A stretch of DNA of 64,000 bases, from IMG/VR virus record IMGVR_UViG_3300037225_000932, positions 109,352 through 173,351 of that record. One strand, written 5' to 3'. Positions within the stretch are counted from its first letter, which is position 1; each line of letters opens with the position of its first letter. Under the pieces are notes generated by a model. The model did no database searches. It was not told the DNA's origin and worked only from the letters and a program-made list of their open reading frames with translations. The DNA comes from a virus. This document shows, piece by piece, positions 1 through 64,000 of the stretch. The position numbers and the translations under genes were made by a program.

Positions 1-1016
1 TCTGTTATTTCTTTTGCTATATCTGGTGGTAATTGCTTTGTGCAATTAAATATTTTATTAAATATAAAGAAGGTTGGAATATTGGTTACAATATTGAAAA
101 AGGCTTTAATAATAGCGGCTTTTGTAATTTCTTTATTGTAATTTAGTAACTTATTTATTTCTTTTTTTCCTATAAGATCAGCAATGTATGTGATATCAAC
201 TGTTAAGTTCTCTATTGCTAATATTTTGGCTTCTAATAATATGTCTTTTATCTTTTTCTCGTTTTTTCTTTTTTCTAATACTTCTGGATCTTTATAGGCA
301 AGATTTTTTAGTATTGTTATATTATTAGTATCAGCAACTGTTTTAATATCGTTCCAAGTTTCAAAGTGTTGTTCTTCTTCTGGATATTTTCCTTCTGGTA
401 ATGGTAAACTTATAACTTCTCTAATATATTTTGCATTTAATAATAAATATGTTGTGTATTCATCATTTTGTGCAGAATTGTTTATAAAAGATATGATTTT
501 GTCTATTTTTTCCAAATCACTAATATTTTTATTATCAATTAGGTTAGAAATTGTATTTGTTAAGTGAAATTCATTGTATGTGCCTTTTACTCCAAGCAAT
601 ACGTCTTTAACTTCTGTTAACATATATAGAGGAATTTGTAAAACTAAAATGATAGGTAATGATTTTAATTGACTAGCACTTCGATTAGCATAGTAGTTGG
701 CATATGAAGAACTTGTGGTATAAAAAATTTGGTCTAAACCTTGACTTCTTTCTTCTCTTATACCACTATCCATTCTTGGATGCCCTTTTGTTCCAGTAGC
801 ACTAATTATATATCCATTTGATAGAATTTTATCATAAAGAGATTGACAGGTGCCATGAAATAAAGTCATTTTAACATCAAGGCTTTTTATGTAATTGTAA
901 AATCTTATACCTGATTTTTTACGTTCTACATTAGTATATTTTCCCTGACCAGGATTTTTTATGTATCTTTGGGGTTTCGCTATAGGAAAATCAGCTATTT
1001 TAGTATACCAATTCAT
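1..1016 (-). CDS. ADP-ribosyltransferase (PARP/ART-fold)-like protein, runs off the window edge
   Basis: Manual translation from ATG 1016: MNWYTKIAD...MTLFHGTCQSLYDKILSNG...QIFYTTSSSYANYYA...NDEY. The HGT / FYT / YA pattern fits the H-Y-E ART fold. Absent from the ORF track because there is no stop in the window. Confidence 0.55.
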   Translation of the reverse strand, partial: MNWYTKIADFPIAKPQRYIKNPGQGKYTNVERKKSGIRFYNYIKSLDVKMTLFHGTCQSLYDKILSNGYIISATGTKGHPRMDSGIREERSQGLDQIFYTTSSSYANYYANRSASQLKSLPIILVLQIPLYMLTEVKDVLLGVKGTYNEFHLTNTISNLIDNKNISDLEKIDKIISFINNSAQNDEYTTYLLLNAKYIREVISLPLPEGKYPEEEQHFETWNDIKTVADTNNITILKNLAYKDPEVLEKRKNEKKIKDILLEAKILAIENLTVDITYIADLIGKKEINKLLNYNKEITKAAIIKAFFNIVTNIPTFFIFNKIFNCTKQLPPDIAKEIT

Positions 1017-1505
1017 TTACATGTATATTCCAAAAATACTAGCTAAATTTCCATTAAGATAGAATATCGGACTAGCAACAAATTTTGCACTATACACACT
1101 TCCGTCTTTTTTGTAATTTTCAACTATGCCTATATATAACTTTCCTTTTCCTATTGTTTCTTTTAACTTTTTTGAATTGTTGATATCGTTATTTTTATGT
1201 CCTAATATTCTTACCTCCTGTCCAAGTAATTCTTCAGATGAATATCCTGACATATCACATAATGCTTTATTTGCGAAAATTATTTTGGGATCATCTAAAT
1301 CTGCTGATGTTATTACTATAGCATTTTCTGATTTCTCCATTTCTTGCTTGAGAAATTTTAAATAACTTGAAAATGCTTGAAAATTCAAAAATAAATTATT
1401 ACTATATTCTTTATTATTTTCTTTTGAAAATAATTTCTTTAGTGTGTCCAATATCATAATACTTTTTCTCCATTTTTTAATAAAGCGATTTGCCAAAATG
1501 TTCAT
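1017..1505 (-). CDS. PAS (LOV-like) domain protein; real start may be 1457
   Basis: IIFANKALCDMSGYSSEELLGQEVRIL and ENYKKDGS are PAS/PAC signatures; the LOV cysteine is absent. Confidence 0.75.
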   Translation of the reverse strand: MNILANRFIKKWRKSIMILDTLKKLFSKENNKEYSNNLFLNFQAFSSYLKFLKQEMEKSENAIVITSADLDDPKIIFANKALCDMSGYSSEELLGQEVRILGHKNNDINNSKKLKETIGKGKLYIGIVENYKKDGSVYSAKFVASPIFYLNGNLASIFGIYM

Positions 1506-1713
1506 CTAAAATTTTTTCTAAAACTGATAAGATTAGTTGCTTGCTTGCTTTTTGAGATAATAACTTTTTTTTACCATTTACTTCTATATCTGCTGGAACA
1601 CTTAAATCTTCTCCTGGCTTCTGAAATGTCCCTAATAATCTTATTTTTATATCCGTCACACTTGTTGGTCCCGCTTTTTTAATTAATGACTTTAATGAGA
1701 AAATTTCTTTCAT
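1477..1713 (-). CDS. hypothetical protein
   Basis: ORF with AAGG RBS. Confidence 0.55.
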   Translation of the reverse strand: MKEIFSLKSLIKKAGPTSVTDIKIRLLGTFQKPGEDLSVPADIEVNGKKKLLSQKASKQLILSVLEKILDEHFGKSLY

Positions 1714-1890
1714 TACCTTTTACTCCAGTTATATCCTTTTATTATTTAACTATTTTGATGTTAATCCTTCTGCTTAGAATAAATATATTCCTATATTTTT
1801 TGTAATGGAAAAGCTTATAAGGTACCTCTTTTTAAGAAAAAATTTTATTATGATAGAAAAAGTTTATAAGGTATCCCTTTTCTGTCGATA

Positions 1891-2448
1891 ATGTCTGATA
1901 TGAGCTTAATAACTGATTTTTATATAAATAACGGAGAAGATAATAAAGGACGGACTTTGAAGTCTATACTTGAAAAAAGTGATATTTATTTAGAAACATC
2001 ACACGATATAATTCAATGGTTATTTCCTTTACACGAAAAATCATACCATTCTATAAATAGCCCAGTTTTAACTAAAGAAGATGTGGAAATCCTTCAATCT
2101 TCTTTAATAGCAAAAGAAAATATGATATTATCACTTAGAAGATTTTGTAAATTTCTTGGTTTACTTCCTTATGACCAAAATAAAATAAGAGTATGGTGTA
2201 ATAATGGAAATCATAATCTTCTTCGTATTACTCGTATAATTAGAAGTTTGAGGTTATTTGGAATAAATGATAAAACTATAATCTTTTACGAAGCTATTTC
2301 TAAATTGGCCAAAGAAAAAGGTATCTCAAATAATACTTTAGAATATTGGGAAAAAGCATATTTCGATGATGTTTGGAATTCAATGACAGACAAATTCCTT
2401 GAAGAAAAAGAAATAAAAATATTTTCTGTAGAATATTTTCAAAAATAA
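1891..2448 (+). CDS. opioid growth factor receptor N-terminal (OGFr_N) domain protein
   Basis: LETSHDIIQWLFP and NHNLLRITRIIRSL motifs. Confidence 0.8.
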   Translation: MSDMSLITDFYINNGEDNKGRTLKSILEKSDIYLETSHDIIQWLFPLHEKSYHSINSPVLTKEDVEILQSSLIAKENMILSLRRFCKFLGLLPYDQNKIRVWCNNGNHNLLRITRIIRSLRLFGINDKTIIFYEAISKLAKEKGISNNTLEYWEKAYFDDVWNSMTDKFLEEKEIKIFSVEYFQK

Positions 2449-2595
2449 CTAAAAGATATCTCTTTTTGCGAAAAATTTTATTATGGAGCAAGAAGCCTTT
2501 AGGGTACCCTCTTTTTAAGAAAAAATATATTATAGGGAGAAATGTCTTAGGGTACCTCTTATAAAAGTGATTGTTAAAAATGGTAAAATATAAAA

Positions 2596-3138
2596 ATGAC
2601 TGCTGGAAGAAACATAAAAAGTTTAAGTTCAGATTGGGGAACACCTTTAGAATATATCAATATTGTAAAAAATATATTTAATGGGAAAATATTTTTAGAT
2701 CCCTGTTCAAATAAGTATTCTATCGTAAATGCTAAAGTGAGTTATTCTTTACCATTAAATGATGGATTAAAAGAAAATTGGAATTATCCAACTATCTATG
2801 TAAATCCTCCTTATGGTAGAGATTATGAAAGAAAAACTACTATTAAGGATTGGTTAAATAAATGCACGAAAACACATCTTGAGTATAAATCAGAAATTAT
2901 TGCTTTAATACCGGTTGCCACTAATACTAAACATTGGCAAAATAATATATTTCTGTTTGCTATAAGTATATGCTTTTTAAAAGTGTCTAGATTAAAATTT
3001 CTACAAAATGGTAATCCTAACAATCAAGGTGCCCCAATGTCATGTGCTTTAATATATTGGGGAACTAGTCCTGAAAAATTTGAAGAAAATACTAAAAATG
3101 TTGGTAAGGTTTTTCATATAAATAAAAATATATTATAG
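2596..3138 (+). CDS. phage DNA N6-adenine methyltransferase
   Basis: DWGTP, LDPCS, DGL, YVNPPY, LIP, RLKF motifs. Confidence 0.8.
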   Translation: MTAGRNIKSLSSDWGTPLEYINIVKNIFNGKIFLDPCSNKYSIVNAKVSYSLPLNDGLKENWNYPTIYVNPPYGRDYERKTTIKDWLNKCTKTHLEYKSEIIALIPVATNTKHWQNNIFLFAISICFLKVSRLKFLQNGNPNNQGAPMSCALIYWGTSPEKFEENTKNVGKVFHINKNIL

Positions 3139-3399
3139 GGGAAAATCTCTTTAGGGTACCCCCTTAAACTATAAATCTATAATTAAATTGATATAAAAAG
3201 AGAGGTTGGAGATTAAAAAGGTCTAGGCTACCAGTATAAAGAGCGTTTTTGTATAGATAAGCATGGTAGGCGTATGGGGTGGCACATTACCCTGATTTTT
3301 TTAATAAATATGTAGCGCATATACCCTAGTCGAAATAAAGTGCCCCCATCTCTCTCTTGATAGTGGGAGGTGGAGGACTTATGTATCTTGACTATTTCT

Positions 3400-3537
3400 T
3401 TTTAATTAAAGAGTAAGTGTTAGGAAGTTACATCCCAACCAAGCCTATATCGAGAAGCTCTTACTCACCCCCGGAAGCCCGCGTCCCCCGATCTCAGCGT
3501 ATGTTTCTTCTCATTCTCGGAAGCCCGCGTTTCTCAT
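3400..3537 (-). ncRNA. candidate small RNA A (or leaderless 8-aa peptide) with two GGAAGCCCGCGT repeats
   Basis: Own promoter at 3544-3569; 3' three-way hairpin closed by GAGTAAG/CTTACTC, then a U tract. Confidence 0.45.
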
Positions 3538-3709
3538 ACTCTTTTAGAACTTTATGCTCATTTTCGGGGAAAAACTCGACTATCAAACCTAAGCGTTTGA
3601 TTTTAACCTCTCCGCATCGCTTTGACCGATTATCTCAGTCGCTTCCTTTGAGGAGTTGAGTTTTCTTTTACTCTCATTTAGAACTTATTTGTTCTTTTCA
3701 GGGAAAGTA

Positions 3710-3898
3710 TTACTTGCCTGCCGCCAAGACATTCTTGTCATGAATAGCGCCATAAAGCTCATCCCAAGCTTCATGAAGCGAATTTGCTTCGCCGCAGAAG
3801 ATACCTCCATCGCCATATACATATTTGCTACCTTGTTTGTCGATCCAGAAATTGTTCTCTCTGGCGTAGGATTGAACTTGAGTAAAAGTAAGACGCAT
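3710..3898 (-). CDS. hypothetical protein (paralog of 5111..5305)
   Basis: AGGAG RBS, own promoter; similar to 5111..5305 (G-S-x-Y-V core). Confidence 0.65.
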   Translation of the reverse strand: MRLTFTQVQSYARENNFWIDKQGSKYVYGDGGIFCGEANSLHEAWDELYGAIHDKNVLAAGK

Positions 3899-3956
3899 TT
3901 TTTTATTCTCCTTGGTATTATACCAGAACTTTATGACACTTTTCGGGGGAATTACT

Positions 3957-3987
3957 TTTGCGCAAAAAAATCCCCTTTTGGGGGATT
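3957..3987 (-). terminator. intrinsic terminator whose U tract forms the TTTTGCGCAAAA palindrome (representative of many)
   Basis: TCCCC-TTTT-GGGGA hairpin next to the 3986 stop, followed by a U run. Confidence 0.8.
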
Positions 3988-4336
3988 ATACTGCGATGGC
4001 CAAACCCGCGGCCTGGAGGCGTTCTAAGCGGGGGGGCAGGTGGCAGGGGGCCGCATGGCGGATTGTATCCAAGGATGCCCCAGGATGCTTAGCAATGGTC
4101 GCTAGAATGGCGTTCTTGGTTTTCTGGCTGATGCCGTTCTTGCGGCCGGTAGGAACCTTGATATTGAAATGGCATTCATGCCTGGTGAAAACGGTTTCCA
4201 GGCATTTTGCCACCATCATCTGTCCCATCCTATCGTATTTTCCCCCATTCAGTTTGAGCCTGGTCCAGACCTTTCGGGCATCGAGAAGTTCATCAAGGCA
4301 GGTGTTGATCATCCTGATATCTTTGCTCGTAAGCAT
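3986..4336 (-). CDS. hypothetical protein
   Basis: ORF between a promoter and a terminator. Confidence 0.65.
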   Translation of the reverse strand: MLTSKDIRMINTCLDELLDARKVWTRLKLNGGKYDRMGQMMVAKCLETVFTRHECHFNIKVPTGRKNGISQKTKNAILATIAKHPGASLDTIRHAAPCHLPPRLERLQAAGLAIAV

Positions 4337-4405
4337 CGTTATGCCCTTTTATTGGAGTAATCTTTTAGAACTTATTCTTTTTTATCAGGGCAAAAATAAA
4401 TAGAT

Positions 4406-4565
4406 AAAAAAAAGGAGGCCGACTGAGTTAGTTTAAGGCTAAGGAGTTAGCTAAGCTCGTTGGCGGTTACTACTAGTCGGCCTGCTCGTCCGCTATATCT
4501 CGGCAGAAGTTTTAGGATACGCTACTCAGCGGAGGGTTTCGCGTAAACTTTTACTTCTGTTGCAC
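4406..4565 (-). ncRNA. candidate structured RNA C (pseudoknot family 2)
   Basis: Promoter 4572; stem CAGAAGT/ACTTCTG; loop TCCGCT pairs with downstream AGCGGA; terminator stem AGGCCGACT/AGTCGGCCT plus U run; no meaningful ORF. Confidence 0.65.
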
Positions 4566-4612
4566 ATTCATTTAGAACTTTATTGAGATTTTCGGGGCAT
4601 TTATTTTTGCGC

Positions 4613-4702
4613 AAAAAAAACCCTTGAAGTTGGCATACGTTTTGTGCCATTTCAAGGGGTGAACAATGCTTCCAAGTCTGGAAGCGACAGAAAGCCGCAA
4701 CA
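4613..4702 (-). ncRNA. candidate small RNA D (~90 nt)
   Basis: Promoter 4708; small three-way junction plus a long terminator hairpin CCCTTGAA/TTCAAGGG. Confidence 0.55.
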
Positions 4703-4764
4703 TTTATTTAGAACTTATTTGTTTTTTTCGGGGCATTTATTTTTGCGCAAAAGAAAGAGGGGAT

Positions 4765-4965
4765 TTAACCCTCATCCATATCAGCTTCCCAATTGTCTAG
4801 GGAATGATCGTCATCATCCCCGTCGTCGATAGTATCTTCAATAAAATCCTCTAAAATTTCGTAATCTTCGTAATCCTCATCTTCGAGATTTGGCCCATCG
4901 TAGAGCGGGGCGACATTATCGCAACCTTGGCAGTCGGGATTTTCGCAATGATCGCAGGGGTGCAT
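4765..4965 (-). CDS. very acidic small protein with N-terminal Cys cluster (possible nucleic-acid mimic)
   Basis: CDHC..CQGC followed by an Asp/Glu-rich tail; RBS present. Confidence 0.6.
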   Translation of the reverse strand: MHPCDHCENPDCQGCDNVAPLYDGPNLEDEDYEDYEILEDFIEDTIDDGDDDDHSLDNWEADMDEG

Positions 4966-5696
4966 TTTGCGGTCCTTTTCTTTGACTGAGGATTTAGAAC
5001 TTTATTGAATTTATCAGGGCATTTGTTTTTGCGCAAAAAAAAAAGAGAATTGCCAGGAAACGGATTATCAGTCCGGTCCTAGGTTCTCTTTAATTTATGT
5101 CGTTTTTTTTTCAGGCTTCCACTTCAGCGGGCATTCCAACCAGTTCTAAGATCTCATGGTAAAGGCACTGTAAGTCATCGCAGAGACAAAGCTCGGTTCC
5201 CTCTTCTGAGAGCAAAACGTAACTGGACCCTTCCCGTAAAATGCTCATGTCATTGTTGGCGGCCAGGTGTTTCAGGTAGGAAAGGGTAATCAGCATGGCA
5301 TTCATCCTTGTTTGTTGACAAGGGTTTAGAACTTTATAGATTTAATCAGGGAAAAGATAGCCATGTCGCCGGTCGATATTCCCAGCCTCATGAGCGGCCA
5401 TCAAAAGAGCAGCATCGACATCTTCAGGTTGAGAAATTAACGCTTTTATCCAAACTAACTGAGAAACTTTTGTTCGGGGCCAGGGTTGCTCTAAAGAACT
5501 TCGGGTAACATAACAGCTAGTAAATAACTTGCCTTTGTCATTAACAAACTGAATCTCAATGCGAAAAGCGTTATTTTCATGAACTTGACGGGTAATCATG
5601 ATATTTCCTCTCTTCTGAGGATTTAGAACTTTATAGATTTAATCGGGGAAAAATATACCTGATATTTCTATTTAATATGTAAATTGTTTTTTGCGC

Positions 5697-5852
5697 AAAA
5701 AAGAGACTTTAGGGAACAAGTCCCTAAAAGTCTCTGTATTCAAGTTTGATTAAACTTTCCTACTTCAACGCGATTACACTCCATAGGATCGTTTACTTGA
5801 ATACTGGCGAGCATAGTCAGACGCAGTTCGTCACCAGTCCGTCCATGTTTAC
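5697..5852 (-). ncRNA. candidate structured RNA E
   Basis: Promoter 5859; hairpins ACTGGTGA/TCGCCAGT and TATTCAAGT/ACTTGAATA; terminator AGAGACTTT(T)AGGGA. Confidence 0.6.
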
Positions 5853-5891
5853 TTTCTTTTAGAACTTTATTCTCTTTTTTCAGGGCGAAAA

Positions 5892-6053
5892 TTATTCATC
5901 GCCCATATTTCGCAGTTCTTTCTTATTTTGTTTTCGATCCTTACGGGCATCGGGCTTGCCTCCCCAAGTTGTTGACCGAACGAACTGCCCTTCTTTTCGG
6001 GCTTCAATGACCGCGAGCATGACAGGGCTTCGATATTTCTGGTTGCGTTTCAT
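5892..6053 (-). CDS. basic leaderless small protein (53 aa; not in ORF track)
   Basis: MKRNQKYRSPVML...; ATG 6 nt after the -10 box. Confidence 0.7.
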   Translation of the reverse strand: MKRNQKYRSPVMLAVIEARKEGQFVRSTTWGGKPDARKDRKQNKKELRNMGDE

Positions 6054-6330
6054 GATGATTTAGAACTTATTAGGAGAAATTCAGGGAATTCCTCTATTTT
6101 TAGGATAAAGCCTTTTCGATGGCTTTCCTTCCCTTCTCAGTCACAATGTATCCATGTTGATTGATGAGAAAATTCTCAGAAAGATTAAGAAAGCCATTAG
6201 CGAGCATGTCTTGGAAGAGTTGAGACCCTAATCGGTAAGAAGGATCGGCGATAAAAGCACTCAATTCTTCTGCTTCATATTCCGTTATGTCGTTTCTGGT
6301 GTTCTTCATGATGATTTAGAACTTATTAGA

Positions 6331-6951
6331 TTATTTCAGGGTAATTTCGACCGTTACGAAACCGACATTATCTCCAAGACTACCATCGCTATCATTCCCT
6401 CTTAGTTCTAAAAGACCATCCTTTTCGACTGTCAAAAGATATTCCTTGCCGATTACAAAATGTTCTCCACCGGCAACCCTTCCAATTAAAGGAAAACCAT
6501 CTGGCCCAGTCATTTTATCAGGACCGGCTGAAGACCATCTCCCAGTAGCTGAAAAATGAAGTTTTTGCCCTTTTCGTACCAGTCCGACCTTTTGCCATGC
6601 CTTATTCGCCTCTACTCTAAAAGTTATATGTCTGTTTGGCCCGTCATCCAAAAGAGAGATTTCTATCTCAAGTTGCTGTTTAAGAGTTGAGAGTTTTGTT
6701 ATCTCAGTTGTATCTGCCGTTTTGGCAGCTTCAGTAATACCAGCATCTATAGCAATCAAGAGTTGTCGTTTAGCAGCGAGACAACTTTGCCGGTAGGCTT
6801 TCTCTGCCGCGTCGATGGCTTTCTGGGCCGTTTGGAGAGAAGCCTTGATTCTGGAGGACTTCGGGGCGTCCGATGCGTCTGGGGTAATCGTAGAGGCACT
6901 GGAGACAACTGCGAAAACGAGCAAAATTGCGAGTAAAATGGAAGTGCGCAT
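6331..6951 (-). CDS. secreted protein with coiled coil and LecA/PA-IL-like lectin domain
   Basis: Signal peptide; VEANKAWQ, ATGRW, LIGRV, NDSDGSLGDNVG motifs. Confidence 0.6.
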   Translation of the reverse strand: MRTSILLAILLVFAVVSSASTITPDASDAPKSSRIKASLQTAQKAIDAAEKAYRQSCLAAKRQLLIAIDAGITEAAKTADTTEITKLSTLKQQLEIEISLLDDGPNRHITFRVEANKAWQKVGLVRKGQKLHFSATGRWSSAGPDKMTGPDGFPLIGRVAGGEHFVIGKEYLLTVEKDGLLELRGNDSDGSLGDNVGFVTVEITLK

Positions 6952-7682
6952 AGATAAACTCCTTAGTATAAGACAGGAGTTTAGAACTTTATAGTCAAAA
7001 ATCAGGGCAAAAAAAAGAAAAAAGGGGATAACCGACTATAAGCCGGTTGGAAATCACTCACAGGGAACAGAGACCTTACCCTCTGTTGAATGATACCAAC
7101 GGGCCGCAAAGATACGCATAGCGAGCATTAAAGATCCTTCCCCATATTTCTCTTCAATTTCCTTCTGAATTGCCTTATAGTCGCCATTACTGGCGGCGAA
7201 ATGACGCCCAATGAGATTATTGATATCCCACGCTTCTCGATAGGTAATCATTGAACGACGAGCAGAGCCAGGAAAACGTTGCCGGGGATTTTCTCCCGTA
7301 TCCGAGCCGGCGGGGTCCGTAATTTTTCTTGTATCTATAAACATAGCTCGTTTTCCTTTCAAGAAATTAGAACTTTATTTGATTTATCAGGGTATTTATT
7401 TTTTGCGCAAAAAAAATCGCTTTTTAAGCGATTGCGATAGCCATAGCGATTTTTCCAAGTTCTGTGACGAATGGGACTTGGAATGGAACTTGACCATTAA
7501 AGCCAATGTAGTCCCTCGCCGCGAAGAAGTTAGTCATCGAACTACTCAAAATATACTTAGGATTTTTCAGAAGCTCCTTTAGTTCGCTGGCCTCACAACT
7601 CGTTAAATCTTCGCGGCTGTTTTGATTTTCTGTCATACTTTTTTAGAACTTTATTCGATTTATCAGGGAGTTTATTTTTGCA

Positions 7683-7856
7683 CAAAAAAAACCCGCCGTC
7701 AGGTTCGCATCCTGAGCCAGGCGGGACACCGGACTCTCAATAGTTTCGGAAGGGCGTGTTGCCGGTAAACAACCGTTCCTACTGCCTTGACATTCTTGGC
7801 GGAAGACCCTTACGATAAAAGGCAGACTCTCGCGGGTTGGCCTCTTCCGTGCTTTC
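7683..7856 (-). ncRNA. candidate structured RNA F (pseudoknot family 2)
   Basis: Promoter 7863; stem CGGAAGA/TCTTCCG; loop CTGCCTT pairs with AAGGCAG; terminator CCCGCC/GGCGGG plus U run. Confidence 0.65.
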
Positions 7857-7902
7857 AATCCTTTAGAACTTTTTTGTAGATTTCGGGGAGATTATTTTTT
7901 GC

Positions 7903-8132
7903 GCAAAAAAAACCCCGCAAAACAGCGGGGCCTTTTCATAATTTCCCAATGAATCAGAATATTAAACCCGGAATGTATTTTTGTTTGGGGGGGGAACTAC
8001 GGCCAATCCATGCCTTGCTCCTTTTATATTCATTCTACAGTTAGCCTTTTCTTTTCAATTAGCTTTCTTCTGAAATGGGGGGTTTTAGTTCTTAATAGGG
8101 CACCTCACTTTCATTACATTATCTATATTACT
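7903..8132 (-). ncRNA. candidate non-coding transcript G (or decayed gene)
   Basis: Promoter 8138 and terminator CCCCGC/GCGGGG with no convincing ORF between; C6 and C8 tracts. Confidence 0.35.
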
Positions 8133-8671
8133 CTTGTTTAGAACTTATTGAGTTTTTTCAGGGAGATTTCGCTTCTTTTCTTCCGACTCCAGAAATGCGA
8201 CAACGAAAGCCTCATTTGCTAGATTATGACGGAAACCATTTGGCATAACAACTACAATTACGCCATTAGCTTCCGGAAAACAAGGCACTGGCTTACCCGT
8301 TTTGCGGGCAATCTTAAAGGCGTGATCTTCATTTGTGAATTCCATGATATTTTAGAACTTTATTAAAATTATCAGGGACGAATTTAATTACAATCTAGAT
8401 GCCTCTTCTTTAGTAATCCCCATATCCGCCGTGATCCTGCGAAACAAATTACAAACAGTAACAAGGAAAGAAGTATTATCACCAGCCACCAAACGAACCT
8501 CGACCGTGCCCTTATGATGAACGGACAAAACCTCAACTAATACCCACAACACTCCAAGGTTATATCCAACCTCCAAGAAGTAATGTCCACCAGGGATAAC
8601 CCTAGTTTGATGAATGTAATTGACCATTTTTGTTCCTTTTTCGTTATTCGTTTAGAACTTTATTAAAATTA

Positions 8672-8767
8672 TCAGGGGAAACGAAATCCCCAATAATATG
8701 CCAATAAAGCCATAAGAGAAAAAACGAGAGCAAGAAGAATGAATTGACGAGAAATGTAAGTCCTCAT
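8672..8767 (-). CDS. leaderless 31-aa membrane peptide (not in ORF track)
   Basis: MRTYISRQFILLALVFSLMALLAYYWGFRFP; ATG 7 nt after the -10 box. Confidence 0.6.
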   Translation of the reverse strand: MRTYISRQFILLALVFSLMALLAYYWGFRFP

Positions 8768-8814
8768 AGAGAGTGTAGAACTTTATGAAAAAAATCAGGG
8801 AGATTATTTTTGCG

Positions 8815-8960
8815 CAAAAAAAATAAAGAAGAGACATCAACTGTCTCTTCTTTATAAGAAAAAGACTTTTTATCTAAATACCGGGCAAACGATAAATGAT
8901 AAAAGTTTTGCCCAGTCAGGAGGCTGGAATACTTCCAGGTCTGACTGCCTTTTTCTTTAC
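8815..8960 (-). ncRNA. candidate structured RNA H (multibranch, pseudoknot)
   Basis: Promoter 8967; closing stem AAGAAAAAG/CTTTTTCTT; hairpins CAGTCAG/CTGACTG and GGGCAAA/TTTGCCC; terminator. Confidence 0.65.
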
Positions 8961-9076
8961 AATCGTTTAGAACTTTATTTATTTTATCAGGGAGAATAAT
9001 TTTGGCCAATAAAATACTCTCCCTTGCTATCAGGAGAGTATCTTCTCTTTTCTTTAGTTTTCCTCAGTTTTGCTTC

Positions 9077-9574
9077 TTAGTCAGCGTTGAAAATCTCTTC
9101 GCCCTGGGCCAGCGTGCCGGCCAGGTCGGCTTCCGTAGCATCAGAGACGCCCGCGTCCGCTTCCGTCATCGCCGGGCTCGGAGCCGGAGCGATAGTCGGG
9201 GCCAAAGGCTCGACCGTTCCGACATTCGCAGTCGCCGGAGCAGTCGCCGGAGTCTCCGTCTTGGGCTTGGGGATAGGCTTGGCGTTCAGCATCGAAGCTA
9301 AGGCGGTGAGCTCTTCAGTGCTGAGAGCGAGGGTGGCCAGCTTAGCCTTGACGTTCGCCTGGGTCTCGGCAGCCTTGAACTGGGGCAGATCGGCCGTGCC
9401 GTTCAGAATGCCGACTTCGCGGCAAATCCAGGTAACGCCGGCTTCTGCCATCTTCGCCATATCGGCGATGATGCCGCCGGCCTTATCCTTATCATCGACG
9501 ATACCCTGGAAAGTCTCGATATCCCGATGCCCGCGACCAACCGAAATCTTGCTCTGCGTAAAAATCCCAAACAT
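9077..9574 (-). CDS. GRG-motif paralog family member 1
   Basis: VGRGHRDIETFQGIV core, A/T/P/E-rich tail, leader AGGAAAGGATACGAAAATG. Confidence 0.75.
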   Translation of the reverse strand: MFGIFTQSKISVGRGHRDIETFQGIVDDKDKAGGIIADMAKMAEAGVTWICREVGILNGTADLPQFKAAETQANVKAKLATLALSTEELTALASMLNAKPIPKPKTETPATAPATANVGTVEPLAPTIAPAPSPAMTEADAGVSDATEADLAGTLAQGEEIFNAD

Positions 9575-10214
9575 TTTCGTATCCTTTCCTAAAAGTGGTT
9601 TATCGTTACAGTAGTTTAGAACTTTATGGCTGATTTTCGGGGAGAATTACTATCTGTCTTTTTTCAAGATACTAGCAGCGTATGACCTTGGAATATTATG
9701 TAATTCCATGCCAAAATCACAAAAAGACAAACGAGAATGAGTAAAAACAGAAATCCTATCGCCTATCGAGGTTCGATATTCCTTAAACAAAAGAATACCG
9801 TTTCGATAGATTTTCGTTACATTCTGTCCTTTTACGGAAGAAAAACCCATCGGCATTTCTACAGTTCTGTTCATAATGATTTAGAACTTTATTAGATTTA
9901 TCAGGGAAGAAAAATTGCCCTGATATTTCCATTTAATATGTAAAGCAGTATTTACCCAATTAACTTGGATAAAATCCAGTTGCCTTGTTAAAACAAAATC
10001 CATCAGCAACACATTTTGTAAACTTATAAACAATAATCTCTTGGCCTGTTGGAGAAAAATAACCAATTTGATATCCATTTCTCCAATCTGAATAGATTTT
10101 GCCCTTCATTCCCAAAATCTTATCCAGATATGCTTTTGCCTCTTCTAATGTATCAAAGTCCTCTTTCATATAATATCAGAACTTTATTAGATTTATCAGG
10201 GAAATAATTTTTTC

Positions 10215-10372
10215 GCAAAAAAAAGAGAGCCCCTTACTCGTTTCCTGAAGCAACAGGAAACTTTTAGAGGCTTGCTTCATCCCTAAAAATCGCAGCACAT
10301 TCGCCAGCTTAATCAGGGAAGTCTCTTTATAGTCCTAGAGTATCTAAACTGTTCGGACTATCATTTGTCTGA
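10215..10372 (-). ncRNA. candidate structured RNA I with kissing loops
   Basis: Promoter 10378; adjacent hairpin loops TGAAGCAA and TTGCTTCA are complementary; ends in a U run. Confidence 0.65.
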
Positions 10373-10736
10373 AATATTTAGAACTTATTGGAAAAATTCA
10401 GGGAGAACTTAGTGGCTTTCTCCCCTATACTTGCGGATTTTCTTTGGCCGATTGATCATCTTTGGGCGAGTGTGCGAACCTGTCCGGTCCTTTGACATTC
10501 GCTTACCTAAAAGCCTCAAATCGTAAGCTTCCTGGGCTTTTGGAGAAATAAGACCAGAAAAAGGAGAAAGAATTGACAAATAGCCAGAAGTCTTATCGAG
10601 TGTTTTCATATTGGTTTAGAACTTATTAGAGATTTTCAGGGAGAAAAATTATGAACAAAAAAAATCTCACAAACCGTCGTTTGTGAGAGAGGACATCTTA
10701 TAGTCCTCAGTAGTATATTTAGTTTTTTTGAGGATT

Positions 10737-10904
10737 TTAATCCTCATTCGTCACAATTTGTTCCTTCTTAACGATACGAAGGCTAGTGCCGTCCGACTTC
10801 TCGACAGCCACTTCCTTGCCCTTCGGGTCTCGCCAACCGCAAACCCGCATCGGAGCCGACAACGTTCCGTTACCCTCATTCACTCGAACCAAAGTCTCAG
10901 CCAT
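10737..10904 (-). CDS. 55-aa small protein (not in ORF track)
   Basis: MAETLVRVNEGNG...; leader AGGAAAGGATACGAAAATG. Confidence 0.7.
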   Translation of the reverse strand: MAETLVRVNEGNGTLSAPMRVCGWRDPKGKEVAVEKSDGTSLRIVKKEQIVTNED

Positions 10905-10964
10905 TTTCGTATCCTTTCCTTGTTGGTGTTGCTGTTTTAGAACTTTTTAGTTTTCTTCAGGGAA

Positions 10965-11186
10965 AAGTAAATAGGTGTGCTATTACGCCAAAGGGAGGGG
11001 TTAAACCAGCAATTTCACCCTACGGGTCTTGCCCGCCTTGTCATCTTCCAAGCACCCTTTGCGAATTGTCGGCAACTACTGGTGAGTTTATGCCCATATT
11101 CGCATTGCTACAAAGGCTTGGAGACTACCCACTCATTAAAGATGGCTGCTTCTAAGCCTACTTCCTATTTTTCATTTTCCTTAACA
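10965..11186 (-). ncRNA. candidate structured RNA J (~220 nt)
   Basis: Promoter 11192; closing AAATAGG/CCTATTT; TCCAAGC/GCTTGGA and TGCGAAT/ATTCGCA stems; loop-loop ACCAGTAG/TTGCTGGT. Confidence 0.6.
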
Positions 11187-12439
11187 TTCTTTTAGAACTT
11201 CTTAGTTTTCTTCAGGGGGATAACAAGATGTATTTGCGTTTTCCTTCCATTCTTGCGCATTATTGGCAATAATGATGGGGACTTGCCTAGACGCCCAAAT
11301 ATGTCCATCAACTCCAATTCCAAACCACCGACGACCAATCCCAAAACCTTGATACTTAGTATAAATACCAATTTTGCTTTTTTCGTTCAAACAGACGCAA
11401 CCAACCGGAATCTTATTTTCTTCATCACAATTAAAGGCTGACATTTTTAGTTTTCCTTTGTTGCTGTTTTAGAACTTTTTAGTTTTCTTCAGGGGGAAAG
11501 ATTTACTTATCAAAGTCAAAATAACTTGACTATCACTTTATCCCCAACCTTGAGATCTTTCCACCCGTTTTCTGACATGCTAAGATAAAGATAATATTCC
11601 TCAATTTCATCGTCAAGCTGGAGACAAACCGAATCAGGATCACCAAGTCCATCTCCGTGAATACCAACTTTAATTACCCTTGCGGTCATTTCTTTTACTG
11701 CGGGAGCCTGAAATGGATGATAACGTTTCATTGTTTTATCCTTTATTACTTTAGAACTTTATCTCTTTTTTCAGGGAAATATTTTTTATAATAAAAACAC
11801 TCTCTTTAACCCTACGACTCTCAAATATGGAGAGGAGGATCAAAGAGAAGTTTATCTAATAAGGGAGTCTGTTATACTTGTCGCTCATTATATCAGACTC
11901 AGCCCTTTATTTTTGTTATGACCTATTTTTTACAAATTCGGTGAGATATTATTTTTAATCCAAGCATTCATCCCCTCAAGAACGGTATCCCGATTACCCG
12001 TAAACCCAAATTCTCGCTTAGCAATCGAATAAACTGACTCACCCTTGCGCCGCAAACCCCGTATTTCAAGCTTCAGTGCGGCCCGGAGAATAAGAATACG
12101 TGCATTCTTAACCTGTCGTTCGCCGCTGATTACGATCGCTTTACTTTCCATTTTCTTTCCCTTTCAAGGATTATTGATTTAGAACTTTATAAAAAATTTC
12201 AGGGATTTTTATCTTCCCACTCAAATTTGTCCTTACCTTCATAAAGAAAATCACCAATGTCACAAACAGATTGAATTTGTTCTTTCAATTGGTGAAATTC
12301 ATTACGTAGTTTATACGTTCCTTCGCTTCCCCAGCAATAGTTATACAACATTTCAACAATTCGACGTGCAGCTTGTTTTTCCATTTTTCTTTCCCTTTCA
12401 GTGATTTAGAACTTTGTTTAATTTTTCAGGGTAAACATA

Positions 12440-12648
12440 TCTATAAACAGAGACACCCTCATATATTTTCTTCTAATCTCTTTCCCAAGAAAAAAAGAAG
12501 AAAATGAGGGTGATGGGAAATAGAGACTTTTTAATTGACCGTAGGAGACTCGAACTCCTATATCCACCTTAATATTCGGTGGCGTCTTACCAAGTTTAAA
12601 CGAACGATCTGGTCTCTACTCTCTGTGCCTTACGGCATTCATTAGTAT
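12440..12648 (-). ncRNA. family-1 RNA K1 with embedded tRNA-like domain (12536-12609)
   Basis: Promoter 12655; P1 ACAGAGA/TCTCTGT; T-arm AGGAG-TTCGAGT-CTCCT; pseudoknot TTTCCCA/TGGGAAA; 3' CTGTTTATAGA. Confidence 0.75.
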
Positions 12649-13295
12649 ACTGCTTTAGAACTTTCTTTTAAATTTCAGGGAGAAATTGTTGATCTCTATT
12701 ATATCGAATATTTAACCACTCTATAAGATGAAAAGCCTCAAAAAGAGTAAACCAATGAAGAGGAAAAGAGTGCGTCCAAGCATTATCTGAAGATAAAGTT
12801 TGATCAGTAGCTTTTGCCCTGATGATTATAACCATACCATCAGTATTATCTTCATAAAATCCTGGACCACAAATGTATACTCTTTCTCCGCAAAGAGTAT
12901 ATTTATACACAAGACCGACTGTAGTAGTTTTCATCTTTTATCCTACTTTCAAGATTTTAGAACTTTATCTATTTTATCAGGGTATTTTTTGCGCAAAAAA
13001 ATATCCTCAAGGTGGTGGCACCATCCTCAAGGATATATTTTGTTTTTCTCGGGGCCTTACTTTAGGCTCTCGGGGTTAAGTAGGACACCCTGAGCAGCCA
13101 TGTCAGCCCTGAATGCCTCCCGATTGACCGGCGGATTAAGGTGCTGAGCCAGCTTCTTCGGCTTCTCAGGGATGATATACCCAACTCCGCTCGTAAGAAC
13201 CCGAACACCCTTACCCTGCCGATGGCCAAATTCTGTCATCATTTTCGTATCCCTTTTCTGTTAGTGGTGCTATTTTAGAACTTTTAGTTGTTTTT

Positions 13296-13493
13296 TCAGG
13301 GAGAAATCGGTTGAACCATATTAAAAGTTAAATATTGGTTCAAAGCAGGATTGTCTTTATCATTAACGGGATCACCGTTTTCATCTTCATAATCAACTTG
13401 ATCGCCAGCCACAAACTCCTGATTAACCCAATTTCCAACTTCAGAGTTAAATGTCTGAACAACGAAACCAGTTGTGATTTTCCTGATCTTCAT
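13296..13493 (-). CDS. hypothetical protein (paralog of 51233..51415)
   Basis: Shared KI..GFV.Q.F..E.G..V.Q.F.AG....YEDE.G..V and MVQP. Confidence 0.75.
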   Translation of the reverse strand: MKIRKITTGFVVQTFNSEVGNWVNQEFVAGDQVDYEDENGDPVNDKDNPALNQYLTFNMVQPISP

Positions 13494-13550
13494 ATTAGTA
13501 TCCTCTTTCGGTGCTGTTTTAGAACTTTATGAAGCTTTTCAGGGAGCAAC

Positions 13551-14033
13551 TTACCATTTCGCTCCCATCTCTTTAGCCTCATCAAAAGCATTCCAGAACT
13601 TAAACTCTTTATTAGTAAGAATGCTAATGGCTTTCTCAGCATCCCTCTCAGTAAATCCAACATCCTTATTAGTTTGGACAAAATGCCTTAAAACTAAATC
13701 TTTCTTAATAGTATCATCCTTGGGATTAAAATCATCTAAAGGCCAATCATCAAGAACAACCCAGTTCTCAGGTTTATTTTGCTCAACCCAAAACAAAATC
13801 TCATCTAACCGATTACCGTTATCAGAAGTTATTCCAACAAAAGGAATATCAAAAACCTTAAAAACATCTTTTACCTGTTGAAGTGCGTTTGGCAGTGTTC
13901 GCCAAGTTGAAGAAAGAACTACAGAAGCATTCCCCTTTGAACAAACATTTTTAAGTAATCCTAAACGAATAGGATCAAGAGTTTGCCCATCTAGGCATAA
14001 TACTCCATCAATGTCACAAAATATAACATTCAT
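13551..14033 (-). CDS. HAD-family phosphatase (RNA-repair 'Swiss army knife' type); leaderless start at 14033
   Basis: FCDIDGVL, VLSSTWR, VVLDD motifs. Confidence 0.85.
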   Translation of the reverse strand: MNVIFCDIDGVLCLDGQTLDPIRLGLLKNVCSKGNASVVLSSTWRTLPNALQQVKDVFKVFDIPFVGITSDNGNRLDEILFWVEQNKPENWVVLDDWPLDDFNPKDDTIKKDLVLRHFVQTNKDVGFTERDAEKAISILTNKEFKFWNAFDEAKEMGAKW

Positions 14034-14821
14034 ATTCATTTAGAACTGTATTTAATTTTTCAGGGTAAATGAATTTAAGTTTGTGGTAAAACAACATTAG
14101 GCCAAAACAAAATGATAAAATAAGTATCATCTTTAGTATCAGCATAATGCCATTTCCCATCAGAAATAGTTTCTAAATATTTTTCTTTTATCACTTCTTT
14201 TCCATCAATTGTTAAAAACTTAAAATCAGAAAGATAGGAAGAAAGATAAGAACCAGAAAAAATACCAACCGGAATATGATCTTCGTGATTTGTTCCTTCT
14301 TTGGTGATAAGAAACATTTTATTCACCTTTCAAATCAGGCAAAAGATATCTCTCAATAATCTTAGCATCTTGCTCTTTACGGGAATAAATACCAAGAATA
14401 GCACTTTCACCAAAACAAGTAATAGAAGGAGATTTAGTGGGATTAGTTTTATCCCAACAAACATCAACCTTTCCAGCCCCAAGAACCATCTTTCCGTAAG
14501 ACAGGTTGGCAATATCTTTATGATTTAGATCGCCAGGAAAAATGATAGGGATATCACCTTCAAGAATAATGTATTTTGGAAACATAATTATTGTCCACGA
14601 AGAGTTTTTACATAATCAACAATTTCTTGTTTTTCTTTTTCGTATTTTTCTCTTGGTGTTCCCAAAAAGGCCCAGCCTTTTTGTATCCAACTTGCTATTC
14701 TTTCTGGAGACCATTTACCTTTATACAAACCGCCTTTGTTTGTCACAATGTCTTTTATGAATTGTCGAGTGTTATCGTTCATACTGATTTAGAACTTTAT
14801 TTAGATTTTCAGGGCAAAAAA

Positions 14822-15172
14822 CTATTTTCTAAGCAAATAAAAACAAGGAGATTCAGGTGTTCCTCCTGCTGGAATCCATTCCTGCCATCCTAGCCTGCGA
14901 AAGAAATTCGCAAATCTTGGGGTTTGAACGTTTTCCACAAACAGGTTTCCCGGATAAACATCTTGAACAAATGACAAAAAACGAGTAAATCGTCCTTTAC
15001 CTTGTTTCTTCACAGATATAGTGGCGATATCTAAAATGTCAATCATCTTAGGAGGATATCCTAAATATCGCCTACTCTTACGAATGTAGACATCAACATC
15101 TTTATCGTGTAACCAAGAATTACGCTTTTGAATATTTAGAAAATCAACCAATTGTTCTTCTACTAATTTCAT
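14822..15172 (-). CDS. GNAT-like acetyltransferase
   Basis: LDIATISV..QGKGRF motif A and FFRRLGW. Confidence 0.55.
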   Translation of the reverse strand: MKLVEEQLVDFLNIQKRNSWLHDKDVDVYIRKSRRYLGYPPKMIDILDIATISVKKQGKGRFTRFLSFVQDVYPGNLFVENVQTPRFANFFRRLGWQEWIPAGGTPESPCFYLLRK

Positions 15173-15476
15173 GATCTTTTAGAACTTTCTATTAAAAATC
15201 AGTGATTTTCTTATTATTTCTTGCTTATTTCAATAATGGTATCAGTTATCTCTTTATCAAGAGATTGAAACGTAACAAGATCACTTTCAACATCAGAGAT
15301 CCTATCCCTAATTCGATTAAGAAATAAAATAACCGAACTTACAGGAACCGCATCAATAGGACCACCAGTTGACCAATAAGTGTGTTTTTCTAAAATATCT
15401 TTAGTAAGCATCTTGTTTTCCTTTTCAGTGATAGATTAGAACTTTATTTCTTTTTTCAGGGCTTTTATTTTTGCGC

Positions 15477-15620
15477 AAAAAATAGTATCCGCCAGATATC
15501 GTGACGGATACTCTCAAGATTAGCAGTGTTTACTGGCGGAAGCTTAGTCTCACGGTTAGTCCCATTTCAGGATTCCCAGTAACTTAACTGCTTTATTTAG
15601 GAGCCAATAATTTGCTCCAA
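15477..15620 (-). ncRNA. candidate structured RNA L with alternative terminator pairing
   Basis: Promoter 15625; GGAGC/GCTCC, AGCAGT/ACTGCT and TTACTGG/CCAGTAA stems; terminator AGTATCCG/CGGATACT. Confidence 0.6.
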
Positions 15621-15726
15621 TTCCTTAGAATTTTCTATTAAAAATCAGGGCATTTATTTTTGCGCAAAAAAGAAATCACCCCCAATTGAGGGTGATTTCT
15701 TTTACTTTTGAACGATTTAATCGCTT

Positions 15727-16125
15727 TTAGGCGACAACCGTTTCATTCGTCGCCTCGACGGCGGGGGGAACTGCGGGAGTCTCAGCCGTCTTATTCTTCT
15801 CCTTCAACATCTTCGCAAGAACTGCCAACTGGTCAGGAGTCAAATTGAGATCATCCAACTTCTTCTGAAGAGCCAACTTGTCCTGCTCAGCCTTATAAGC
15901 CGGCAAATCGGTGACTTCAGCAAAAACCGGCAACGGCTCAACAACATAAACCCGACCATCAACCGGCTTTGAATTGAGATGATTCACCATTTCAATTCCA
16001 ACCTCCTTACTCTCGACCATCCCAAGAACCGTGCGAACCACCTTCATATTGCTACCCCGACCAGGTGCCTTAGTCGTGTGCTTCTCGAAAACCGCCAAAA
16101 CCGTCTTGCTCGACGCCGTGTCCAT
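15727..16125 (-). CDS. GRG-motif paralog family member 2 (start corrected to MDTASSK)
   Basis: PGRGSNMKVVRTVLGMV; leader nearly identical to that of 9574. Confidence 0.75.
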   Translation of the reverse strand: MDTASSKTVLAVFEKHTTKAPGRGSNMKVVRTVLGMVESKEVGIEMVNHLNSKPVDGRVYVVEPLPVFAEVTDLPAYKAEQDKLALQKKLDDLNLTPDQLAVLAKMLKEKNKTAETPAVPPAVEATNETVVA

Positions 16126-16364
16126 CGTCGTATCCTTTCCTAAAAGGGGTTTATCGTTACACCCTTTTAGAACTTTAGCCCCACTTTTCAGGGAGATTTT
16201 TTTTCGCGCAAAAAAAAATACCCTCAAAGACAACAGTGGTGGTGTCGTCCTCAAGAGTATTATTGTTTTTTTAATATAATAAATTGCTAACGCAATTTAT
16301 TATATTAAACTTTTTATGTTTTGTCAATATACTTTGTTCTATTTTGTTAAAAATAGTTTAAGTT

Positions 16365-16772
16365 TTACCAATTGCTACTATTTTCAACAAACTCTTTCGC
16401 TTCAATTAAACTAAGATTTGTCCAATAACGAAGAACCTTAATGGCCTCAACTTGAACTTGTCGATTTTGGTTTCGTAAACTACAAATTGACTGAAAAGCC
16501 TTCAAGGGAATATTATACCAAGTATTTTGAGAAATAACCGTAACAACCGGAACCCCATCCTTTATACTCACATTATGACCATGAAAAACAGTAGGAACTT
16601 CATTCCGTTTCTTCTCTTCAGCAAGCTTCTCCTGTAAATCATTACTTAAAGCCTTAATCTCTTCCTGATAAGCCTCTTCAAGAATTCTTAAAGCAGTTTT
16701 CTTATACTTATTCTCAAGAACACTTGAAACAATAACAACACGACACATTTCTTTCTTGTTCTCAATATCCAT
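16365..16772 (-). CDS. protein with ribosomal L7/L12 C-terminal-like domain
   Basis: VEAIKVLRYWTNLSLIEAKEFVE matches the L7/L12 CTD helix pattern. Confidence 0.6.
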   Translation of the reverse strand: MDIENKKEMCRVVIVSSVLENKYKKTALRILEEAYQEEIKALSNDLQEKLAEEKKRNEVPTVFHGHNVSIKDGVPVVTVISQNTWYNIPLKAFQSICSLRNQNRQVQVEAIKVLRYWTNLSLIEAKEFVENSSNW

Positions 16773-17084
16773 CTTGCCTTTTCCTTTATGTTATACTCTT
16801 AGAACTTTAGTTCCCACTTTTCAGGGAGATTTTTTTTCGCGCAAAAAAAAATAGTTCACAAATAACTTTTATTCAACTCTATATCATAAGGTTCATCATA
16901 ATATAGATAAGGATTATCCTTAATATGCGAATTTACTTCTTCTAAAGAAGTAAAAATGCCAATAATACAATGATCAGTAGAACGTGTTGCCCCTAAAACC
17001 CAAACTTTAGTGATAACTTTATCCATCTTTTTTACTCTAAAAAAGTTTTTGCTCACTTTCAAAACTCATTTTTTCTACATTTTT

Positions 17085-18625
17085 ATCTAAGTCCCTTGTT
17101 TCTCAACCACTTATGTTATTTTTTCGCAAGAAATAAAAAACTTTTCCACACGGGTAAAAAAAAGTTTTATCTACTTCTCTTTAGGACCAATCTTATACTC
17201 AGAAGGAACAAATTTATGCCATAGATTACCAGCCTGCTTAAAGATAGTAACCCTCTTTGGAGACTTAATAATAAATAAAGTCTCATCTTCATTCGCTTTT
17301 ACATCAAAATCAGCAATTTGCGCAACAGAATATCCAGCATTCTGATACATCGTGATAATTACACACGGAATACCTGCCGGATCAACTCGATGATTTTTCA
17401 TGTTTTTTACCTAACCTCTTGGAAAATAAACCACTTAGGTAATTTTTTTCGCAAGATTAAAAAACTTTCTCCCGACGTAAAAAGATATCTTTAGAAACCA
17501 ACAATGTCAGCCAAACTAACAGCAAAAAGCTCCTTAGCGGTCCACCCCTCTATAGCAAAATCACTATTATTGACTGTAATATCGCTTAAAACAACGATAT
17601 CATGGTCCGGACCACCCATAAACTCGAAAATACCTTCCCTGCCAGACCAAAACGGATGACCACTCTTAACCTTATACTTCTCACCTTTAACCAGCTTCAT
17701 GATAATCTCCTTAAATTCTTTATTTTATAGGAACTTAGATTAAAAAATCAGGGAAAGAATAAAAACTTTTCCACACGGGTAAAAAAAGTTTTATGCTGCT
17801 ACAGAAATACCAGTTTCAACCGTTTGGTGGATAACAATGGTGCCACCCTTATACCGATAAGGCACATTCGCCTTCAAAGTCTCAGCTAAACCAACCAAAC
17901 CATACTTCCCAAGCCACCAATTAACATATTCGGCAGCTTCAGTAAGGTCCAAACAAACCGGACTCACCACTTCACCATTCTCGTAAACCTTAAACATCTT
18001 AATTTCCTTCCTTTTCTTTGTTAGTGTTACTTCTTTAGAACTTTATTTCCCCTTTCAGGGAAAACTTCAAAGAAGTTTTACCTTCAGTTAGGGAAAACTT
18101 TAATCTTCTTGACTAATAATGTAATAAATAAATAATGAAACTAAGAACATAACAACTAAAAAAACTTGAGGCTCTTGAGTTTCCATAACCTTTTTCTCTA
18201 TTTTTATCTAACTCCAGTAATTTCAGTGGCTTACGTTAATTTTTTCGCAAGAATAAAAAAACTTTCTCTCGACGAGAAAAGACATCTTTAACCCTTACGA
18301 ATTTCTAAATTTAAGTTGATCCTAATAACCCAATACTCCACTCCCTCTTTCATTACATAAATACCATGCCACTTACCATCTAAAATCAATTCTTTTGACT
18401 GTTGAGACCGAGATCCCCAATCACGCCCATCTATACTAGCAAATGGATACTTTTCACATAAAACTTCATAATCGTAAACCCCAATAGGCATATTATTCTC
18501 AAACGTTACTAAAAACATGATAGTCTTGTCCTTTTCTTCGTTAAGTGCTTTATTTCTCAAGAACTTAGATAAGATTTTCAGGGAGAGAATAAAAACTTTT
18601 CCACACGGGCAAAAAAAGTTTTATC
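17085..18625. repeat. local repeat family (CTAA..CTTA inverted pairs, TTTTCGCAAGA, AAAACTTTTCCACACGGG hairpins)
   Basis: Copies at about 17085-17170, 17410-17490, 17760-17793, 18200-18287 and 18591-18624. Confidence 0.75.
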
Positions 18626-18629
18626 TCTT

Positions 18630-19070
18630 CAGTAAGTTAGATAATTAAAATAGATATCAGGGAGAAATTAAACCAATAATGAAAAAACTAAGTTTGAAAC
18701 GAAACGGCGAGAAAAAAAATGGTGGGAGGGGGAAAAATGAGGAAGAGGACAGAGATTAGAGAAAAATGGAGAGGAGAATAAAGATGAGAGGACACCTGAG
18801 CTTTTTTAGGGACACAGTGGGTAAAATACCTACACCTAAGCTTTTTTACTAACACAATGGGTAAAATGAGGACGTAATAGGCTTTTATTTAAGCTTTTTT
18901 ATGGACATTCAGTGTCATTTATACCCAGGTTAGGACATCTTAGGACATTTATTCTCATCTTTAGACATCTTAAATAACATTTTATTTCAATTATTATTAA
19001 AATATAGAAAAGTGGGGCAGAGTGGGGAAAAATGTATTTACAGGGATTTAGAGCATTTACAAAGACGGAT
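18630..19070. other. long non-coding, purine-skewed region with direct repeats (candidate origin/packaging site)
   Basis: ~35-bp direct repeat ACACCTRAGCTTTT..ACACARTGGGTAAAAT and several GGACAT/GGACAC. Confidence 0.4.
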
Positions 19071-20002
19071 TTAGTGGATATTCTTGAGGGGAATTATAGG
19101 AACAATTATTTCTTTATCTTGTAATTCATCCCAATCTTTCCAATGAAGAATGACATCTAATGGATATACTTTAGGTTTATTATAGTATCCATTTTGAGGT
19201 CCAGGTGGATGATTTTTAACATATTGTTGTAGTTTTTCTAAAGAAGTAAATACTCCAAGGATATCATAGTCATCATATTGACCAACGGTTAAGACATAAA
19301 CTTTTTGAATTTCTTTTTCTTCTTTAATTACGACATAACAACCAAAAGTAGGATAATAGACAAAAGGAACATTTAACATCCAAACATAATCAAGTGGAAC
19401 GACATGACCCAACCATTTCTTAGCATATTTAATTGCTTTCTTAAAAGTATTAAACTTATGGGTTTTCCAACGACTATCAATACTAGCTGGTTTGATAGCA
19501 ACAACATCGCTTCCGGTATAAACACAGAACATTGTTTTATTCCTTATTATTTATATTTATCAGTCATATTTCTAGTGAAAGCACCACAAAAAACAAATAC
19601 GACAATTCCTACAGAAAGGACTAAACAAAATACATTTATGATATTCCAGATTATTTCATCTGACATTGTTGTTATTCCTTATTAAGTGGAAGATTTTTTA
19701 TTTGCGAAAAAAAAAATTAGTTTAACGGCCATAAACATTTGTTGTGTATTACAATCAATATACAATCTTCGGTGGGCTGGATAATTATAATTTCCAACTG
19801 GTCCTGTATAGTGTAAAATATGTTCTTGATTTTCTCCAACTGCTTTATACATTGCTTTATCATAACTAGAAGCAGAGACATCTTTAGAGAAAATAGACCA
19901 TTGTATTTCTTTATTTAGATCAAATCTCCAAGCACTAAAAATATTATATGTATTATTCATAATAATATAGAACTTTATTTAAGAGATCAGGGGAGAGAAA
20001 GA

Positions 20003-20413
20003 TTATACTTGCCAATTACCTCTATCTTCAAGGCATTTTTCAATATCAACATTAGGAAGTTTAGTCCAAATCTTCAAAAGATCAATAGCAGAATAAATCT
20101 GTTTAGAAGCCAGCTTATCATGAACAAGATTATAGACTACAACTGGAATTTCGGGATAGAAAGTATTCCACTCATCATGTTTAGCTTTTAACTGAACGCA
20201 CCAAACTCCATCCTTCTTAAATGGAGCCTTATAAGAATTACGAGATTGAGGAACTTCTTCTATAATACTCTTCTTTGCTTTTTCAATTTCTTCTTTCAGG
20301 TGTTGTGAATAAATTAGTTCAAGGTTTTCAAGTGCTGCCAAACGATCATTAGCAGTTGCAGCACTATTCAAAACAATAAGGCGAGCAATACGTTGAGCTT
20401 GTTCGAGTGTCAT
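20003..20413 (-). CDS. paralog of 16365..16772 (degenerate L7/L12-CTD-like)
   Basis: Shared KDGV, Y..IP, AI..L..WT.L and terminal NW. Confidence 0.65.
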   Translation of the reverse strand: MTLEQAQRIARLIVLNSAATANDRLAALENLELIYSQHLKEEIEKAKKSIIEEVPQSRNSYKAPFKKDGVWCVQLKAKHDEWNTFYPEIPVVVYNLVHDKLASKQIYSAIDLLKIWTKLPNVDIEKCLEDRGNWQV

Positions 20414-21547
20414 TTTTATATCTCTTTATTTGTAATAGAGTTATATTTTTCGGGCAAAAAATTATTTAGCAATTAGTGGGACAGTTGTGATTTTGTATTT
20501 AGAAAACTCAAAGGAATTATAGAATGGACTAATGTTAAAATCTTTATAGATAAAACCATATTTATTAATTTGTGCAGCATAATGAGAATTAAAGTGGCAA
20601 ATGAGGAAACTTTCAAAAGCATTATACCATTTTCTGCCTGTTTCTTCATTTTCTTCATTTATTTGTTTACAAGACAATTTCCAAGGATCAATATTTTCTT
20701 TAATATGATCTGGATGAGATTGTCCGGGCTTCATTTTTGGTTTTAGTGGTAATTCTTTACAGGGATCAGGATTATTTTGCTTCCATCTTTTTGCTTCTTC
20801 TTTTAGACCATTAAAAATTAGACTTACTACTTTATCTTTTTCTAAAAGAAAAGCAAGATGATCATTTGCTTCTTGTTCGGTGAGACAAGCAGCAATAGGG
20901 TCTGAAGTAATATAATAATCTTCATCACTGAGCCGACAAACTAAATAAACATTAGACATAGTTAATAAATCCTTTTAAGCCGCTTCAATATCAATTGAAT
21001 TAGCGGCATTAGGGCGAACAACAATTCTATTATTAGCAGAGATAGAGATTGTATTATCTTTCTTAAAAGTCAAAGAAATATCAAGGTATTTTCCGTTGGG
21101 GAAAAGGATCTCAATATGGCCGGAGAAAACATTAAGTTCTTTGCCTTGACCGGGATAGTGAGAATTATCAAAAACCTTAATTTGTCCTGATTTATCTTCC
21201 ATTTCAATTATCCTTTCTATTACATTAGAACTTTAATTTAAATCTCAGGGAAGTGAGCATTCAGAGATATTTTCGATACAAAACTTATTAGGGCAAACAT
21301 TAGAAGAAAGTAAAGAACCGCAAGACGGGCATTCATTGTCGAAAGAAACTCCGCAAGGAAAATCCAAGAAAGTAGTAAAGAAATCTTTCAATGAATTTCT
21401 TATATCTTTTCTATCTTGTTCATCTGAAGGTTCAGGAAGTCCGTCAATAGTAATAGTTTGAGAGCGGATTCCAGCAGCAAGTTCGGCAGGAGTTGTAATA
21501 AAGGCTTTCATAATATAGACTTAGAACTTTATTTAATTTTTCTGGGC

Positions 21548-21752
21548 AAATAAAAATACCTTCAAAGGCGATCACTTAGTTCGTCCTCAAGGGTATGATC
21601 GGAGCCGCTCTATTTGCTCTATCTTTTTATTAAAATTAGAAGTCAGCGAAACCTTTATGGTTCATCTGTTGCCCACCTAGGTTTGGCAGAGCAGGGTGCC
21701 CATAACTATTTCAGGTTTTAGGTTATGCTCGGTTGCCCAGCACTTGACTCCG
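21548..21752 (-). ncRNA. candidate structured RNA M (~200 nt)
   Basis: Promoter 21758; closing ATCGGAG/CTCCGAT; two TGGGCAAC motifs; terminator. Confidence 0.6.
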
Positions 21753-22490
21753 ATGCTTTAGAACTTTATTTTAGATTTCAGGGGGCTTATTGGGATGTTC
21801 TAATAATTCAATTCGGTGACCGAGATAAGGAAAAAGTGTAAAGGTTAAAATAATACCAAGTAATAGTTGTAATAAATATGGTAGCATATTAACAACAAAA
21901 AATACCAATACAATAATTAAATAGCCACCTAATATCCATATTGGCACTACTATTGTCAAACCTAAGAGATTTTGTAGCCATTTTCTTTTTACTTTATCAA
22001 TACAATTAACCATACATTTTGGCAAGAAAAAAGGCCAAAGATAAAAACAAATACAAGGAAAAAGCCAAGTTATTTGTATGAGTGGGTCGCTGATATCTAT
22101 GTTTTTATACATAATTTCTCCTTTTTATTTTTGCGCAAAAAAAGTCCCACCCGTTCTGGTCTCAGGTGGGACACTTCAGGAGGCGATCAACAAGTCGCCG
22201 TTGCGTAATTAACCCTGTATCTCGTAATTCTTTACTCCAAGTTCTCTAAGGTGTTGTCGCAAAATGGCTTCTGTAAGAAAGTCTAATTTACCAAAATAAA
22301 ACAATTGATCTAAAGTGTCTTCTATTTGTCTTATTTCAGTTTTTAATTGGTTTTCTTGTTTCACGTTCATAATATTCTATTAGAACTTTATTATTTTTAT
22401 CAGGGCTTTTATTTTTACGCAAAAAAAATCCCCCTACTCGTCTGGCGAATAGGGGGACGAAAGGAGGTTCGCTAAGGAGCCTCATGAACA

Positions 22491-23090
22491 TCAATCAATA
22501 ATCTGGAAAGTTTCGCCATTCATCGTAATTTGCTGAATACTTTCCAAACCATAAGTCAAGAAGATAATTGGATCATCAGTGCCCTGATTAGCATAATCCG
22601 ACTTCTCAGGAATAAACTTCTCAATATCCTTAAAGTCAATCGGAGTGCCATCATTCTGCCGATATTCGCTTTCAATTGCGCCCTTCAACATAAAGCGAAG
22701 ATAAAACTTACCATTCGTCTTATGCTTACAGAAAGGCGTCAACTTATTATCAACCATTACCGGCTCATGCCAAGAACTTCCTTGCTTAAACTCATCAGCC
22801 GATTTCCCTTCTTTCTCCAAACGCTTCAAAACCGCCTTGTCATAATGAAAGTTCAAAATGCCGTTCACCTTTGCCCACTTCCAAACATTTCCAACAAAAG
22901 GATTGCCAGTCTTTCGCATCTTTGGCTCGGTCTTAGCAACAAAAGTAATAATCGTTGCACCCTTCAAAACCGACAACATATCAAACAAACGCTCCCGGGT
23001 AATTGACTGAACAACCCGAGTATCCAACGGAACCGTAACGAAAGTCGGAAGCCTGGTGACGGGAGTAGTAGAAATAATCGCAGTAGCCAT
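22491..23090 (-). CDS. hypothetical protein
   Basis: 199-aa ORF with RBS, promoter and terminator. Confidence 0.75.
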   Translation of the reverse strand: MATAIISTTPVTRLPTFVTVPLDTRVVQSITRERLFDMLSVLKGATIITFVAKTEPKMRKTGNPFVGNVWKWAKVNGILNFHYDKAVLKRLEKEGKSADEFKQGSSWHEPVMVDNKLTPFCKHKTNGKFYLRFMLKGAIESEYRQNDGTPIDFKDIEKFIPEKSDYANQGTDDPIIFLTYGLESIQQITMNGETFQIID

Positions 23091-23133
23091 CTTCGTTTTT
23101 CCTTTATTAGTGTTAAACGATTAGAACTTTTTA

Positions 23134-24405
23134 TTATTTTTCAGGGCAAAGTAATTGATCTTCATAAACTACAGGGCCATAAAGACCATGCCCCTTCGCC
23201 TCAGTATCAACTAATACAGAAGTTCCATCAGTAAAATGAAAAATCCAACAATTCGCAGAAGAAGTATCAATTGACTTAACAGTCTTACCAACAAAAGCCA
23301 GATTAACGATCTTCTTTTTTTGAGCAGTCATTTTCGTTTTCCTTTTAGTTAGTTTTTCTTTTCTTAACTCAAACATACAAGCTTTATTTACACCATAAAC
23401 AATGCCGCAATTAAAACATTTTCGATCATTACGAATTTCTTCAGGATCGCCATCCCTAGACTTTATTTGTCTAGTCGGTTTATTACAATGACGACAGAGA
23501 AGATGATTAGGTTGTCTTGCCATTTAAGCGTTTATCTCTCTAATTCGCCGTAATTCTCGAACCTTTAGTGAAAGTTTGCCGGCTCGTTCCATCATAGGAT
23601 TAACCTGATGAGTAGACCATTCCAACATATTTCAGATTATCACCAAACTCTTTATTGTATAGAAATTCTATTTCCTTATTATCCATCTTCATAATAATCC
23701 TAAACATACGTTCATTCATTTCTTCACGCGTCTGAGTAGCCATCTTAATTTTTCCTTTATAAATGTTAAACGATTAGAACTTTAATCTAAGTCTCAGGGA
23801 AGAGATTATTTTTGCGCGAAAAATAAAATATTTACTTTTAAACTATAGATAAACTACAGGGCCATAAAAACCATAACCTTTTGCTTCAACATCAAGAATT
23901 ACAGAAGTTTCATCCGTAAAATGAAATGTCCAACAATTCACATAAGAAGTGTCAATTGACTTAATAGTCTTACCAACAAAAGCCAGATTAACAACCTTCT
24001 TTTTTTCTTGAGCAGTCATTTTCATTTTCCTTTCGATTTAGTGTATTTTCTTAGTTTAAACATATCAGATTTAGACATTCCATAAACAATATGACATTTT
24101 GGACAATGACGATCATTACGGATATCTTCAGGATCGCCATCGTGACTACTTAAAGAATAAGTGGGTCCATTACAATGTTGACAGCGAAGATGATCAGGTT
24201 GTCTTGCCATTTAAGCGTTTATCTCCCTAATTCGCCGTAATTCTCGAACCTTTAGTGAAAGTTTGCCGGCTCGTTCCATCATAGGATTAACCTGATGAGT
24301 AGACCATCCCCCAGTTTTACTCTCTTCAACCCAAGAATAAAGTTGCTGGATCTCATCCTCAAGAGCACGAATAGCCTCACCAAGAGCATCATAAATACTT
24401 TTCAT
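23134..24405 (-). repeat. tandem duplication of a three-gene block
   Basis: 23134-23620 repeats 23843-24310; in one copy the MARQP Zn-finger gene and the MTAQ gene are fused. Confidence 0.85.
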
Positions 24406-25044
24406 TTTTATTACTCCTTCTTTGTTAAAATCTTTTATCTTTATTTAATTTTTCTGGGCGAAAAAATATTACTTCTTTTCCGTCTGATACAAGACTTCTT
24501 GAGCGAAAGCAAGTGCAGCGGAAGCAGAAGTGGAATAACCACAAAGAAAATGTTGAGGAGCAGAAGATTTTGCCCCAGTAGTAGGCATCCCTGTCTTTTC
24601 ATCAACATAACAAACATAATAGTTGGTCAAACCACTTTCGAGAATACGGAGAATACAACCAGACATAAATCGCTGTTCTAAACAAACTCGATAATTACAA
24701 ACTGGTGTATTATTCTTTTTTTCTTTTGCCTCATTTAAACTATCAATCGTTGAATAACCATATAAAGCAGTCAATGCTTCATCTAAAGTTTTAAACCAAT
24801 GAGCCCAAGATCTCCATTTGTTTTCGGGATGAAAATAAGAAAACACATCGAAATTACTTTTCTTCATAATATAATACTGAAAATTCACGCAATCATTAAG
24901 ATTGTATGCCTTCTTCGGCCCGGAAATAGTGACGTTTTCTCCACCAAATTTAAATTCCATCTTAAATCCAACAGAGCTGTTCATTGTAAATTTCCTTTGT
25001 GAATTATAGATTTACATTTTTATTTAAGTTTTCAGGGTAAATAT

Positions 25045-25306
25045 ATCTATAAACAGAGACACCCTTAAATATTTCATCTTCCTACCAGAAGATTACTTAT
25101 TAAGGGTGTGGTAGTAGAAAATCCTTTTTCGAGCATCATGGGGGACTCGAACCTACCCATTACCCGGTTTAAACCCGGGTCTCCGACCATTAGAGGAACG
25201 ATACCAAAAAGATTTTCTATCTCTGTGCCTAAGATTACTTTGTTGTCCCATCATATTTTCGGGATCATAAACATTTCATCATCGGCTATTCTAATACTAG
25301 TTTAAC
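25045..25306 (-). ncRNA. family-1 RNA K2 with embedded tRNA-like domain (25131-25205)
   Basis: Promoter 25313; P1 ACAGAGA/TCTCTGT; GGTTCGAGTCC T-loop; pseudoknot CTACCA/TGGTAG; 3' CTGTTTATAGA. Confidence 0.75.
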
Positions 25307-25651
25307 AATCTCTTAGAACTTTTAACTATTTTTCGGGGCAGATTTTTCCATTTCCCTAATTTTATCGTAAAGACACTGAAAAAAATTCATAACACTAACG
25401 TGGGTTTCACCTTCCTTTATATGTCTTTCAATCCTAATCATACCAAAGCTAGAAGCATAATCGACAAACTCTAAAAAGAAAAGATCATCTTCCTTTCTTA
25501 GATAAAGAGTATATCCATAAAGATCATGGTTATCATCTGTGTCTCTAAAGTTCTTAAAATATACTCCATCAAATCTCTGATCAAAGCCATCCCCCTTAGC
25601 AGTTTCAAGAGAAAATGAAACAAAATCAGCGATCATTTTAATTGTCCTTTT

Positions 25652-26029
25652 TTAGTGCTCGCTTGGCAGAAGCAAAACATACCGATCGCCCGACCCCTCA
25701 ACATACAACTTGATACTATTCAAAGGAAAATCAGAATATTCAATTTCCTGCGAAACAACAGGAGTTTCACCAGTATCAGCCCGACAAGTCAATAACCAAG
25801 TATTATTAGGCTGCTTGGTCAACTCCCAAAGTTGAAACCAATCTAACTTCTTTTGAGCGGTCTTTTGGTGACTGGCAATCGCGTCAATTAGCCAATATGC
25901 CCCAGCATTTTCGGCTAAAACCTTAATGCCATCAGTGTAAACAAAATTACGACAAAAAGAATGACGATAATAATGTTCAGTGCAATTACAGTAGGCTAAA
26001 AGATTTTGAAGTTCAGTAGCAGAAATCAT
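25652..26029 (-). CDS. DUF6876-family protein
   Basis: YTDGIKVLAENAGAYWLIDAIASHQ and QEIEYSDFPL motifs. Confidence 0.75.
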   Translation of the reverse strand: MISATELQNLLAYCNCTEHYYRHSFCRNFVYTDGIKVLAENAGAYWLIDAIASHQKTAQKKLDWFQLWELTKQPNNTWLLTCRADTGETPVVSQEIEYSDFPLNSIKLYVEGSGDRYVLLLPSEH

Positions 26030-26350
26030 TTGAGTGTCCTTTTAGTAATGCTCTTTTAGAAATTTAATTTATCTATCAGGGAGAAATGTGGAATAAACGA
26101 TTTTCAATTTTCTTATCTAAAAACAACCAAAGTATTCCACCAGGCTCGCCATCAGAATTAGGCTCAAATTGAGCCTTGACAATTCTACTATCATAGGTAT
26201 TAACATCTTGAATACAAACAGCCGTTATAATGTCAGTATTAGGAACAACAGAGTTAATATCATTAATAGTTAATCCGCGTTTCTTACTAATAGTGAACTT
26301 GTTTTTCTTAATAATAGATCTCATTTTTTTACTTTCAAGAAAAAAATAAA

Positions 26351-26424
26351 TTGGCCCGGCTGGATTCAAACCAGCGACCCGACCGCTATAAACGATCCGC
26401 TCTGATCAACTGAGCTACGGGCCA
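26351..26424 (-). tRNA. tRNA-Ile(UAU)
   Basis: Cloverleaf; anticodon loop TTTATAG; T-loop TTTGAAT; no encoded CCA. Confidence 0.8.
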
Positions 26425-26489
26425 GTAAACATTATTATATTACAACTTTCTATTACTTTTCAGGGCAAAAATATCCGATATACTACAAC

Positions 26490-27017
26490 ATGAAAATTAT
26501 TAAATGTTTACAATGTTCAAAAGAGTTTAATGTGGAAAATTATTGTAATCGTAAGTTCTGCTCAATGTCGTGTGCTGGACAATATAATAATTTAGGACGT
26601 AATAAAAAAACAATTAAATGTAAAAATTGTGACACTTTAATTATTTCAGGAAGAACTTATTGTCCAAATTGTATTAAACAATATAAACATATTACAAATC
26701 GTATAGATAGTGATAGAACTCTTGCTGAGATGTGTAGCTATAAAAAAATGGACGCTAATAGATTTAATTCTATCAGAGAACACGCATCAAGAATTCTTAA
26801 AAGTAAAGGAAAACCATGTGAAAGATGCGGATATTCCATACACGTTCAAGTTTGTCATATAAAACCTATAAGTCAATTTCCAAAAACCGCATTATTATCA
26901 GAAATAAACGCCTTATCTAATTTAATTTTATTATGCCCTAATTGCCATTGGGAATTTGATCATGGTATTATTACTTTAGAACAAATTAGAAAATCATTAA
27001 CAGACGATCTTCTTTAA
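26490..27017 (+). CDS. HNH endonuclease with N-terminal Zn fingers (free-standing, in tRNA region)
   Basis: CERCG..HVQVCHIKP..NLILLCPNCHWEFD. Confidence 0.85.
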   Translation: MKIIKCLQCSKEFNVENYCNRKFCSMSCAGQYNNLGRNKKTIKCKNCDTLIISGRTYCPNCIKQYKHITNRIDSDRTLAEMCSYKKMDANRFNSIREHASRILKSKGKPCERCGYSIHVQVCHIKPISQFPKTALLSEINALSNLILLCPNCHWEFDHGIITLEQIRKSLTDDLL

Positions 27018-27559
27018 CCCTTTAATGAGAGGGAATAAACGGGGCTTCAACGCCACAAAGCCTCAAAATCCAACAAACTAGAGCGCAGGGAATTGCGAAT
27101 TGACCCAGAAATAGACCGCAAATAGCATCAGCATACCAAGGGATTTCTTTACCTAAAATTGAGAATAAACTATAAGCGAAACAAAGACCGCCAATAGTCA
27201 CATTCAAAATCAAAATCATAACGAAACAACCGCAATAACCAAAACAAGCACTGGCCGCTTCTGAACCATTTAATTTACTCATTTTTATTTCGTCCTTTAT
27301 ATTATTAAGTGTTTAGATTAGTAAATTATTTTTTTAGGAGAGAAGTTAGTAATTGGTATTATATTTCTTATTTACTTTATCTACTATATTTTTGTCTTTT
27401 TTTCTTGCTATTTCATTTTCTACTTCGCCATAACAATTCATACATAAAAGATCACATTTTGCCCACTCTTTTTCTATTTCTTCTAAACTTCTTGACCATA
27501 ATTGGTCTAAAGATAAACCGAATAATTTTTTATCTTTTTCTCTAAGATAAAAACTTTAA

Positions 27560-27632
27560 TGGGACCGGAGGGAGTCGAACCCTCGACCAATAGCTTAAAA
27601 GGCTACTGCTCTACCTACTGAGCTACAGTCCC
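27560..27632 (-). tRNA. tRNA-Lys(UUU)
   Basis: Canonical cloverleaf; loop CTTTTAA; GGTTCGACTCC. Confidence 0.92.
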
Positions 27633-27635
27633 AAA

Positions 27636-27750
27636 GCGCTTACCTGTAAGATGATTTTACGCTCAACTATTGCAAATCATTGAGGATATTGTAGATTGCT
27701 ATTTCTACACTTTTCGTCAAATCATTTAGGCTCTCCTTGGGTAAGCTATT
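27636..27750 (-). ncRNA. structured leader RNA co-transcribed with tRNA-Lys
   Basis: Promoter 27754; GCTTACC/GGTAAGC closing stem; two internal hairpins. Confidence 0.5.
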
Positions 27751-28164
27751 CTCTTAGAACTTTATTTACTTTTTCAGGGGTTTAACTACATCAATCTTAG
27801 ACCAATTCATTTTCTCTTTCATTTTTACCACTTTATAGAAGTCAAGAGGTGAAAGTTTCTCAGTGATAAATAACTTTTCATTTTCCGTTTTCATTTTAAC
27901 GTTTTCCATTTTTGTTATTTTCCTTACATTCTCTTAGAACTTTATTTACTTTTTCAGGGAAAAGTTGTTTTCTTATTGATCTGGAGCTTTCTTAAAATCA
28001 TCAGGCAAACCGGCATCTCTTAATTCTTGACGAATTAATTGGTCAATATCTATAGTTATCGCTTTTTCTTCCCAATGGCTTATATCACACAAGCCTAAAA
28101 CATTCTTTACTATTTTTTAGTCAATTTCTCAACAAAATCTTCTTCCATAAATCACCTTTTTGCG

Positions 28165-28232
28165 AAAAAAAAGAAAAAGTCTAGCAGATTGGGTTCCTAT
28201 CGAGCCGATAAACGGCACCAGACTATTTCTTA
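28165..28232 (-). ncRNA. candidate ~65-nt three-way-junction RNA / terminator
   Basis: Promoter 28238 lies inside the upstream gene end; AGTCTGG/CTAGACT stem plus U run. Confidence 0.35.
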
Positions 28233-30969
28233 TTAACTTAGAACTTTCTTAAAATGTTCAGGGAGGCCAGCATTTTTTAATTCTTCTCGTATTGTTCGAG
28301 CCATATCTTCTCGCATTTGACAATATCCTCTCCAACTAAAATCAAGACCATGATCCTGAAGTTTATGTCTAACTACATTATCGCAAAGACATTCAGATAA
28401 AGCCTCAGCGAAATCTTTATCTTCCATTTTATTTATCCTCTTTCTCAAGGTTTTCTTTCAGTTTCATATTATCAGCTTTATTTTTTAGATTATACAAGCA
28501 ATTTTTAGTGCCATTAACAAATCGGCCCTTTTTGCCTCCATGTAATTTAGAAGGTCTATTTCTATCTCTTTCTTGGTGTTTAAGGCTTTTTACTTTTTGT
28601 TTTTCAGGTCTACTCTCATTCCACTTATCAAAGGTTGGATTACCGAGTGTCCAACCCTTTTCTTTATCAACGTGTCTACGGGTATCACTCATGTTTTTTA
28701 TTATCCAATTTAATAGCAAAAAATACCTTTTTCTATTTCTCTTAGAGCTTTATCCATTCCGTCTCTAAGATAAGTAAGAGTGTCACACAGGGCGTCACGA
28801 TCATCGCCTGGAATATTATCATGATAATTATTAAAAAATGATAAGTTTACTTTAGCTAATTCTATTTGTTTTTCAACAGCAGAAATAGCATTACGACAAT
28901 GTTTTTCAACCTCCGACGATAACATTTTACCTATCCTTTATTTGTTGCTTCAATTTCTTTTTGTTGTTTTTCAGTAGGAATACGATAATCAGTGACAACA
29001 GAATTAACTAATCCGCACTTATTACATCGCCTATGTTGAACCTTATCGCAAAAGGCGAAAGGTTCAGGAGTTGACCATTTTGACCAATTATGGAAAAACC
29101 AACATTTCATTTTATTATTCCTTAAAGGGAAACAGGAACCTTTCCCAGCAAATCGACCAGCATATTGATAAAATCAATTTCGTAAGTTTCCTTGCTATAC
29201 ATATCCCAGAGGCCAGATTGATATCTACGATAAGACAAGATGCCTCCCTTGACGCACCAATAGCCAATACCTGTCTTGCCTCCTGGGGGTCCACCTTCAT
29301 CGGCGGGAGCGGGGATAAACTTATGGGGAGGATGAGCATCTAATTTAGCACTAAATTCTTCTTGCTTCTTATGACGATCATCGGCCATCTTATTAATTAC
29401 ATCGCACCAACCCATATAATCGCTCATAGTCTTATCAGGATCAGGATACTTGTCTGGAACGTCCTTTTCAATCTTCTTAGCCATTTTTTTTGTTCCTTTT
29501 GTTGCTATTTTAGAACTTTATTATATTTATCAGGGCAAAATAATTTCAATTTCATCTACAGCAACGAAAATATGACCAGCTAAATGGGCGGCATCAAGAT
29601 TAATTCTAATAGGAGTATGATATCCTTCTGAACAAACATCATCAATCTTGCCAGTTTCGCCGATAAATTCTTGTCCTAAATCGGTTAGATGACCTCTCTT
29701 TATCCTAATCCTATCTCCGATTTCAAGTAAAACTCCTTTTCCATCAATAATCTTCATATATTTATTCCTTTTGTTTTATTGTTTTGAGATATCCAATTGG
29801 TTCTAATTATTCACCATTAGCAGCATCAATCCAACCATCGTTCCATTGCCTCCACTCTTCAGTTTCCTTTTGATAAGGATTTTGAGTTCGTCGCTTATCC
29901 TCACCAAAAGCATTATAGCCTTGTTCATACGCATTGTCCATTACTACTTACTCCAAAAAAATGTTAAAAATCTCTTTTCTTACTATCTTTAGAACTTTAT
30001 ATTTTCTTCGCAGGGAGGAAATTACTTATATTTCTCGTTTAGGTTTTTCTCCAACCTTAATCATAATAACACTCCAAAGAAGCCAAATATACCAGGGAGA
30101 CCCAAACCAATAATAATCGCCAACACAACAAGAGAAATAATCATTTTATTTTTCCTTTATGTTAGATTTTTTTTCGCAAAAAAAATTAAAGTCCTTTTCT
30201 TACCGTTCTAATGCTATTTTAATGAAAGCAGCACAGGCAATTAAGAAACTATCGTGAAAATTGCTTTCATTAGAAGTAAGAGGATATCCATCTGCTCCAT
30301 CTACATATCCAGCATAATACTTTGTTGGACTTACTTCTAATATTCGAAGAATAGTGGAAGCCGTTTGATGCTCCCCACAAATCCGATAATTACAAGCATA
30401 CTTAATTGGCTTCTTTGCCTTTTGGATTTTTTCATTTTCCTTATTAATAACTTCTCTTGCCTGCTCAAAACTATCAAAGTAATAAATGTCTTTCGTCCAC
30501 TTTCCATCCTTATTCATAAACTCCATCTTATAAGGATCTCGATAAACGTGAACCTGATAGTTAAGGAAAGTATTTTCTCTTCCATGAAACCTTCCCACCG
30601 AACCAGAGAGAAAAACAAGCTTTCCGTCTAATGCAACATTATATTCTTTTTGAACGGTCTCATTATGACCAAAAAGAGCCCTACAAACTTCATTTACAGA
30701 ATTAAACCAGTGAGCCCCGGCTGGCTGCCATTTTCCGTTAAAAGTAAGATAGTAAATATAGCCATCTATTTTCTTCCAACCATAATACTTGTAATTATTC
30801 TCTTCAGAAGCATATTCAAAGGGAGTGTCAATACCGGCAATATGAACCGTTTGACCATCAAATTCAAAAGACACATCAAATCCGACAGAGCTTTCACGTG
30901 TCATTTTAGTATTCCTTATGTTTAATATCTTAGAACTTTTATGCTTTTCTCAGGGGAAAATTATTAGTT

Positions 30970-31740
30970 TTATTTCCATATCATATCAAATACTTTTACT
31001 AATAAATCAGTTGCTTCTTTATCATCAACTCTATCCGGCAAAACAGAAGTGTCTAAAACTTCTTTAAGTCTTTCTAATCCTTTACCAATATCATCTACGC
31101 ACTTTTGTGTATCATTCTTATCATAAGTAATACCATTTCTAATATTCAAAAGATTTTGAATATCTGGCCGTGGAAAAGTAATTTTGCCAGTTTTTAACAA
31201 TTCTAAACCTTGAGCCGCAATTCTAAAGGCGTGCATTGCGAACTTCGTATCAAAACCCTTTTCTTCAGTAATGTATCGTCGTCCAGTTTTATTACTCTGT
31301 TTAATTAAAAGTTTATTCATTTGAGAATGTGAAAATCCGTCAAAAGAAAAATAAACTTTACGACTTAAAAGTTTTAATCCTCTTTCTCTTAACAAATTCC
31401 ACAAAACATTTTGAAAAACAATACAATTATCTGGAACAAAAAGAGTTTCAATGACATTAGGATTACAGCCATAAATGAGTTTAACCCATTTTCTAACATC
31501 ATAGAAATTGACTTCTGAATTAAATTGTTCAAATCGTTTTTGCCAACAATCAGGAATCTCACCAGTTATCCATTTGGAGCGTGGTGAATAATAAATTAAA
31601 ACATAATCATGATCACTTGTCGGAAGTGAAGTTCCATACATTTGAGAACCAGAAGTATGAAAAAGAAGAATATTATTTAATATCCATTCTTGTCCATCAG
31701 AAATTAGTCTATCAGTTAGACTTTTAATAGTTAGAGGCAT
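30970..31740 (-). CDS. predicted nucleotidyltransferase (Nuc-transf/RlaP-like)
   Basis: GSQMYGTSLPTSDHD, CNPNVIETL, FDTKFAMHAFR motifs. Confidence 0.85.
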   Translation of the reverse strand: MPLTIKSLTDRLISDGQEWILNNILLFHTSGSQMYGTSLPTSDHDYVLIYYSPRSKWITGEIPDCWQKRFEQFNSEVNFYDVRKWVKLIYGCNPNVIETLFVPDNCIVFQNVLWNLLRERGLKLLSRKVYFSFDGFSHSQMNKLLIKQSNKTGRRYITEEKGFDTKFAMHAFRIAAQGLELLKTGKITFPRPDIQNLLNIRNGITYDKNDTQKCVDDIGKGLERLKEVLDTSVLPDRVDDKEATDLLVKVFDMIWK

Positions 31741-32067
31741 TTTTACATTTCACTTTTAATGCGAAATATTTTTTTCGCAAAATAAAAATCTAATTTACGC
31801 TGCATAAAATGGAAGCTTTTTATCGCTTTTTGAAAATCGACAAGGTTTCCAGCTTTGATCGGCTCCCTCAATGAAAAAGCGATTACTACTATCTCTTCCG
31901 GTAATAAGTAGTGCCTTATTCTTTCTGCCGTTAGGATCTCTAATGACAACAATATAACAATTGGCATAAGACTGTAATGGAAGCGGGCTATAAACACCAG
32001 GAAGTTCCATTATTTTTTTCCAAGTAAGAGTTGTTTGTTCAGAAGGTGTCATAATTTACTCTAAAAG

Positions 32068-32139
32068 TATCCCGTAGGAGGCTCGAACTCCTGTTTTCGG
32101 CGTGAAGGGCCAATATCCTAGCCACTAGATGAACGGGAC
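32068..32139 (-). tRNA. tRNA-Glu(UUC), with C at position 33
   Basis: Cloverleaf; anticodon loop CCTTCAC; T-arm AGGAG-TTCGAGC-CTCCT. Confidence 0.85.
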
Positions 32140-33140
32140 TTTTCTATTGTCTTTATATCTTTAAGTAAAAATTCGGGGCAAAAATAAAAACTCTTTTTAC
32201 ACATTCGATCCAACGCAAAACATTGGACTATCAGCAAATTCGTTATTTTCATAACTCTTTAGTGCTTCTAATCGAACAGAATGAGGAATACAAGCCCAAC
32301 GAATAAGCTTGCCATCTGGATTGATTTTAACTGAACCTACTTTACGGGCAGAATTAGTGCCGACCATAAGCATAATAGTTCCGGTAATTGAACAGTCTCT
32401 TTGTTCTTGGCCTACTTCAAAGAAATATTCATTACCCTTATATTTCCAAGCATTAGATGATCCATTAGGATCGGTGATAGCTTTTAAGATTTTATCTTGA
32501 CAACGAGAAGCAGCACAAGTGCATGAGTAACCCATTTTATTATCCTTTATATTTTTTAGATTTAATTAAAGACCAACTATCTATTCCAATCTCTCTTTTA
32601 TTCAACCATAAAAAAGAACATAACAAATATCATTCAAGGTTTTAGTTAGTCCGTTTTTCCAAATGCCTAGAAATGCTTTGCCCATCATAATACAAATCAA
32701 AAAACATAGAACTAAACTCAGAAACAAAAGTAAAAAAATAGCAAAATAATAAAAGAGCCATCCAACAGAAACGAGTAGTGCAAGAGAAAATATTCCCACA
32801 AGAAACTCTTTTGACGTATTAGTGAAATTTTTCGCAATATTCATTTTATTATCCTTTATCATTCAGAAGGTAATTCAAAAGGTAATTCTTTTTCAATAAG
32901 AAAACATTGTGTTTTAAGATCTTCAATTCGCCGAAGGAAATCTTTCATTTCAGGATTATCGGATAGTCCCTCATAATTAGCAAGATTAAATCTGGCAAGG
33001 TTAATAAGTTTTCTTGCCTCAAAAAGAGTATGTCTGGTTGAAATTTTAAGGTCTTTAAGGTATTCAAGGTCTTTCATTTTACTTACTCTTTTTAGTAATA
33101 TAGATTTATATCTTTATTATTACTTTTCAGGGCGAAAAAA

Positions 33141-33644
33141 TTATAGAAGTTCAAGTTCATCAGGGCTAAAATGAATATGCCAACGAGTAGAAGTAAGTTC
33201 TATCTCAATCGTTTTAGTTTTATTAAAACCATTATTGAGACTAACTACTTTGCCAGTCTTATTGTTCCAATAATCATTAGTGTGAGCTTTAACTTTATCT
33301 CCAACTTTAAAATCTCCAACTTTAAAAGTCTTACTAACAATCTCAGAATTATCATTATTTAAGATGCCTGCTTCTAAAAGAGCATAATAGCAGGACTTAG
33401 GGATTTCTAGTGTCTTATATTGAAAGTCAAGAGAAGTAATTTCTATTTCGCTAAAATAAAAATAATGTCCATTAATATCAACTTTAAAACTATAAGACTT
33501 ATTAGGATCAATTTTGATAACCGTCCCAAAAGTCCCCCATTTCTTATCATTATCAGGAAAAGTCCATTTTGCTTGAACTTTAGTTCCCACAATAATCTTT
33601 GAGGTTTTAACGCTTTTGACTTTAATGACGAGTTTCATAGTCAT
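33141..33644 (-). CDS. tandem KOW/SH3-like domain protein (paralog of 35677..36174)
   Basis: VGTKV and FKVGDKVKA repeats; shared GILN linker. Confidence 0.55.
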   Translation of the reverse strand: MTMKLVIKVKSVKTSKIIVGTKVQAKWTFPDNDKKWGTFGTVIKIDPNKSYSFKVDINGHYFYFSEIEITSLDFQYKTLEIPKSCYYALLEAGILNNDNSEIVSKTFKVGDFKVGDKVKAHTNDYWNNKTGKVVSLNNGFNKTKTIEIELTSTRWHIHFSPDELELL

Positions 33645-33745
33645 GTCCCTTATGTTTTATTTTACATCTTTATGATTATTTTCTGGCAATAAGAAATCGT
33701 CCCGTTAAGGGCGATTTCTTTAACTTTTGAAGGTTTTAACCGCAA

Positions 33746-34183
33746 TTAGGCGGTAAAAGCTTCCTCAGTAGCGGGGGCAGTAGTTGCCTCTGGAGCCGGA
33801 TTAGTTGCCGGAGTTTCAGTCGCGGGAGTGGAAGTTTCGGCCTTGGCTTCCTTCTTTTCCGCAGCCTTCTTTTCCTTCAGAAGATTGGCCAAAGCAGCCA
33901 ATTCCTCAGCAGTAAAGTTAGCAATCTTCTCCGCCACGGCCGCTTTAGTCTGCTCATCCTTATAAGCAGGCAGGTCGGTAATTTCCTCGAAAATAGACAG
34001 AGGTTCAACCGCATAAGTCTGTCCCTCTGTCGCCTTAGAATTAAGATGTGCAACCAGCTTAGTTCCGGTTTCATCATCCTTGACCATCCCGATTACAGTT
34101 CGAATGGTCTCACTTCCTCGCCCGACCTTACGAGTTCGCCGTGCCGCAATCACCTTAACCGTCTTCTCAGTCTGCGTGTCCAT
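33746..34183 (-). CDS. GRG-motif paralog family member 3
   Basis: RKVGRGSETIRTVIGMV..HLNSK..TDLPAYK shared with 15727. Confidence 0.8.
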   Translation of the reverse strand: MDTQTEKTVKVIAARRTRKVGRGSETIRTVIGMVKDDETGTKLVAHLNSKATEGQTYAVEPLSIFEEITDLPAYKDEQTKAAVAEKIANFTAEELAALANLLKEKKAAEKKEAKAETSTPATETPATNPAPEATTAPATEEAFTA

Positions 34184-34281
34184 TTCTCATTTTCCTTTAT
34201 GTTAGAGGTTTTGGACGACGCTTTCTTAGAACTTTATGGTCAAATTTCGGGGAAGAGAGGTCTCTTCTCTACCGTCTAACA

Positions 34282-34788
34282 CTATGCGGCTGTTAAGACA
34301 GGTAGGTTATAGGCATATTCCCGACTAACTGCTTGAATTTTATTGTTATCAAATTTCAAAAACTCATTTCTATCTTTTGCCCACCAAGGCTCAACTGCTT
34401 CTTTTATAACTTCAATTTCAGAACCAGGGTATCTATTAGACAATCCTATAACTGTAGCAGCAACACATTGATCAAGAAACATTCCACAAACAATAAAGTT
34501 TTGAGGTAAATCTAAGGATATAATAATTTTTTGAATTTCAGGACTTCCGTCTCTAATTGATTTTGTAGCGGAATATAGATAGGGATAGTTTCTGAAAGTT
34601 TTTCTTAAAAGAAGATGAGTAGGACCATAATTTTCATATTCCAAAACAATAATAGGAATACTATTTATGATCGCATAAGAAGCTAATTTTGCACATTCTA
34701 TAATACATCTGGTAAAACGTTTTTTAATTTTAGAAGGAAAAAACTTAGACTGAACATCTATTATAATAAGAGTTTTATCAGGGCTCAT
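34282..34788 (-). CDS. isochorismatase/cysteine hydrolase family protein
   Basis: LIIIDVQ and CGMFLDQCVAAT motifs. Confidence 0.8.
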   Translation of the reverse strand: MSPDKTLIIIDVQSKFFPSKIKKRFTRCIIECAKLASYAIINSIPIIVLEYENYGPTHLLLRKTFRNYPYLYSATKSIRDGSPEIQKIIISLDLPQNFIVCGMFLDQCVAATVIGLSNRYPGSEIEVIKEAVEPWWAKDRNEFLKFDNNKIQAVSREYAYNLPVLTAA

Positions 34789-34804
34789 ATCTCGTCTCTT
34801 TATT

Positions 34805-34910
34805 AAATAAAAAATCCAGGGAGAATAAAGAAAGATATAGAAACTCTGGCGAGTTTACACGGTGATCCGGTGACCGATTTTTGTCTTTCTGCTTATTCTA
34901 CCTGGAAATT
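34805..34910 (-). ncRNA. intergenic three-way-junction RNA / terminator
   Basis: TCCAGG..AGAATAA..AGAAAGA pairs with TCTTTCT..TTATTCT..CCTGGA; two inner hairpins. Confidence 0.4.
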
Positions 34911-35489
34911 ATTAGAGTTCAACGATTAACTTACCGAAATCTTCTTTAACAACAACATTCCTAAATCCACCAGAGCCAAACAATTCACGATTATAGCAAG
35001 TTGTGATACTCCTTATAGGGCTAGACGCTTTAATACAAACAAGATATCCATACGCTCGATACCAAATATCTCCCATAGTATCAGAAAAAACATTACCAAT
35101 CTCAATCTGTTCTGCTGTCTCAGGTTTCTTACTGTTCTTCAGAAAAAGCTTCATTTTATTGTTCCTTTATTTAGTGCGAAAAAAAATTATTCTTCAACAA
35201 CAAGCTTACCTAAAACCCTAGAAGCAATAATAGAATAAAAAAGACTACTATTGTCCCCTAAAATGGGTTGTAATAGGTTAATGCCATTATCACCATCTTT
35301 AAGAGGAATAAGACAATAATCTCCTCTAATAAAAACATTTCCATCTGGAGTTTCAAAAACATCTCCAACATCTAAACTAGAAGCGTAAATGATACTTTCT
35401 GGGTCTTGTTGAATTTTAATATTCATTTTATCGTTTCCTTTCTTATCTAGTGTTAGATTTTGTTTATATTTTTCAGGGAAAAATATTCT

Positions 35490-35642
35490 GTTTCTATAAA
35501 CAGAAGAACCACCGATTTATCTTTTCCAGGATCAGTGGAAAAGCCGGTGGTCGATCCTTGTTAGAGAGTTACTATCTTCATTATTTAGCAAATCTCTAAA
35601 CTCTTCTGTCCCAGCTTTGCGACCATTTCTGGTATCTGGGAT
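35490..35642 (-). ncRNA. family-1 RNA K3 (simple hairpin in place of the tRNA-like domain)
   Basis: P1 ACAGAAGA/TCTTCTGT; pseudoknot GGATC/GATCC; 3' CTGTTTATAGA. Confidence 0.7.
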
Positions 35643-36637
35643 ACGTTCTATGGATTTCTTTTATAGTAATAAAATCTTATTTAATAAATTCAAGTTCTTG
35701 TTCGAGGAAAGGAAAATCTCTAAATCTATCACTAGATACATAAATAAAACTACCACACTTACTAAATCTGGTTATCTTTCCAGAACTTCCGTAAAAATTA
35801 CCAAAACTGGTTGTTTTAACACGAACTAGATCACTAATTTCAGGCTTAGAAGTCACAATCTTACAATCTTCTTTATTTAGAATGCCAAGGCTCATTAAAT
35901 TATCATAAAAATCAAGAGACATAACCTTGATTTCATAACGATACCCAACAACTTGAGGAACAGCAGAGATCTGCTTCCGATTAAAATAAGAACAAAATTT
36001 GCCTCTTTTGCCTCTAATGTTTACATAAAAAAGACCTTCGCTATTGTATATTGAAATAATAATTCCTTTTTGAAGATCATTTTTAGACATTTTATCATCT
36101 ACAAAAACTTTAGTTCCAATAGTAATTTCTGGAGTTTCAATAATTGGAATACGAAATTCAACGGTAAGTTTCATAGTGTTTAATCCTTATTCTAATCCCT
36201 TAGAACTTTATATTATTTTTCAGGGCACATTATTTATTGGTTTAGGTGGGGCAGTAACTGCTAATACGATTGAAAAACTAAATCTCTTCATTACTGAAGG
36301 AAAATATTCTTTAGCTAATTTTAACATTTCTTCAAAACTAAAATATCCAGGAGCTAAAAAACAACTATTACTTTTATGACGATGATCCACAGAACGATCC
36401 CAAAAAGCCAAAGCGGTCCAGCCATCTTTGTAATGTAGCATTGCCAAGCCTTCAATCTCGTATTGACCAGACATATCCGGTGGACACAAATTGCCATCTA
36501 CTTTATATCTCCAAGGAATAATTGTATCTAATAAACTATAATCCTTCCAACCATTAGAAGAATATAAATAATGTCCTGCTTCTCTAATACACCCAAAATA
36601 GTAAATCGGGTCTAAAGGCTTATCATTTTTCATTTTA

Positions 36638-37114
36638 TTATCCTTTACTCTGTAAAATGCTATTAAATCTTGTATCTTTCCATTCCAATTTACCATTTAG
36701 CTTGCCACACTTTTTACAATACCAATTATTAAGTCTTTTAGGCTTTCGGTGTAAACTATATTCTTTATGGCAAGACGGACAAATAGATTTCCAATGTCCA
36801 TCTACGATAGTGGCAGTATGATTTAACCTATCAGGAATTGCACCAATTTCTAAGCATTTCATTTTCCAAACATAATCGTGTTTATGACTTGTTCCAACTA
36901 AAGCATGAGCAATTTCGTGAAAAATAGTATTTCTTATCTCATCTTCATTGTTCAATTTAACAAACATCCAAGATAAAAAAATAATCTTAATTGATCCTTT
37001 ACAGGTGCCAAGAAAAGTTTTACTCCGGCTAAATCGAAAAGTCCAACCATTAATAATTAGACCGTGTTTAGTCATTAACTCATTGACTAATTTTTGACAA
37101 ACAACAAGGTCCAT
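36638..37114 (-). CDS. SprT-like Zn metalloprotease
   Basis: TIFHEIAHAL..H...WK and C-terminal CxxC..CxxC. Confidence 0.85.
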   Translation of the reverse strand: MDLVVCQKLVNELMTKHGLIINGWTFRFSRSKTFLGTCKGSIKIIFLSWMFVKLNNEDEIRNTIFHEIAHALVGTSHKHDYVWKMKCLEIGAIPDRLNHTATIVDGHWKSICPSCHKEYSLHRKPKRLNNWYCKKCGKLNGKLEWKDTRFNSILQSKG

Positions 37115-39899
37115 CGGTGATATCCTATTTTAGATATGTTTTTAGAAAATTATATTATTTTTTCAGGGCAAATATCAATCATCATCTTCACTTTCATCGT
37201 GGTATTTTTCATCTTCCCAAAAATTATCTTCAGTATAATCATCTTCATCGTGATATCCAAAAACATCATCATCTTCTTCATCAAACGGGTAATCGTCTTC
37301 AAAATAAATATCTATTTCCATTTCATATCTCTCCAATTTTCAAAAACAACTTCAACAATAAAAGGCCAACCAAAAAGAAAGAGAATAAAGATAATAAACT
37401 GAAGAGCTAACATTCCAAAAAAAGCTAATAAACTATCTGCGTGAAAACTCTCATCCTTAAACTCAACAATAAAAAGCATTAAACCCATACCACAATACAA
37501 ACCAACTAAACCAATAACGAGTAAAAGCAACATATTATTCCTTTCTTTTAAGCGATTTCTGTTTTCCCTGTAGTTTCTTTTGAAACTTTCTTTGGAGTTT
37601 CAGGAAAAATGACTGGTTCTGCTATTTCTACAATTTTATCTTCTTTAGAAACCTCTCCGCTTCCTAATATTTCAAATTCAAAACAATCACAAGGAACTCC
37701 TAATTTGTCATTTTCAGATAAATAAGTGCAAGAAATACACCAAGTTCGCACGTGATTACAGATATAAATAGTTTCACCAACTGTAACTTTTTTCAAAATC
37801 TTATGTAATTCAGGAATCCAAAATTTTGGGATACGTAAAGTTGTCATAGGTTTTTCCAGTCTTCAGTAGGATCATTATCGTCAGGGTCAGGATAATATTC
37901 GTCTTTAACTTTTTCTTTAATCTCTTCTTCGACTTCAACGTTAATGATATCCAAATACCAAGCACAAACTTTCTTTATGAAAATCTCAGTATCAGCCAAA
38001 CTTAAAAATTTTATCTTACGATTACCGATAATAGGAGCAAGAAGGGCTGTTCTCGTAAGAATAATTCTTTGCCTTTGTTCTTGAGTGAAAGACATATCGT
38101 TAAATCCAAGTTTGTGACAAATAAGTGCAAAAGTTGTTTCATCAACATTAGCGCAAGAAAGATTTTGTTTCTGAGTATTATCCATCACTCATTCTCCTTA
38201 GTGTTAAACTTTTACATTTTTATTATTTTTTTTCAGGGAGAATTATTTTTCTCTCAAAAAAGAAAACTCTCCAACCATCTGGAGAATTTCTGCTTATTCC
38301 CTAAGATAATTTTATCAAAGATTTACGATCTTGTCATAATTTGGATCGTTGAAATTCGTACTGACAATTACATTAGTTCGGAAATATCGCATACACCTAT
38401 CTTTGAAATTGGTATGTTTTAGAGCTCGAATAATAGTTTCCGGGATATTAAGATTACCATATCCATCAGCCAAAGTATTAATCTGAAGGTTAGCATAATA
38501 AAATGCACTATTTTTGGTAAACTTATCTCCCTTCTTACAGAGAGACCAACCAACATAAACAGTGCCATTAAGTTTCTTTGCCATCAAAAGACCCCGCAAC
38601 TGTCCAAGATGAAAACGATATCCACCCTTATGAAGATACTGAAGAAGAGTATCATTCAAAACCTTCTTCTTAGTTTGCTTCTGAACTGACTTTCGAGCAA
38701 CCTTCTTTACAAATCGACCATTCTTCGGATTGCGAGCAACATTAGTCATCATTTTCTTTTTCCTTTAACAAAAGTGTTATATGTTTAGAACTTTATACTT
38801 TATTTCGGGGCAAACGGTGGCAAATTACAGAACCAAAGAATAAATAAAACTGCACAAAACAGACAAAATAAGGACCACATAACATCAGAAAACTGTTCAG
38901 CCCAATCTTTCTTGTCTTCTGAATCCTGCTTGTTATCATCCATTTTTATTTCCCTTTCCTCCAATTTCTTTAGGAGCACAATTTTTTCTTTCTTCCATAG
39001 TCCAATAATAATGATTGTTGGCACTATTGTCTTTGAGATCTCTATATTTTTCTTGTAGCTTTTTCCACCCCTTTTTGTCTTGTTTAGGTGGAACTTTATC
39101 ACTAATAATTTTCATTTTTTCATGACAATCTGAACAAATAGGCTTAGGAATAAGCCAGCTATTTCTTGTGACAGATTTTTTACAATCAAAACAAACATAA
39201 CAATAAGTGCGTGGCATGATTAAGTTTTCTTTGCTTTTCTGTCTCTATAAAGTAATCCGTCAATTTCTTTAATCGCGTCAAAAGAAGAGTGTAAACTTAC
39301 CGGCTTCCTTTTTTTTGCTCTTGTTACAAGTCCTTTAAGATGAGCAATCCTTAATAGATTAAGGGCATCAATATCTCTTTGACTAAAGTTGCCAACTTTT
39401 TTTTGACATTCTGGAAATAGCATTTATAGTTGTCCTTTTCGAGTGTTATGCCTTTAGATTTTTTTATTTCTTTTCGGGGGAAAAGTTTTTCTGCCATTCT
39501 TGAATAACATTCATATATTTCAAATAAATGAATCCAGTGGCACAATAAAAGATAGGATTATTATCTTCATGAAATTGAAGTGATCCTAAAAAGACTTTAT
39601 CATCAAAAACATTAAAACATTTATCGTCTGTTGTTTTTCTAAATTCAATCATTAAATGTCCTCAGAAATACCGGTGAAAGACAAAGCTTTTCTAATTGCT
39701 TACTAAAAAGCCTAATCGTTCAGTTAAATTGGGACAATCTTCAAGAAAATAAAGCATTTTATCTACTTCCGTTCCTTTTGGAAACATTATTTCAGCAGTA
39801 GCTTTATCATATAATTTTTCATCATTATCACCGGTCATAAATACTTCCATTGCTACTTGTCTAATCTTTTCAATTTGTGCTGGTGTAAATCTCATAATT

Positions 39900-40973
39900 T
39901 TACTTCTTTCTTCGTAGTAATAGTATTATTATGCCAATTCCCATTAAGCAACTATTAGGTTCAGGTGTTTCTGTGTCAGAGACATAAGAAGTAGTGCCAT
40001 CTCCATAAATATTTCCACACCACACATTGGCACCAGAACTAATTTCTAAATTACCATCACAATAAATATCAACTAAATTAGTATGCGTAATATTACTAAA
40101 TGGATTATATGGGCCTGTAACTAATACGGTCGCACACGCCTCAATCCAAAGTTGAACATTTTTTCCAATATAATATGGATTGCCAGTTAAATTAAAAGTC
40201 ACCTGTCCTTGAACTACATCAAAAATTGAGTTATCATTGAGATCTAAATCTGAAATTATTAAAGTTCCAGAACCAGTTTTAGAACCTTCGTCTATAATTG
40301 TTTGTCTGGCCTCTTGAAAAGTAGGAGCGGTAATCTCAATTTGTCCCCAATGACTTAATTGAGTATCCTTAACATTATATCCAGTATTAGATTTTATATT
40401 AATAATACCATCATTAGCTACAACGGTATGAACATTTAATATACCATTATGTATGTATTGACCGGATACTTGAAAACTACTAGTTGTAATTGTTCCATTC
40501 GTATTGTTTAATAAAGAATTAGAACCTATAGTAGTTTGGCTGTCAGTTAAAGTCCCACCTGTCAATGTATAAGACCCATTTCCGGCAAAAGGAGGATAAG
40601 AAGGATACGACGGAAAACCAATTTCTAATATATTAAAATTAGCTTTTGATCCTGTTTGTTGAGTTATATATCCTCCATATCCATTCAAATCAGGAATACC
40701 GCTAATACGCAAATCATAAGCAGTAGCATCTGAAACTGAAGAAATAATAGGCCAAATAGTCGTTTTTAATCCGGTAAAAGGACTAGTAGTTGAAATATAA
40801 GCAATATCAGTAGATTGAGGAACAGAATGATAACCAGAGCCATTTACCCAATTTGTAGGAGACCCCCATAATGTATTATATGATCCCGTCCATCCTTGTC
40901 CGGTACCATTCATAATAGAAGCTTTTGAAGAAGACGCAATAATAAAACACAATATAAAAAATAATTTTCTCAT
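39900..40973 (-). CDS. PEP-CTERM surface protein (start corrected to MRKLFF)
   Basis: Signal peptide; G/T/S/N-rich beta-helix-like body; C-terminal TPEPNSCLMGIGIIILLLRRKK. Confidence 0.8.
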   Translation of the reverse strand: MRKLFFILCFIIASSSKASIMNGTGQGWTGSYNTLWGSPTNWVNGSGYHSVPQSTDIAYISTTSPFTGLKTTIWPIISSVSDATAYDLRISGIPDLNGYGGYITQQTGSKANFNILEIGFPSYPSYPPFAGNGSYTLTGGTLTDSQTTIGSNSLLNNTNGTITTSSFQVSGQYIHNGILNVHTVVANDGIINIKSNTGYNVKDTQLSHWGQIEITAPTFQEARQTIIDEGSKTGSGTLIISDLDLNDNSIFDVVQGQVTFNLTGNPYYIGKNVQLWIEACATVLVTGPYNPFSNITHTNLVDIYCDGNLEISSGANVWCGNIYGDGTTSYVSDTETPEPNSCLMGIGIIILLLRRKK

Positions 40974-42893
40974 ATTATTCTTTTTCGGCAAAATTGATAA
41001 TATTTCTAGCAGTATCAATACGAAAACGAGCAAGTTGAGTAGCATTCATATCTGAAGCACTTGGACTTTTTGTTACTTCAGTAGCAATAGCAATTAAATC
41101 ACCACTTACTATATCTAAATCCCAAAAATATAAAACTACCTTTAGAAGATTTAATTTTCCACAACCAAGACCAAGGCAACCAGAAAAAAGAAACTTGCCA
41201 ATTATTTGCTGTAATATAAGTTCCGCCTTTATGCCAAAGTTCAATTTTCATATTAAAATATTTCTACCTGTTTTCTTACGCTTCAAATCCAACTTTTCGT
41301 TCCCTCAATAAACAATTATTATGAGAACTTCCAACCTTGGTGGCACGATATGAATGTTTGCTTCCTGAAATTCGCTTTCCCATTACACTTGGTAACGCAT
41401 CCCGAATTACTCTCCTTGCTACTCCTTCATTCTCAGCTTCTTGATCAAATTTGTCCCAACAATAATTCGGAGCCTTTTCTTTCGTTGCCATTTGTCTTTA
41501 TCTCCTTGTTTATGCTGTAATTAGAACTTTATTTACTTTTTCAGGGAAGAATTATTATTGTAAAAACAAAGAAACATATAAGCAAATAAACATAAAGTAA
41601 TGTTCATTACAACATTAAAAGCAGTAAATGGCTTTTCTTTATAAGATATATCTATTAAAGTATAAACACAAAAAAAGAAAACACAATAAACAACTTGAAA
41701 CGATTTGTTTTGAAACATAATATTTTCCTTTACTTTTTAGAGATCGGATAAGCAGAATACCAATCTATAGAAACAATAATTAAAAATGATAAACATCCAC
41801 AAGCTAAAGCAACAATCCAATGAAATAGTTCTATGTTTCCACTATTATACCATAATAAAGATGCCAAACTAACAAGAAAAATAAAAATACTATAAGCAAT
41901 TTGAAATAAGATTTTAGGCATAATATTTATCTCAACATTAAACGGGTTATTTCGTCATTGGATTGAATTACTTCGTCAAAAGATTTTTCTAAAGCAGTAA
42001 ATGATAAATTCACTTTAGAAAAAACATCACTATCTTTAATTTTAAGAATAGCATGGCCTACTTTAGCCCTTTTATTCTCTAAATCATTCATTTTGTGAAA
42101 ACGTAAATGAAGTGCCATAACTACATCAGGATAACCTAATATTTTAATCATAGGACTTAAATCCATACCACATTCTGAACATATATTATTATTTGCCATT
42201 TCTTTGCCTTTCCATAAATTATAGGACCATTTTAGGCTAAATAGGTGGCTTAGGACGCTTTTTTCTACAAGTCAAAAATTAAACTAAAACTCTTCTTTAT
42301 CACCACGACCGTATTTAGTGTCATCTGGATATTCTTCTTACGGATAATCAACATCATCTTGTTCTAAACCTACTTCATCAGCATTATCGAAACAAAGATC
42401 ATAAATCTTATCATATTCTTCATCTGTCAATTTAAAAAGTTTTCCATCACAAGTGACAAGAGTAATTTCTATTTCAGGAGGATCGCCGGGATAGCCGGGG
42501 TCTCCATTAGGAAGATACCAGACATCTGGAGTCCCTGGAGAATAAGAATACTCGATATAAAGTTCTATTTCTTCGTTGTTTCGTTCAATAGTAGTATAGA
42601 AATTAGATGAAAGATTTTTCATATTTTATTTCTCGATTTTAACTTCTGCGGGAATAAACTTTTTAGTTTTTTGGTTTTTAATGTGCATACTACCAAACAA
42701 GACTTGAGTTGTTGGATTTCTTAGAGAAATTGGAGGTTCACATTTAATCTGTTGAGCATAAACAGAGAATAGTTCTCTTAAACTTTCAGTAGTAAGATTA
42801 GCTAAATCTAAATCTTTGATTGTAAGAGTAAGTTTCATAATAGCTTTAGACATTTATATTATTTATCAGGGAAGAATTATTTTTGCGCGAAAA

Positions 42894-45800
42894 TTAAATA
42901 GCATCCATTAGATTAGCCGCATCTTTAGCGGTCGGAATAATACCTTCGCACTCAACAAAAGATAGATAATCTTCATACAATTTAACTTTAATTTCGTTAA
43001 TAAGATTATCAGGAACTTTACCTCCAAAAAGATGCTTAGCTTTTTCAAGTTCAGCAATCTTCTGCTTTGCCTTAAAAATAAGTCCTGTCAACTTGTCTTC
43101 TTTATAGGTGGTTCGAGTGTTAATCTTAATTTTATAATAGGCAGACATAGCCTCTAAAACTTTATTAATATCAAGGAACCAATAAGGCCCGGTCGCCCAA
43201 GGCTTACCGTGAGGCATAAGATACTGATGCGTTCCACAGTTATCATCACAAACACAAAAACAATTAAGAGATTTGTCTTTAGCAACAATTTCAACATCTG
43301 CCTCTCCGGCAATAGCATTCGCTAGTGCTAATTTTGCGTCTTCAATAATGTCAAGATAATGAATAAAAAACTTGTCTTTATTTTCTCTTATAAAGTTAAA
43401 TTTTCCAGCTTTACTGAGAACATAAATGGTTTTGGAAAAACCTGGATCGTTTTTTTCTACGTGAAAAGTTTTCTTTCCAGTATCTTTAGCGTTTTCACAA
43501 ACAATAGTATAAGTCGTTGTCATATTATATCCTCTTTTTGATTTAAAAGATAATTTCTTATTCAAAATCAACTAACGATAAAACTTTTTTGGCATCATCT
43601 TGTGTTGCCTGTCCAGTAGAAATAAGAACAAGAACTTCCATTTGCGCATCTTTAAGTATCTGATTACGAGCAGCCAACTTCGCTGTTTTGCTAATTTTCG
43701 TAAGACTAACTTCGTAAAGGTCTTCTTTGGCCTTAAATATAAGTCCGTCAACCTGAGAAACTTCTGTCTTACCAAGATTAATCTTATTACAGCCTCGCTT
43801 AAGGAACCAAGATCCCTTCTGATTAAAAGCCTCTAAAAGCGAAACATAAGTATCAAAGCAGAAACGATCAAAATATAAGTTAGATTGGCCGTCGTCCTGC
43901 TTAGTAAAATTTCCCGTTAATTTGTTAAAATAAACAATATCATTATTTGGCTCTTGAAAAAGAAAATTTGGCTCTTGAAAAAGAAAAAACCTTTTATCAG
44001 AAAAATTATATCCAATATTAAATCCGAAATAAAATCCAAAATACTCTATGAGTGCTTTTGCGGCATCTTCTTGTGAATAAAACTTAAAAATAGGCTTATT
44101 GCTACTGAAAATCCAACCCTTACCGTCATGAGCGAGATGAGAAAGATAACCATCACTAAGGGTTGCCGTTAAAACAAAAGAACCATCGCATTCAGAAAGC
44201 TTAATAGAAAAAGTCGTTATCATAGCATTTTGTCCTTTATTTTTCAGGTCTCAATATTTTCTTAGTTTTTTATTATTTTTTTTCGGGGGAGAATTAAAGA
44301 ACATTTAACTTTAGCATTTTCTTGGTATCTTCTTTTTTAACAATACCATTATCTAAAAGATGAAGATAATCTTGAAATGCTTGAAGTTTAATTCCCATAA
44401 TGATATTGTCTTTATCTTTATAGAAATCGTGTTTCCTATGCCTAATTTTTACGCTTCTAATATTTTCAATATCAGACTTTGCCTGGTTAAAAAGTTTTTC
44501 AACAGGATTTTCTTTTTCGGTAAACTTAACTTCAAGCTTAAAGCCATAAAGTAAAGATAGTGCCTCAAGGATTTGAAGGTAGGTATAAAAATAACCACGG
44601 AGGTCATCATTTACACTGGCTATTTTTTCCCATTTTCCATATTTAAAAAGATGATTTCTATCACAAGTATCTTTAGCAACAACATACATCACTTTCTTGT
44701 CGCCCGGAATAAACCATACCCCATTAGGACCGTAAACACAAAAATTATATTCACGTTTTAGAATATCAAGTAAGGCTTTCGCAGCCTCTTCTTGAGTGCT
44801 ATAACTTTCTTTCGCACCCATAATAGGAGTGCAATTATTACAACTTAAAATAAAAGTTTTACCAGTATGACAGCTAATAGCGAAAGTATTCATTTTTTAT
44901 CCTTTATTTTAAGGGGTTTTAAAAAATAGCTCGTAAAATCAAAAATAATTGACTAAGAACAATCAAAGCAATAAGAGAAGTAAACAAAAAGCAAAAATAC
45001 CTGAAATGTAATATTTAACTTTCATGGTATTTAATTTATATTTTTATATTTTTTCTCAGGGCGAAATTTCACCAATGGTAAACAATATAAATCATATAAA
45101 TATTGTTTGACAAAACAAAACTTAAAGCGTCAATATGAGCATATTCGTGTTCCTGTTTCCATGCTTCAAGATTTTGATTAGGTATCCATTCAATGAACTG
45201 TCCACTTTTCATTGAATAGTGATTGTCATACTTAGCAATTTCTTGAGCCTGAAGGTCTCTCTTTTTGTCTTCAAGAGAAATAAGCATTAAAAAAACAAAA
45301 ATAATACACACACAATAAAGCAAAAACATTCCAAAAGACTTGTTCATTTTATTTTCCTTGAATGTAAAAAGAAACAACATAAAAACCATCTTTACTCACG
45401 GACTTCTCAATAGTATAAGTTTTCATTTTTTAGTTATATTTTTCCATTTTCTTCAAAACGTTAGCAGCAATCTTATTACCATCTTCAGCTAGAACGGAAA
45501 GAGTTTTTTCATATACATTAAGCATTAAAGCATCTTTTTCAACCTGTCGCCCTGTTGAAGTAAGAAGAACATTATCTAATGCTTCAAACTCTCTAACTTC
45601 TTTATCTACAATTTCATCTACCTTATCCTGTAAAAAAACCTTCTTCTCAACAAGAACCAATTCATCTTCATATACAACATATTGGCTTTTGCTTTTGCTA
45701 TCCTCAACAGAACTAACATAATAATTATATTCACCATCTCTTATTTGTGTGACAATAAAAATACCAGATAAACTATTTGCACTACTCAAATAATAAGAGT

Positions 45801-48800
45801 TTCTAATGTTAACTATCCTCACGATATCTCCAACCTTAAACTTCTTGTTCTTTGTCTTTTTTACTTCCGCTTTTTCTTCTTCTTTAATTTCAGGGTAAGT
45901 AATAGTAAAATTATAGTATTTTGCTAAAGCAGCAAGGATCTCTTTATTGTCCTTAAAGAAACTACTAACAGAATTATCATGGTGTCCAAAATGATCATTC
46001 GTTTTGCCATCTTGCCACAAAAGAGTTAATTGGCATGAATTTGTAAACCGAACAGTCTTTCGCCCACTCCAACTATTCACTCCAATAGAAAGATTATAAT
46101 CTTTAGTGAGTTGTTTAACGAGGGCCTCTTCTAATTCTGTAATGCTGCTGAAATTATATTGAGACCAATCGGGTCCGTCATTGCTCCAAAGACCCTTTTT
46201 TGAAAGACTAGTTACACTAAATTCAGTTATTATGTTTAGATAATAACTAACAACTCCGGTTGCGAAATTTTTCCGTGTGCCAATGTAATACTCGGTAGAC
46301 ATTTTTTATTCTCCTTTTTATTAAATCGCATTAATTTCGTCAAGAGCTTCTTTAGCCAAATTGTTTCCATTATCAGCTAAAATACGAATAATTTCCCTAT
46401 ATGCTTTTGCTGATAAATAGTCTTTTTCAACATAACGAGCAACAGAATTGATCTTTACTTCTTCCAGAACTTTCATTTTACTAGCGAGATTTTTCACAAT
46501 TTCTTCGATTTTAACTTTAATTGGGTCTTTGGGAACAATAACTTCTCTATCACAATCAAAGCCAAAATTAAAATATTTTGCTAAAGCCAAAAAAATTAAC
46601 TATTACTTTTTCTTTTTCTTTTTGTTTTATTACAGGAACATAACCGGTAAAAATTCTCCACGCTTCTTCTAAGGAAGTTGTATAAAAAAGACCATTATGC
46701 TCAATCATCTTGTCTCTGTTTTTATTTTCAGAAATAATTTCTTGTGCTTCTTCTTCACTATTTACTTCTTTAACTAATTGAGGAATACTATTTCTTTCAG
46801 CACGATATACTTTCATTTATATTATCCTTCTAAATAAACAATCTCCCGTCAAGGGAGACTGTTTAATCTTAAAAGTTAAGCAACTTCTTCTATTTCACTA
46901 GCATCTTCTTCAATCTTAGCCTTAACATCATCCAAGCTGAGCCCTGCCGCTTTAATCTTTTCTAAAACAGAAGCCAGAGCATTTTGCTTTACCTGATTAG
47001 CTTGCTGCTGAGCCTTCCATTCACCATAGGTTAAAATGGTAGGAGCAATATGCTCTCTAACAATAACCTCAACTCCACCTTTAACTTCCTTACTTAAATC
47101 TTCCTTGACCTTTTCAGCATCTTCTTTAGTAGCAATTACTACCTGGATGATACCTGGCCCCGCGTGACCCTTGCGAGCGCAGACTTCAAACGAGTTTGCC
47201 ATTTTAATTCCCTTTCCTACTTCTTTCTCAAGAGTAATTTCCTGAGAGGATTTTGCTTCAACAGGCACAAAAAAGACAAGACTTCCGTTCTCAGGTCCAT
47301 CACCAAACATATTAGCAGTAAACACTTCAGCGTTCATAACCCTTTCCTTATAGTGAACTTCTTATTGTTAGTCCACTACTTTAGAACTTTATACTATTTT
47401 TCAGGGCAGAAAATTATAAGTCTTTTATCAACTTCTTAACTTCGTCAATAACCCTAGTAGCTTTTTTATTACCCTTGTTTGACAAATTCTGTAAGACCCG
47501 TTCAAAAGCTGAAGAGATTAAGAGTGCGCGATCTATGTGTCTTTCATAATTGGTAATTAGTTTCGACTTTTTGATCTCTTCCCATTTCATTTTTAGGTCT
47601 TTAATAATAACGTCAATCTCTTCTTTCTTGTCTTGAATTGTGATTGTCTTTTCGGCAATCTTTTCAATTTTAATGATTAGCTTAAAATCAAAAAAATCAG
47701 CAAGAGCAACTAACATTTCTCTGTTATTATTAAAATGACCCTCATTTTGAGCCTTTTTGTTTACATCAAATACGGTCTTGTTTAGTGTCCCATTCTTCCA
47801 TAAATATCGTTCATTAGGAACCTGAGAGCAAGAAATATATTTTTTACTAAAAATACTACCAATTCTAAAATGGCCTAATTCTATAAAACAGTTTAATAAA
47901 GCATTTTCGGCTTCTTTATATGTGTCAAAATAATAATGATCAATAATACTAGTAGTATGTGAAAAATATCCTGAACTTTTATTTAAGAATAGAGTATAAA
48001 AGTCGTTTTTAATATTAAGTGAAACAGAGTATTGTTTTCTCCAATTATCAAAAGCAATTTTATATGTTTTCATCTTATATTCTCCTTTTTTAGTGTTATA
48101 TTTTCAGGGTAAAAATTACCTTATTAGTTTCACCATTTCTTCAATAACTTTAGCAGCCTTTTTATTTCCTTCATCTGCTAAAAGTTGTAAAACTTGTGCA
48201 TAAGTGTTTGCTAGAATATAATTTTTGTTGCCCCAAGAAAAACATGAGCCATTATTATTTGCTGTAAAAGCATTTTTCCATTCCACTTTGGCCTGTTCAA
48301 TAATCCTATCTATTTTATCAGTTTCTTTGGTTGAATTATCACAACCTTCAAACTTAATCTCAAACTTACCATATTTCGCAAGAGCAAAAAGGATCTCAGT
48401 CTTACTCTTAAACCATCCATCTTTTTTATCATAAAAAGTCTGACCGTGAAGTTCTCCATTTTTCCACAGAAAAATATTTCTCGTATTAGGCCGAATATCA
48501 TAAACATAATATCCTTTTACGGAAGAAACATTAACGAAGCTAACTTTTAAATCCTTACAGAGAGTTTCTAACAAACACTTTTCTGCTTCTTCGTAAGTTC
48601 CAAAATACCCACCAAGTCCCCAATCTCCATTGAAATATAAATAATCCCAGTCTTGACCTTGTTTCCTCTTTTCAACCTCCCACTTTTTGTAGTTGACAGA
48701 AACCGAACGCTGGTTTTGACGAAAAACATAACAAATTGTGTTTTCAGTTTCTTTCTTTGGTTCTGAAACGGGAACTACATTAAGAGTAAACGAATGTCTT

Positions 48801-49165
48801 TTAGATAAAGCTTCAAGAACTTCCAAATCATCATTAAAAAGTCCATTACGACTGACACCAAAAACCAATTCAACACTATTTTGACGAGACCCGTCTTTCC
48901 ATAAATATTGCTTAAGACTTTCATAATGAATATAACGTTCATTTCCCCAGCCCGAATAACCTACCTTAAAACGATCGGTAATAGAGAAGTTTTTCACTAA
49001 AGAATTAGCTGCACTTTCGGCAGTCTCAAAATAAGAATTAGGGTAATCATACCAGGTGCTTCCACTAACTGTCAAATAAAAAACAGAATGTCCATTAGTC
49101 CCTTCTATATACCATTTTCCATAATTCGGCAGTTTAGTGTCTTGTTTAATAGTATAAGTTTCCAT
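42894..49165 (-). other. array of diverged paralogous hypothetical genes (42894, 43558, 44294, 45430, 46321, 47414, 48116)
   Basis: Shared LWKxG..F....E.L.ALA..Y.F repeat and two C-terminal helical domain types (..LA..GNK.A..V; GLIFKAK). Confidence 0.7.
46876..47337 (-). CDS. distant GRG-family member 4
   Basis: RKGHAGPGIIQVVIAT core followed by a helical tail like the other members. Confidence 0.5.
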   Translation of the reverse strand: MNAEVFTANMFGDGPENGSLVFFVPVEAKSSQEITLEKEVGKGIKMANSFEVCARKGHAGPGIIQVVIATKEDAEKVKEDLSKEVKGGVEVIVREHIAPTILTYGEWKAQQQANQVKQNALASVLEKIKAAGLSLDDVKAKIEEDASEIEEVA

Positions 49166-49982
49166 ATCTTCATATCCTTTCTTTATTTTTATTAGAAAAT
49201 TAAATTATTTTTTCAGGGCAAAAAATTAGCACATGGGCCGTAAACCGAGATTAGTATATCACAAAACTCTTTATCTTGATAGTCAAGCTGATTATACCAC
49301 TTTATAGCAGTCGTTATTTTATCTTGTCTTTTTTGTTCTTCTTTTTCTTGTTCTGAATATATAATTTTAGCATCAGAAAAAAGAGACATAACAAGAACAA
49401 AATGATACGCTTCTTGATCTTCATAAACTAATATAGTGGGATATTTATTGCTAATAATACTATCTATGAATGCTGCCGCTTTTAATAGTGACATATTTAA
49501 CTTATTTTTCGCAGCAGAAATAGCTTGTTTGCGATTATTTATTGACGAAATAAGAATACTTCTCATTCTATATCCCTTTTAGTAGGTTTTTCACCAAAGA
49601 AATAAGAACATAAAACAAAAATACCACTACAAATAAAACACAAAACAAACTCATTAAACTTATTTCCACCAGCAAAATCTTCACCAGCCTTAAAAACTCC
49701 CCAAACACCAAAAAGACAAGCAACAAAAGCGTATAAGACACTTAAAATTGAATGTGCTGATTTCATTTCTTATTCCTCATTTTTTTCTTTTTCTTTTTCT
49801 TTAGTGTCACAATAATCGACAAGCATGAGGGCTAAACCATAAATACCAATTCCAAGACAGATAGCGACTGCTTCCATAGCATTATACATGCTTTTTTCTG
49901 GACTTTCAAAATTAGGCAGCAAGAGCTACGAAAGCAATAAAAACCAGATAAACAATAGATAAAACAACAATAGTCCAAAGTT

Positions 49983-50420
49983 TCATTTTAATTCTTCTCT
50001 AATTTTCATAAGTAATTTGCCAAGCAAATTTTTGCCTTTAGGATTACCTGTCGGACAACATCCCCAAGTATTATCATCCCAATCATTTCCTTCTTCCAAA
50101 TACGCATCTCTGGTATCTAAGAGTTTTTTCTTTAATACTGGATCTTTAAACTTTTCTCTTAAAAGAACTTCCATTACAATTTCTTTAATTAGTTCCCAGT
50201 CAGGTCGGCATTGTCCTAAAATCTTTCCATAAAACTTTGCTTTTCCGCAAGTTTTAGCAGTTCTAATCTTTTCTTTTAGTGTTGGATCATCGAATTTCGC
50301 TGACTGATAAGCATGTTCAGTGGAAGGATATTCAAGTCCATCATAAATAACAGAGTGCATATAGAAATTAGAAAGAAATCTATATGGTCCGTTAAAAGAG
50401 TTAATTGGGCTACCTTTCAT
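49983..50420 (-). CDS. NADAR (YbiA-like) family protein
   Basis: FLSNFY, YPSTEHAYQSAKF, KF..P.LK..LL.T, WG, GKNLLGKLLMKIR. Confidence 0.92.
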   Translation of the reverse strand: MKGSPINSFNGPYRFLSNFYMHSVIYDGLEYPSTEHAYQSAKFDDPTLKEKIRTAKTCGKAKFYGKILGQCRPDWELIKEIVMEVLLREKFKDPVLKKKLLDTRDAYLEEGNDWDDNTWGCCPTGNPKGKNLLGKLLMKIREELK

Positions 50421-51681
50421 TGCTTTTTTCTTTCATATCTAAAAGAATAGCAAGACAATTAATGTCTTGATATTCTTCTGTGTCTTTAATTTCTGCTAAT
50501 TTTTTACAAAAAAGTACTACAGCAGGAAGACCCCACATTCTTAATTGAGCAGCAACCTTAATACGATTACCATTTAACCAACTTTCAATAAGAACATCAA
50601 GCTTTTTATCGAAAACTTCTTTAGTCGCTTTGGTAAAATTGTAATCCATTTTATTATCCTTTGAGGAAATTAGAACTTAAAATAAAAAATCAGGGTAATA
50701 TTACTCGTCTATTTCAAAAATATTCTTTCCTTTAGGAGTTTCGCTTGCCTTATCTACCCTTTTTAATCGCCAAATAATTTCTTCACTATTAGCATAGTTC
50801 AATAATTCCCAGCTAATAATTAAAACTAAAAATCCTGTAGTCACGTTTCCCTGAAAAATAGAAATAATTCCTATAACAAGCGTAATTAGTCCCAGAAGTC
50901 TATCAAAAACAACATAACACATTTTAATCTCCTTAGTAATAAAAAACCCAATATTCTCCATCTTGCTCAGGACCCCAACCATATCTTAATAGAAGGTCTT
51001 TATCAGAACTTCTTACTTCAAACCCTGATCTCTCAGATATATGAACTTCTAAATAACATCGTGAAGGATGATCTGGTGTTCCATTGGGAAAAGAATTAGG
51101 AACATAGTCAATAGAAAGTTCATCTTCGTATTTAGAGAGAATAGTTAGACCAAAATAAACTTTAGTAAAAGTATCCATAATTATTCGTCCTTATCAAAAA
51201 GATCTATTAACTGGATCGTGTTCAATAGATTTTTATGGTTGAACCATATCTAAACTAAGAAACTTATGATCGGCACCTTGAGGTTTTACTTCTTCTCCCA
51301 TTTCATCTTCATAGCTGATAGTATTTCCGGCAATAAAATCCTGTCGAACAAATTTGCCAATTTCAGTATCAAAATCTTGAATAACAAAGCCAAGAATAAT
51401 CTTCTTAACGATCATTAGATATCTCCAGTTATTTCTATTATAACTTAAAAGAAAAAATCAGGGAAAAAGAATTACTTTTTATTCATTTTTTTTGCAATAT
51501 CTTCAATTTCAGCGAGACACATTAAAACGCTGCCAAGAATAAGAAAAAGCAATCCATTAGAAACTTGTCCTTTAAGGGCGAGAATAAATCCAAAAACATT
51601 AGAACATAAACCTAAAATCATTGTTGGCATTTTATTTTTCCTTTTATTTTTGCGCTAAAAATTAAAGTAATGACATTTCTT

Positions 51682-51870
51682 CAAATTCGCCTACCGTATT
51701 CATGAGCTACCAATAAAATAAATCTTATTAGATTACTGACTCAACGAGATTACTTGCTCTCACACCATTGATCCTTTTTAAGAGATCAATAATGTGAGTA
51801 GTAGAGGTATTTCTCTCCTCAGTCTTTAATTCCCTGCGTTCCACAGGTATTTTCTTACTATTTAATCCTT
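51682..51870 (-). ncRNA. TnpB omega-RNA scaffold (ending ..GTAGCTCAT at 51702) plus ~20-nt guide 51701-51682
   Basis: Overlaps the tnpB 3' end; terminal hairpin CTAATAAGAT/ATTTTATTGG then TAGCTCAT, resembling an IS605/IS607 right end; 5' limit approximate. Confidence 0.65.
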
Positions 51871-53081
51871 CTAATTCTATATTTTTAGCAGCGTGAATAT
51901 CACGATCTTCTTTATATCCACACTTACACTCATAAACTCTATCTTTTAGTTCTAATTTGTTTTTAATACCACACTTAGGACACAATTGAGTAGAAGGAAA
52001 AAATTTGTTTACTTCGATTGGTGTATGAGATTTATTTTTAAGATTTCTGATAATTCCACCAAGACTTGTGTTTTGAATTTTCTTTCCGTGATTTACTTTC
52101 CAAGCATTCAAGCTTTCATCTTGAAAACAAATATACTTAAAGTTATTAGTTAAAACATTTACTATTTTGTTTCTTATGTCTTTCTTTTTATTATTTAGTT
52201 TTAAGTATTCTTTTTCTCTTTTTAGTTTATCTTTGAATTTATTATTAGATTTCTTTCGATTTTTCTTCATTATTTTTCTATCTAATCGTTTTAATTTTTT
52301 AGAAACAGGTATTTGGTATTCTATTTTTATACCATTAGAAAGAGTAAGTTGAGTAGAACAACCAAAATCTATACCAATAGATTTATCAGGAATTGTCTTT
52401 TCTATTTTATCTCTAAATGTAGTGATATAAAGATAAAAGTCACCACACTTTTTAACTAAAGTAGCATTTGCTAATTCTATATTTTTAGGTATTTGAGATA
52501 ATCCTGATACTTTTAATTTTTGTAAGATACCTTGTATTTTTACTCTTGAGGTATTAAAATCAATCTTATAAGTTATATTTGCCTGTTTTAGAGGAATAGA
52601 ATGTAGAAAACTCTTAAACTTTAGTTTACCTGTTTTTTTCCCTTTTTTCTTTAGTGAACTTAAGACTTTTATGCTTAAAAATACTTTAGCTTTAAGAGAT
52701 TGTTTCATTTGAGAAGAAAGAGCGTTTAACGTTCTATTTTCAAACTTATCAAGAACTTTGACTGGAACTGTTTTTACTTTTGTATCAAGCGTGCTAAGGT
52801 CGTCTGAAGATAAACAAAAATTATAGAAATATCTTGCTTCTTTGAATAATGTATTTAATTTATTTAATGATGTTTTAGAAAGTTTAGATTTAATAATTTT
52901 AAGTTCATAAGACTTACATTTTTGAGTAGAATGTCGTAGTTGCGTTTCGCGTTTTGTGAGTAGTCTATCATTCATTCTAATATATTTACTAAGTAAAAAG
53001 AAGATATCCTTTATTATTTTAAGAAAAATATAATAAAATAATTAAAACAATAACATTTCCTGGAAACATGAGACCGTATTC
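51702..53081 (-). mobile_element. 1380-bp TnpB-only element inserted in the deaminase gene 3' end
   Basis: Gapless diverged duplication 51661-51701 vs 53041-53081; TTTAC immediately 5' of the left junction; no tnpA in the window. Confidence 0.8.
51728..52975 (-). CDS. tnpB: TnpB RNA-guided endonuclease
   Basis: RuvC-I IGIDFG, RuvC-II variant CFQDE, Zn ribbon CPKCG..CKCG, RuvC-III DRDIHAAKNI. Confidence 0.92.
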   Translation of the reverse strand: MNDRLLTKRETQLRHSTQKCKSYELKIIKSKLSKTSLNKLNTLFKEARYFYNFCLSSDDLSTLDTKVKTVPVKVLDKFENRTLNALSSQMKQSLKAKVFLSIKVLSSLKKKGKKTGKLKFKSFLHSIPLKQANITYKIDFNTSRVKIQGILQKLKVSGLSQIPKNIELANATLVKKCGDFYLYITTFRDKIEKTIPDKSIGIDFGCSTQLTLSNGIKIEYQIPVSKKLKRLDRKIMKKNRKKSNNKFKDKLKREKEYLKLNNKKKDIRNKIVNVLTNNFKYICFQDESLNAWKVNHGKKIQNTSLGGIIRNLKNKSHTPIEVNKFFPSTQLCPKCGIKNKLELKDRVYECKCGYKEDRDIHAAKNIELEGLNSKKIPVERRELKTEERNTSTTHIIDLLKRINGVRASNLVESVI

Positions 53082-53452
53082 GTAAACCATACCTCTCTAA
53101 TACCTATGCTTCGCAACCATTTTTGACACAGAATACACGGCATAGATATTCTAATCTCTCCAAAACGATTTAACCGGACATTCACTAAAAAACAATCCTT
53201 AAAACTAATATTTCTATCTTTACAGCGATAAATAGCAGACAACTCAGAATGAATACTATCAAAACGATATCCATTTCTCTTAGCTTGAGGATGAGTTTTG
53301 TGATATTCGTTCCAGCCAACACTAATAATTCTATTTTTCATCATCAAAAAAGAAAAATGAATATTACGAGCATCAGGAACACCAATCAGTTCTTGGCTAA
53401 TATTCAAAACCTTATTTTGAAGTTTAAGAGATATCATTTTAATTACCAACAA
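53042..53452 (-). CDS. CMP/dCMP-type Zn deaminase
   Basis: SIHSELSAI and SMPCILCQ motifs. Confidence 0.8.
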   Translation of the reverse strand: MLVIKMISLKLQNKVLNISQELIGVPDARNIHFSFLMMKNRIISVGWNEYHKTHPQAKRNGYRFDSIHSELSAIYRCKDRNISFKDCFLVNVRLNRFGEIRISMPCILCQKWLRSIGIREVWFTNTVSCFQEMLLF

Positions 53453-54169
53453 ATATCAATTAAAATCTCATCAACACCGGTAATGTCAAATTTCTGTTCT
53501 ATAAACCAAACATCGAACTCAAGACCATAATCTTTAATAAACTTTTCCAGGGTGCCTTTATAGTTATTTGTTTTTACTTGGTCTTTCCAATAATCTTTTA
53601 TTGCTTTCATTCCTTCTTTGTAGGCAGAAACAGTAAACTCAGTTGAAACTTTAAGCAAACAATCATTATGAAAACCGCACCATTCACTTATTACATTCAT
53701 AATACTTTTAGGAAGTTTTATGTATTCAAGAATAAGACAATTTGCTTTTCTAAACATTTTGTTCCTCTTTTGTTTCTTCGTCTTCTCTTTTATCTAATTC
53801 TTTAATGTTTTTATCTAACTTCTTTAATAAACTAATAACTCCCTTATAATCACCAGGTTTCCAGTCGATAAGATCAATTTTAATATCACTATTCATTCCG
53901 TTTGCACTATTTTGAGTAATTCTTAAACCATAATGAAAATTAGCAACAGGAGTTTTTTCATCCCAATCATATTCTGTCGCCTTATGTGTCCAAGCAACAA
54001 TACTAAAACTTAATTGCCCACCTTCAACGGTCTCTAATATAATTTCTTTTGACATTATTGTTCTCCAATAATACTTTATATCTTTAATATATTTTTTCAG
54101 GGCGAAAATAAAAAACCGCCTATTTATTTCTAAATAAGCGGTCCTCACGACCAACCTAACTCTCTCTTA

Positions 54170-54628
54170 TTATAGATATTTTTTGACCTTTTCCCAGTAT
54201 TTTTGTGCATTTTTTGTTGCTTGCTCAGATTGCGTTCCCATTTTTGGACCAGCATTGTGGATACGACTAACAGCTTCCCAATTCTTTTCTTTAATGTATT
54301 TACTCGCATATCTGTTCATATATGCTTTAACTACTTTTAACGAATACTCATAATTATTACAATCAGAATACTTTCCTCCAATACTCCGATCATATTCTAA
54401 AGCATCTTTCCAATATTCTTTGTGAATTTGAAACGGCCCAATAGCAAGTGAACTATCTCCGGGTTTTACGCCAGAAGTTTTTCCACCGGACTCAACCAGG
54501 TGAATAGCGTGAAGACAATCATCATAGGTTTTTGTTTCACTACTAAATGCCGGTTTGACAACATAAAACAAAATTACAAAAAAGACAAAGAGAATAACAA
54601 CCTGCTTTAATGCCGTCTTCATCTTCAT
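54170..54628 (-). CDS. i-type (destabilase-like) lysozyme with N-terminal signal/TM
   Basis: CLHAIHLVESGG, GPFQIHKEYWKDA, YMNRY, RIHNAGP. Confidence 0.75.
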   Translation of the reverse strand: MKMKTALKQVVILFVFFVILFYVVKPAFSSETKTYDDCLHAIHLVESGGKTSGVKPGDSSLAIGPFQIHKEYWKDALEYDRSIGGKYSDCNNYEYSLKVVKAYMNRYASKYIKEKNWEAVSRIHNAGPKMGTQSEQATKNAQKYWEKVKKYL

Positions 54629-54642
54629 TTTCCTTTATTAAA

Positions 54643-54849
54643 GAGAGATAAAACTATAACGGCTGTGTGGTATCAGGTCCAACTTTAATTTATTTTGGGA
54701 ATTATTTGGCGTATCGGGACATACTAAGCCGACCACCATGCGGCACCAGATAATTTATTAGACCCATTTCAATTAGGCGTTGCCAACCAAAAATTAGCGG
54801 AAGATATTCTCGGATTTTCTTCCACAAAGCCATTATAGTTTTATCTCTC
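54643..54849 (-). ncRNA. multibranch RNA closed by a 17-bp perfect inverted repeat, upstream of the lysozyme RBS
   Basis: GAGAGATAAAACTATAA/TTATAGTTTTATCTCTC plus inner stems. Confidence 0.55.
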
Positions 54850-55156
54850 CTTTTTAGTGTTAAACTCTAGTTTAGGGAGCTTAAAACCAGCATTTAAAAG
54901 ATACTTTCTACCAGTATTCATTAAAAGTAAATTGTCAATAGTTTCAATTGTTTTCCACGAACTATGTAGTGTCACGTTTTTATTCAATTTCGCTCTTTCT
55001 AAAAGTTTTGAAAGATGAACTGCTTTTAGAATATTTAGATCGTCAATATCTTTTTGGGAAAATTTGCCAACTCTACTCTGATAAAATCTCTTATCCATAA
55101 ATCATTATCCTTTTTAGATATACATTTAGAACTTTTATCTATTTCTCAGGGGAGTT

Positions 55157-57114
55157 TTATGCTTTAAACTTTTCCAAAAGATAAGCAATTGGTGGAGCAG
55201 AAAACCATTGAACCCATAAATCTTGATTTCCTTGACGATTTTCCCAACCAAACATTTTCGTCCAACGAGCCAAAGTAAAATAGCCATTATTTTCGCAAAG
55301 ATAAAGACCTTCAATCATTTCATCTTTCTTTGGATCAAACTTTTGAAAATCTCCTACAGGTTTAACATCTTCTTGTTTATCAGTATTTTCAAAATAAATA
55401 TCTGGAATTAATTTCTTTTCTTCTTCTAGTTTTTTATCAAAAACTTCATTTATCAACTTCTCTGCTTCATATATGTTGTCAAAATAAATATCATCACCAT
55501 TAAACTCTTTACTTTTACAAAAATCTCCAAGACCTCTAATAAAAATATAATATTTATCAATCATACAACTTTTTTCAATGTTACGATATAACATATTTTT
55601 TAACGCTAAAAGTGCATAGTATTTTTGTGTAACATAGATACTATTTTTAAATTGCTTATCCGTAGGATAAAGAACAAAAGAGTAATTGTCAACCTCTAAA
55701 TATCCTAATCCCGCAATATAAACATAATATAATTTTATTACATCTTTAACAACATACCCAATTTGTCCTTCAAAGTTAAACATTTTAGTCTCCTTTTTAG
55801 TGTCTTCTACAAGTCCGCCAACACTCCATCTTAATCTTGAGTTTCCTCTTGCCTTTACATAAAAAGTATTTCCATTTTTATCAGTGTAAACTTGAACCTC
55901 TTTTCTATTATATTTAGGAAAAAAAGGCTCATCTTTTAACCCTAAAACATATTTGTCAATGTAATAAAATGCTTCCTCTTGATCTACATAATAACCTTTT
56001 CCTGTTGGATTTAAAATGTTGCTGTAAAAGTTTCCGTCTTTATGAAAATATCCAAGAGAAGGAACGTAAATATAAAACTCGCTATCACGATAAATAAGGA
56101 GAGGACGAGTATGATTTTTTAAACAATTTCTAATAGCCAATAGAGCATCAGGTTTATACTGATAATATCTGACATCATGATAATCAACACAACCATCTTC
56201 CCAAACATATCCCATTTGCTGATGATCAATATAAGCGTAATAACTATCAGGTGAATTATATTTAATTAAAGAAAGAAAATCAAACATTTTAGTTTCCTTA
56301 TTTATAGAGTTTTCAAAAAATACACATACTTCACAGTTATTTCTACTTTTTTCCAAGTATTTTTATCAACCTTTCCTTCCCAACCAAAGACCTTGCTAAA
56401 CCGATAAATGTCAAGATCTCCTTCTTCGCAAAAATAAATACCTTCAATAAGATTATTTTTACCAATTTCAAATCTCTTTAATTTCATAACTTTATCATTT
56501 GCTAAATATCTATCAATTGCTCTTTTAGCATCATTTTTGTTTTTGTAGAACCCTGAATTGTCTGATCTAATACAAACATTACAGGTTCCATCGCTATGAA
56601 GATATCCTTCACCTTTAATATGAACGTAATATTGACCAAAAAATGTTGAATGTAAAGGACTTTTAACTTCCTGGATATCTGAATAAAAAACATGTGTTGT
56701 CATTTCTCTCTCTTTTTCTTTATTTTGTGAAAAAATACTATCAATCATTTTCAGTGCTTCTTCATTGTTGTAATAACTATTATAAAAACCATCGGCAAGA
56801 TATTTTGAAGGATAAAACTTTCTATCTTCGCCAAGATATCCAAGAAAAGGAACATAAATAAAACAATTATCATAATTTTCACTAAGTGGACTATGCTTTA
56901 TTGATTTAATAAAAAGCTTTTTAAGAACATCCAATGCTGATGCGGACGTCCAGAAATAACAAAAAATAAGCCGACCATTACTATCTGATGTTGTATTTAA
57001 TTTATTATCTTTTCTAATTTCTCCATCACTATACAAATAGCCATTATCTCCTAAAGGAATATAGCGGGATATCCTATAATTATCATATTTTATTAAAGAC
57101 ATAGGATCAAACAT
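55157..57114 (-). other. two paralogous repeat proteins (55157..56356, 56302..57114)
   Basis: Repeated Y(I/V)Y(V/I)x.LGY..DG motif and shared IEG(L/I)Y.CE C-terminus. Confidence 0.65.

Positions 57115-64000: not shown

Follow-up and report, generated by a model that had tools for sequence, protein, structure and literature searches.

Three copies of a predicted modular RNA in an orphan phage, two of them carrying a tRNA-like cloverleaf

In riboswitches of the SAM-I type a P1 helix closes a multi-helix junction, and one of the arms is folded back, which brings its loop into pairing with a junction strand. The packaging RNA of phage phi29 (pRNA, RF00044), a component of the packaging motor in small podoviruses that lacks a tRNA module, is built on a three-way-junction core; its loops pair between molecules, and the loop complementarity covaries between relatives as the sequence drifts. 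Non-decoding cloverleaves within longer transcripts are known from mascRNA on MALAT1 and from the plant mitochondrial t-elements, where they lie at the ends and define the termini. YrlA RNAs, the tRNA-like bacterial and phage Y RNAs (RF02553; Chen et al. 2014, PMC4201824), are modular, one module being a tRNA mimic that does not decode but in which the elbow contacts of the D and T loops are intact. RNase P splits the YrlA of Mycobacterium smegmatis in two; both halves are recovered with Rsr, and the RNA receives CCA (PMC4201824). The phage-encoded GOLLD and ROOL RNAs, whose function is unknown, are pseudoknot-rich and found near tRNA islands, and in GOLLD tRNAs are sometimes covalently embedded in the variable region (PMC12286853).

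Here we describe three related elements, K1, K2 and K3, of an orphan phage with a genome of 173 kb. All three lie on the minus strand of the window, that is, the whole stretch of 64,000 nucleotides which was analysed, and they have one common layout, in which a core of three helices is constant and a single arm (P2) varies. A 5' hairpin abuts P1, and P1, P2 and a bent P3 form a three-way junction. The linker between P2 and P3 (6–7 nt) is complementary to the apical loop of P3, and a single-stranded UUAUAGA tail follows 3' of P1 in each copy. The features are as follows.

12440..12648, minus strand: K1 RNA, whole (MFE fold z -4.24; helix table)
12654..12680, minus strand: K1 promoter motif CCCTGAAAT ... 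GTTCTAAA (array motif consensus; predicted start ~12648)
12626..12637, minus strand: K1 5' hairpin UGCC-GUAA-GGCA with GNRA loop, abutting P1 (fold, helix table)
12620..12626, minus strand: K1 P1 5' strand ACAGAGA (7/7 pairs)
12520..12619, minus strand: K1 P2 arm, consisting of base helix GUAGAGAC/GUCUCUAU, internal loop and tRNA-like cloverleaf (fold, helix table)
12535..12610, minus strand: K1 tRNA-Glu-like domain (RF00005, 31 bits; ARAGORN relaxed mode)
12514..12520, minus strand: K1 pseudoknot linker strand UUUCCCA (chance test, helix table)
12454..12512, minus strand: K1 P3, lower stem 8 bp, 3'-side UAUA bulge, pyrimidine/purine upper stem 9 bp (fold, helix table)
12481..12487, minus strand: UGGGAAA within the 21-nt loop of K1 P3 (fold, helix table)
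12447..12453, minus strand: K1 P1 3' strand UCUCUGU (helix table)
12440..12446, minus strand: K1 invariant tail UUAUAGA (sequence)
25045..25306, minus strand: K2 RNA, whole (MFE fold z -3.60; helix table)
25312..25338, minus strand: K2 promoter motif CCCCGAAAA ... GTTCTAAG (array motif consensus; predicted start ~25306)
25227..25286, minus strand: K2 5' hairpin, long and imperfect, GCC/GGC closing, abutting P1 (fold, helix table)
25220..25226, minus strand: K2 P1 5' strand ACAGAGA (helix table)
25115..25219, minus strand: K2 P2 arm, ~15-bp helix and cloverleaf, a 3-nt bulge being the sole break before the acceptor stem (fold, helix table)
25131..25204, minus strand: K2 tRNA-Glu-like domain (ARAGORN; RF00005, 36.1 bits at 25132-25204)
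25109..25114, minus strand: K2 linker CUACCA, pairing over its entire length with UGGUAG at 25082-25087 (chance test, helix table)
25060..25108, minus strand: K2 P3, lower stem 9 bp, internal loop, upper stem 7 bp, loop GGUA (fold, helix table)
25053..25059, minus strand: K2 P1 3' strand UCUCUGU (helix table)
25046..25052, minus strand: K2 invariant tail UUAUAGA (sequence)
35493..35640, minus strand: K3 RNA, whole (MFE fold z -3.91)
35610..35640, minus strand: K3 5' hairpin, inner ACCA-GAAA-UGGU with GNRA loop (fold, helix table)
35602..35609, minus strand: K3 P1 5' strand ACAGAAGA (8/8 pairs)
35561..35599, minus strand: K3 P2, a plain hairpin without tRNA (fold, helix table)
35553..35558, minus strand: K3 linker strand AGGAUC, pairing with GAUCCU at 35528-35533 (chance test, helix table)
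35508..35551, minus strand: K3 P3, lower stem 8 bp, 3'-side AUAAA bulge, upper stem 8 bp, 7-nt loop (fold, helix table)
35500..35507, minus strand: K3 P1 3' strand UCUUCUGU (helix table)
35493..35499, minus strand: K3 invariant tail UUAUAGA (sequence)

The predicted fold is well supported. Unconstrained minimum free energy folding gave the same layout for all three copies, with the above z-scores relative to dinucleotide shuffles, and in a helix-by-helix check all proposed pairs were standard pairs: in K1, K2 and K3, respectively, 7/7, 7/7 and 8/8 for P1, 8/8, 9/9 and 7/7 for the base of P2, 8/8, 9/9 and 8/8 for the lower stem of P3, and 9/9, 7/7 and 8/8 for its upper stem. The linker is complementary to the P3 loop at 7/7 positions in K1 (UUUCCCA/UGGGAAA) and at 6/6 in K2 (CUACCA/UGGUAG) and K3 (AGGAUC/GAUCCU), for which the chance probability is 0.015–0.07 per copy. 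Among random 6-bp P1 candidates of this genome the layout occurs in 0.15–1%, and in 0.15–0.19% when at least 7 bp for P2, 6 bp for P3 and 6 bp for the pseudoknot are demanded; with these thresholds the P1 positions of the K elements, pooled over the copies, do return matches. Thus the first-pass annotation, which had proposed the elements, their shared layout and a linker–loop pairing with copy-specific sequence, was right on these points, except that the K3 pairing is one pair longer than the GGAUC/GAUCC it had given.

All three copies share only ~12 nt of sequence. The similarity of K1 and K2 is confined to a 37-nt 3' stretch, of which K3 has the 12-mer TCTGTTTATAGA only; in the whole 173-kb genome there are exactly three occurrences of this 12-mer. 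Conserved in sequence are the base pairs next to the junction (ACAGAGA, UAGA.., CACC..), P1 being ACAGAGA/UCUCUGU with one additional A-U pair in K3, where an added A on the 5' strand is matched by an added U on the 3' strand. P2, P3 and the linker–loop pairs have different sequences in each copy and keep their pairing. The hinge of P3 is a 3'-side A/U bulge, and its lower and upper stems are of nearly equal length (8/9 in K1, 9/7 in K2, 8/8 in K3), as would be required for the loop to contact the linker at the base of the helix by folding back. In both K1 and K3 the 5' hairpin ends in a GNRA loop. The copy-specific linker–loop sequences had been taken as full covariation; the pairs do differ from copy to copy and are all complementary, but they come from only three paralogues of one genome and, as K3 is identical in the copies of three other assemblies, they do not amount to independent phylogenetic covariation.

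In K1 and K2 the P2 arm is capped by a cloverleaf joined via its acceptor stem, as had been noted, and both the Rfam tRNA model and ARAGORN recognise it. The scores of 31 and 36.1 bits are weak, the gathering score being 29 and the real tRNAs of the phage scoring 50–77 bits. In pairwise comparison the two domains match each other best and then tRNA-Glu(UUC), and from their sequences we consider them paralogues of this phage tRNA. In both, the D and T loops, which form the elbow, are intact and the anticodon stem is compensated. In K1 the T arm is perfect and identical to the tRNA-Glu genes of Stenotrophomonas phages at 24/24 positions and to the phage's own tRNA-Glu at 20/21. Aberrant anticodon loops had been reported for both domains, and this holds for K1, which has 9 nt (GAAUAUUAA), but not for K2, whose loop GUUUAAA is a normal 7 nt with U33 and the anticodon UUA; what is defective in K2 is the T stem, with three of five pairs formed. 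Both acceptor stems are locked into P2 and neither has a CCA. Judged by sequence, the two cloverleaves have lost decoding competence. As TAA is the commonest stop codon of the phage (115 of 180 long ORFs), a working ochre suppressor from K2 is also implausible. No tRNA is found in the fold of K3.

The K elements fit no known RNA family. Searches of Rfam 15 gave nothing but tRNA at gathering scores or E ≤ 10, neither YrlA at E ≤ 10 nor pRNA by cmscan, blastn against INPHARED gave no similarity to the chassis, and no relatives of the phage or of the RNA were found in any collection searched; hence the evidence consists of three paralogues in one genome. In plan the K RNAs resemble YrlA, as they too are modular with a non-decoding mimic whose elbow loops are intact. 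However, in YrlA the mimic is joined at the anticodon-stem position and the acceptor stem is a closed hairpin, Ro binds through the motif GNCGAAN0-1G, and a Ro60 gene lies nearby (PMC4201824), whereas the K cloverleaf is in normal gene order, joined through the acceptor stem, and has neither motif nor Ro60 gene; no other obvious candidate for an RNA-binding partner was found in the phage either. GOLLD and ROOL are likewise encoded by phages, and GOLLD can hold tRNAs in a variable region, but they are multimeric cage formers of 500–800+ nt with their own conserved cores (PMC12286853), unlike the K RNAs with 150–260 nt and a single three-way junction. With pRNA the K RNAs have in common the three-way-junction core and a loop complementarity that is kept while the sequence drifts, and with mascRNA and the t-elements the non-decoding cloverleaf in a longer transcript, which here sits at the tip of an internal helix within a closed structure and is absent from one paralogue. 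As in SAM-I, P1 closes the junction and the P3 loop is complementary to the junction linker, but a kink-turn signature and conserved ligand-pocket nucleotides are missing and P2 tolerates a 75-nt insertion.

The RNAs are predicted from sequence to be transcribed from the minus strand within the early cassette array of the phage. K1 and K2 each have an early-array promoter motif, whereas K3 has none in the promoter motif list and lies 3' of the ORF 35677-36174. Counted from the first C of the motif, the ATG of leaderless cassettes has its peak at +32, and the start deduced at +32 from eight such cassettes coincides with the 5' ends that had been assigned to K1 and K2. Ordinary tRNA genes of the same region have the same promoter and no scaffold. 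No terminators were found at K1 or K2, which leaves their 3' ends undefined; through read-through each of the two RNAs may belong to a longer transcript.

Several other explanations have to be considered. The cloverleaf could be a t-element or precursor: cleavage at its acceptor stem by RNase P and a 3' nuclease would release a tRNA of unusual kind, with a 9-nt loop or reading UUA, and leave a two-piece scaffold joined by P1 and P2. Both cloverleaves retain the acceptor/T-arm stack and elbow recognised by RNase P, an A/U-rich internal loop of 2 nt by ~9 nt lies in K1 exactly at the acceptor ends, the real tRNA genes of the phage likewise have no encoded CCA, and the halves of M. smegmatis YrlA are a precedent (PMC4201824). 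We nevertheless regard this as rather unlikely: K3 has the full conserved core without a tRNA, so that the core must be selected for some purpose other than releasing a tRNA, the neighbouring normal tRNAs manage without a scaffold, and an ochre suppressor would read through the commonest stop codon. In addition, pairing of the K2 leader reaches the acceptor stem and there are two mismatches in the K2 T stem, while the acceptor stem of K1 is 6 bp with an A.A mismatch, a 7-bp stem being a major RNase P determinant (PMC4201824). More doubtful still is self-assembly into homodimers or rings, similar to phi29 pRNA or the ROOL/GOLLD cages, with the linker–loop pairs as an orthogonal address for each RNA and the tRNA modules exposed. 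The linker–loop pairing could indeed be intermolecular instead of a pseudoknot, since the K2 linker is flanked by no spacer nucleotides at either end and an intramolecular helix would need a sterically demanding bend of P3 by ~180 degrees. The linker/loop pairs are mutually exclusive between copies, the K1 and K2 "anticodon" loops hold 6-nt palindromes (AAUAUU, UUUAAA) that could also kiss, and GOLLD, a cage former, sometimes has covalently linked tRNAs (PMC12286853). On the contrary, the near-equal P3 stems suit an intramolecular fold-back, palindromes are common in loops of A and U only, the K RNAs are shorter than the cage formers (500–800 nt), and the Rfam searches show no likeness to pRNA, ROOL or GOLLD.

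A cis-acting regulator, either a riboswitch-like aptamer or a processive antiterminator governing read-through into the next cassette, is slightly less probable again. Each K element ends 8–14 nt ahead of the next promoter motif, which together with the missing terminators of K1 and K2 would suit such a role, and in K3 the tail and the P1 3' strand can form the alternative hairpin UCUGUUU/AAACAGA followed by AUAUUUUU, which the centroid structure prefers. However, this hairpin is confined to K3 and has two G-C pairs, the downstream genes have their own promoters and are mutually unrelated, and almost no unpaired nucleotides are conserved, which leaves little for a ligand pocket. It is very improbable that the conserved 3' segment encodes a micro-peptide (MRVSLFIDMFTLKN in K1, MKYLRVSLFIDIFTLKT in K2) with the purine strand of P3 as ribosome-binding site. 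ATG frames of 14 and 17 codons do span the P1 3' strand, the tail and the next promoter motif, but the K3 frame has GUG only, all three codon differences between K1 and K2 alter the amino acid, what seems conserved at the C-terminus is nothing but the promoter motif, and the complementary P1 5' strand with its compensated insertion would be left unexplained. Just as improbable are DNA repeats without RNA function, for example mobile-element remnants with inverted termini and a captured tRNA gene, whose fold would be incidental. P1 is an inverted repeat and weak direct-repeat-like ATAGA motifs flank K3 on both sides; yet the interiors have fully diverged while four helices and the linker–loop pair are perfectly paired, and all copies are co-oriented with transcription, two of the three with their own promoter.

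We therefore tentatively prefer, at somewhat less than even chances, to regard K1, K2 and K3 as paralogues that belong to one uncatalogued family of structured non-coding RNAs. It would be a new, modular phage RNA, and its constant core would hold out a tRNA mimic as bait or decoy. Of the interpretation in the first-pass annotation this keeps the structural half, namely a conserved scaffold with a variable P2, tRNA-like cargo in two copies and no known family; its functional half, a decoy for anticodon nucleases or an RNA cut into two pieces by RNase P/Z, stays a proposal. The core would be a platform for recognition and stability, compacted by the fold-back pairing, with its junction and tail bound by a putative factor, and P2 would be the variable display arm. 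In K1 and K2 the module on display, from the tRNA-Glu(UUC) lineage of the phage, would be neither chargeable nor decoding and may serve as bait, decoy or adaptor toward a tRNA-binding activity. A decoy for a tRNA-Glu-specific anticodon-loop nuclease is not obviously served, as the loops GAAUAUUAA and GUUUAAA are unlike that of tRNA-Glu. A role in a tRNA conflict is favoured by three products encoded in the window: an Rnl1-like RNA ligase, RlaP and a SAK-type HAD domain for RNA repair. RlaP helps damaged tRNA to regain function (preprint 10.64898/2025.12.29.696909). The most likely target of the mimic would be a host tRNA-targeting nuclease or sensor, against a background in which the phage also has tRNA-repair enzymes, and in K3 this core would display another module, a hairpin that is not tRNA-like.

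Unconstrained folding of each of the three paralogous predicted RNAs K1 (12440–12648), K2 (25045–25306), and K3 (35493–35640) yields the same architecture. A 5′ hairpin abuts the helix P1, which closes a three-way junction, and then follow the helix P2, a linker of 6–10 nt, the helix P3, the 3′ strand of P1, and the tail UUAUAGA. The folding energies lie 3.6–4.2 standard deviations under those of dinucleotide shuffles. When each helix was located by its coordinates and its pairs were counted, all helices proved to be standard-paired throughout.

Helix lengths in K1, K2, and K3 (in this order); the linker–loop helix is formed by the linker and the apical loop of P3
P1: 7, 7, 8 bp
P2 base: 8, 9, 7 bp
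P3 lower stem: 8, 9, 8 bp
P3 upper stem: 9, 7, 8 bp
Linker–loop helix: 7, 6, 6 bp

Sequence likeness among the elements is minimal: K1 and K2 have a 37-nt stretch at the 3′ side in common, and K3 shares with them only the 12-mer TCTGTTTATAGA, of which the 173-kb genome has exactly three copies. The changes between the copies are compensatory, as the extra A in ACAGAAGA of K3 is paired by an extra U in UCUUCUGU and the P2 base UAGAGA/UCUCUA becomes UAGAAA/UUUCUA in K2, while P3 and the linker–loop pair have a wholly different sequence in each copy. By chance a linker–loop complement is expected with a probability of 0.015–0.07 per copy. Among random 6-bp P1 candidates in the genome only 0.15–0.19% reach the layout thresholds (P2 at least 7 bp, P3 at least 6 bp, pseudoknot at least 6 bp), and this search returned matches at the P1 positions of the K elements as a set, with no breakdown per copy. 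A descriptor of the bare topology is too permissive at 31% GC (∼190 matches per strand) and served only as a null. The shared layout noticed in the first-pass annotation is thus upheld, far beyond chance, by the folds, the pair counts, and the nulls, and K1–K3 form a family of three structured elements in which the core is constant and one arm varies.

P3 consists in every copy of two stems similar in length, the lower and the upper, between which an A/U bulge or loop (UAUA, GAAAUAU, and AUAAA) interrupts the 3′ side. In the upper stem, pyrimidines make up nearly the whole 5′ strand and purines nearly the whole 3′ strand; only a single terminal pair in K2 and another in K3 deviate. GNRA tetraloops cap the 5′ hairpins of K1 (GUAA) and K3 (GAAA). 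In K3, the end of P1 and the tail can also pair as an alternative 7-bp hairpin, which is followed by AUAUUUUU. The tail together with its preceding G (GUUUAUAG; 12441, 25047, and 35494) has the same sequence as the anticodon loop together with one stem base in the phage tRNA-Ile(UAU) (26386–26393); this identity may be a coincidence, the 8-mer occurring 14 times over both genome strands.

The variable arm is the P2 module. In K1 and K2 it carries a cloverleaf, and with permissive filters both match the tRNA model RF00005 just over the gathering score of 29 (K1, 31 bits, 12535–12610; K2, 36.1 bits, 25132–25204), where the real tRNAs of the phage score 50–77 bits. K3 has no match to RF00005 and folds with a plain hairpin as P2, as had been described before. 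U8, the GG of the D-loop, and the T loop UUCGAGU are kept in both cloverleaves, and their anticodon stems differ in a compensatory manner (CCACC/GGUGG vs. CCCGG/CCGGG). When the nine tRNA-like genes of the genome are compared, the two are mutual best matches, and the next best is the phage tRNA-Glu(UUC); thus, an insert derived from tRNA-Glu was already present in the common ancestor of K1 and K2. The T arm of K1 is identical (24/24) to that of tRNA-Glu genes of Stenotrophomonas phages.

Nevertheless, both cloverleaves have features unlike those of a working decoder. K1 has a 9-nt anticodon loop, which bears out the aberrant loop proposed for it earlier, and an A·A mismatch tops its 6-bp acceptor stem; the T stem of K2 has only three of five pairs (two mismatches); and in both the acceptor stem continues into P2. 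Hence neither element combines the traits expected of a functional decoder, namely an anticodon loop of 7 nt, regular stems, and acceptor ends that are free. ARAGORN labels K2 as “tRNA-Stop (tta)” and reports K1 in relaxed mode only, with 2 nt of the 9-nt loop taken as an intron. That K2 is a functional ochre suppressor, whose UUA anticodon would read TAA, is implausible, since 115 of 180 long ORFs end in TAA, the stop codon used most. The arms of K1 and K2 therefore hold tRNA-Glu-derived cloverleaves incompetent for decoding. The ordinary tRNA genes of the phage (Ile, Lys, and Glu) lie in the same array with the same promoter and are devoid of the scaffold. As a side observation, GTTTAAAC occurs only four times in the 173-kb genome (including 12594, 25167, and 24054 of the window), and two copies are inside the tRNA-like domains at non-homologous positions, namely the D arm of K1 and the anticodon loop of K2.

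The window makes up the right-hand 64 kb of an IMG/VR virus record of 173,351 bp (completeness 88% according to CheckV, GC content 30.6%). All three elements are read from the minus strand, the one used for coding in this region. The region is organized as an array of small cassettes, each with the motif CCCTGA(A/T)AA-N5-ATAAAGTTCTAAA at its head. The window has 64 strict copies, all on the minus strand (about 64–85 copies overall), and in the whole genome the motif is restricted to 112,920–167,149 (window 3500–63700, minus strand). The distance from the first C of the motif to the first ATG opening an ORF of at least 40 codons peaks sharply at +32 (eight cassettes) and broadly between +45 and +59. 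We read the motif as a putative promoter starting transcription at ∼+32 with many leaderless mRNAs, as the ATG at exactly +32 in eight cassettes points to such messages. With this start, 5′ ends at ∼12648 for K1 and ∼25306 for K2 are predicted, which coincide exactly with the ends assigned in the first-pass annotation, so that K1 and K2 have early promoters of their own by prediction. K3 is without a promoter motif of its own and directly follows the ORF 35677–36174. The TCTAA box resembles a −10 element, and the phage has a sigma factor possessing only regions 2 and 4; together they would suggest a phage-sigma-dependent class of early promoters. The tail UUAUAGA is absent from the promoter consensus and is not a general promoter part.

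Further features of the array were observed. A T-run followed by the palindrome TTTTTTGCGCAAAAA recurs directly 5′ of many promoter motifs (e.g., 4597, 4733, 5019, 7392, 7668, 7888, 12982, 16193, and 16826) and could serve many cassettes as a terminator in both directions or as a site for protein binding. Some 25 ORF-free gaps of at least 170 nt are present in the window (e.g., 10905–11201, 15412–15726, 17998–18287, 18519–19070, 21512–21770, 27283–27765, and 29942–30199), and as many cassettes have a promoter and no ORF, further non-coding RNAs are likely. No neighboring protein partner common to the K elements was found. The ORF upstream of K1 (12668–12934) and the ORF downstream of K2 (24469–24984), both on the minus strand, resemble each other weakly at the N terminus (38% over 21 aa, E 0.012), which may reflect either a small domain in common or chance, and a DUF6876 protein (E 3e-40; 25652–26029, minus strand) is encoded two genes upstream of K2.

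Besides the K elements the following genes were identified in the phage (window coordinates unless marked genome):
62373–63587, minus strand, Rnl1-type RNA ligase
61360–62175, sigma factor with regions 2 and 4 only
51728–52975, minus strand, TnpB-like gene (OrfB_IS605 and Cas12f1-like TNB domains), no adjacent transposase
30970–31740, minus strand, RlaP nucleotidyltransferase, ∼330 nt from tRNA-Glu
26490–27017, plus (opposite) strand, HNH endonuclease between tRNA-Ile(UAU) and tRNA-Lys
13551–14039, minus strand, HAD domain of “Swiss Army Knife” (SAK) RNA-repair proteins
genome 25567–25943, plus strand, full tmRNA (RF00023, 91.8 bits; ARAGORN tag ANTELALAA)
genome 45284–45358, plus strand, tRNA with CUA anticodon, amber suppressor (RF00005, 50.5 bits; “Pyl” according to ARAGORN)

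The genes of the ligase, RlaP, and the SAK HAD domain are scattered across the early array. RlaP extends damaged RNA ends with nucleotides and is required to restore the function of heavily damaged tRNA (preprint 10.64898/2025.12.29.696909). The tmRNA adjoins tRNA-Gln and a tRNA-Glu(CUC)-like gene, and TAG is the stop codon in only 17 of 180 long ORFs. Taken together, the tRNA-repair genes, the tmRNA, and the suppressor tRNA indicate that the phage is engaged in a conflict over the translation apparatus. The HNH gene appears to be a homing endonuclease inserted into the tRNA region. The flanks of the TnpB gene share nothing with the K elements, so that an identity as TnpB omega-RNA can be dismissed.

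When compared with Rfam 15, the scaffold gave nothing at gathering scores in the whole window nor at E ≤ 10 with each element, in agreement with the earlier remark that it was not recognized as a known family. Riboswitch and other cis-regulatory models yielded only chance matches far below threshold (12–28 bits vs. gathering scores of 39–100). At E ≤ 10 the elements match neither the self-cleaving ribozymes of Rfam (twister, twister-sister, pistol, hatchet, hammerhead, and HDV-like) nor the YrlA model RF02553; the tmRNA model RF00023 and the pRNA model likewise do not match, and the CUGANGA box is absent. The closest concept is YrlA, a Y RNA that is tRNA-like, and the K elements fail each of its defining features that was checked. 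The tRNA-like domain of YrlA joins at the position of the anticodon stem and its acceptor hairpin is closed (PMC4201824), whereas the K cloverleaves have the opposite topology, being joined via the acceptor stem with the anticodon arm free. In addition, a gene for Ro60 (TROVE, PF05731) has no match in the whole 173-kb record, which is 88% complete, with positive controls, and the Ro-binding motif GNCGAAN0-1G is absent from K1, K2, and K3; an identity as Ro/Y RNA was rejected on these grounds. The phage RNAs GOLLD and ROOL occur near tRNA islands, and tRNAs are sometimes embedded in GOLLD (PMC12286853). With more than 500 nt they are 3–5 times larger than the K elements (150–260 nt) and are unrelated by model, as their Rfam models match no K element at gathering scores or at E ≤ 10. 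Some 10,000 candidate structured RNAs of viruses have also been catalogued in the literature (PMC10690425).

Relatives outside this phage were not detected in the searches. An exact scan of IMG/VR with the 14-mer TCTCTGTTTATAGA gave at least 119 loci, all of them chance among the matches listed, where two look-alikes (L017 and L113) are coding sequence. Scans for the promoter motif in viral, metagenome, and GTDB contigs gave none or single chance matches, protein-based locus searches with flanking and structural proteins gave no relatives, and in a blastn search of INPHARED (50,697 phage records) only the tRNA-Glu T arm matched. An exact-protein lookup recovered the same phage in three other assemblies, where K3 is 100% identical and shows no variation; the phage is contained in the assemblies SRR23247752, SRR11568929, and JGI 3300037088. 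MAFFT misplaces K3 because of the 75-nt insert; a covariance model built from K3 alone found no further member in the window and misaligned K1 and K2. Thus, all comparative evidence comes from the three paralogues. The K elements are a real family of predicted structured RNAs, absent from Rfam 15 and so far limited to one orphan phage; in concept they vary the theme of the scaffolded tRNA mimic in a new way, and they belong to no known family.

How might these RNAs act? We tentatively suggest, at somewhat less than even confidence, that the constant three-way-junction core would serve as a platform for recognition and stability and that the P2 arm would present a module, in K1 and K2 a tRNA mimic impossible to charge, which might act as bait, decoy, or adaptor. 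The elements could instead be precursors processed into a two-piece RNA. The cloverleaves would suit such a reading; on the other hand, the core is kept in K3, where there is no tRNA, and must therefore be more than an aid to tRNA maturation. K3 is the key discriminator here, and we consider the precursor unlikely.

Self-assembly by linker–loop pairing between molecules would be compatible with the platform and bait reading. As the linker is located at the foot of P3, intramolecular pairing requires that P3 folds back on itself, and the matched stem lengths of P3 would fit such a fold-back; in K2 the spacers have zero nucleotides, so that this fold is tight and dimers or rings come into consideration. 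We regard self-assembly as quite improbable. A cis-regulator of read-through appears improbable as well. That the elements encode a micro-peptide is very doubtful, and that they are incidental DNA repeats is equally hard to believe, given the compensatory changes between the copies.

To our knowledge, phage RNAs with built-in tRNA look-alikes recur (GOLLD and YrlA), and we know of no function established for the phage-encoded ones. The K design is small and cleanly modular: the core stays constant, the arm can be exchanged, and a single genome holds three natural variants, one of which lacks the tRNA. If the linker–loop pairing were an orthogonal assembly code, the core would be of interest to RNA nanotechnology. 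K1–K3 are also a ready-made experimental series on the effect of a displayed tRNA mimic in infection. Going further than the bait reading, and with considerable doubt, one may imagine a modular platform in which the copy-specific linker–loop “address” would lock the fold or drive orthogonal self-assembly, the core would present interchangeable baits, and the unchargeable tRNA-Glu mimic of K1 and K2 would titrate or mislead a tRNA-directed defence of the host. If this were true, the phage would possess an RNA-only anti-defence device beside its tRNA-repair enzymes.

Follow-up and report, generated by a model that had tools for sequence, protein, structure and literature searches.

A transposase-free TnpB cassette carrying a substitute tail for its phage host gene: a probable case of RNA-guided homing

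The window analyzed here, a 64,000-nucleotide stretch of a 173-kb peat phage genome (IMG/VR record IMGVR_UViG_3300037225_000932, positions 109,352 to 173,351), contains a deaminase gene whose 3' end harbors an insert that is probably a TnpB/omega-RNA cassette without tnpA, derived from an IS200/IS605 element of the tnpB-only kind. As judged from its sequence, this locus is likely a homing cassette that is guided by RNA and brings its own rescue tail, with both cutting and copying being predicted steps, and we favor the view that its layout is that of a natural “home-and-rescue” gene drive directed against related phages without the cassette. The features of the locus are listed in Table 1.

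Table 1. Features of the cassette locus, in window positions
Feature	Position	Strand	Basis or remark
Deaminase body, CMP/dCMP-type zinc deaminase, TAM included	53082..53437	-	Pfam PF00383, E=3.4e-7
TTTAC, predicted TAM	53082..53086	-	Codons TGG-TTT-ACG; left boundaries of relatives
Tail A, carried substitute tail	53042..53081	-	Last 12 deaminase codons plus stop, in frame
AT-rich leader, 66 nt	52976..53041	-	Between deaminase stop and tnpB ATG
tnpB, 415 aa	51728..52975	-	Pfam OrfB_IS605, Cas12f1-like_TNB
Omega-RNA scaffold (predicted)	51702..51851	-	Overlaps tnpB 3' end and RE; ends GGTAGCTCAT
Tail B, displaced native-type tail	51662..51701	-	Starts at first base past RE
Predicted guide, first 16-20 nt of tail B	51701..51682	-	Position relative to RE
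52-aa gene downstream, predicted right homology arm	51472..51630	-	ORF list

The deaminase open reading frame (53437..53042, minus strand) crosses TTTAC (53086..53082) straight into a 40-nt tail: in minus-strand orientation, tail A (53081..53042) comes after TGGTTTAC and translates as (T)NTVSCFQEMLLF and a stop codon. The right-end (RE) terminus GGTAGCTCAT stops at position 51702, and tail B (51701..51662), which translates as (T)NTVGEFEEMSLL and a stop codon, adjoins it. The insert (53081..51702, minus strand) is 1380 bp long and begins 13 codons from the end of the deaminase gene; the spacing from tail A to tail B is likewise 1380 bp, so that the coordinates agree with the first-pass annotation, which had placed two tails at this distance with the second one right after the TnpB right end. 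Realignment returned the gapless match that it had described, 27 of 40 nucleotides (28/41 if the next common T is counted), with positions 1-9 all matching and positions 10-16 all mismatched. With a match probability of 0.279, taken from the base composition of the window, the chance of at least 28 matches in 40 is 4e-8, or 1.5e-5 when 400 start positions are allowed. The best ungapped segment scores 13, compared with a 99th percentile of 11 (p=0.002) in a null built by matching upstream regions to flanks from different loci across a set of 57 TnpB loci. Both parts of the mORF-type layout are present: an in-frame substitute tail upstream of the nuclease gene and, on its downstream side, the displaced tail homologous to it. 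At the protein level the tails differ in 5 of 12 residues; the earlier claim that a recoded tail keeps the deaminase intact stands insofar as the reading frame remains whole, but “recoded” is too strong a word, as tail A is homologous but diverged, with changes that go beyond synonymous ones. The string CTCATG in tail A, which resembles the RE terminus CTCAT|G, was considered as an RE remnant and dropped as a possible coincidence.

The guide position and the TAM at this locus were deduced from relatives and from the empty site in contig L099 described below. In ISDra2, the flank after the RE serves as the guide over about 16 nt (PMC8612924). Among the 10 canonical relatives, whose RE ends GGTAGTTCAT, TTTAC directly precedes the left end (LE) in 9 (L003, L018, L053, L055, L060, L063, L072, L073, and L078) and TTCAC is found at the left boundary of L065; the proposal of TTTAC as the TAM matches these nine boundaries, which make it the probable TAM here as well. 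The resident allele differs from the predicted target in that guide positions 10-16 are all mismatched.

A Y1 tnpA gene (PF01797) is absent from the 173,351-bp record (estimated to be 88% complete), as had been claimed at the outset, in a search with positive controls, and TnpA-linked “restorative” homing therefore has no role here. There is also no LE hairpin after the TAM: TTTAC leads into the gene tail and then into the 66-nt AT-rich leader, and the GAGTCCGAAAGCCC-stem LE motif of the canonical relatives has no counterpart at this locus.

The TnpB protein retains the RuvC triad D203/E287/D359, whose residues are invariant in alignment A2, and the zinc ribbon; it belongs to the Pfam families PF01385 and PF07282 and matches the PDB structures of ISDra2 TnpB (8bf8, 8exa, and 8h1j) with E=7e-13. 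The same phage holds a second TnpB copy (copy 2), and a comparison of the two tnpB genes gives a dN/dS of 0.21 at a dS of 0.57. The scaffold region is more than 95% identical to that of copy 2, compared with about 82% in the remainder of the gene, and its dS is 0.09 versus 0.66 upstream (copy 1 versus copy 2). Three helices are predicted for the scaffold in 41 relatives, with compensatory changes in 16 of 17 pairs, and the RE boundary is set by the divergence among copy 1, copy 2, and about 60 relatives. These patterns indicate that the nuclease and the predicted RNA scaffold are under selection; the purifying selection on TnpB, together with the scarcity of synonymous change in the scaffold of two old copies, suggests a working ribonucleoprotein. 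Rfam searches returned no omega-RNA family above noise and no group I intron family at E<=1 over positions 51400-53300. Only about 55 nt of the leader, upstream of the tnpB ATG, align weakly with copy 2, and a scan for sigma-70-like promoters upstream of tnpB found none. Elsewhere in the phage genome, there is no TAM-flanked match to either guide. Copy 2 interrupts a terminator hairpin and brings a substitute hairpin, and an HNH cassette in the same phage splits a tRNA-Gln gene and carries an intact tRNA-Gln.

The deaminase, which starts at ATG 53437 (131 aa in its database copy P0001), carries the HxE and PCxxC motifs. A search of 5.8 billion proteins returned, besides the protein itself, two distant homologues (P0002 and P0003) with 44% and 36% identity. 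The residue pattern of tail A agrees with the tails of these two proteins; both tails fit the pattern of the deaminase family, and two distant homologues give no decision on which one is native. No Pfam family was found for the product of the 52-aa downstream gene. Blastn of positions 51000-54200 against 50,697 phage records gave no match, and an IMG/VR protein search with the deaminase found no relatives. Contigs from four peat metagenome runs that were placed on positions 50800-54200 carry the cassette at the same site, and none of them joins 53082 to 51701, although such contigs drop rare variants, so that empty alleles could be missed. Thus, the insert-free deaminase allele anticipated by the first-pass annotation was found in none of the collections searched (phage records, IMG/VR, the 5.8-billion-protein set, and the peat contigs).

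The suggested survey of TnpB homologues for a duplicated tail did reveal the same arrangement elsewhere. The full layout recurs in 3 of 56 other TnpB loci, namely, L020, L008, and L050, i.e., in only 4 of 57 with the present locus counted. In all three, the host gene lies upstream on the same strand, there is no LE hairpin, and the duplication begins at guide position 1 and, in the loci whose tails align, extends to about 5 nt or less from the stop codon (the L050 tails are of unequal length). The duplicated tail comprises 47 nt in L020 and 72 nt (24 codons) in L008. In 14 of the 57 loci, the left boundary and the guide start share a perfectly identical block of 6 to 9 nt. IMG/VR searches with the L020 and L008 host proteins found no relatives; the L008 protein has no allele besides itself, and its distant homologues stop short of the tail.

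An empty site is available for L020. The cassette-free contig L099 contains TTTAC followed by 25/25 nt of the L020 guide, so that the displaced tail of L020 is shared with an element-free relative over its first 25 nt. The host proteins of L099 and L020 are 71% identical (82% nucleotide identity for the gene), and the products of the next conserved gene are 56% identical. The immediate downstream ORF of L099 has no match to that of L020 and instead matches the next L020 ORF; hence, L020 has one extra small gene. The resident allele of L020 has TTCAC and matches the guide at 20/20 positions, with a change at position 21. As read from these alleles, immunity through guide mismatch is not general, because the resident allele of L020 fits the guide 20/20 and only the TAM differs. 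The TTT>TTC difference cannot be regarded as a clean TAM-killing synonymous change either: TTCAC is the left boundary of L065, which makes protection of L020 by TTCAC uncertain.

These data can be combined in the following scheme. An ancestral element would have lost its transposon left end and gained a copy of the last 12 codons and stop of its host gene. When related phages co-infect, TnpB with its omega-RNA would recognize TTTAC and the adjoining native tail in those of their alleles that lack the cassette and would cut the target 15-21 bp from the TAM. Recombinational repair would then draw on the genome that carries the cassette: the deaminase body would act as the left arm, tail B together with the downstream gene would form the right arm, and the cut genome would thereby receive tail A, tnpB, and the guide. 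Mismatches at guide positions 10-16 would spare the resident allele from cutting. As the rescue tail would cancel the fitness cost of a location inside a gene, neither an intron nor an intein would be needed. A naive target that matches the guide exists for a sister cassette (L099 for L020). Several observations count against the scheme: none of the collections searched yielded a cassette-free allele of this deaminase; the identity of positions 1-9, the TAM-proximal seed, runs counter to the pattern that selection for immunity alone would favor; the 5 residue differences between the tails do not look like a designed synonymous recoding; the resident allele of L020 fits its guide 20/20 and relies on TTCAC, a motif that L065 has at its own left boundary; and the full layout is confined to 4 of the 57 loci.

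Several other explanations have to be considered. The cassette could be a stranded fossil with neither a present-day target nor activity at this locus: an IS with tnpB only would have landed at TTTAC and cut the deaminase short, and a later illegitimate recombination event involving a diverged allele would have given back the tail and removed the LE. We consider this rather unlikely, even though it would account for the missing LE motif, the lack of tnpA, the failure to find an empty allele in any collection, and the amino acid changes by which the tails differ, like two natural alleles. The purifying selection on TnpB and the rarity of synonymous scaffold change across two old copies argue against it, as does the L020/L099 pair, in which a sister cassette has naive targets; moreover, such an origin is compatible with a homing function and probably precedes it. 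Alternatively, the cassette could serve as an inter-phage weapon that cuts the deaminase 3' end of rivals without being copied, the gain being marker exclusion, with the tail keeping the carrier fit. The anatomy expected in this case is identical to that expected for homing, and divergence among the relatives may be too great to allow efficient gene conversion, as the host genes of L099 and L020 illustrate; at high divergence, homing endonucleases can work through the killing of competitors (PMC13565253). Still, both flanks of the cassette are the exact homology arms that homing requires, and recurrence of the layout in unrelated host genes is the trace expected from spread by copying, which makes a pure weapon quite improbable; the two roles are not mutually exclusive.

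The 9/9 TAM-proximal match next to TTTAC in the resident allele, along with the 6-9-nt identity blocks at other loci, could also point to guide-directed binding, by which TnpB would repress its own deaminase gene from the 3' end in the manner of the nuclease-dead TldR. There is very little chance of this, given that the RuvC D/E/D triad is intact (the TnpB-derived repressors described so far are nuclease-dead), that nine base pairs are short for stable R-loop binding, and that the 3' end of a gene is no promoter location. Finally, since the sequence comes from a metagenomic assembly, the two deaminase tails might belong to different strain variants that were joined artificially. However, contigs from several independent peat metagenome runs and studies (X2 records 1 and 8; X7 record 28) span both junctions with zero differences, so an assembly chimera is practically out of the question, and the architecture is shared by other assemblies from different sources (L020 and L098).

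The preferred interpretation, RNA-guided homing with a rescue tail, can be placed among known systems. TnpB has a known role in reinstating its transposon after excision and, as recognized recently, in spreading an IS among plasmid copies. With the TnpB of IS200/IS605 elements (ISDra2 and the tnpB-only IS1341 type), the cassette shares the protein family, RuvC triad, and zinc ribbon, as well as a predicted scaffold overlapping the gene 3' end and the RE; a post-RE flank that templates the guide and a TAM at the left boundary would be further parallels (PMC8612924). Unlike complete IS200/IS605 elements, it has neither tnpA nor an LE hairpin and is therefore unable to transpose; it includes a stretch of host coding sequence, and its predicted target is an allele in another genome rather than the excision footprint on a sister chromosome. 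IStrons, which combine a group I intron with an IS605/IS607 TnpB, are likewise in-gene TnpB elements with a host-sparing device, but they restore the gene by RNA splicing (PMC10690162), whereas here a substitute tail does so at the DNA level. The free-standing homing endonucleases SegF, SegG, and MobE of T-even phages practice intronless homing (PMC13565253): like the present cassette, they are encoded between conserved genes, with a predicted cut in the neighboring gene of a related phage, their own copy protected by sequence differences, and spread by co-conversion, which is predicted here. The differences are that recognition here would involve an RNA guide and a TAM and that the cassette lies inside a gene, which makes a duplicated tail necessary.

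The closest precedents are the mORF elements of fungal mitochondria and the engineered HomeR drives. The mORF elements, found in atp6 of Allomyces macrogynus and in atp6, atp9, cox2, and nad3 of Glomus, consist of an endonuclease gene near the 3' end of the host gene, an in-frame substitute C terminus, and the native piece displaced downstream, with the pieces in Glomus being 64-81% identical in nucleotide sequence (PMC3630166), compared with 27/40, or about 68%, here. Their nucleases are protein-guided LAGLIDADG and GIY-YIG enzymes of a eukaryotic organelle rather than a phage TnpB. The displaced tail of the present cassette would not be inert but would template the guide RNA, which would explain why the duplication starts exactly at the RE/guide boundary. 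HomeR CRISPR drives similarly direct an RNA-guided nuclease against the 3' part of a needed gene and carry a resistant replacement (PMC7968924); here, the system is natural, haploid, and phage-borne, with TnpB instead of Cas9 and a diverged natural allele as the tail.

Phage TnpB cassettes may, as a tentative generalization, constitute a class of natural home-and-rescue drives, guided by RNA, in which each cassette restores the sequence that it interrupts. The restored piece in such a class could be a gene tail, as in this locus, L008, L020, and L050, or, just as tentatively, a terminator hairpin, as in copy 2. If so, the 6-9-nt identity block would be a mechanistic footprint of RNA-guided homing. 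It might arise when the trimmed 3' end of the nontarget strand, consisting of the TAM and the first target bases, primes on the donor; in later rounds of homing, the primer end would then be fully paired thanks to the block.

A September 2026 review of OMEGA homing distinguishes four homing modes, none with a carried piece of the host gene (PMC13565253); together with the three sister loci, the present locus points to a possible fifth. A transposase-free TnpB could occupy a needed phage gene at no cost by carrying a resistant spare tail and using the displaced tail as its guide, a design that engineers reached independently for HomeR gene drives. If this is true, many tnpA-less TnpB genes in phages would have a concrete selective role, and phages would have a route for exchanging short gene segments, in a simple and testable natural system of one protein, one RNA, and two 40-nt targets.

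The virus record comprises 173,351 bp, with an estimated completeness of 88%, and the window is its final 64 kb (IMG/VR); the phage is seen repeatedly across peat metagenomes from several studies. All genes near the cassette are on the minus strand. The deaminase ORF ends with ..TGG TTT AC/G AAT ACG GTC TCA TGT TTC CAG GAA ATG TTA TTG TTT TAA (the slash marks the start of tail A), and 1380 bp away (between the two 40-mers) a second version of this end, tail B, directly follows the right end (RE) of a tnpB element. As had been reported in the first-pass annotation, the two tails align without gaps (27/40, or 28/41 counting the next T), with positions 1 to 9 identical and positions 10 to 16 mismatched throughout, an arrangement that leaves the seed proximal to the transposon-adjacent motif (TAM) untouched. 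In the deaminase frame, tail A reads NTVSCFQEMLLF* and tail B NTVGEFEEMSLL* (asterisks are stops). The carried tail, originally described as recoded, is not recoded synonymously, as 5 of the 12 residues are different. Chance as the source of this likeness is excluded: the binomial P is 4e-8 (1.5e-5 corrected for 400 positions), and the best tail segment has p=0.002 against a null of upstream regions paired with flanks of different TnpB loci. Both junctions are spanned by contigs of independent runs with zero differences.

Features of the deaminase-tnpB region, in window positions
Feature	Coordinates	Strand	Placement
Destabilase-type lysozyme	54628..54170	minus	first in transcription order
Two small ORFs		minus	between lysozyme and deaminase
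CMP/dCMP-type zinc deaminase		minus	after the two small ORFs, before tnpB
TTTAC	53086..53082	minus	directly before tail A
Tail A	53081..53042	minus	deaminase ORF end
Leader, 66 nt, AT-rich		minus	between deaminase stop and tnpB
tnpB	52975..51728	minus	3' of deaminase
tnpB 3' region	end at 51702	minus	terminus ..TTGGTAGCTCAT
Tail B, GAATACGGTAGGCGAATTTGAAGAAATGTCATTACTTTAA	51701..51662	minus	first base after RE onward
Small ORFs incl. NADAR-domain protein		minus	after tnpB

The protein and its RNA belong to the TnpB/OMEGA family. The 415-aa TnpB matches the OrfB_IS605 and Cas12f1-like TNB domains as well as the ISDra2 TnpB structures (E=7e-13), and its RuvC residues D203, E287, and D359 are all present and invariant across relatives. 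A second cassette in the same phage (copy 2), 120 kb away, encodes a TnpB of 82% amino acid identity. Between the two genes, dS is 0.57 and dN/dS is 0.21, whereas in the last 45 codons dS is only 0.09, with >95% nucleotide identity, as an overlapping functional RNA would predict. When the final 150 nt ahead of the RE are aligned across 41 relatives, three helices are predicted, in which 16 of 17 pairs are kept via double changes, and GTA..TCAY terminates every one of these scaffolds. The RE is placed at 51702 because the likeness among both copies and about 60 relatives stops there. In ISDra2, the guide consists of ~16 nt past the RE and cleavage occurs 15 to 21 bp from the TAM (PMC8612924). 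One peat metagenome contig leaves the tnpB 3' region at window position 51736 and enters a third variant of the RE, whose terminal hairpin is richer in GC (..GAAACCGCTAAGATTTATTTAGCGGTAGTT..), so another relative of this element is present in peat.

The whole record encodes no Y1 transposase, which bears out the reported lack of tnpA. In the canonical relatives, the TAM is followed by a 13-nt linker and a conserved left-end (LE) hairpin (..GAGTCCGAAAGCCC-stem..). These relatives, too, lack space for a tnpA gene, which makes the family tnpB-only. This hairpin is not present in the window, where TTTAC leads instead into the gene tail, stop codon, and AT-rich leader, of which just the final ~55 nt resemble copy 2. 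With tnpA and LE both sought and neither found, the cassette is not a complete IS and is not mobilizable by a TnpA. The left-boundary motifs of the relatives make TTTAC at the deaminase duplication boundary the expected TAM. Among those with a window-like RE terminus (GGTAGTTCAT), TTTAC precedes the LE in nine (L003, L018, L053, L055, L060, L063, L072, L073, and L078) and TTCAC in L065; other TnpB subfamilies have GTTAC, GTCAC, or TGAT. The earlier assignment of TTTAC as the TAM thus holds by homology.

We assembled a set of 80 metagenomic and 12 viral loci encoding TnpB relatives of 50 to 62% identity, mapped tnpB and the RE end of each locus, and compared the flank past the RE with the 350 nt on the upstream side of tnpB; pairings across loci served as the null. 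Four of the 57 non-redundant loci, including the window, lie far beyond the null and share one layout. The host gene always precedes tnpB and shares its strand, the duplication starts at guide position 1 and stops a few bases from the stop codon where the tails align (the L050 tails are of unequal length), and the LE hairpin was not found in any of the four.

Loci that carry a duplicated host gene tail
Locus	Left boundary	Duplication	Tails
Window	TTTAC	40 nt	NTVSCFQEMLLF* / NTVGEFEEMSLL*
L020	TTCAC	47 nt, three changes	..FELDRKKFDYTIND* / FELDRKRFEYTIND*
L008	AGGAT	72 nt, ~65-70% identical	NPPKPLTGDIIEALEQTWQDISEE* / NPPEPLSGDIIEALEDTWEQLNE*
L050	ATGAT	~19 nt	RPTYWKNNN* / RPNYWKII*

In L050 (133-1548), the tnpB frame has no stop before the RE and continues through it into the displaced host tail, ending ..RPNYWKII*. 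In another relative, L040, TGTTAC is apparently fused directly to the 3' half of an LE hairpin that is complete in L038 (GCAGATGAAAGCC..); the fusion point has GCAGA in common with the first five guide bases, which suggests a microhomology-mediated junction.

An empty site is available for L020. A homologue of its host protein, P0005 (71% identical), is encoded on the ENA contig L099 by a gene without tnpB after it; the minus-strand gene that directly follows shares 56% identity with its counterpart at L020. The site reads ..GATGATTTTAC/TTTTGAATTAGATAGAAAAAGATTT.., i.e., TTTAC and then a 25/25 match to the L020 guide that extends across position 21, at which the resident L020 tail deviates. 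The predicted target of this sister cassette is therefore present in a related genome, and the carrier's TAM differs, its resident allele having TTCAC, in which the Phe codon is changed synonymously. Given an overall identity of 82% between the host genes and an identical run of 30 nt elsewhere in them, the 25/25 match is not in itself extraordinary; and since the canonical L065 likewise has TTCAC at its boundary, lost recognition of the resident L020 allele is not assured.

A shorter signal is more widespread. The first 6 to 9 guide nt are repeated directly after a TAM-like motif significantly more commonly than in permutations: of the 57 loci, 14 show perfect identity between left boundary and guide start over at least 6 nt (300 permutations; null mean 5.6, maximum 12), 8 over at least 7 nt (null mean 2.1, never reached in cross-locus permutations), and 4 over at least 8 nt (p about 0.013). 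These blocks are concentrated 100 to 185 nt upstream of the ATG and are found in canonical LE-hairpin elements (TTTAC/TGAAAC in L003, GTTAC/CGTGAAA in L006, and L013) besides the tail-carrying cassettes. Transposition of ISDra2 proceeds without target duplication (PMC8612924), and IS200/IS605 transposition thus does not account for the block, which may be a footprint of homing.

Other inserts in this phage lie outside the window. Copy 2 (G000:C1:39179-43459; tnpB at locus 1501-2790) interrupts the hairpin of an intrinsic terminator: when rejoined, the flanks (..AAAAACACTATAT + AGAAAT + GTGTAGTGTTTTTTTT) form a 14-bp stem (-13.5 kcal/mol), and the insert starts with a substitute 12-bp hairpin and T run (-12.1 kcal/mol). 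AGAAAT stands at both boundaries, preceded by TATAT, not TTTAC. At G000:C1:24096-25213, a native tRNA-Gln is interrupted in the anticodon arm by a ~1-kb insert that carries a whole tRNA-Gln(ttg) (ARAGORN) and an ORF of 291 aa that has an HNH-like motif, by analogy a case of the same "replace what you split" logic with a protein-guided enzyme. Window position 16752 (minus strand; genome 126103) matches the copy 2 guide at 15/16 positions (AGAAATGTGTCGTGTT) and is preceded by CAAGAA, without a TAM-like motif; it may be a chance match (roughly 0.05 expected per genome).

The first-pass interpretation finds partial support, in that structure, TAM, and recurrence hold. Beyond the established anatomy, selection on protein and RNA, lack of a transposase, TAM by homology, recurrence, and, for one relative, an empty site, the ribonucleoprotein would cut TTTAC+tail B alleles in co-infecting relatives, and repair would copy tail A, tnpB, and scaffold out of the carrier, with the deaminase body as one homology arm and tail B together with the downstream gene as the other. 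The resident allele would be spared by mismatches at 7 of 16 guide positions. A plausible, if speculative, origin would begin with ordinary insertion at TTTAC truncating the deaminase, followed by illegitimate exchange with a diverged cassette-free allele, which would restore the tail and remove the LE; identical-tail products would be self-targets and lost, which would account for surviving pairs being always diverged or TAM-altered.

The behaviour proposed for the cassette is that of intronless homing in T-even phages (PMC13565253), and its logic is the same as in engineered HomeR drives (PMC7968924). The modes listed in a 2026 OMEGA review are intron, intronless, restorative, and non-restorative transposon homing, with no description of a gene piece being carried along (PMC13565253). 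The layout matches that of the mORF elements of fungal mitochondria, in which a LAGLIDADG or GIY-YIG gene brings along a C-terminal piece of foreign origin, the native one being displaced (PMC3630166); the difference is that in the phage cassette the displaced piece is predicted to be a functional guide template.
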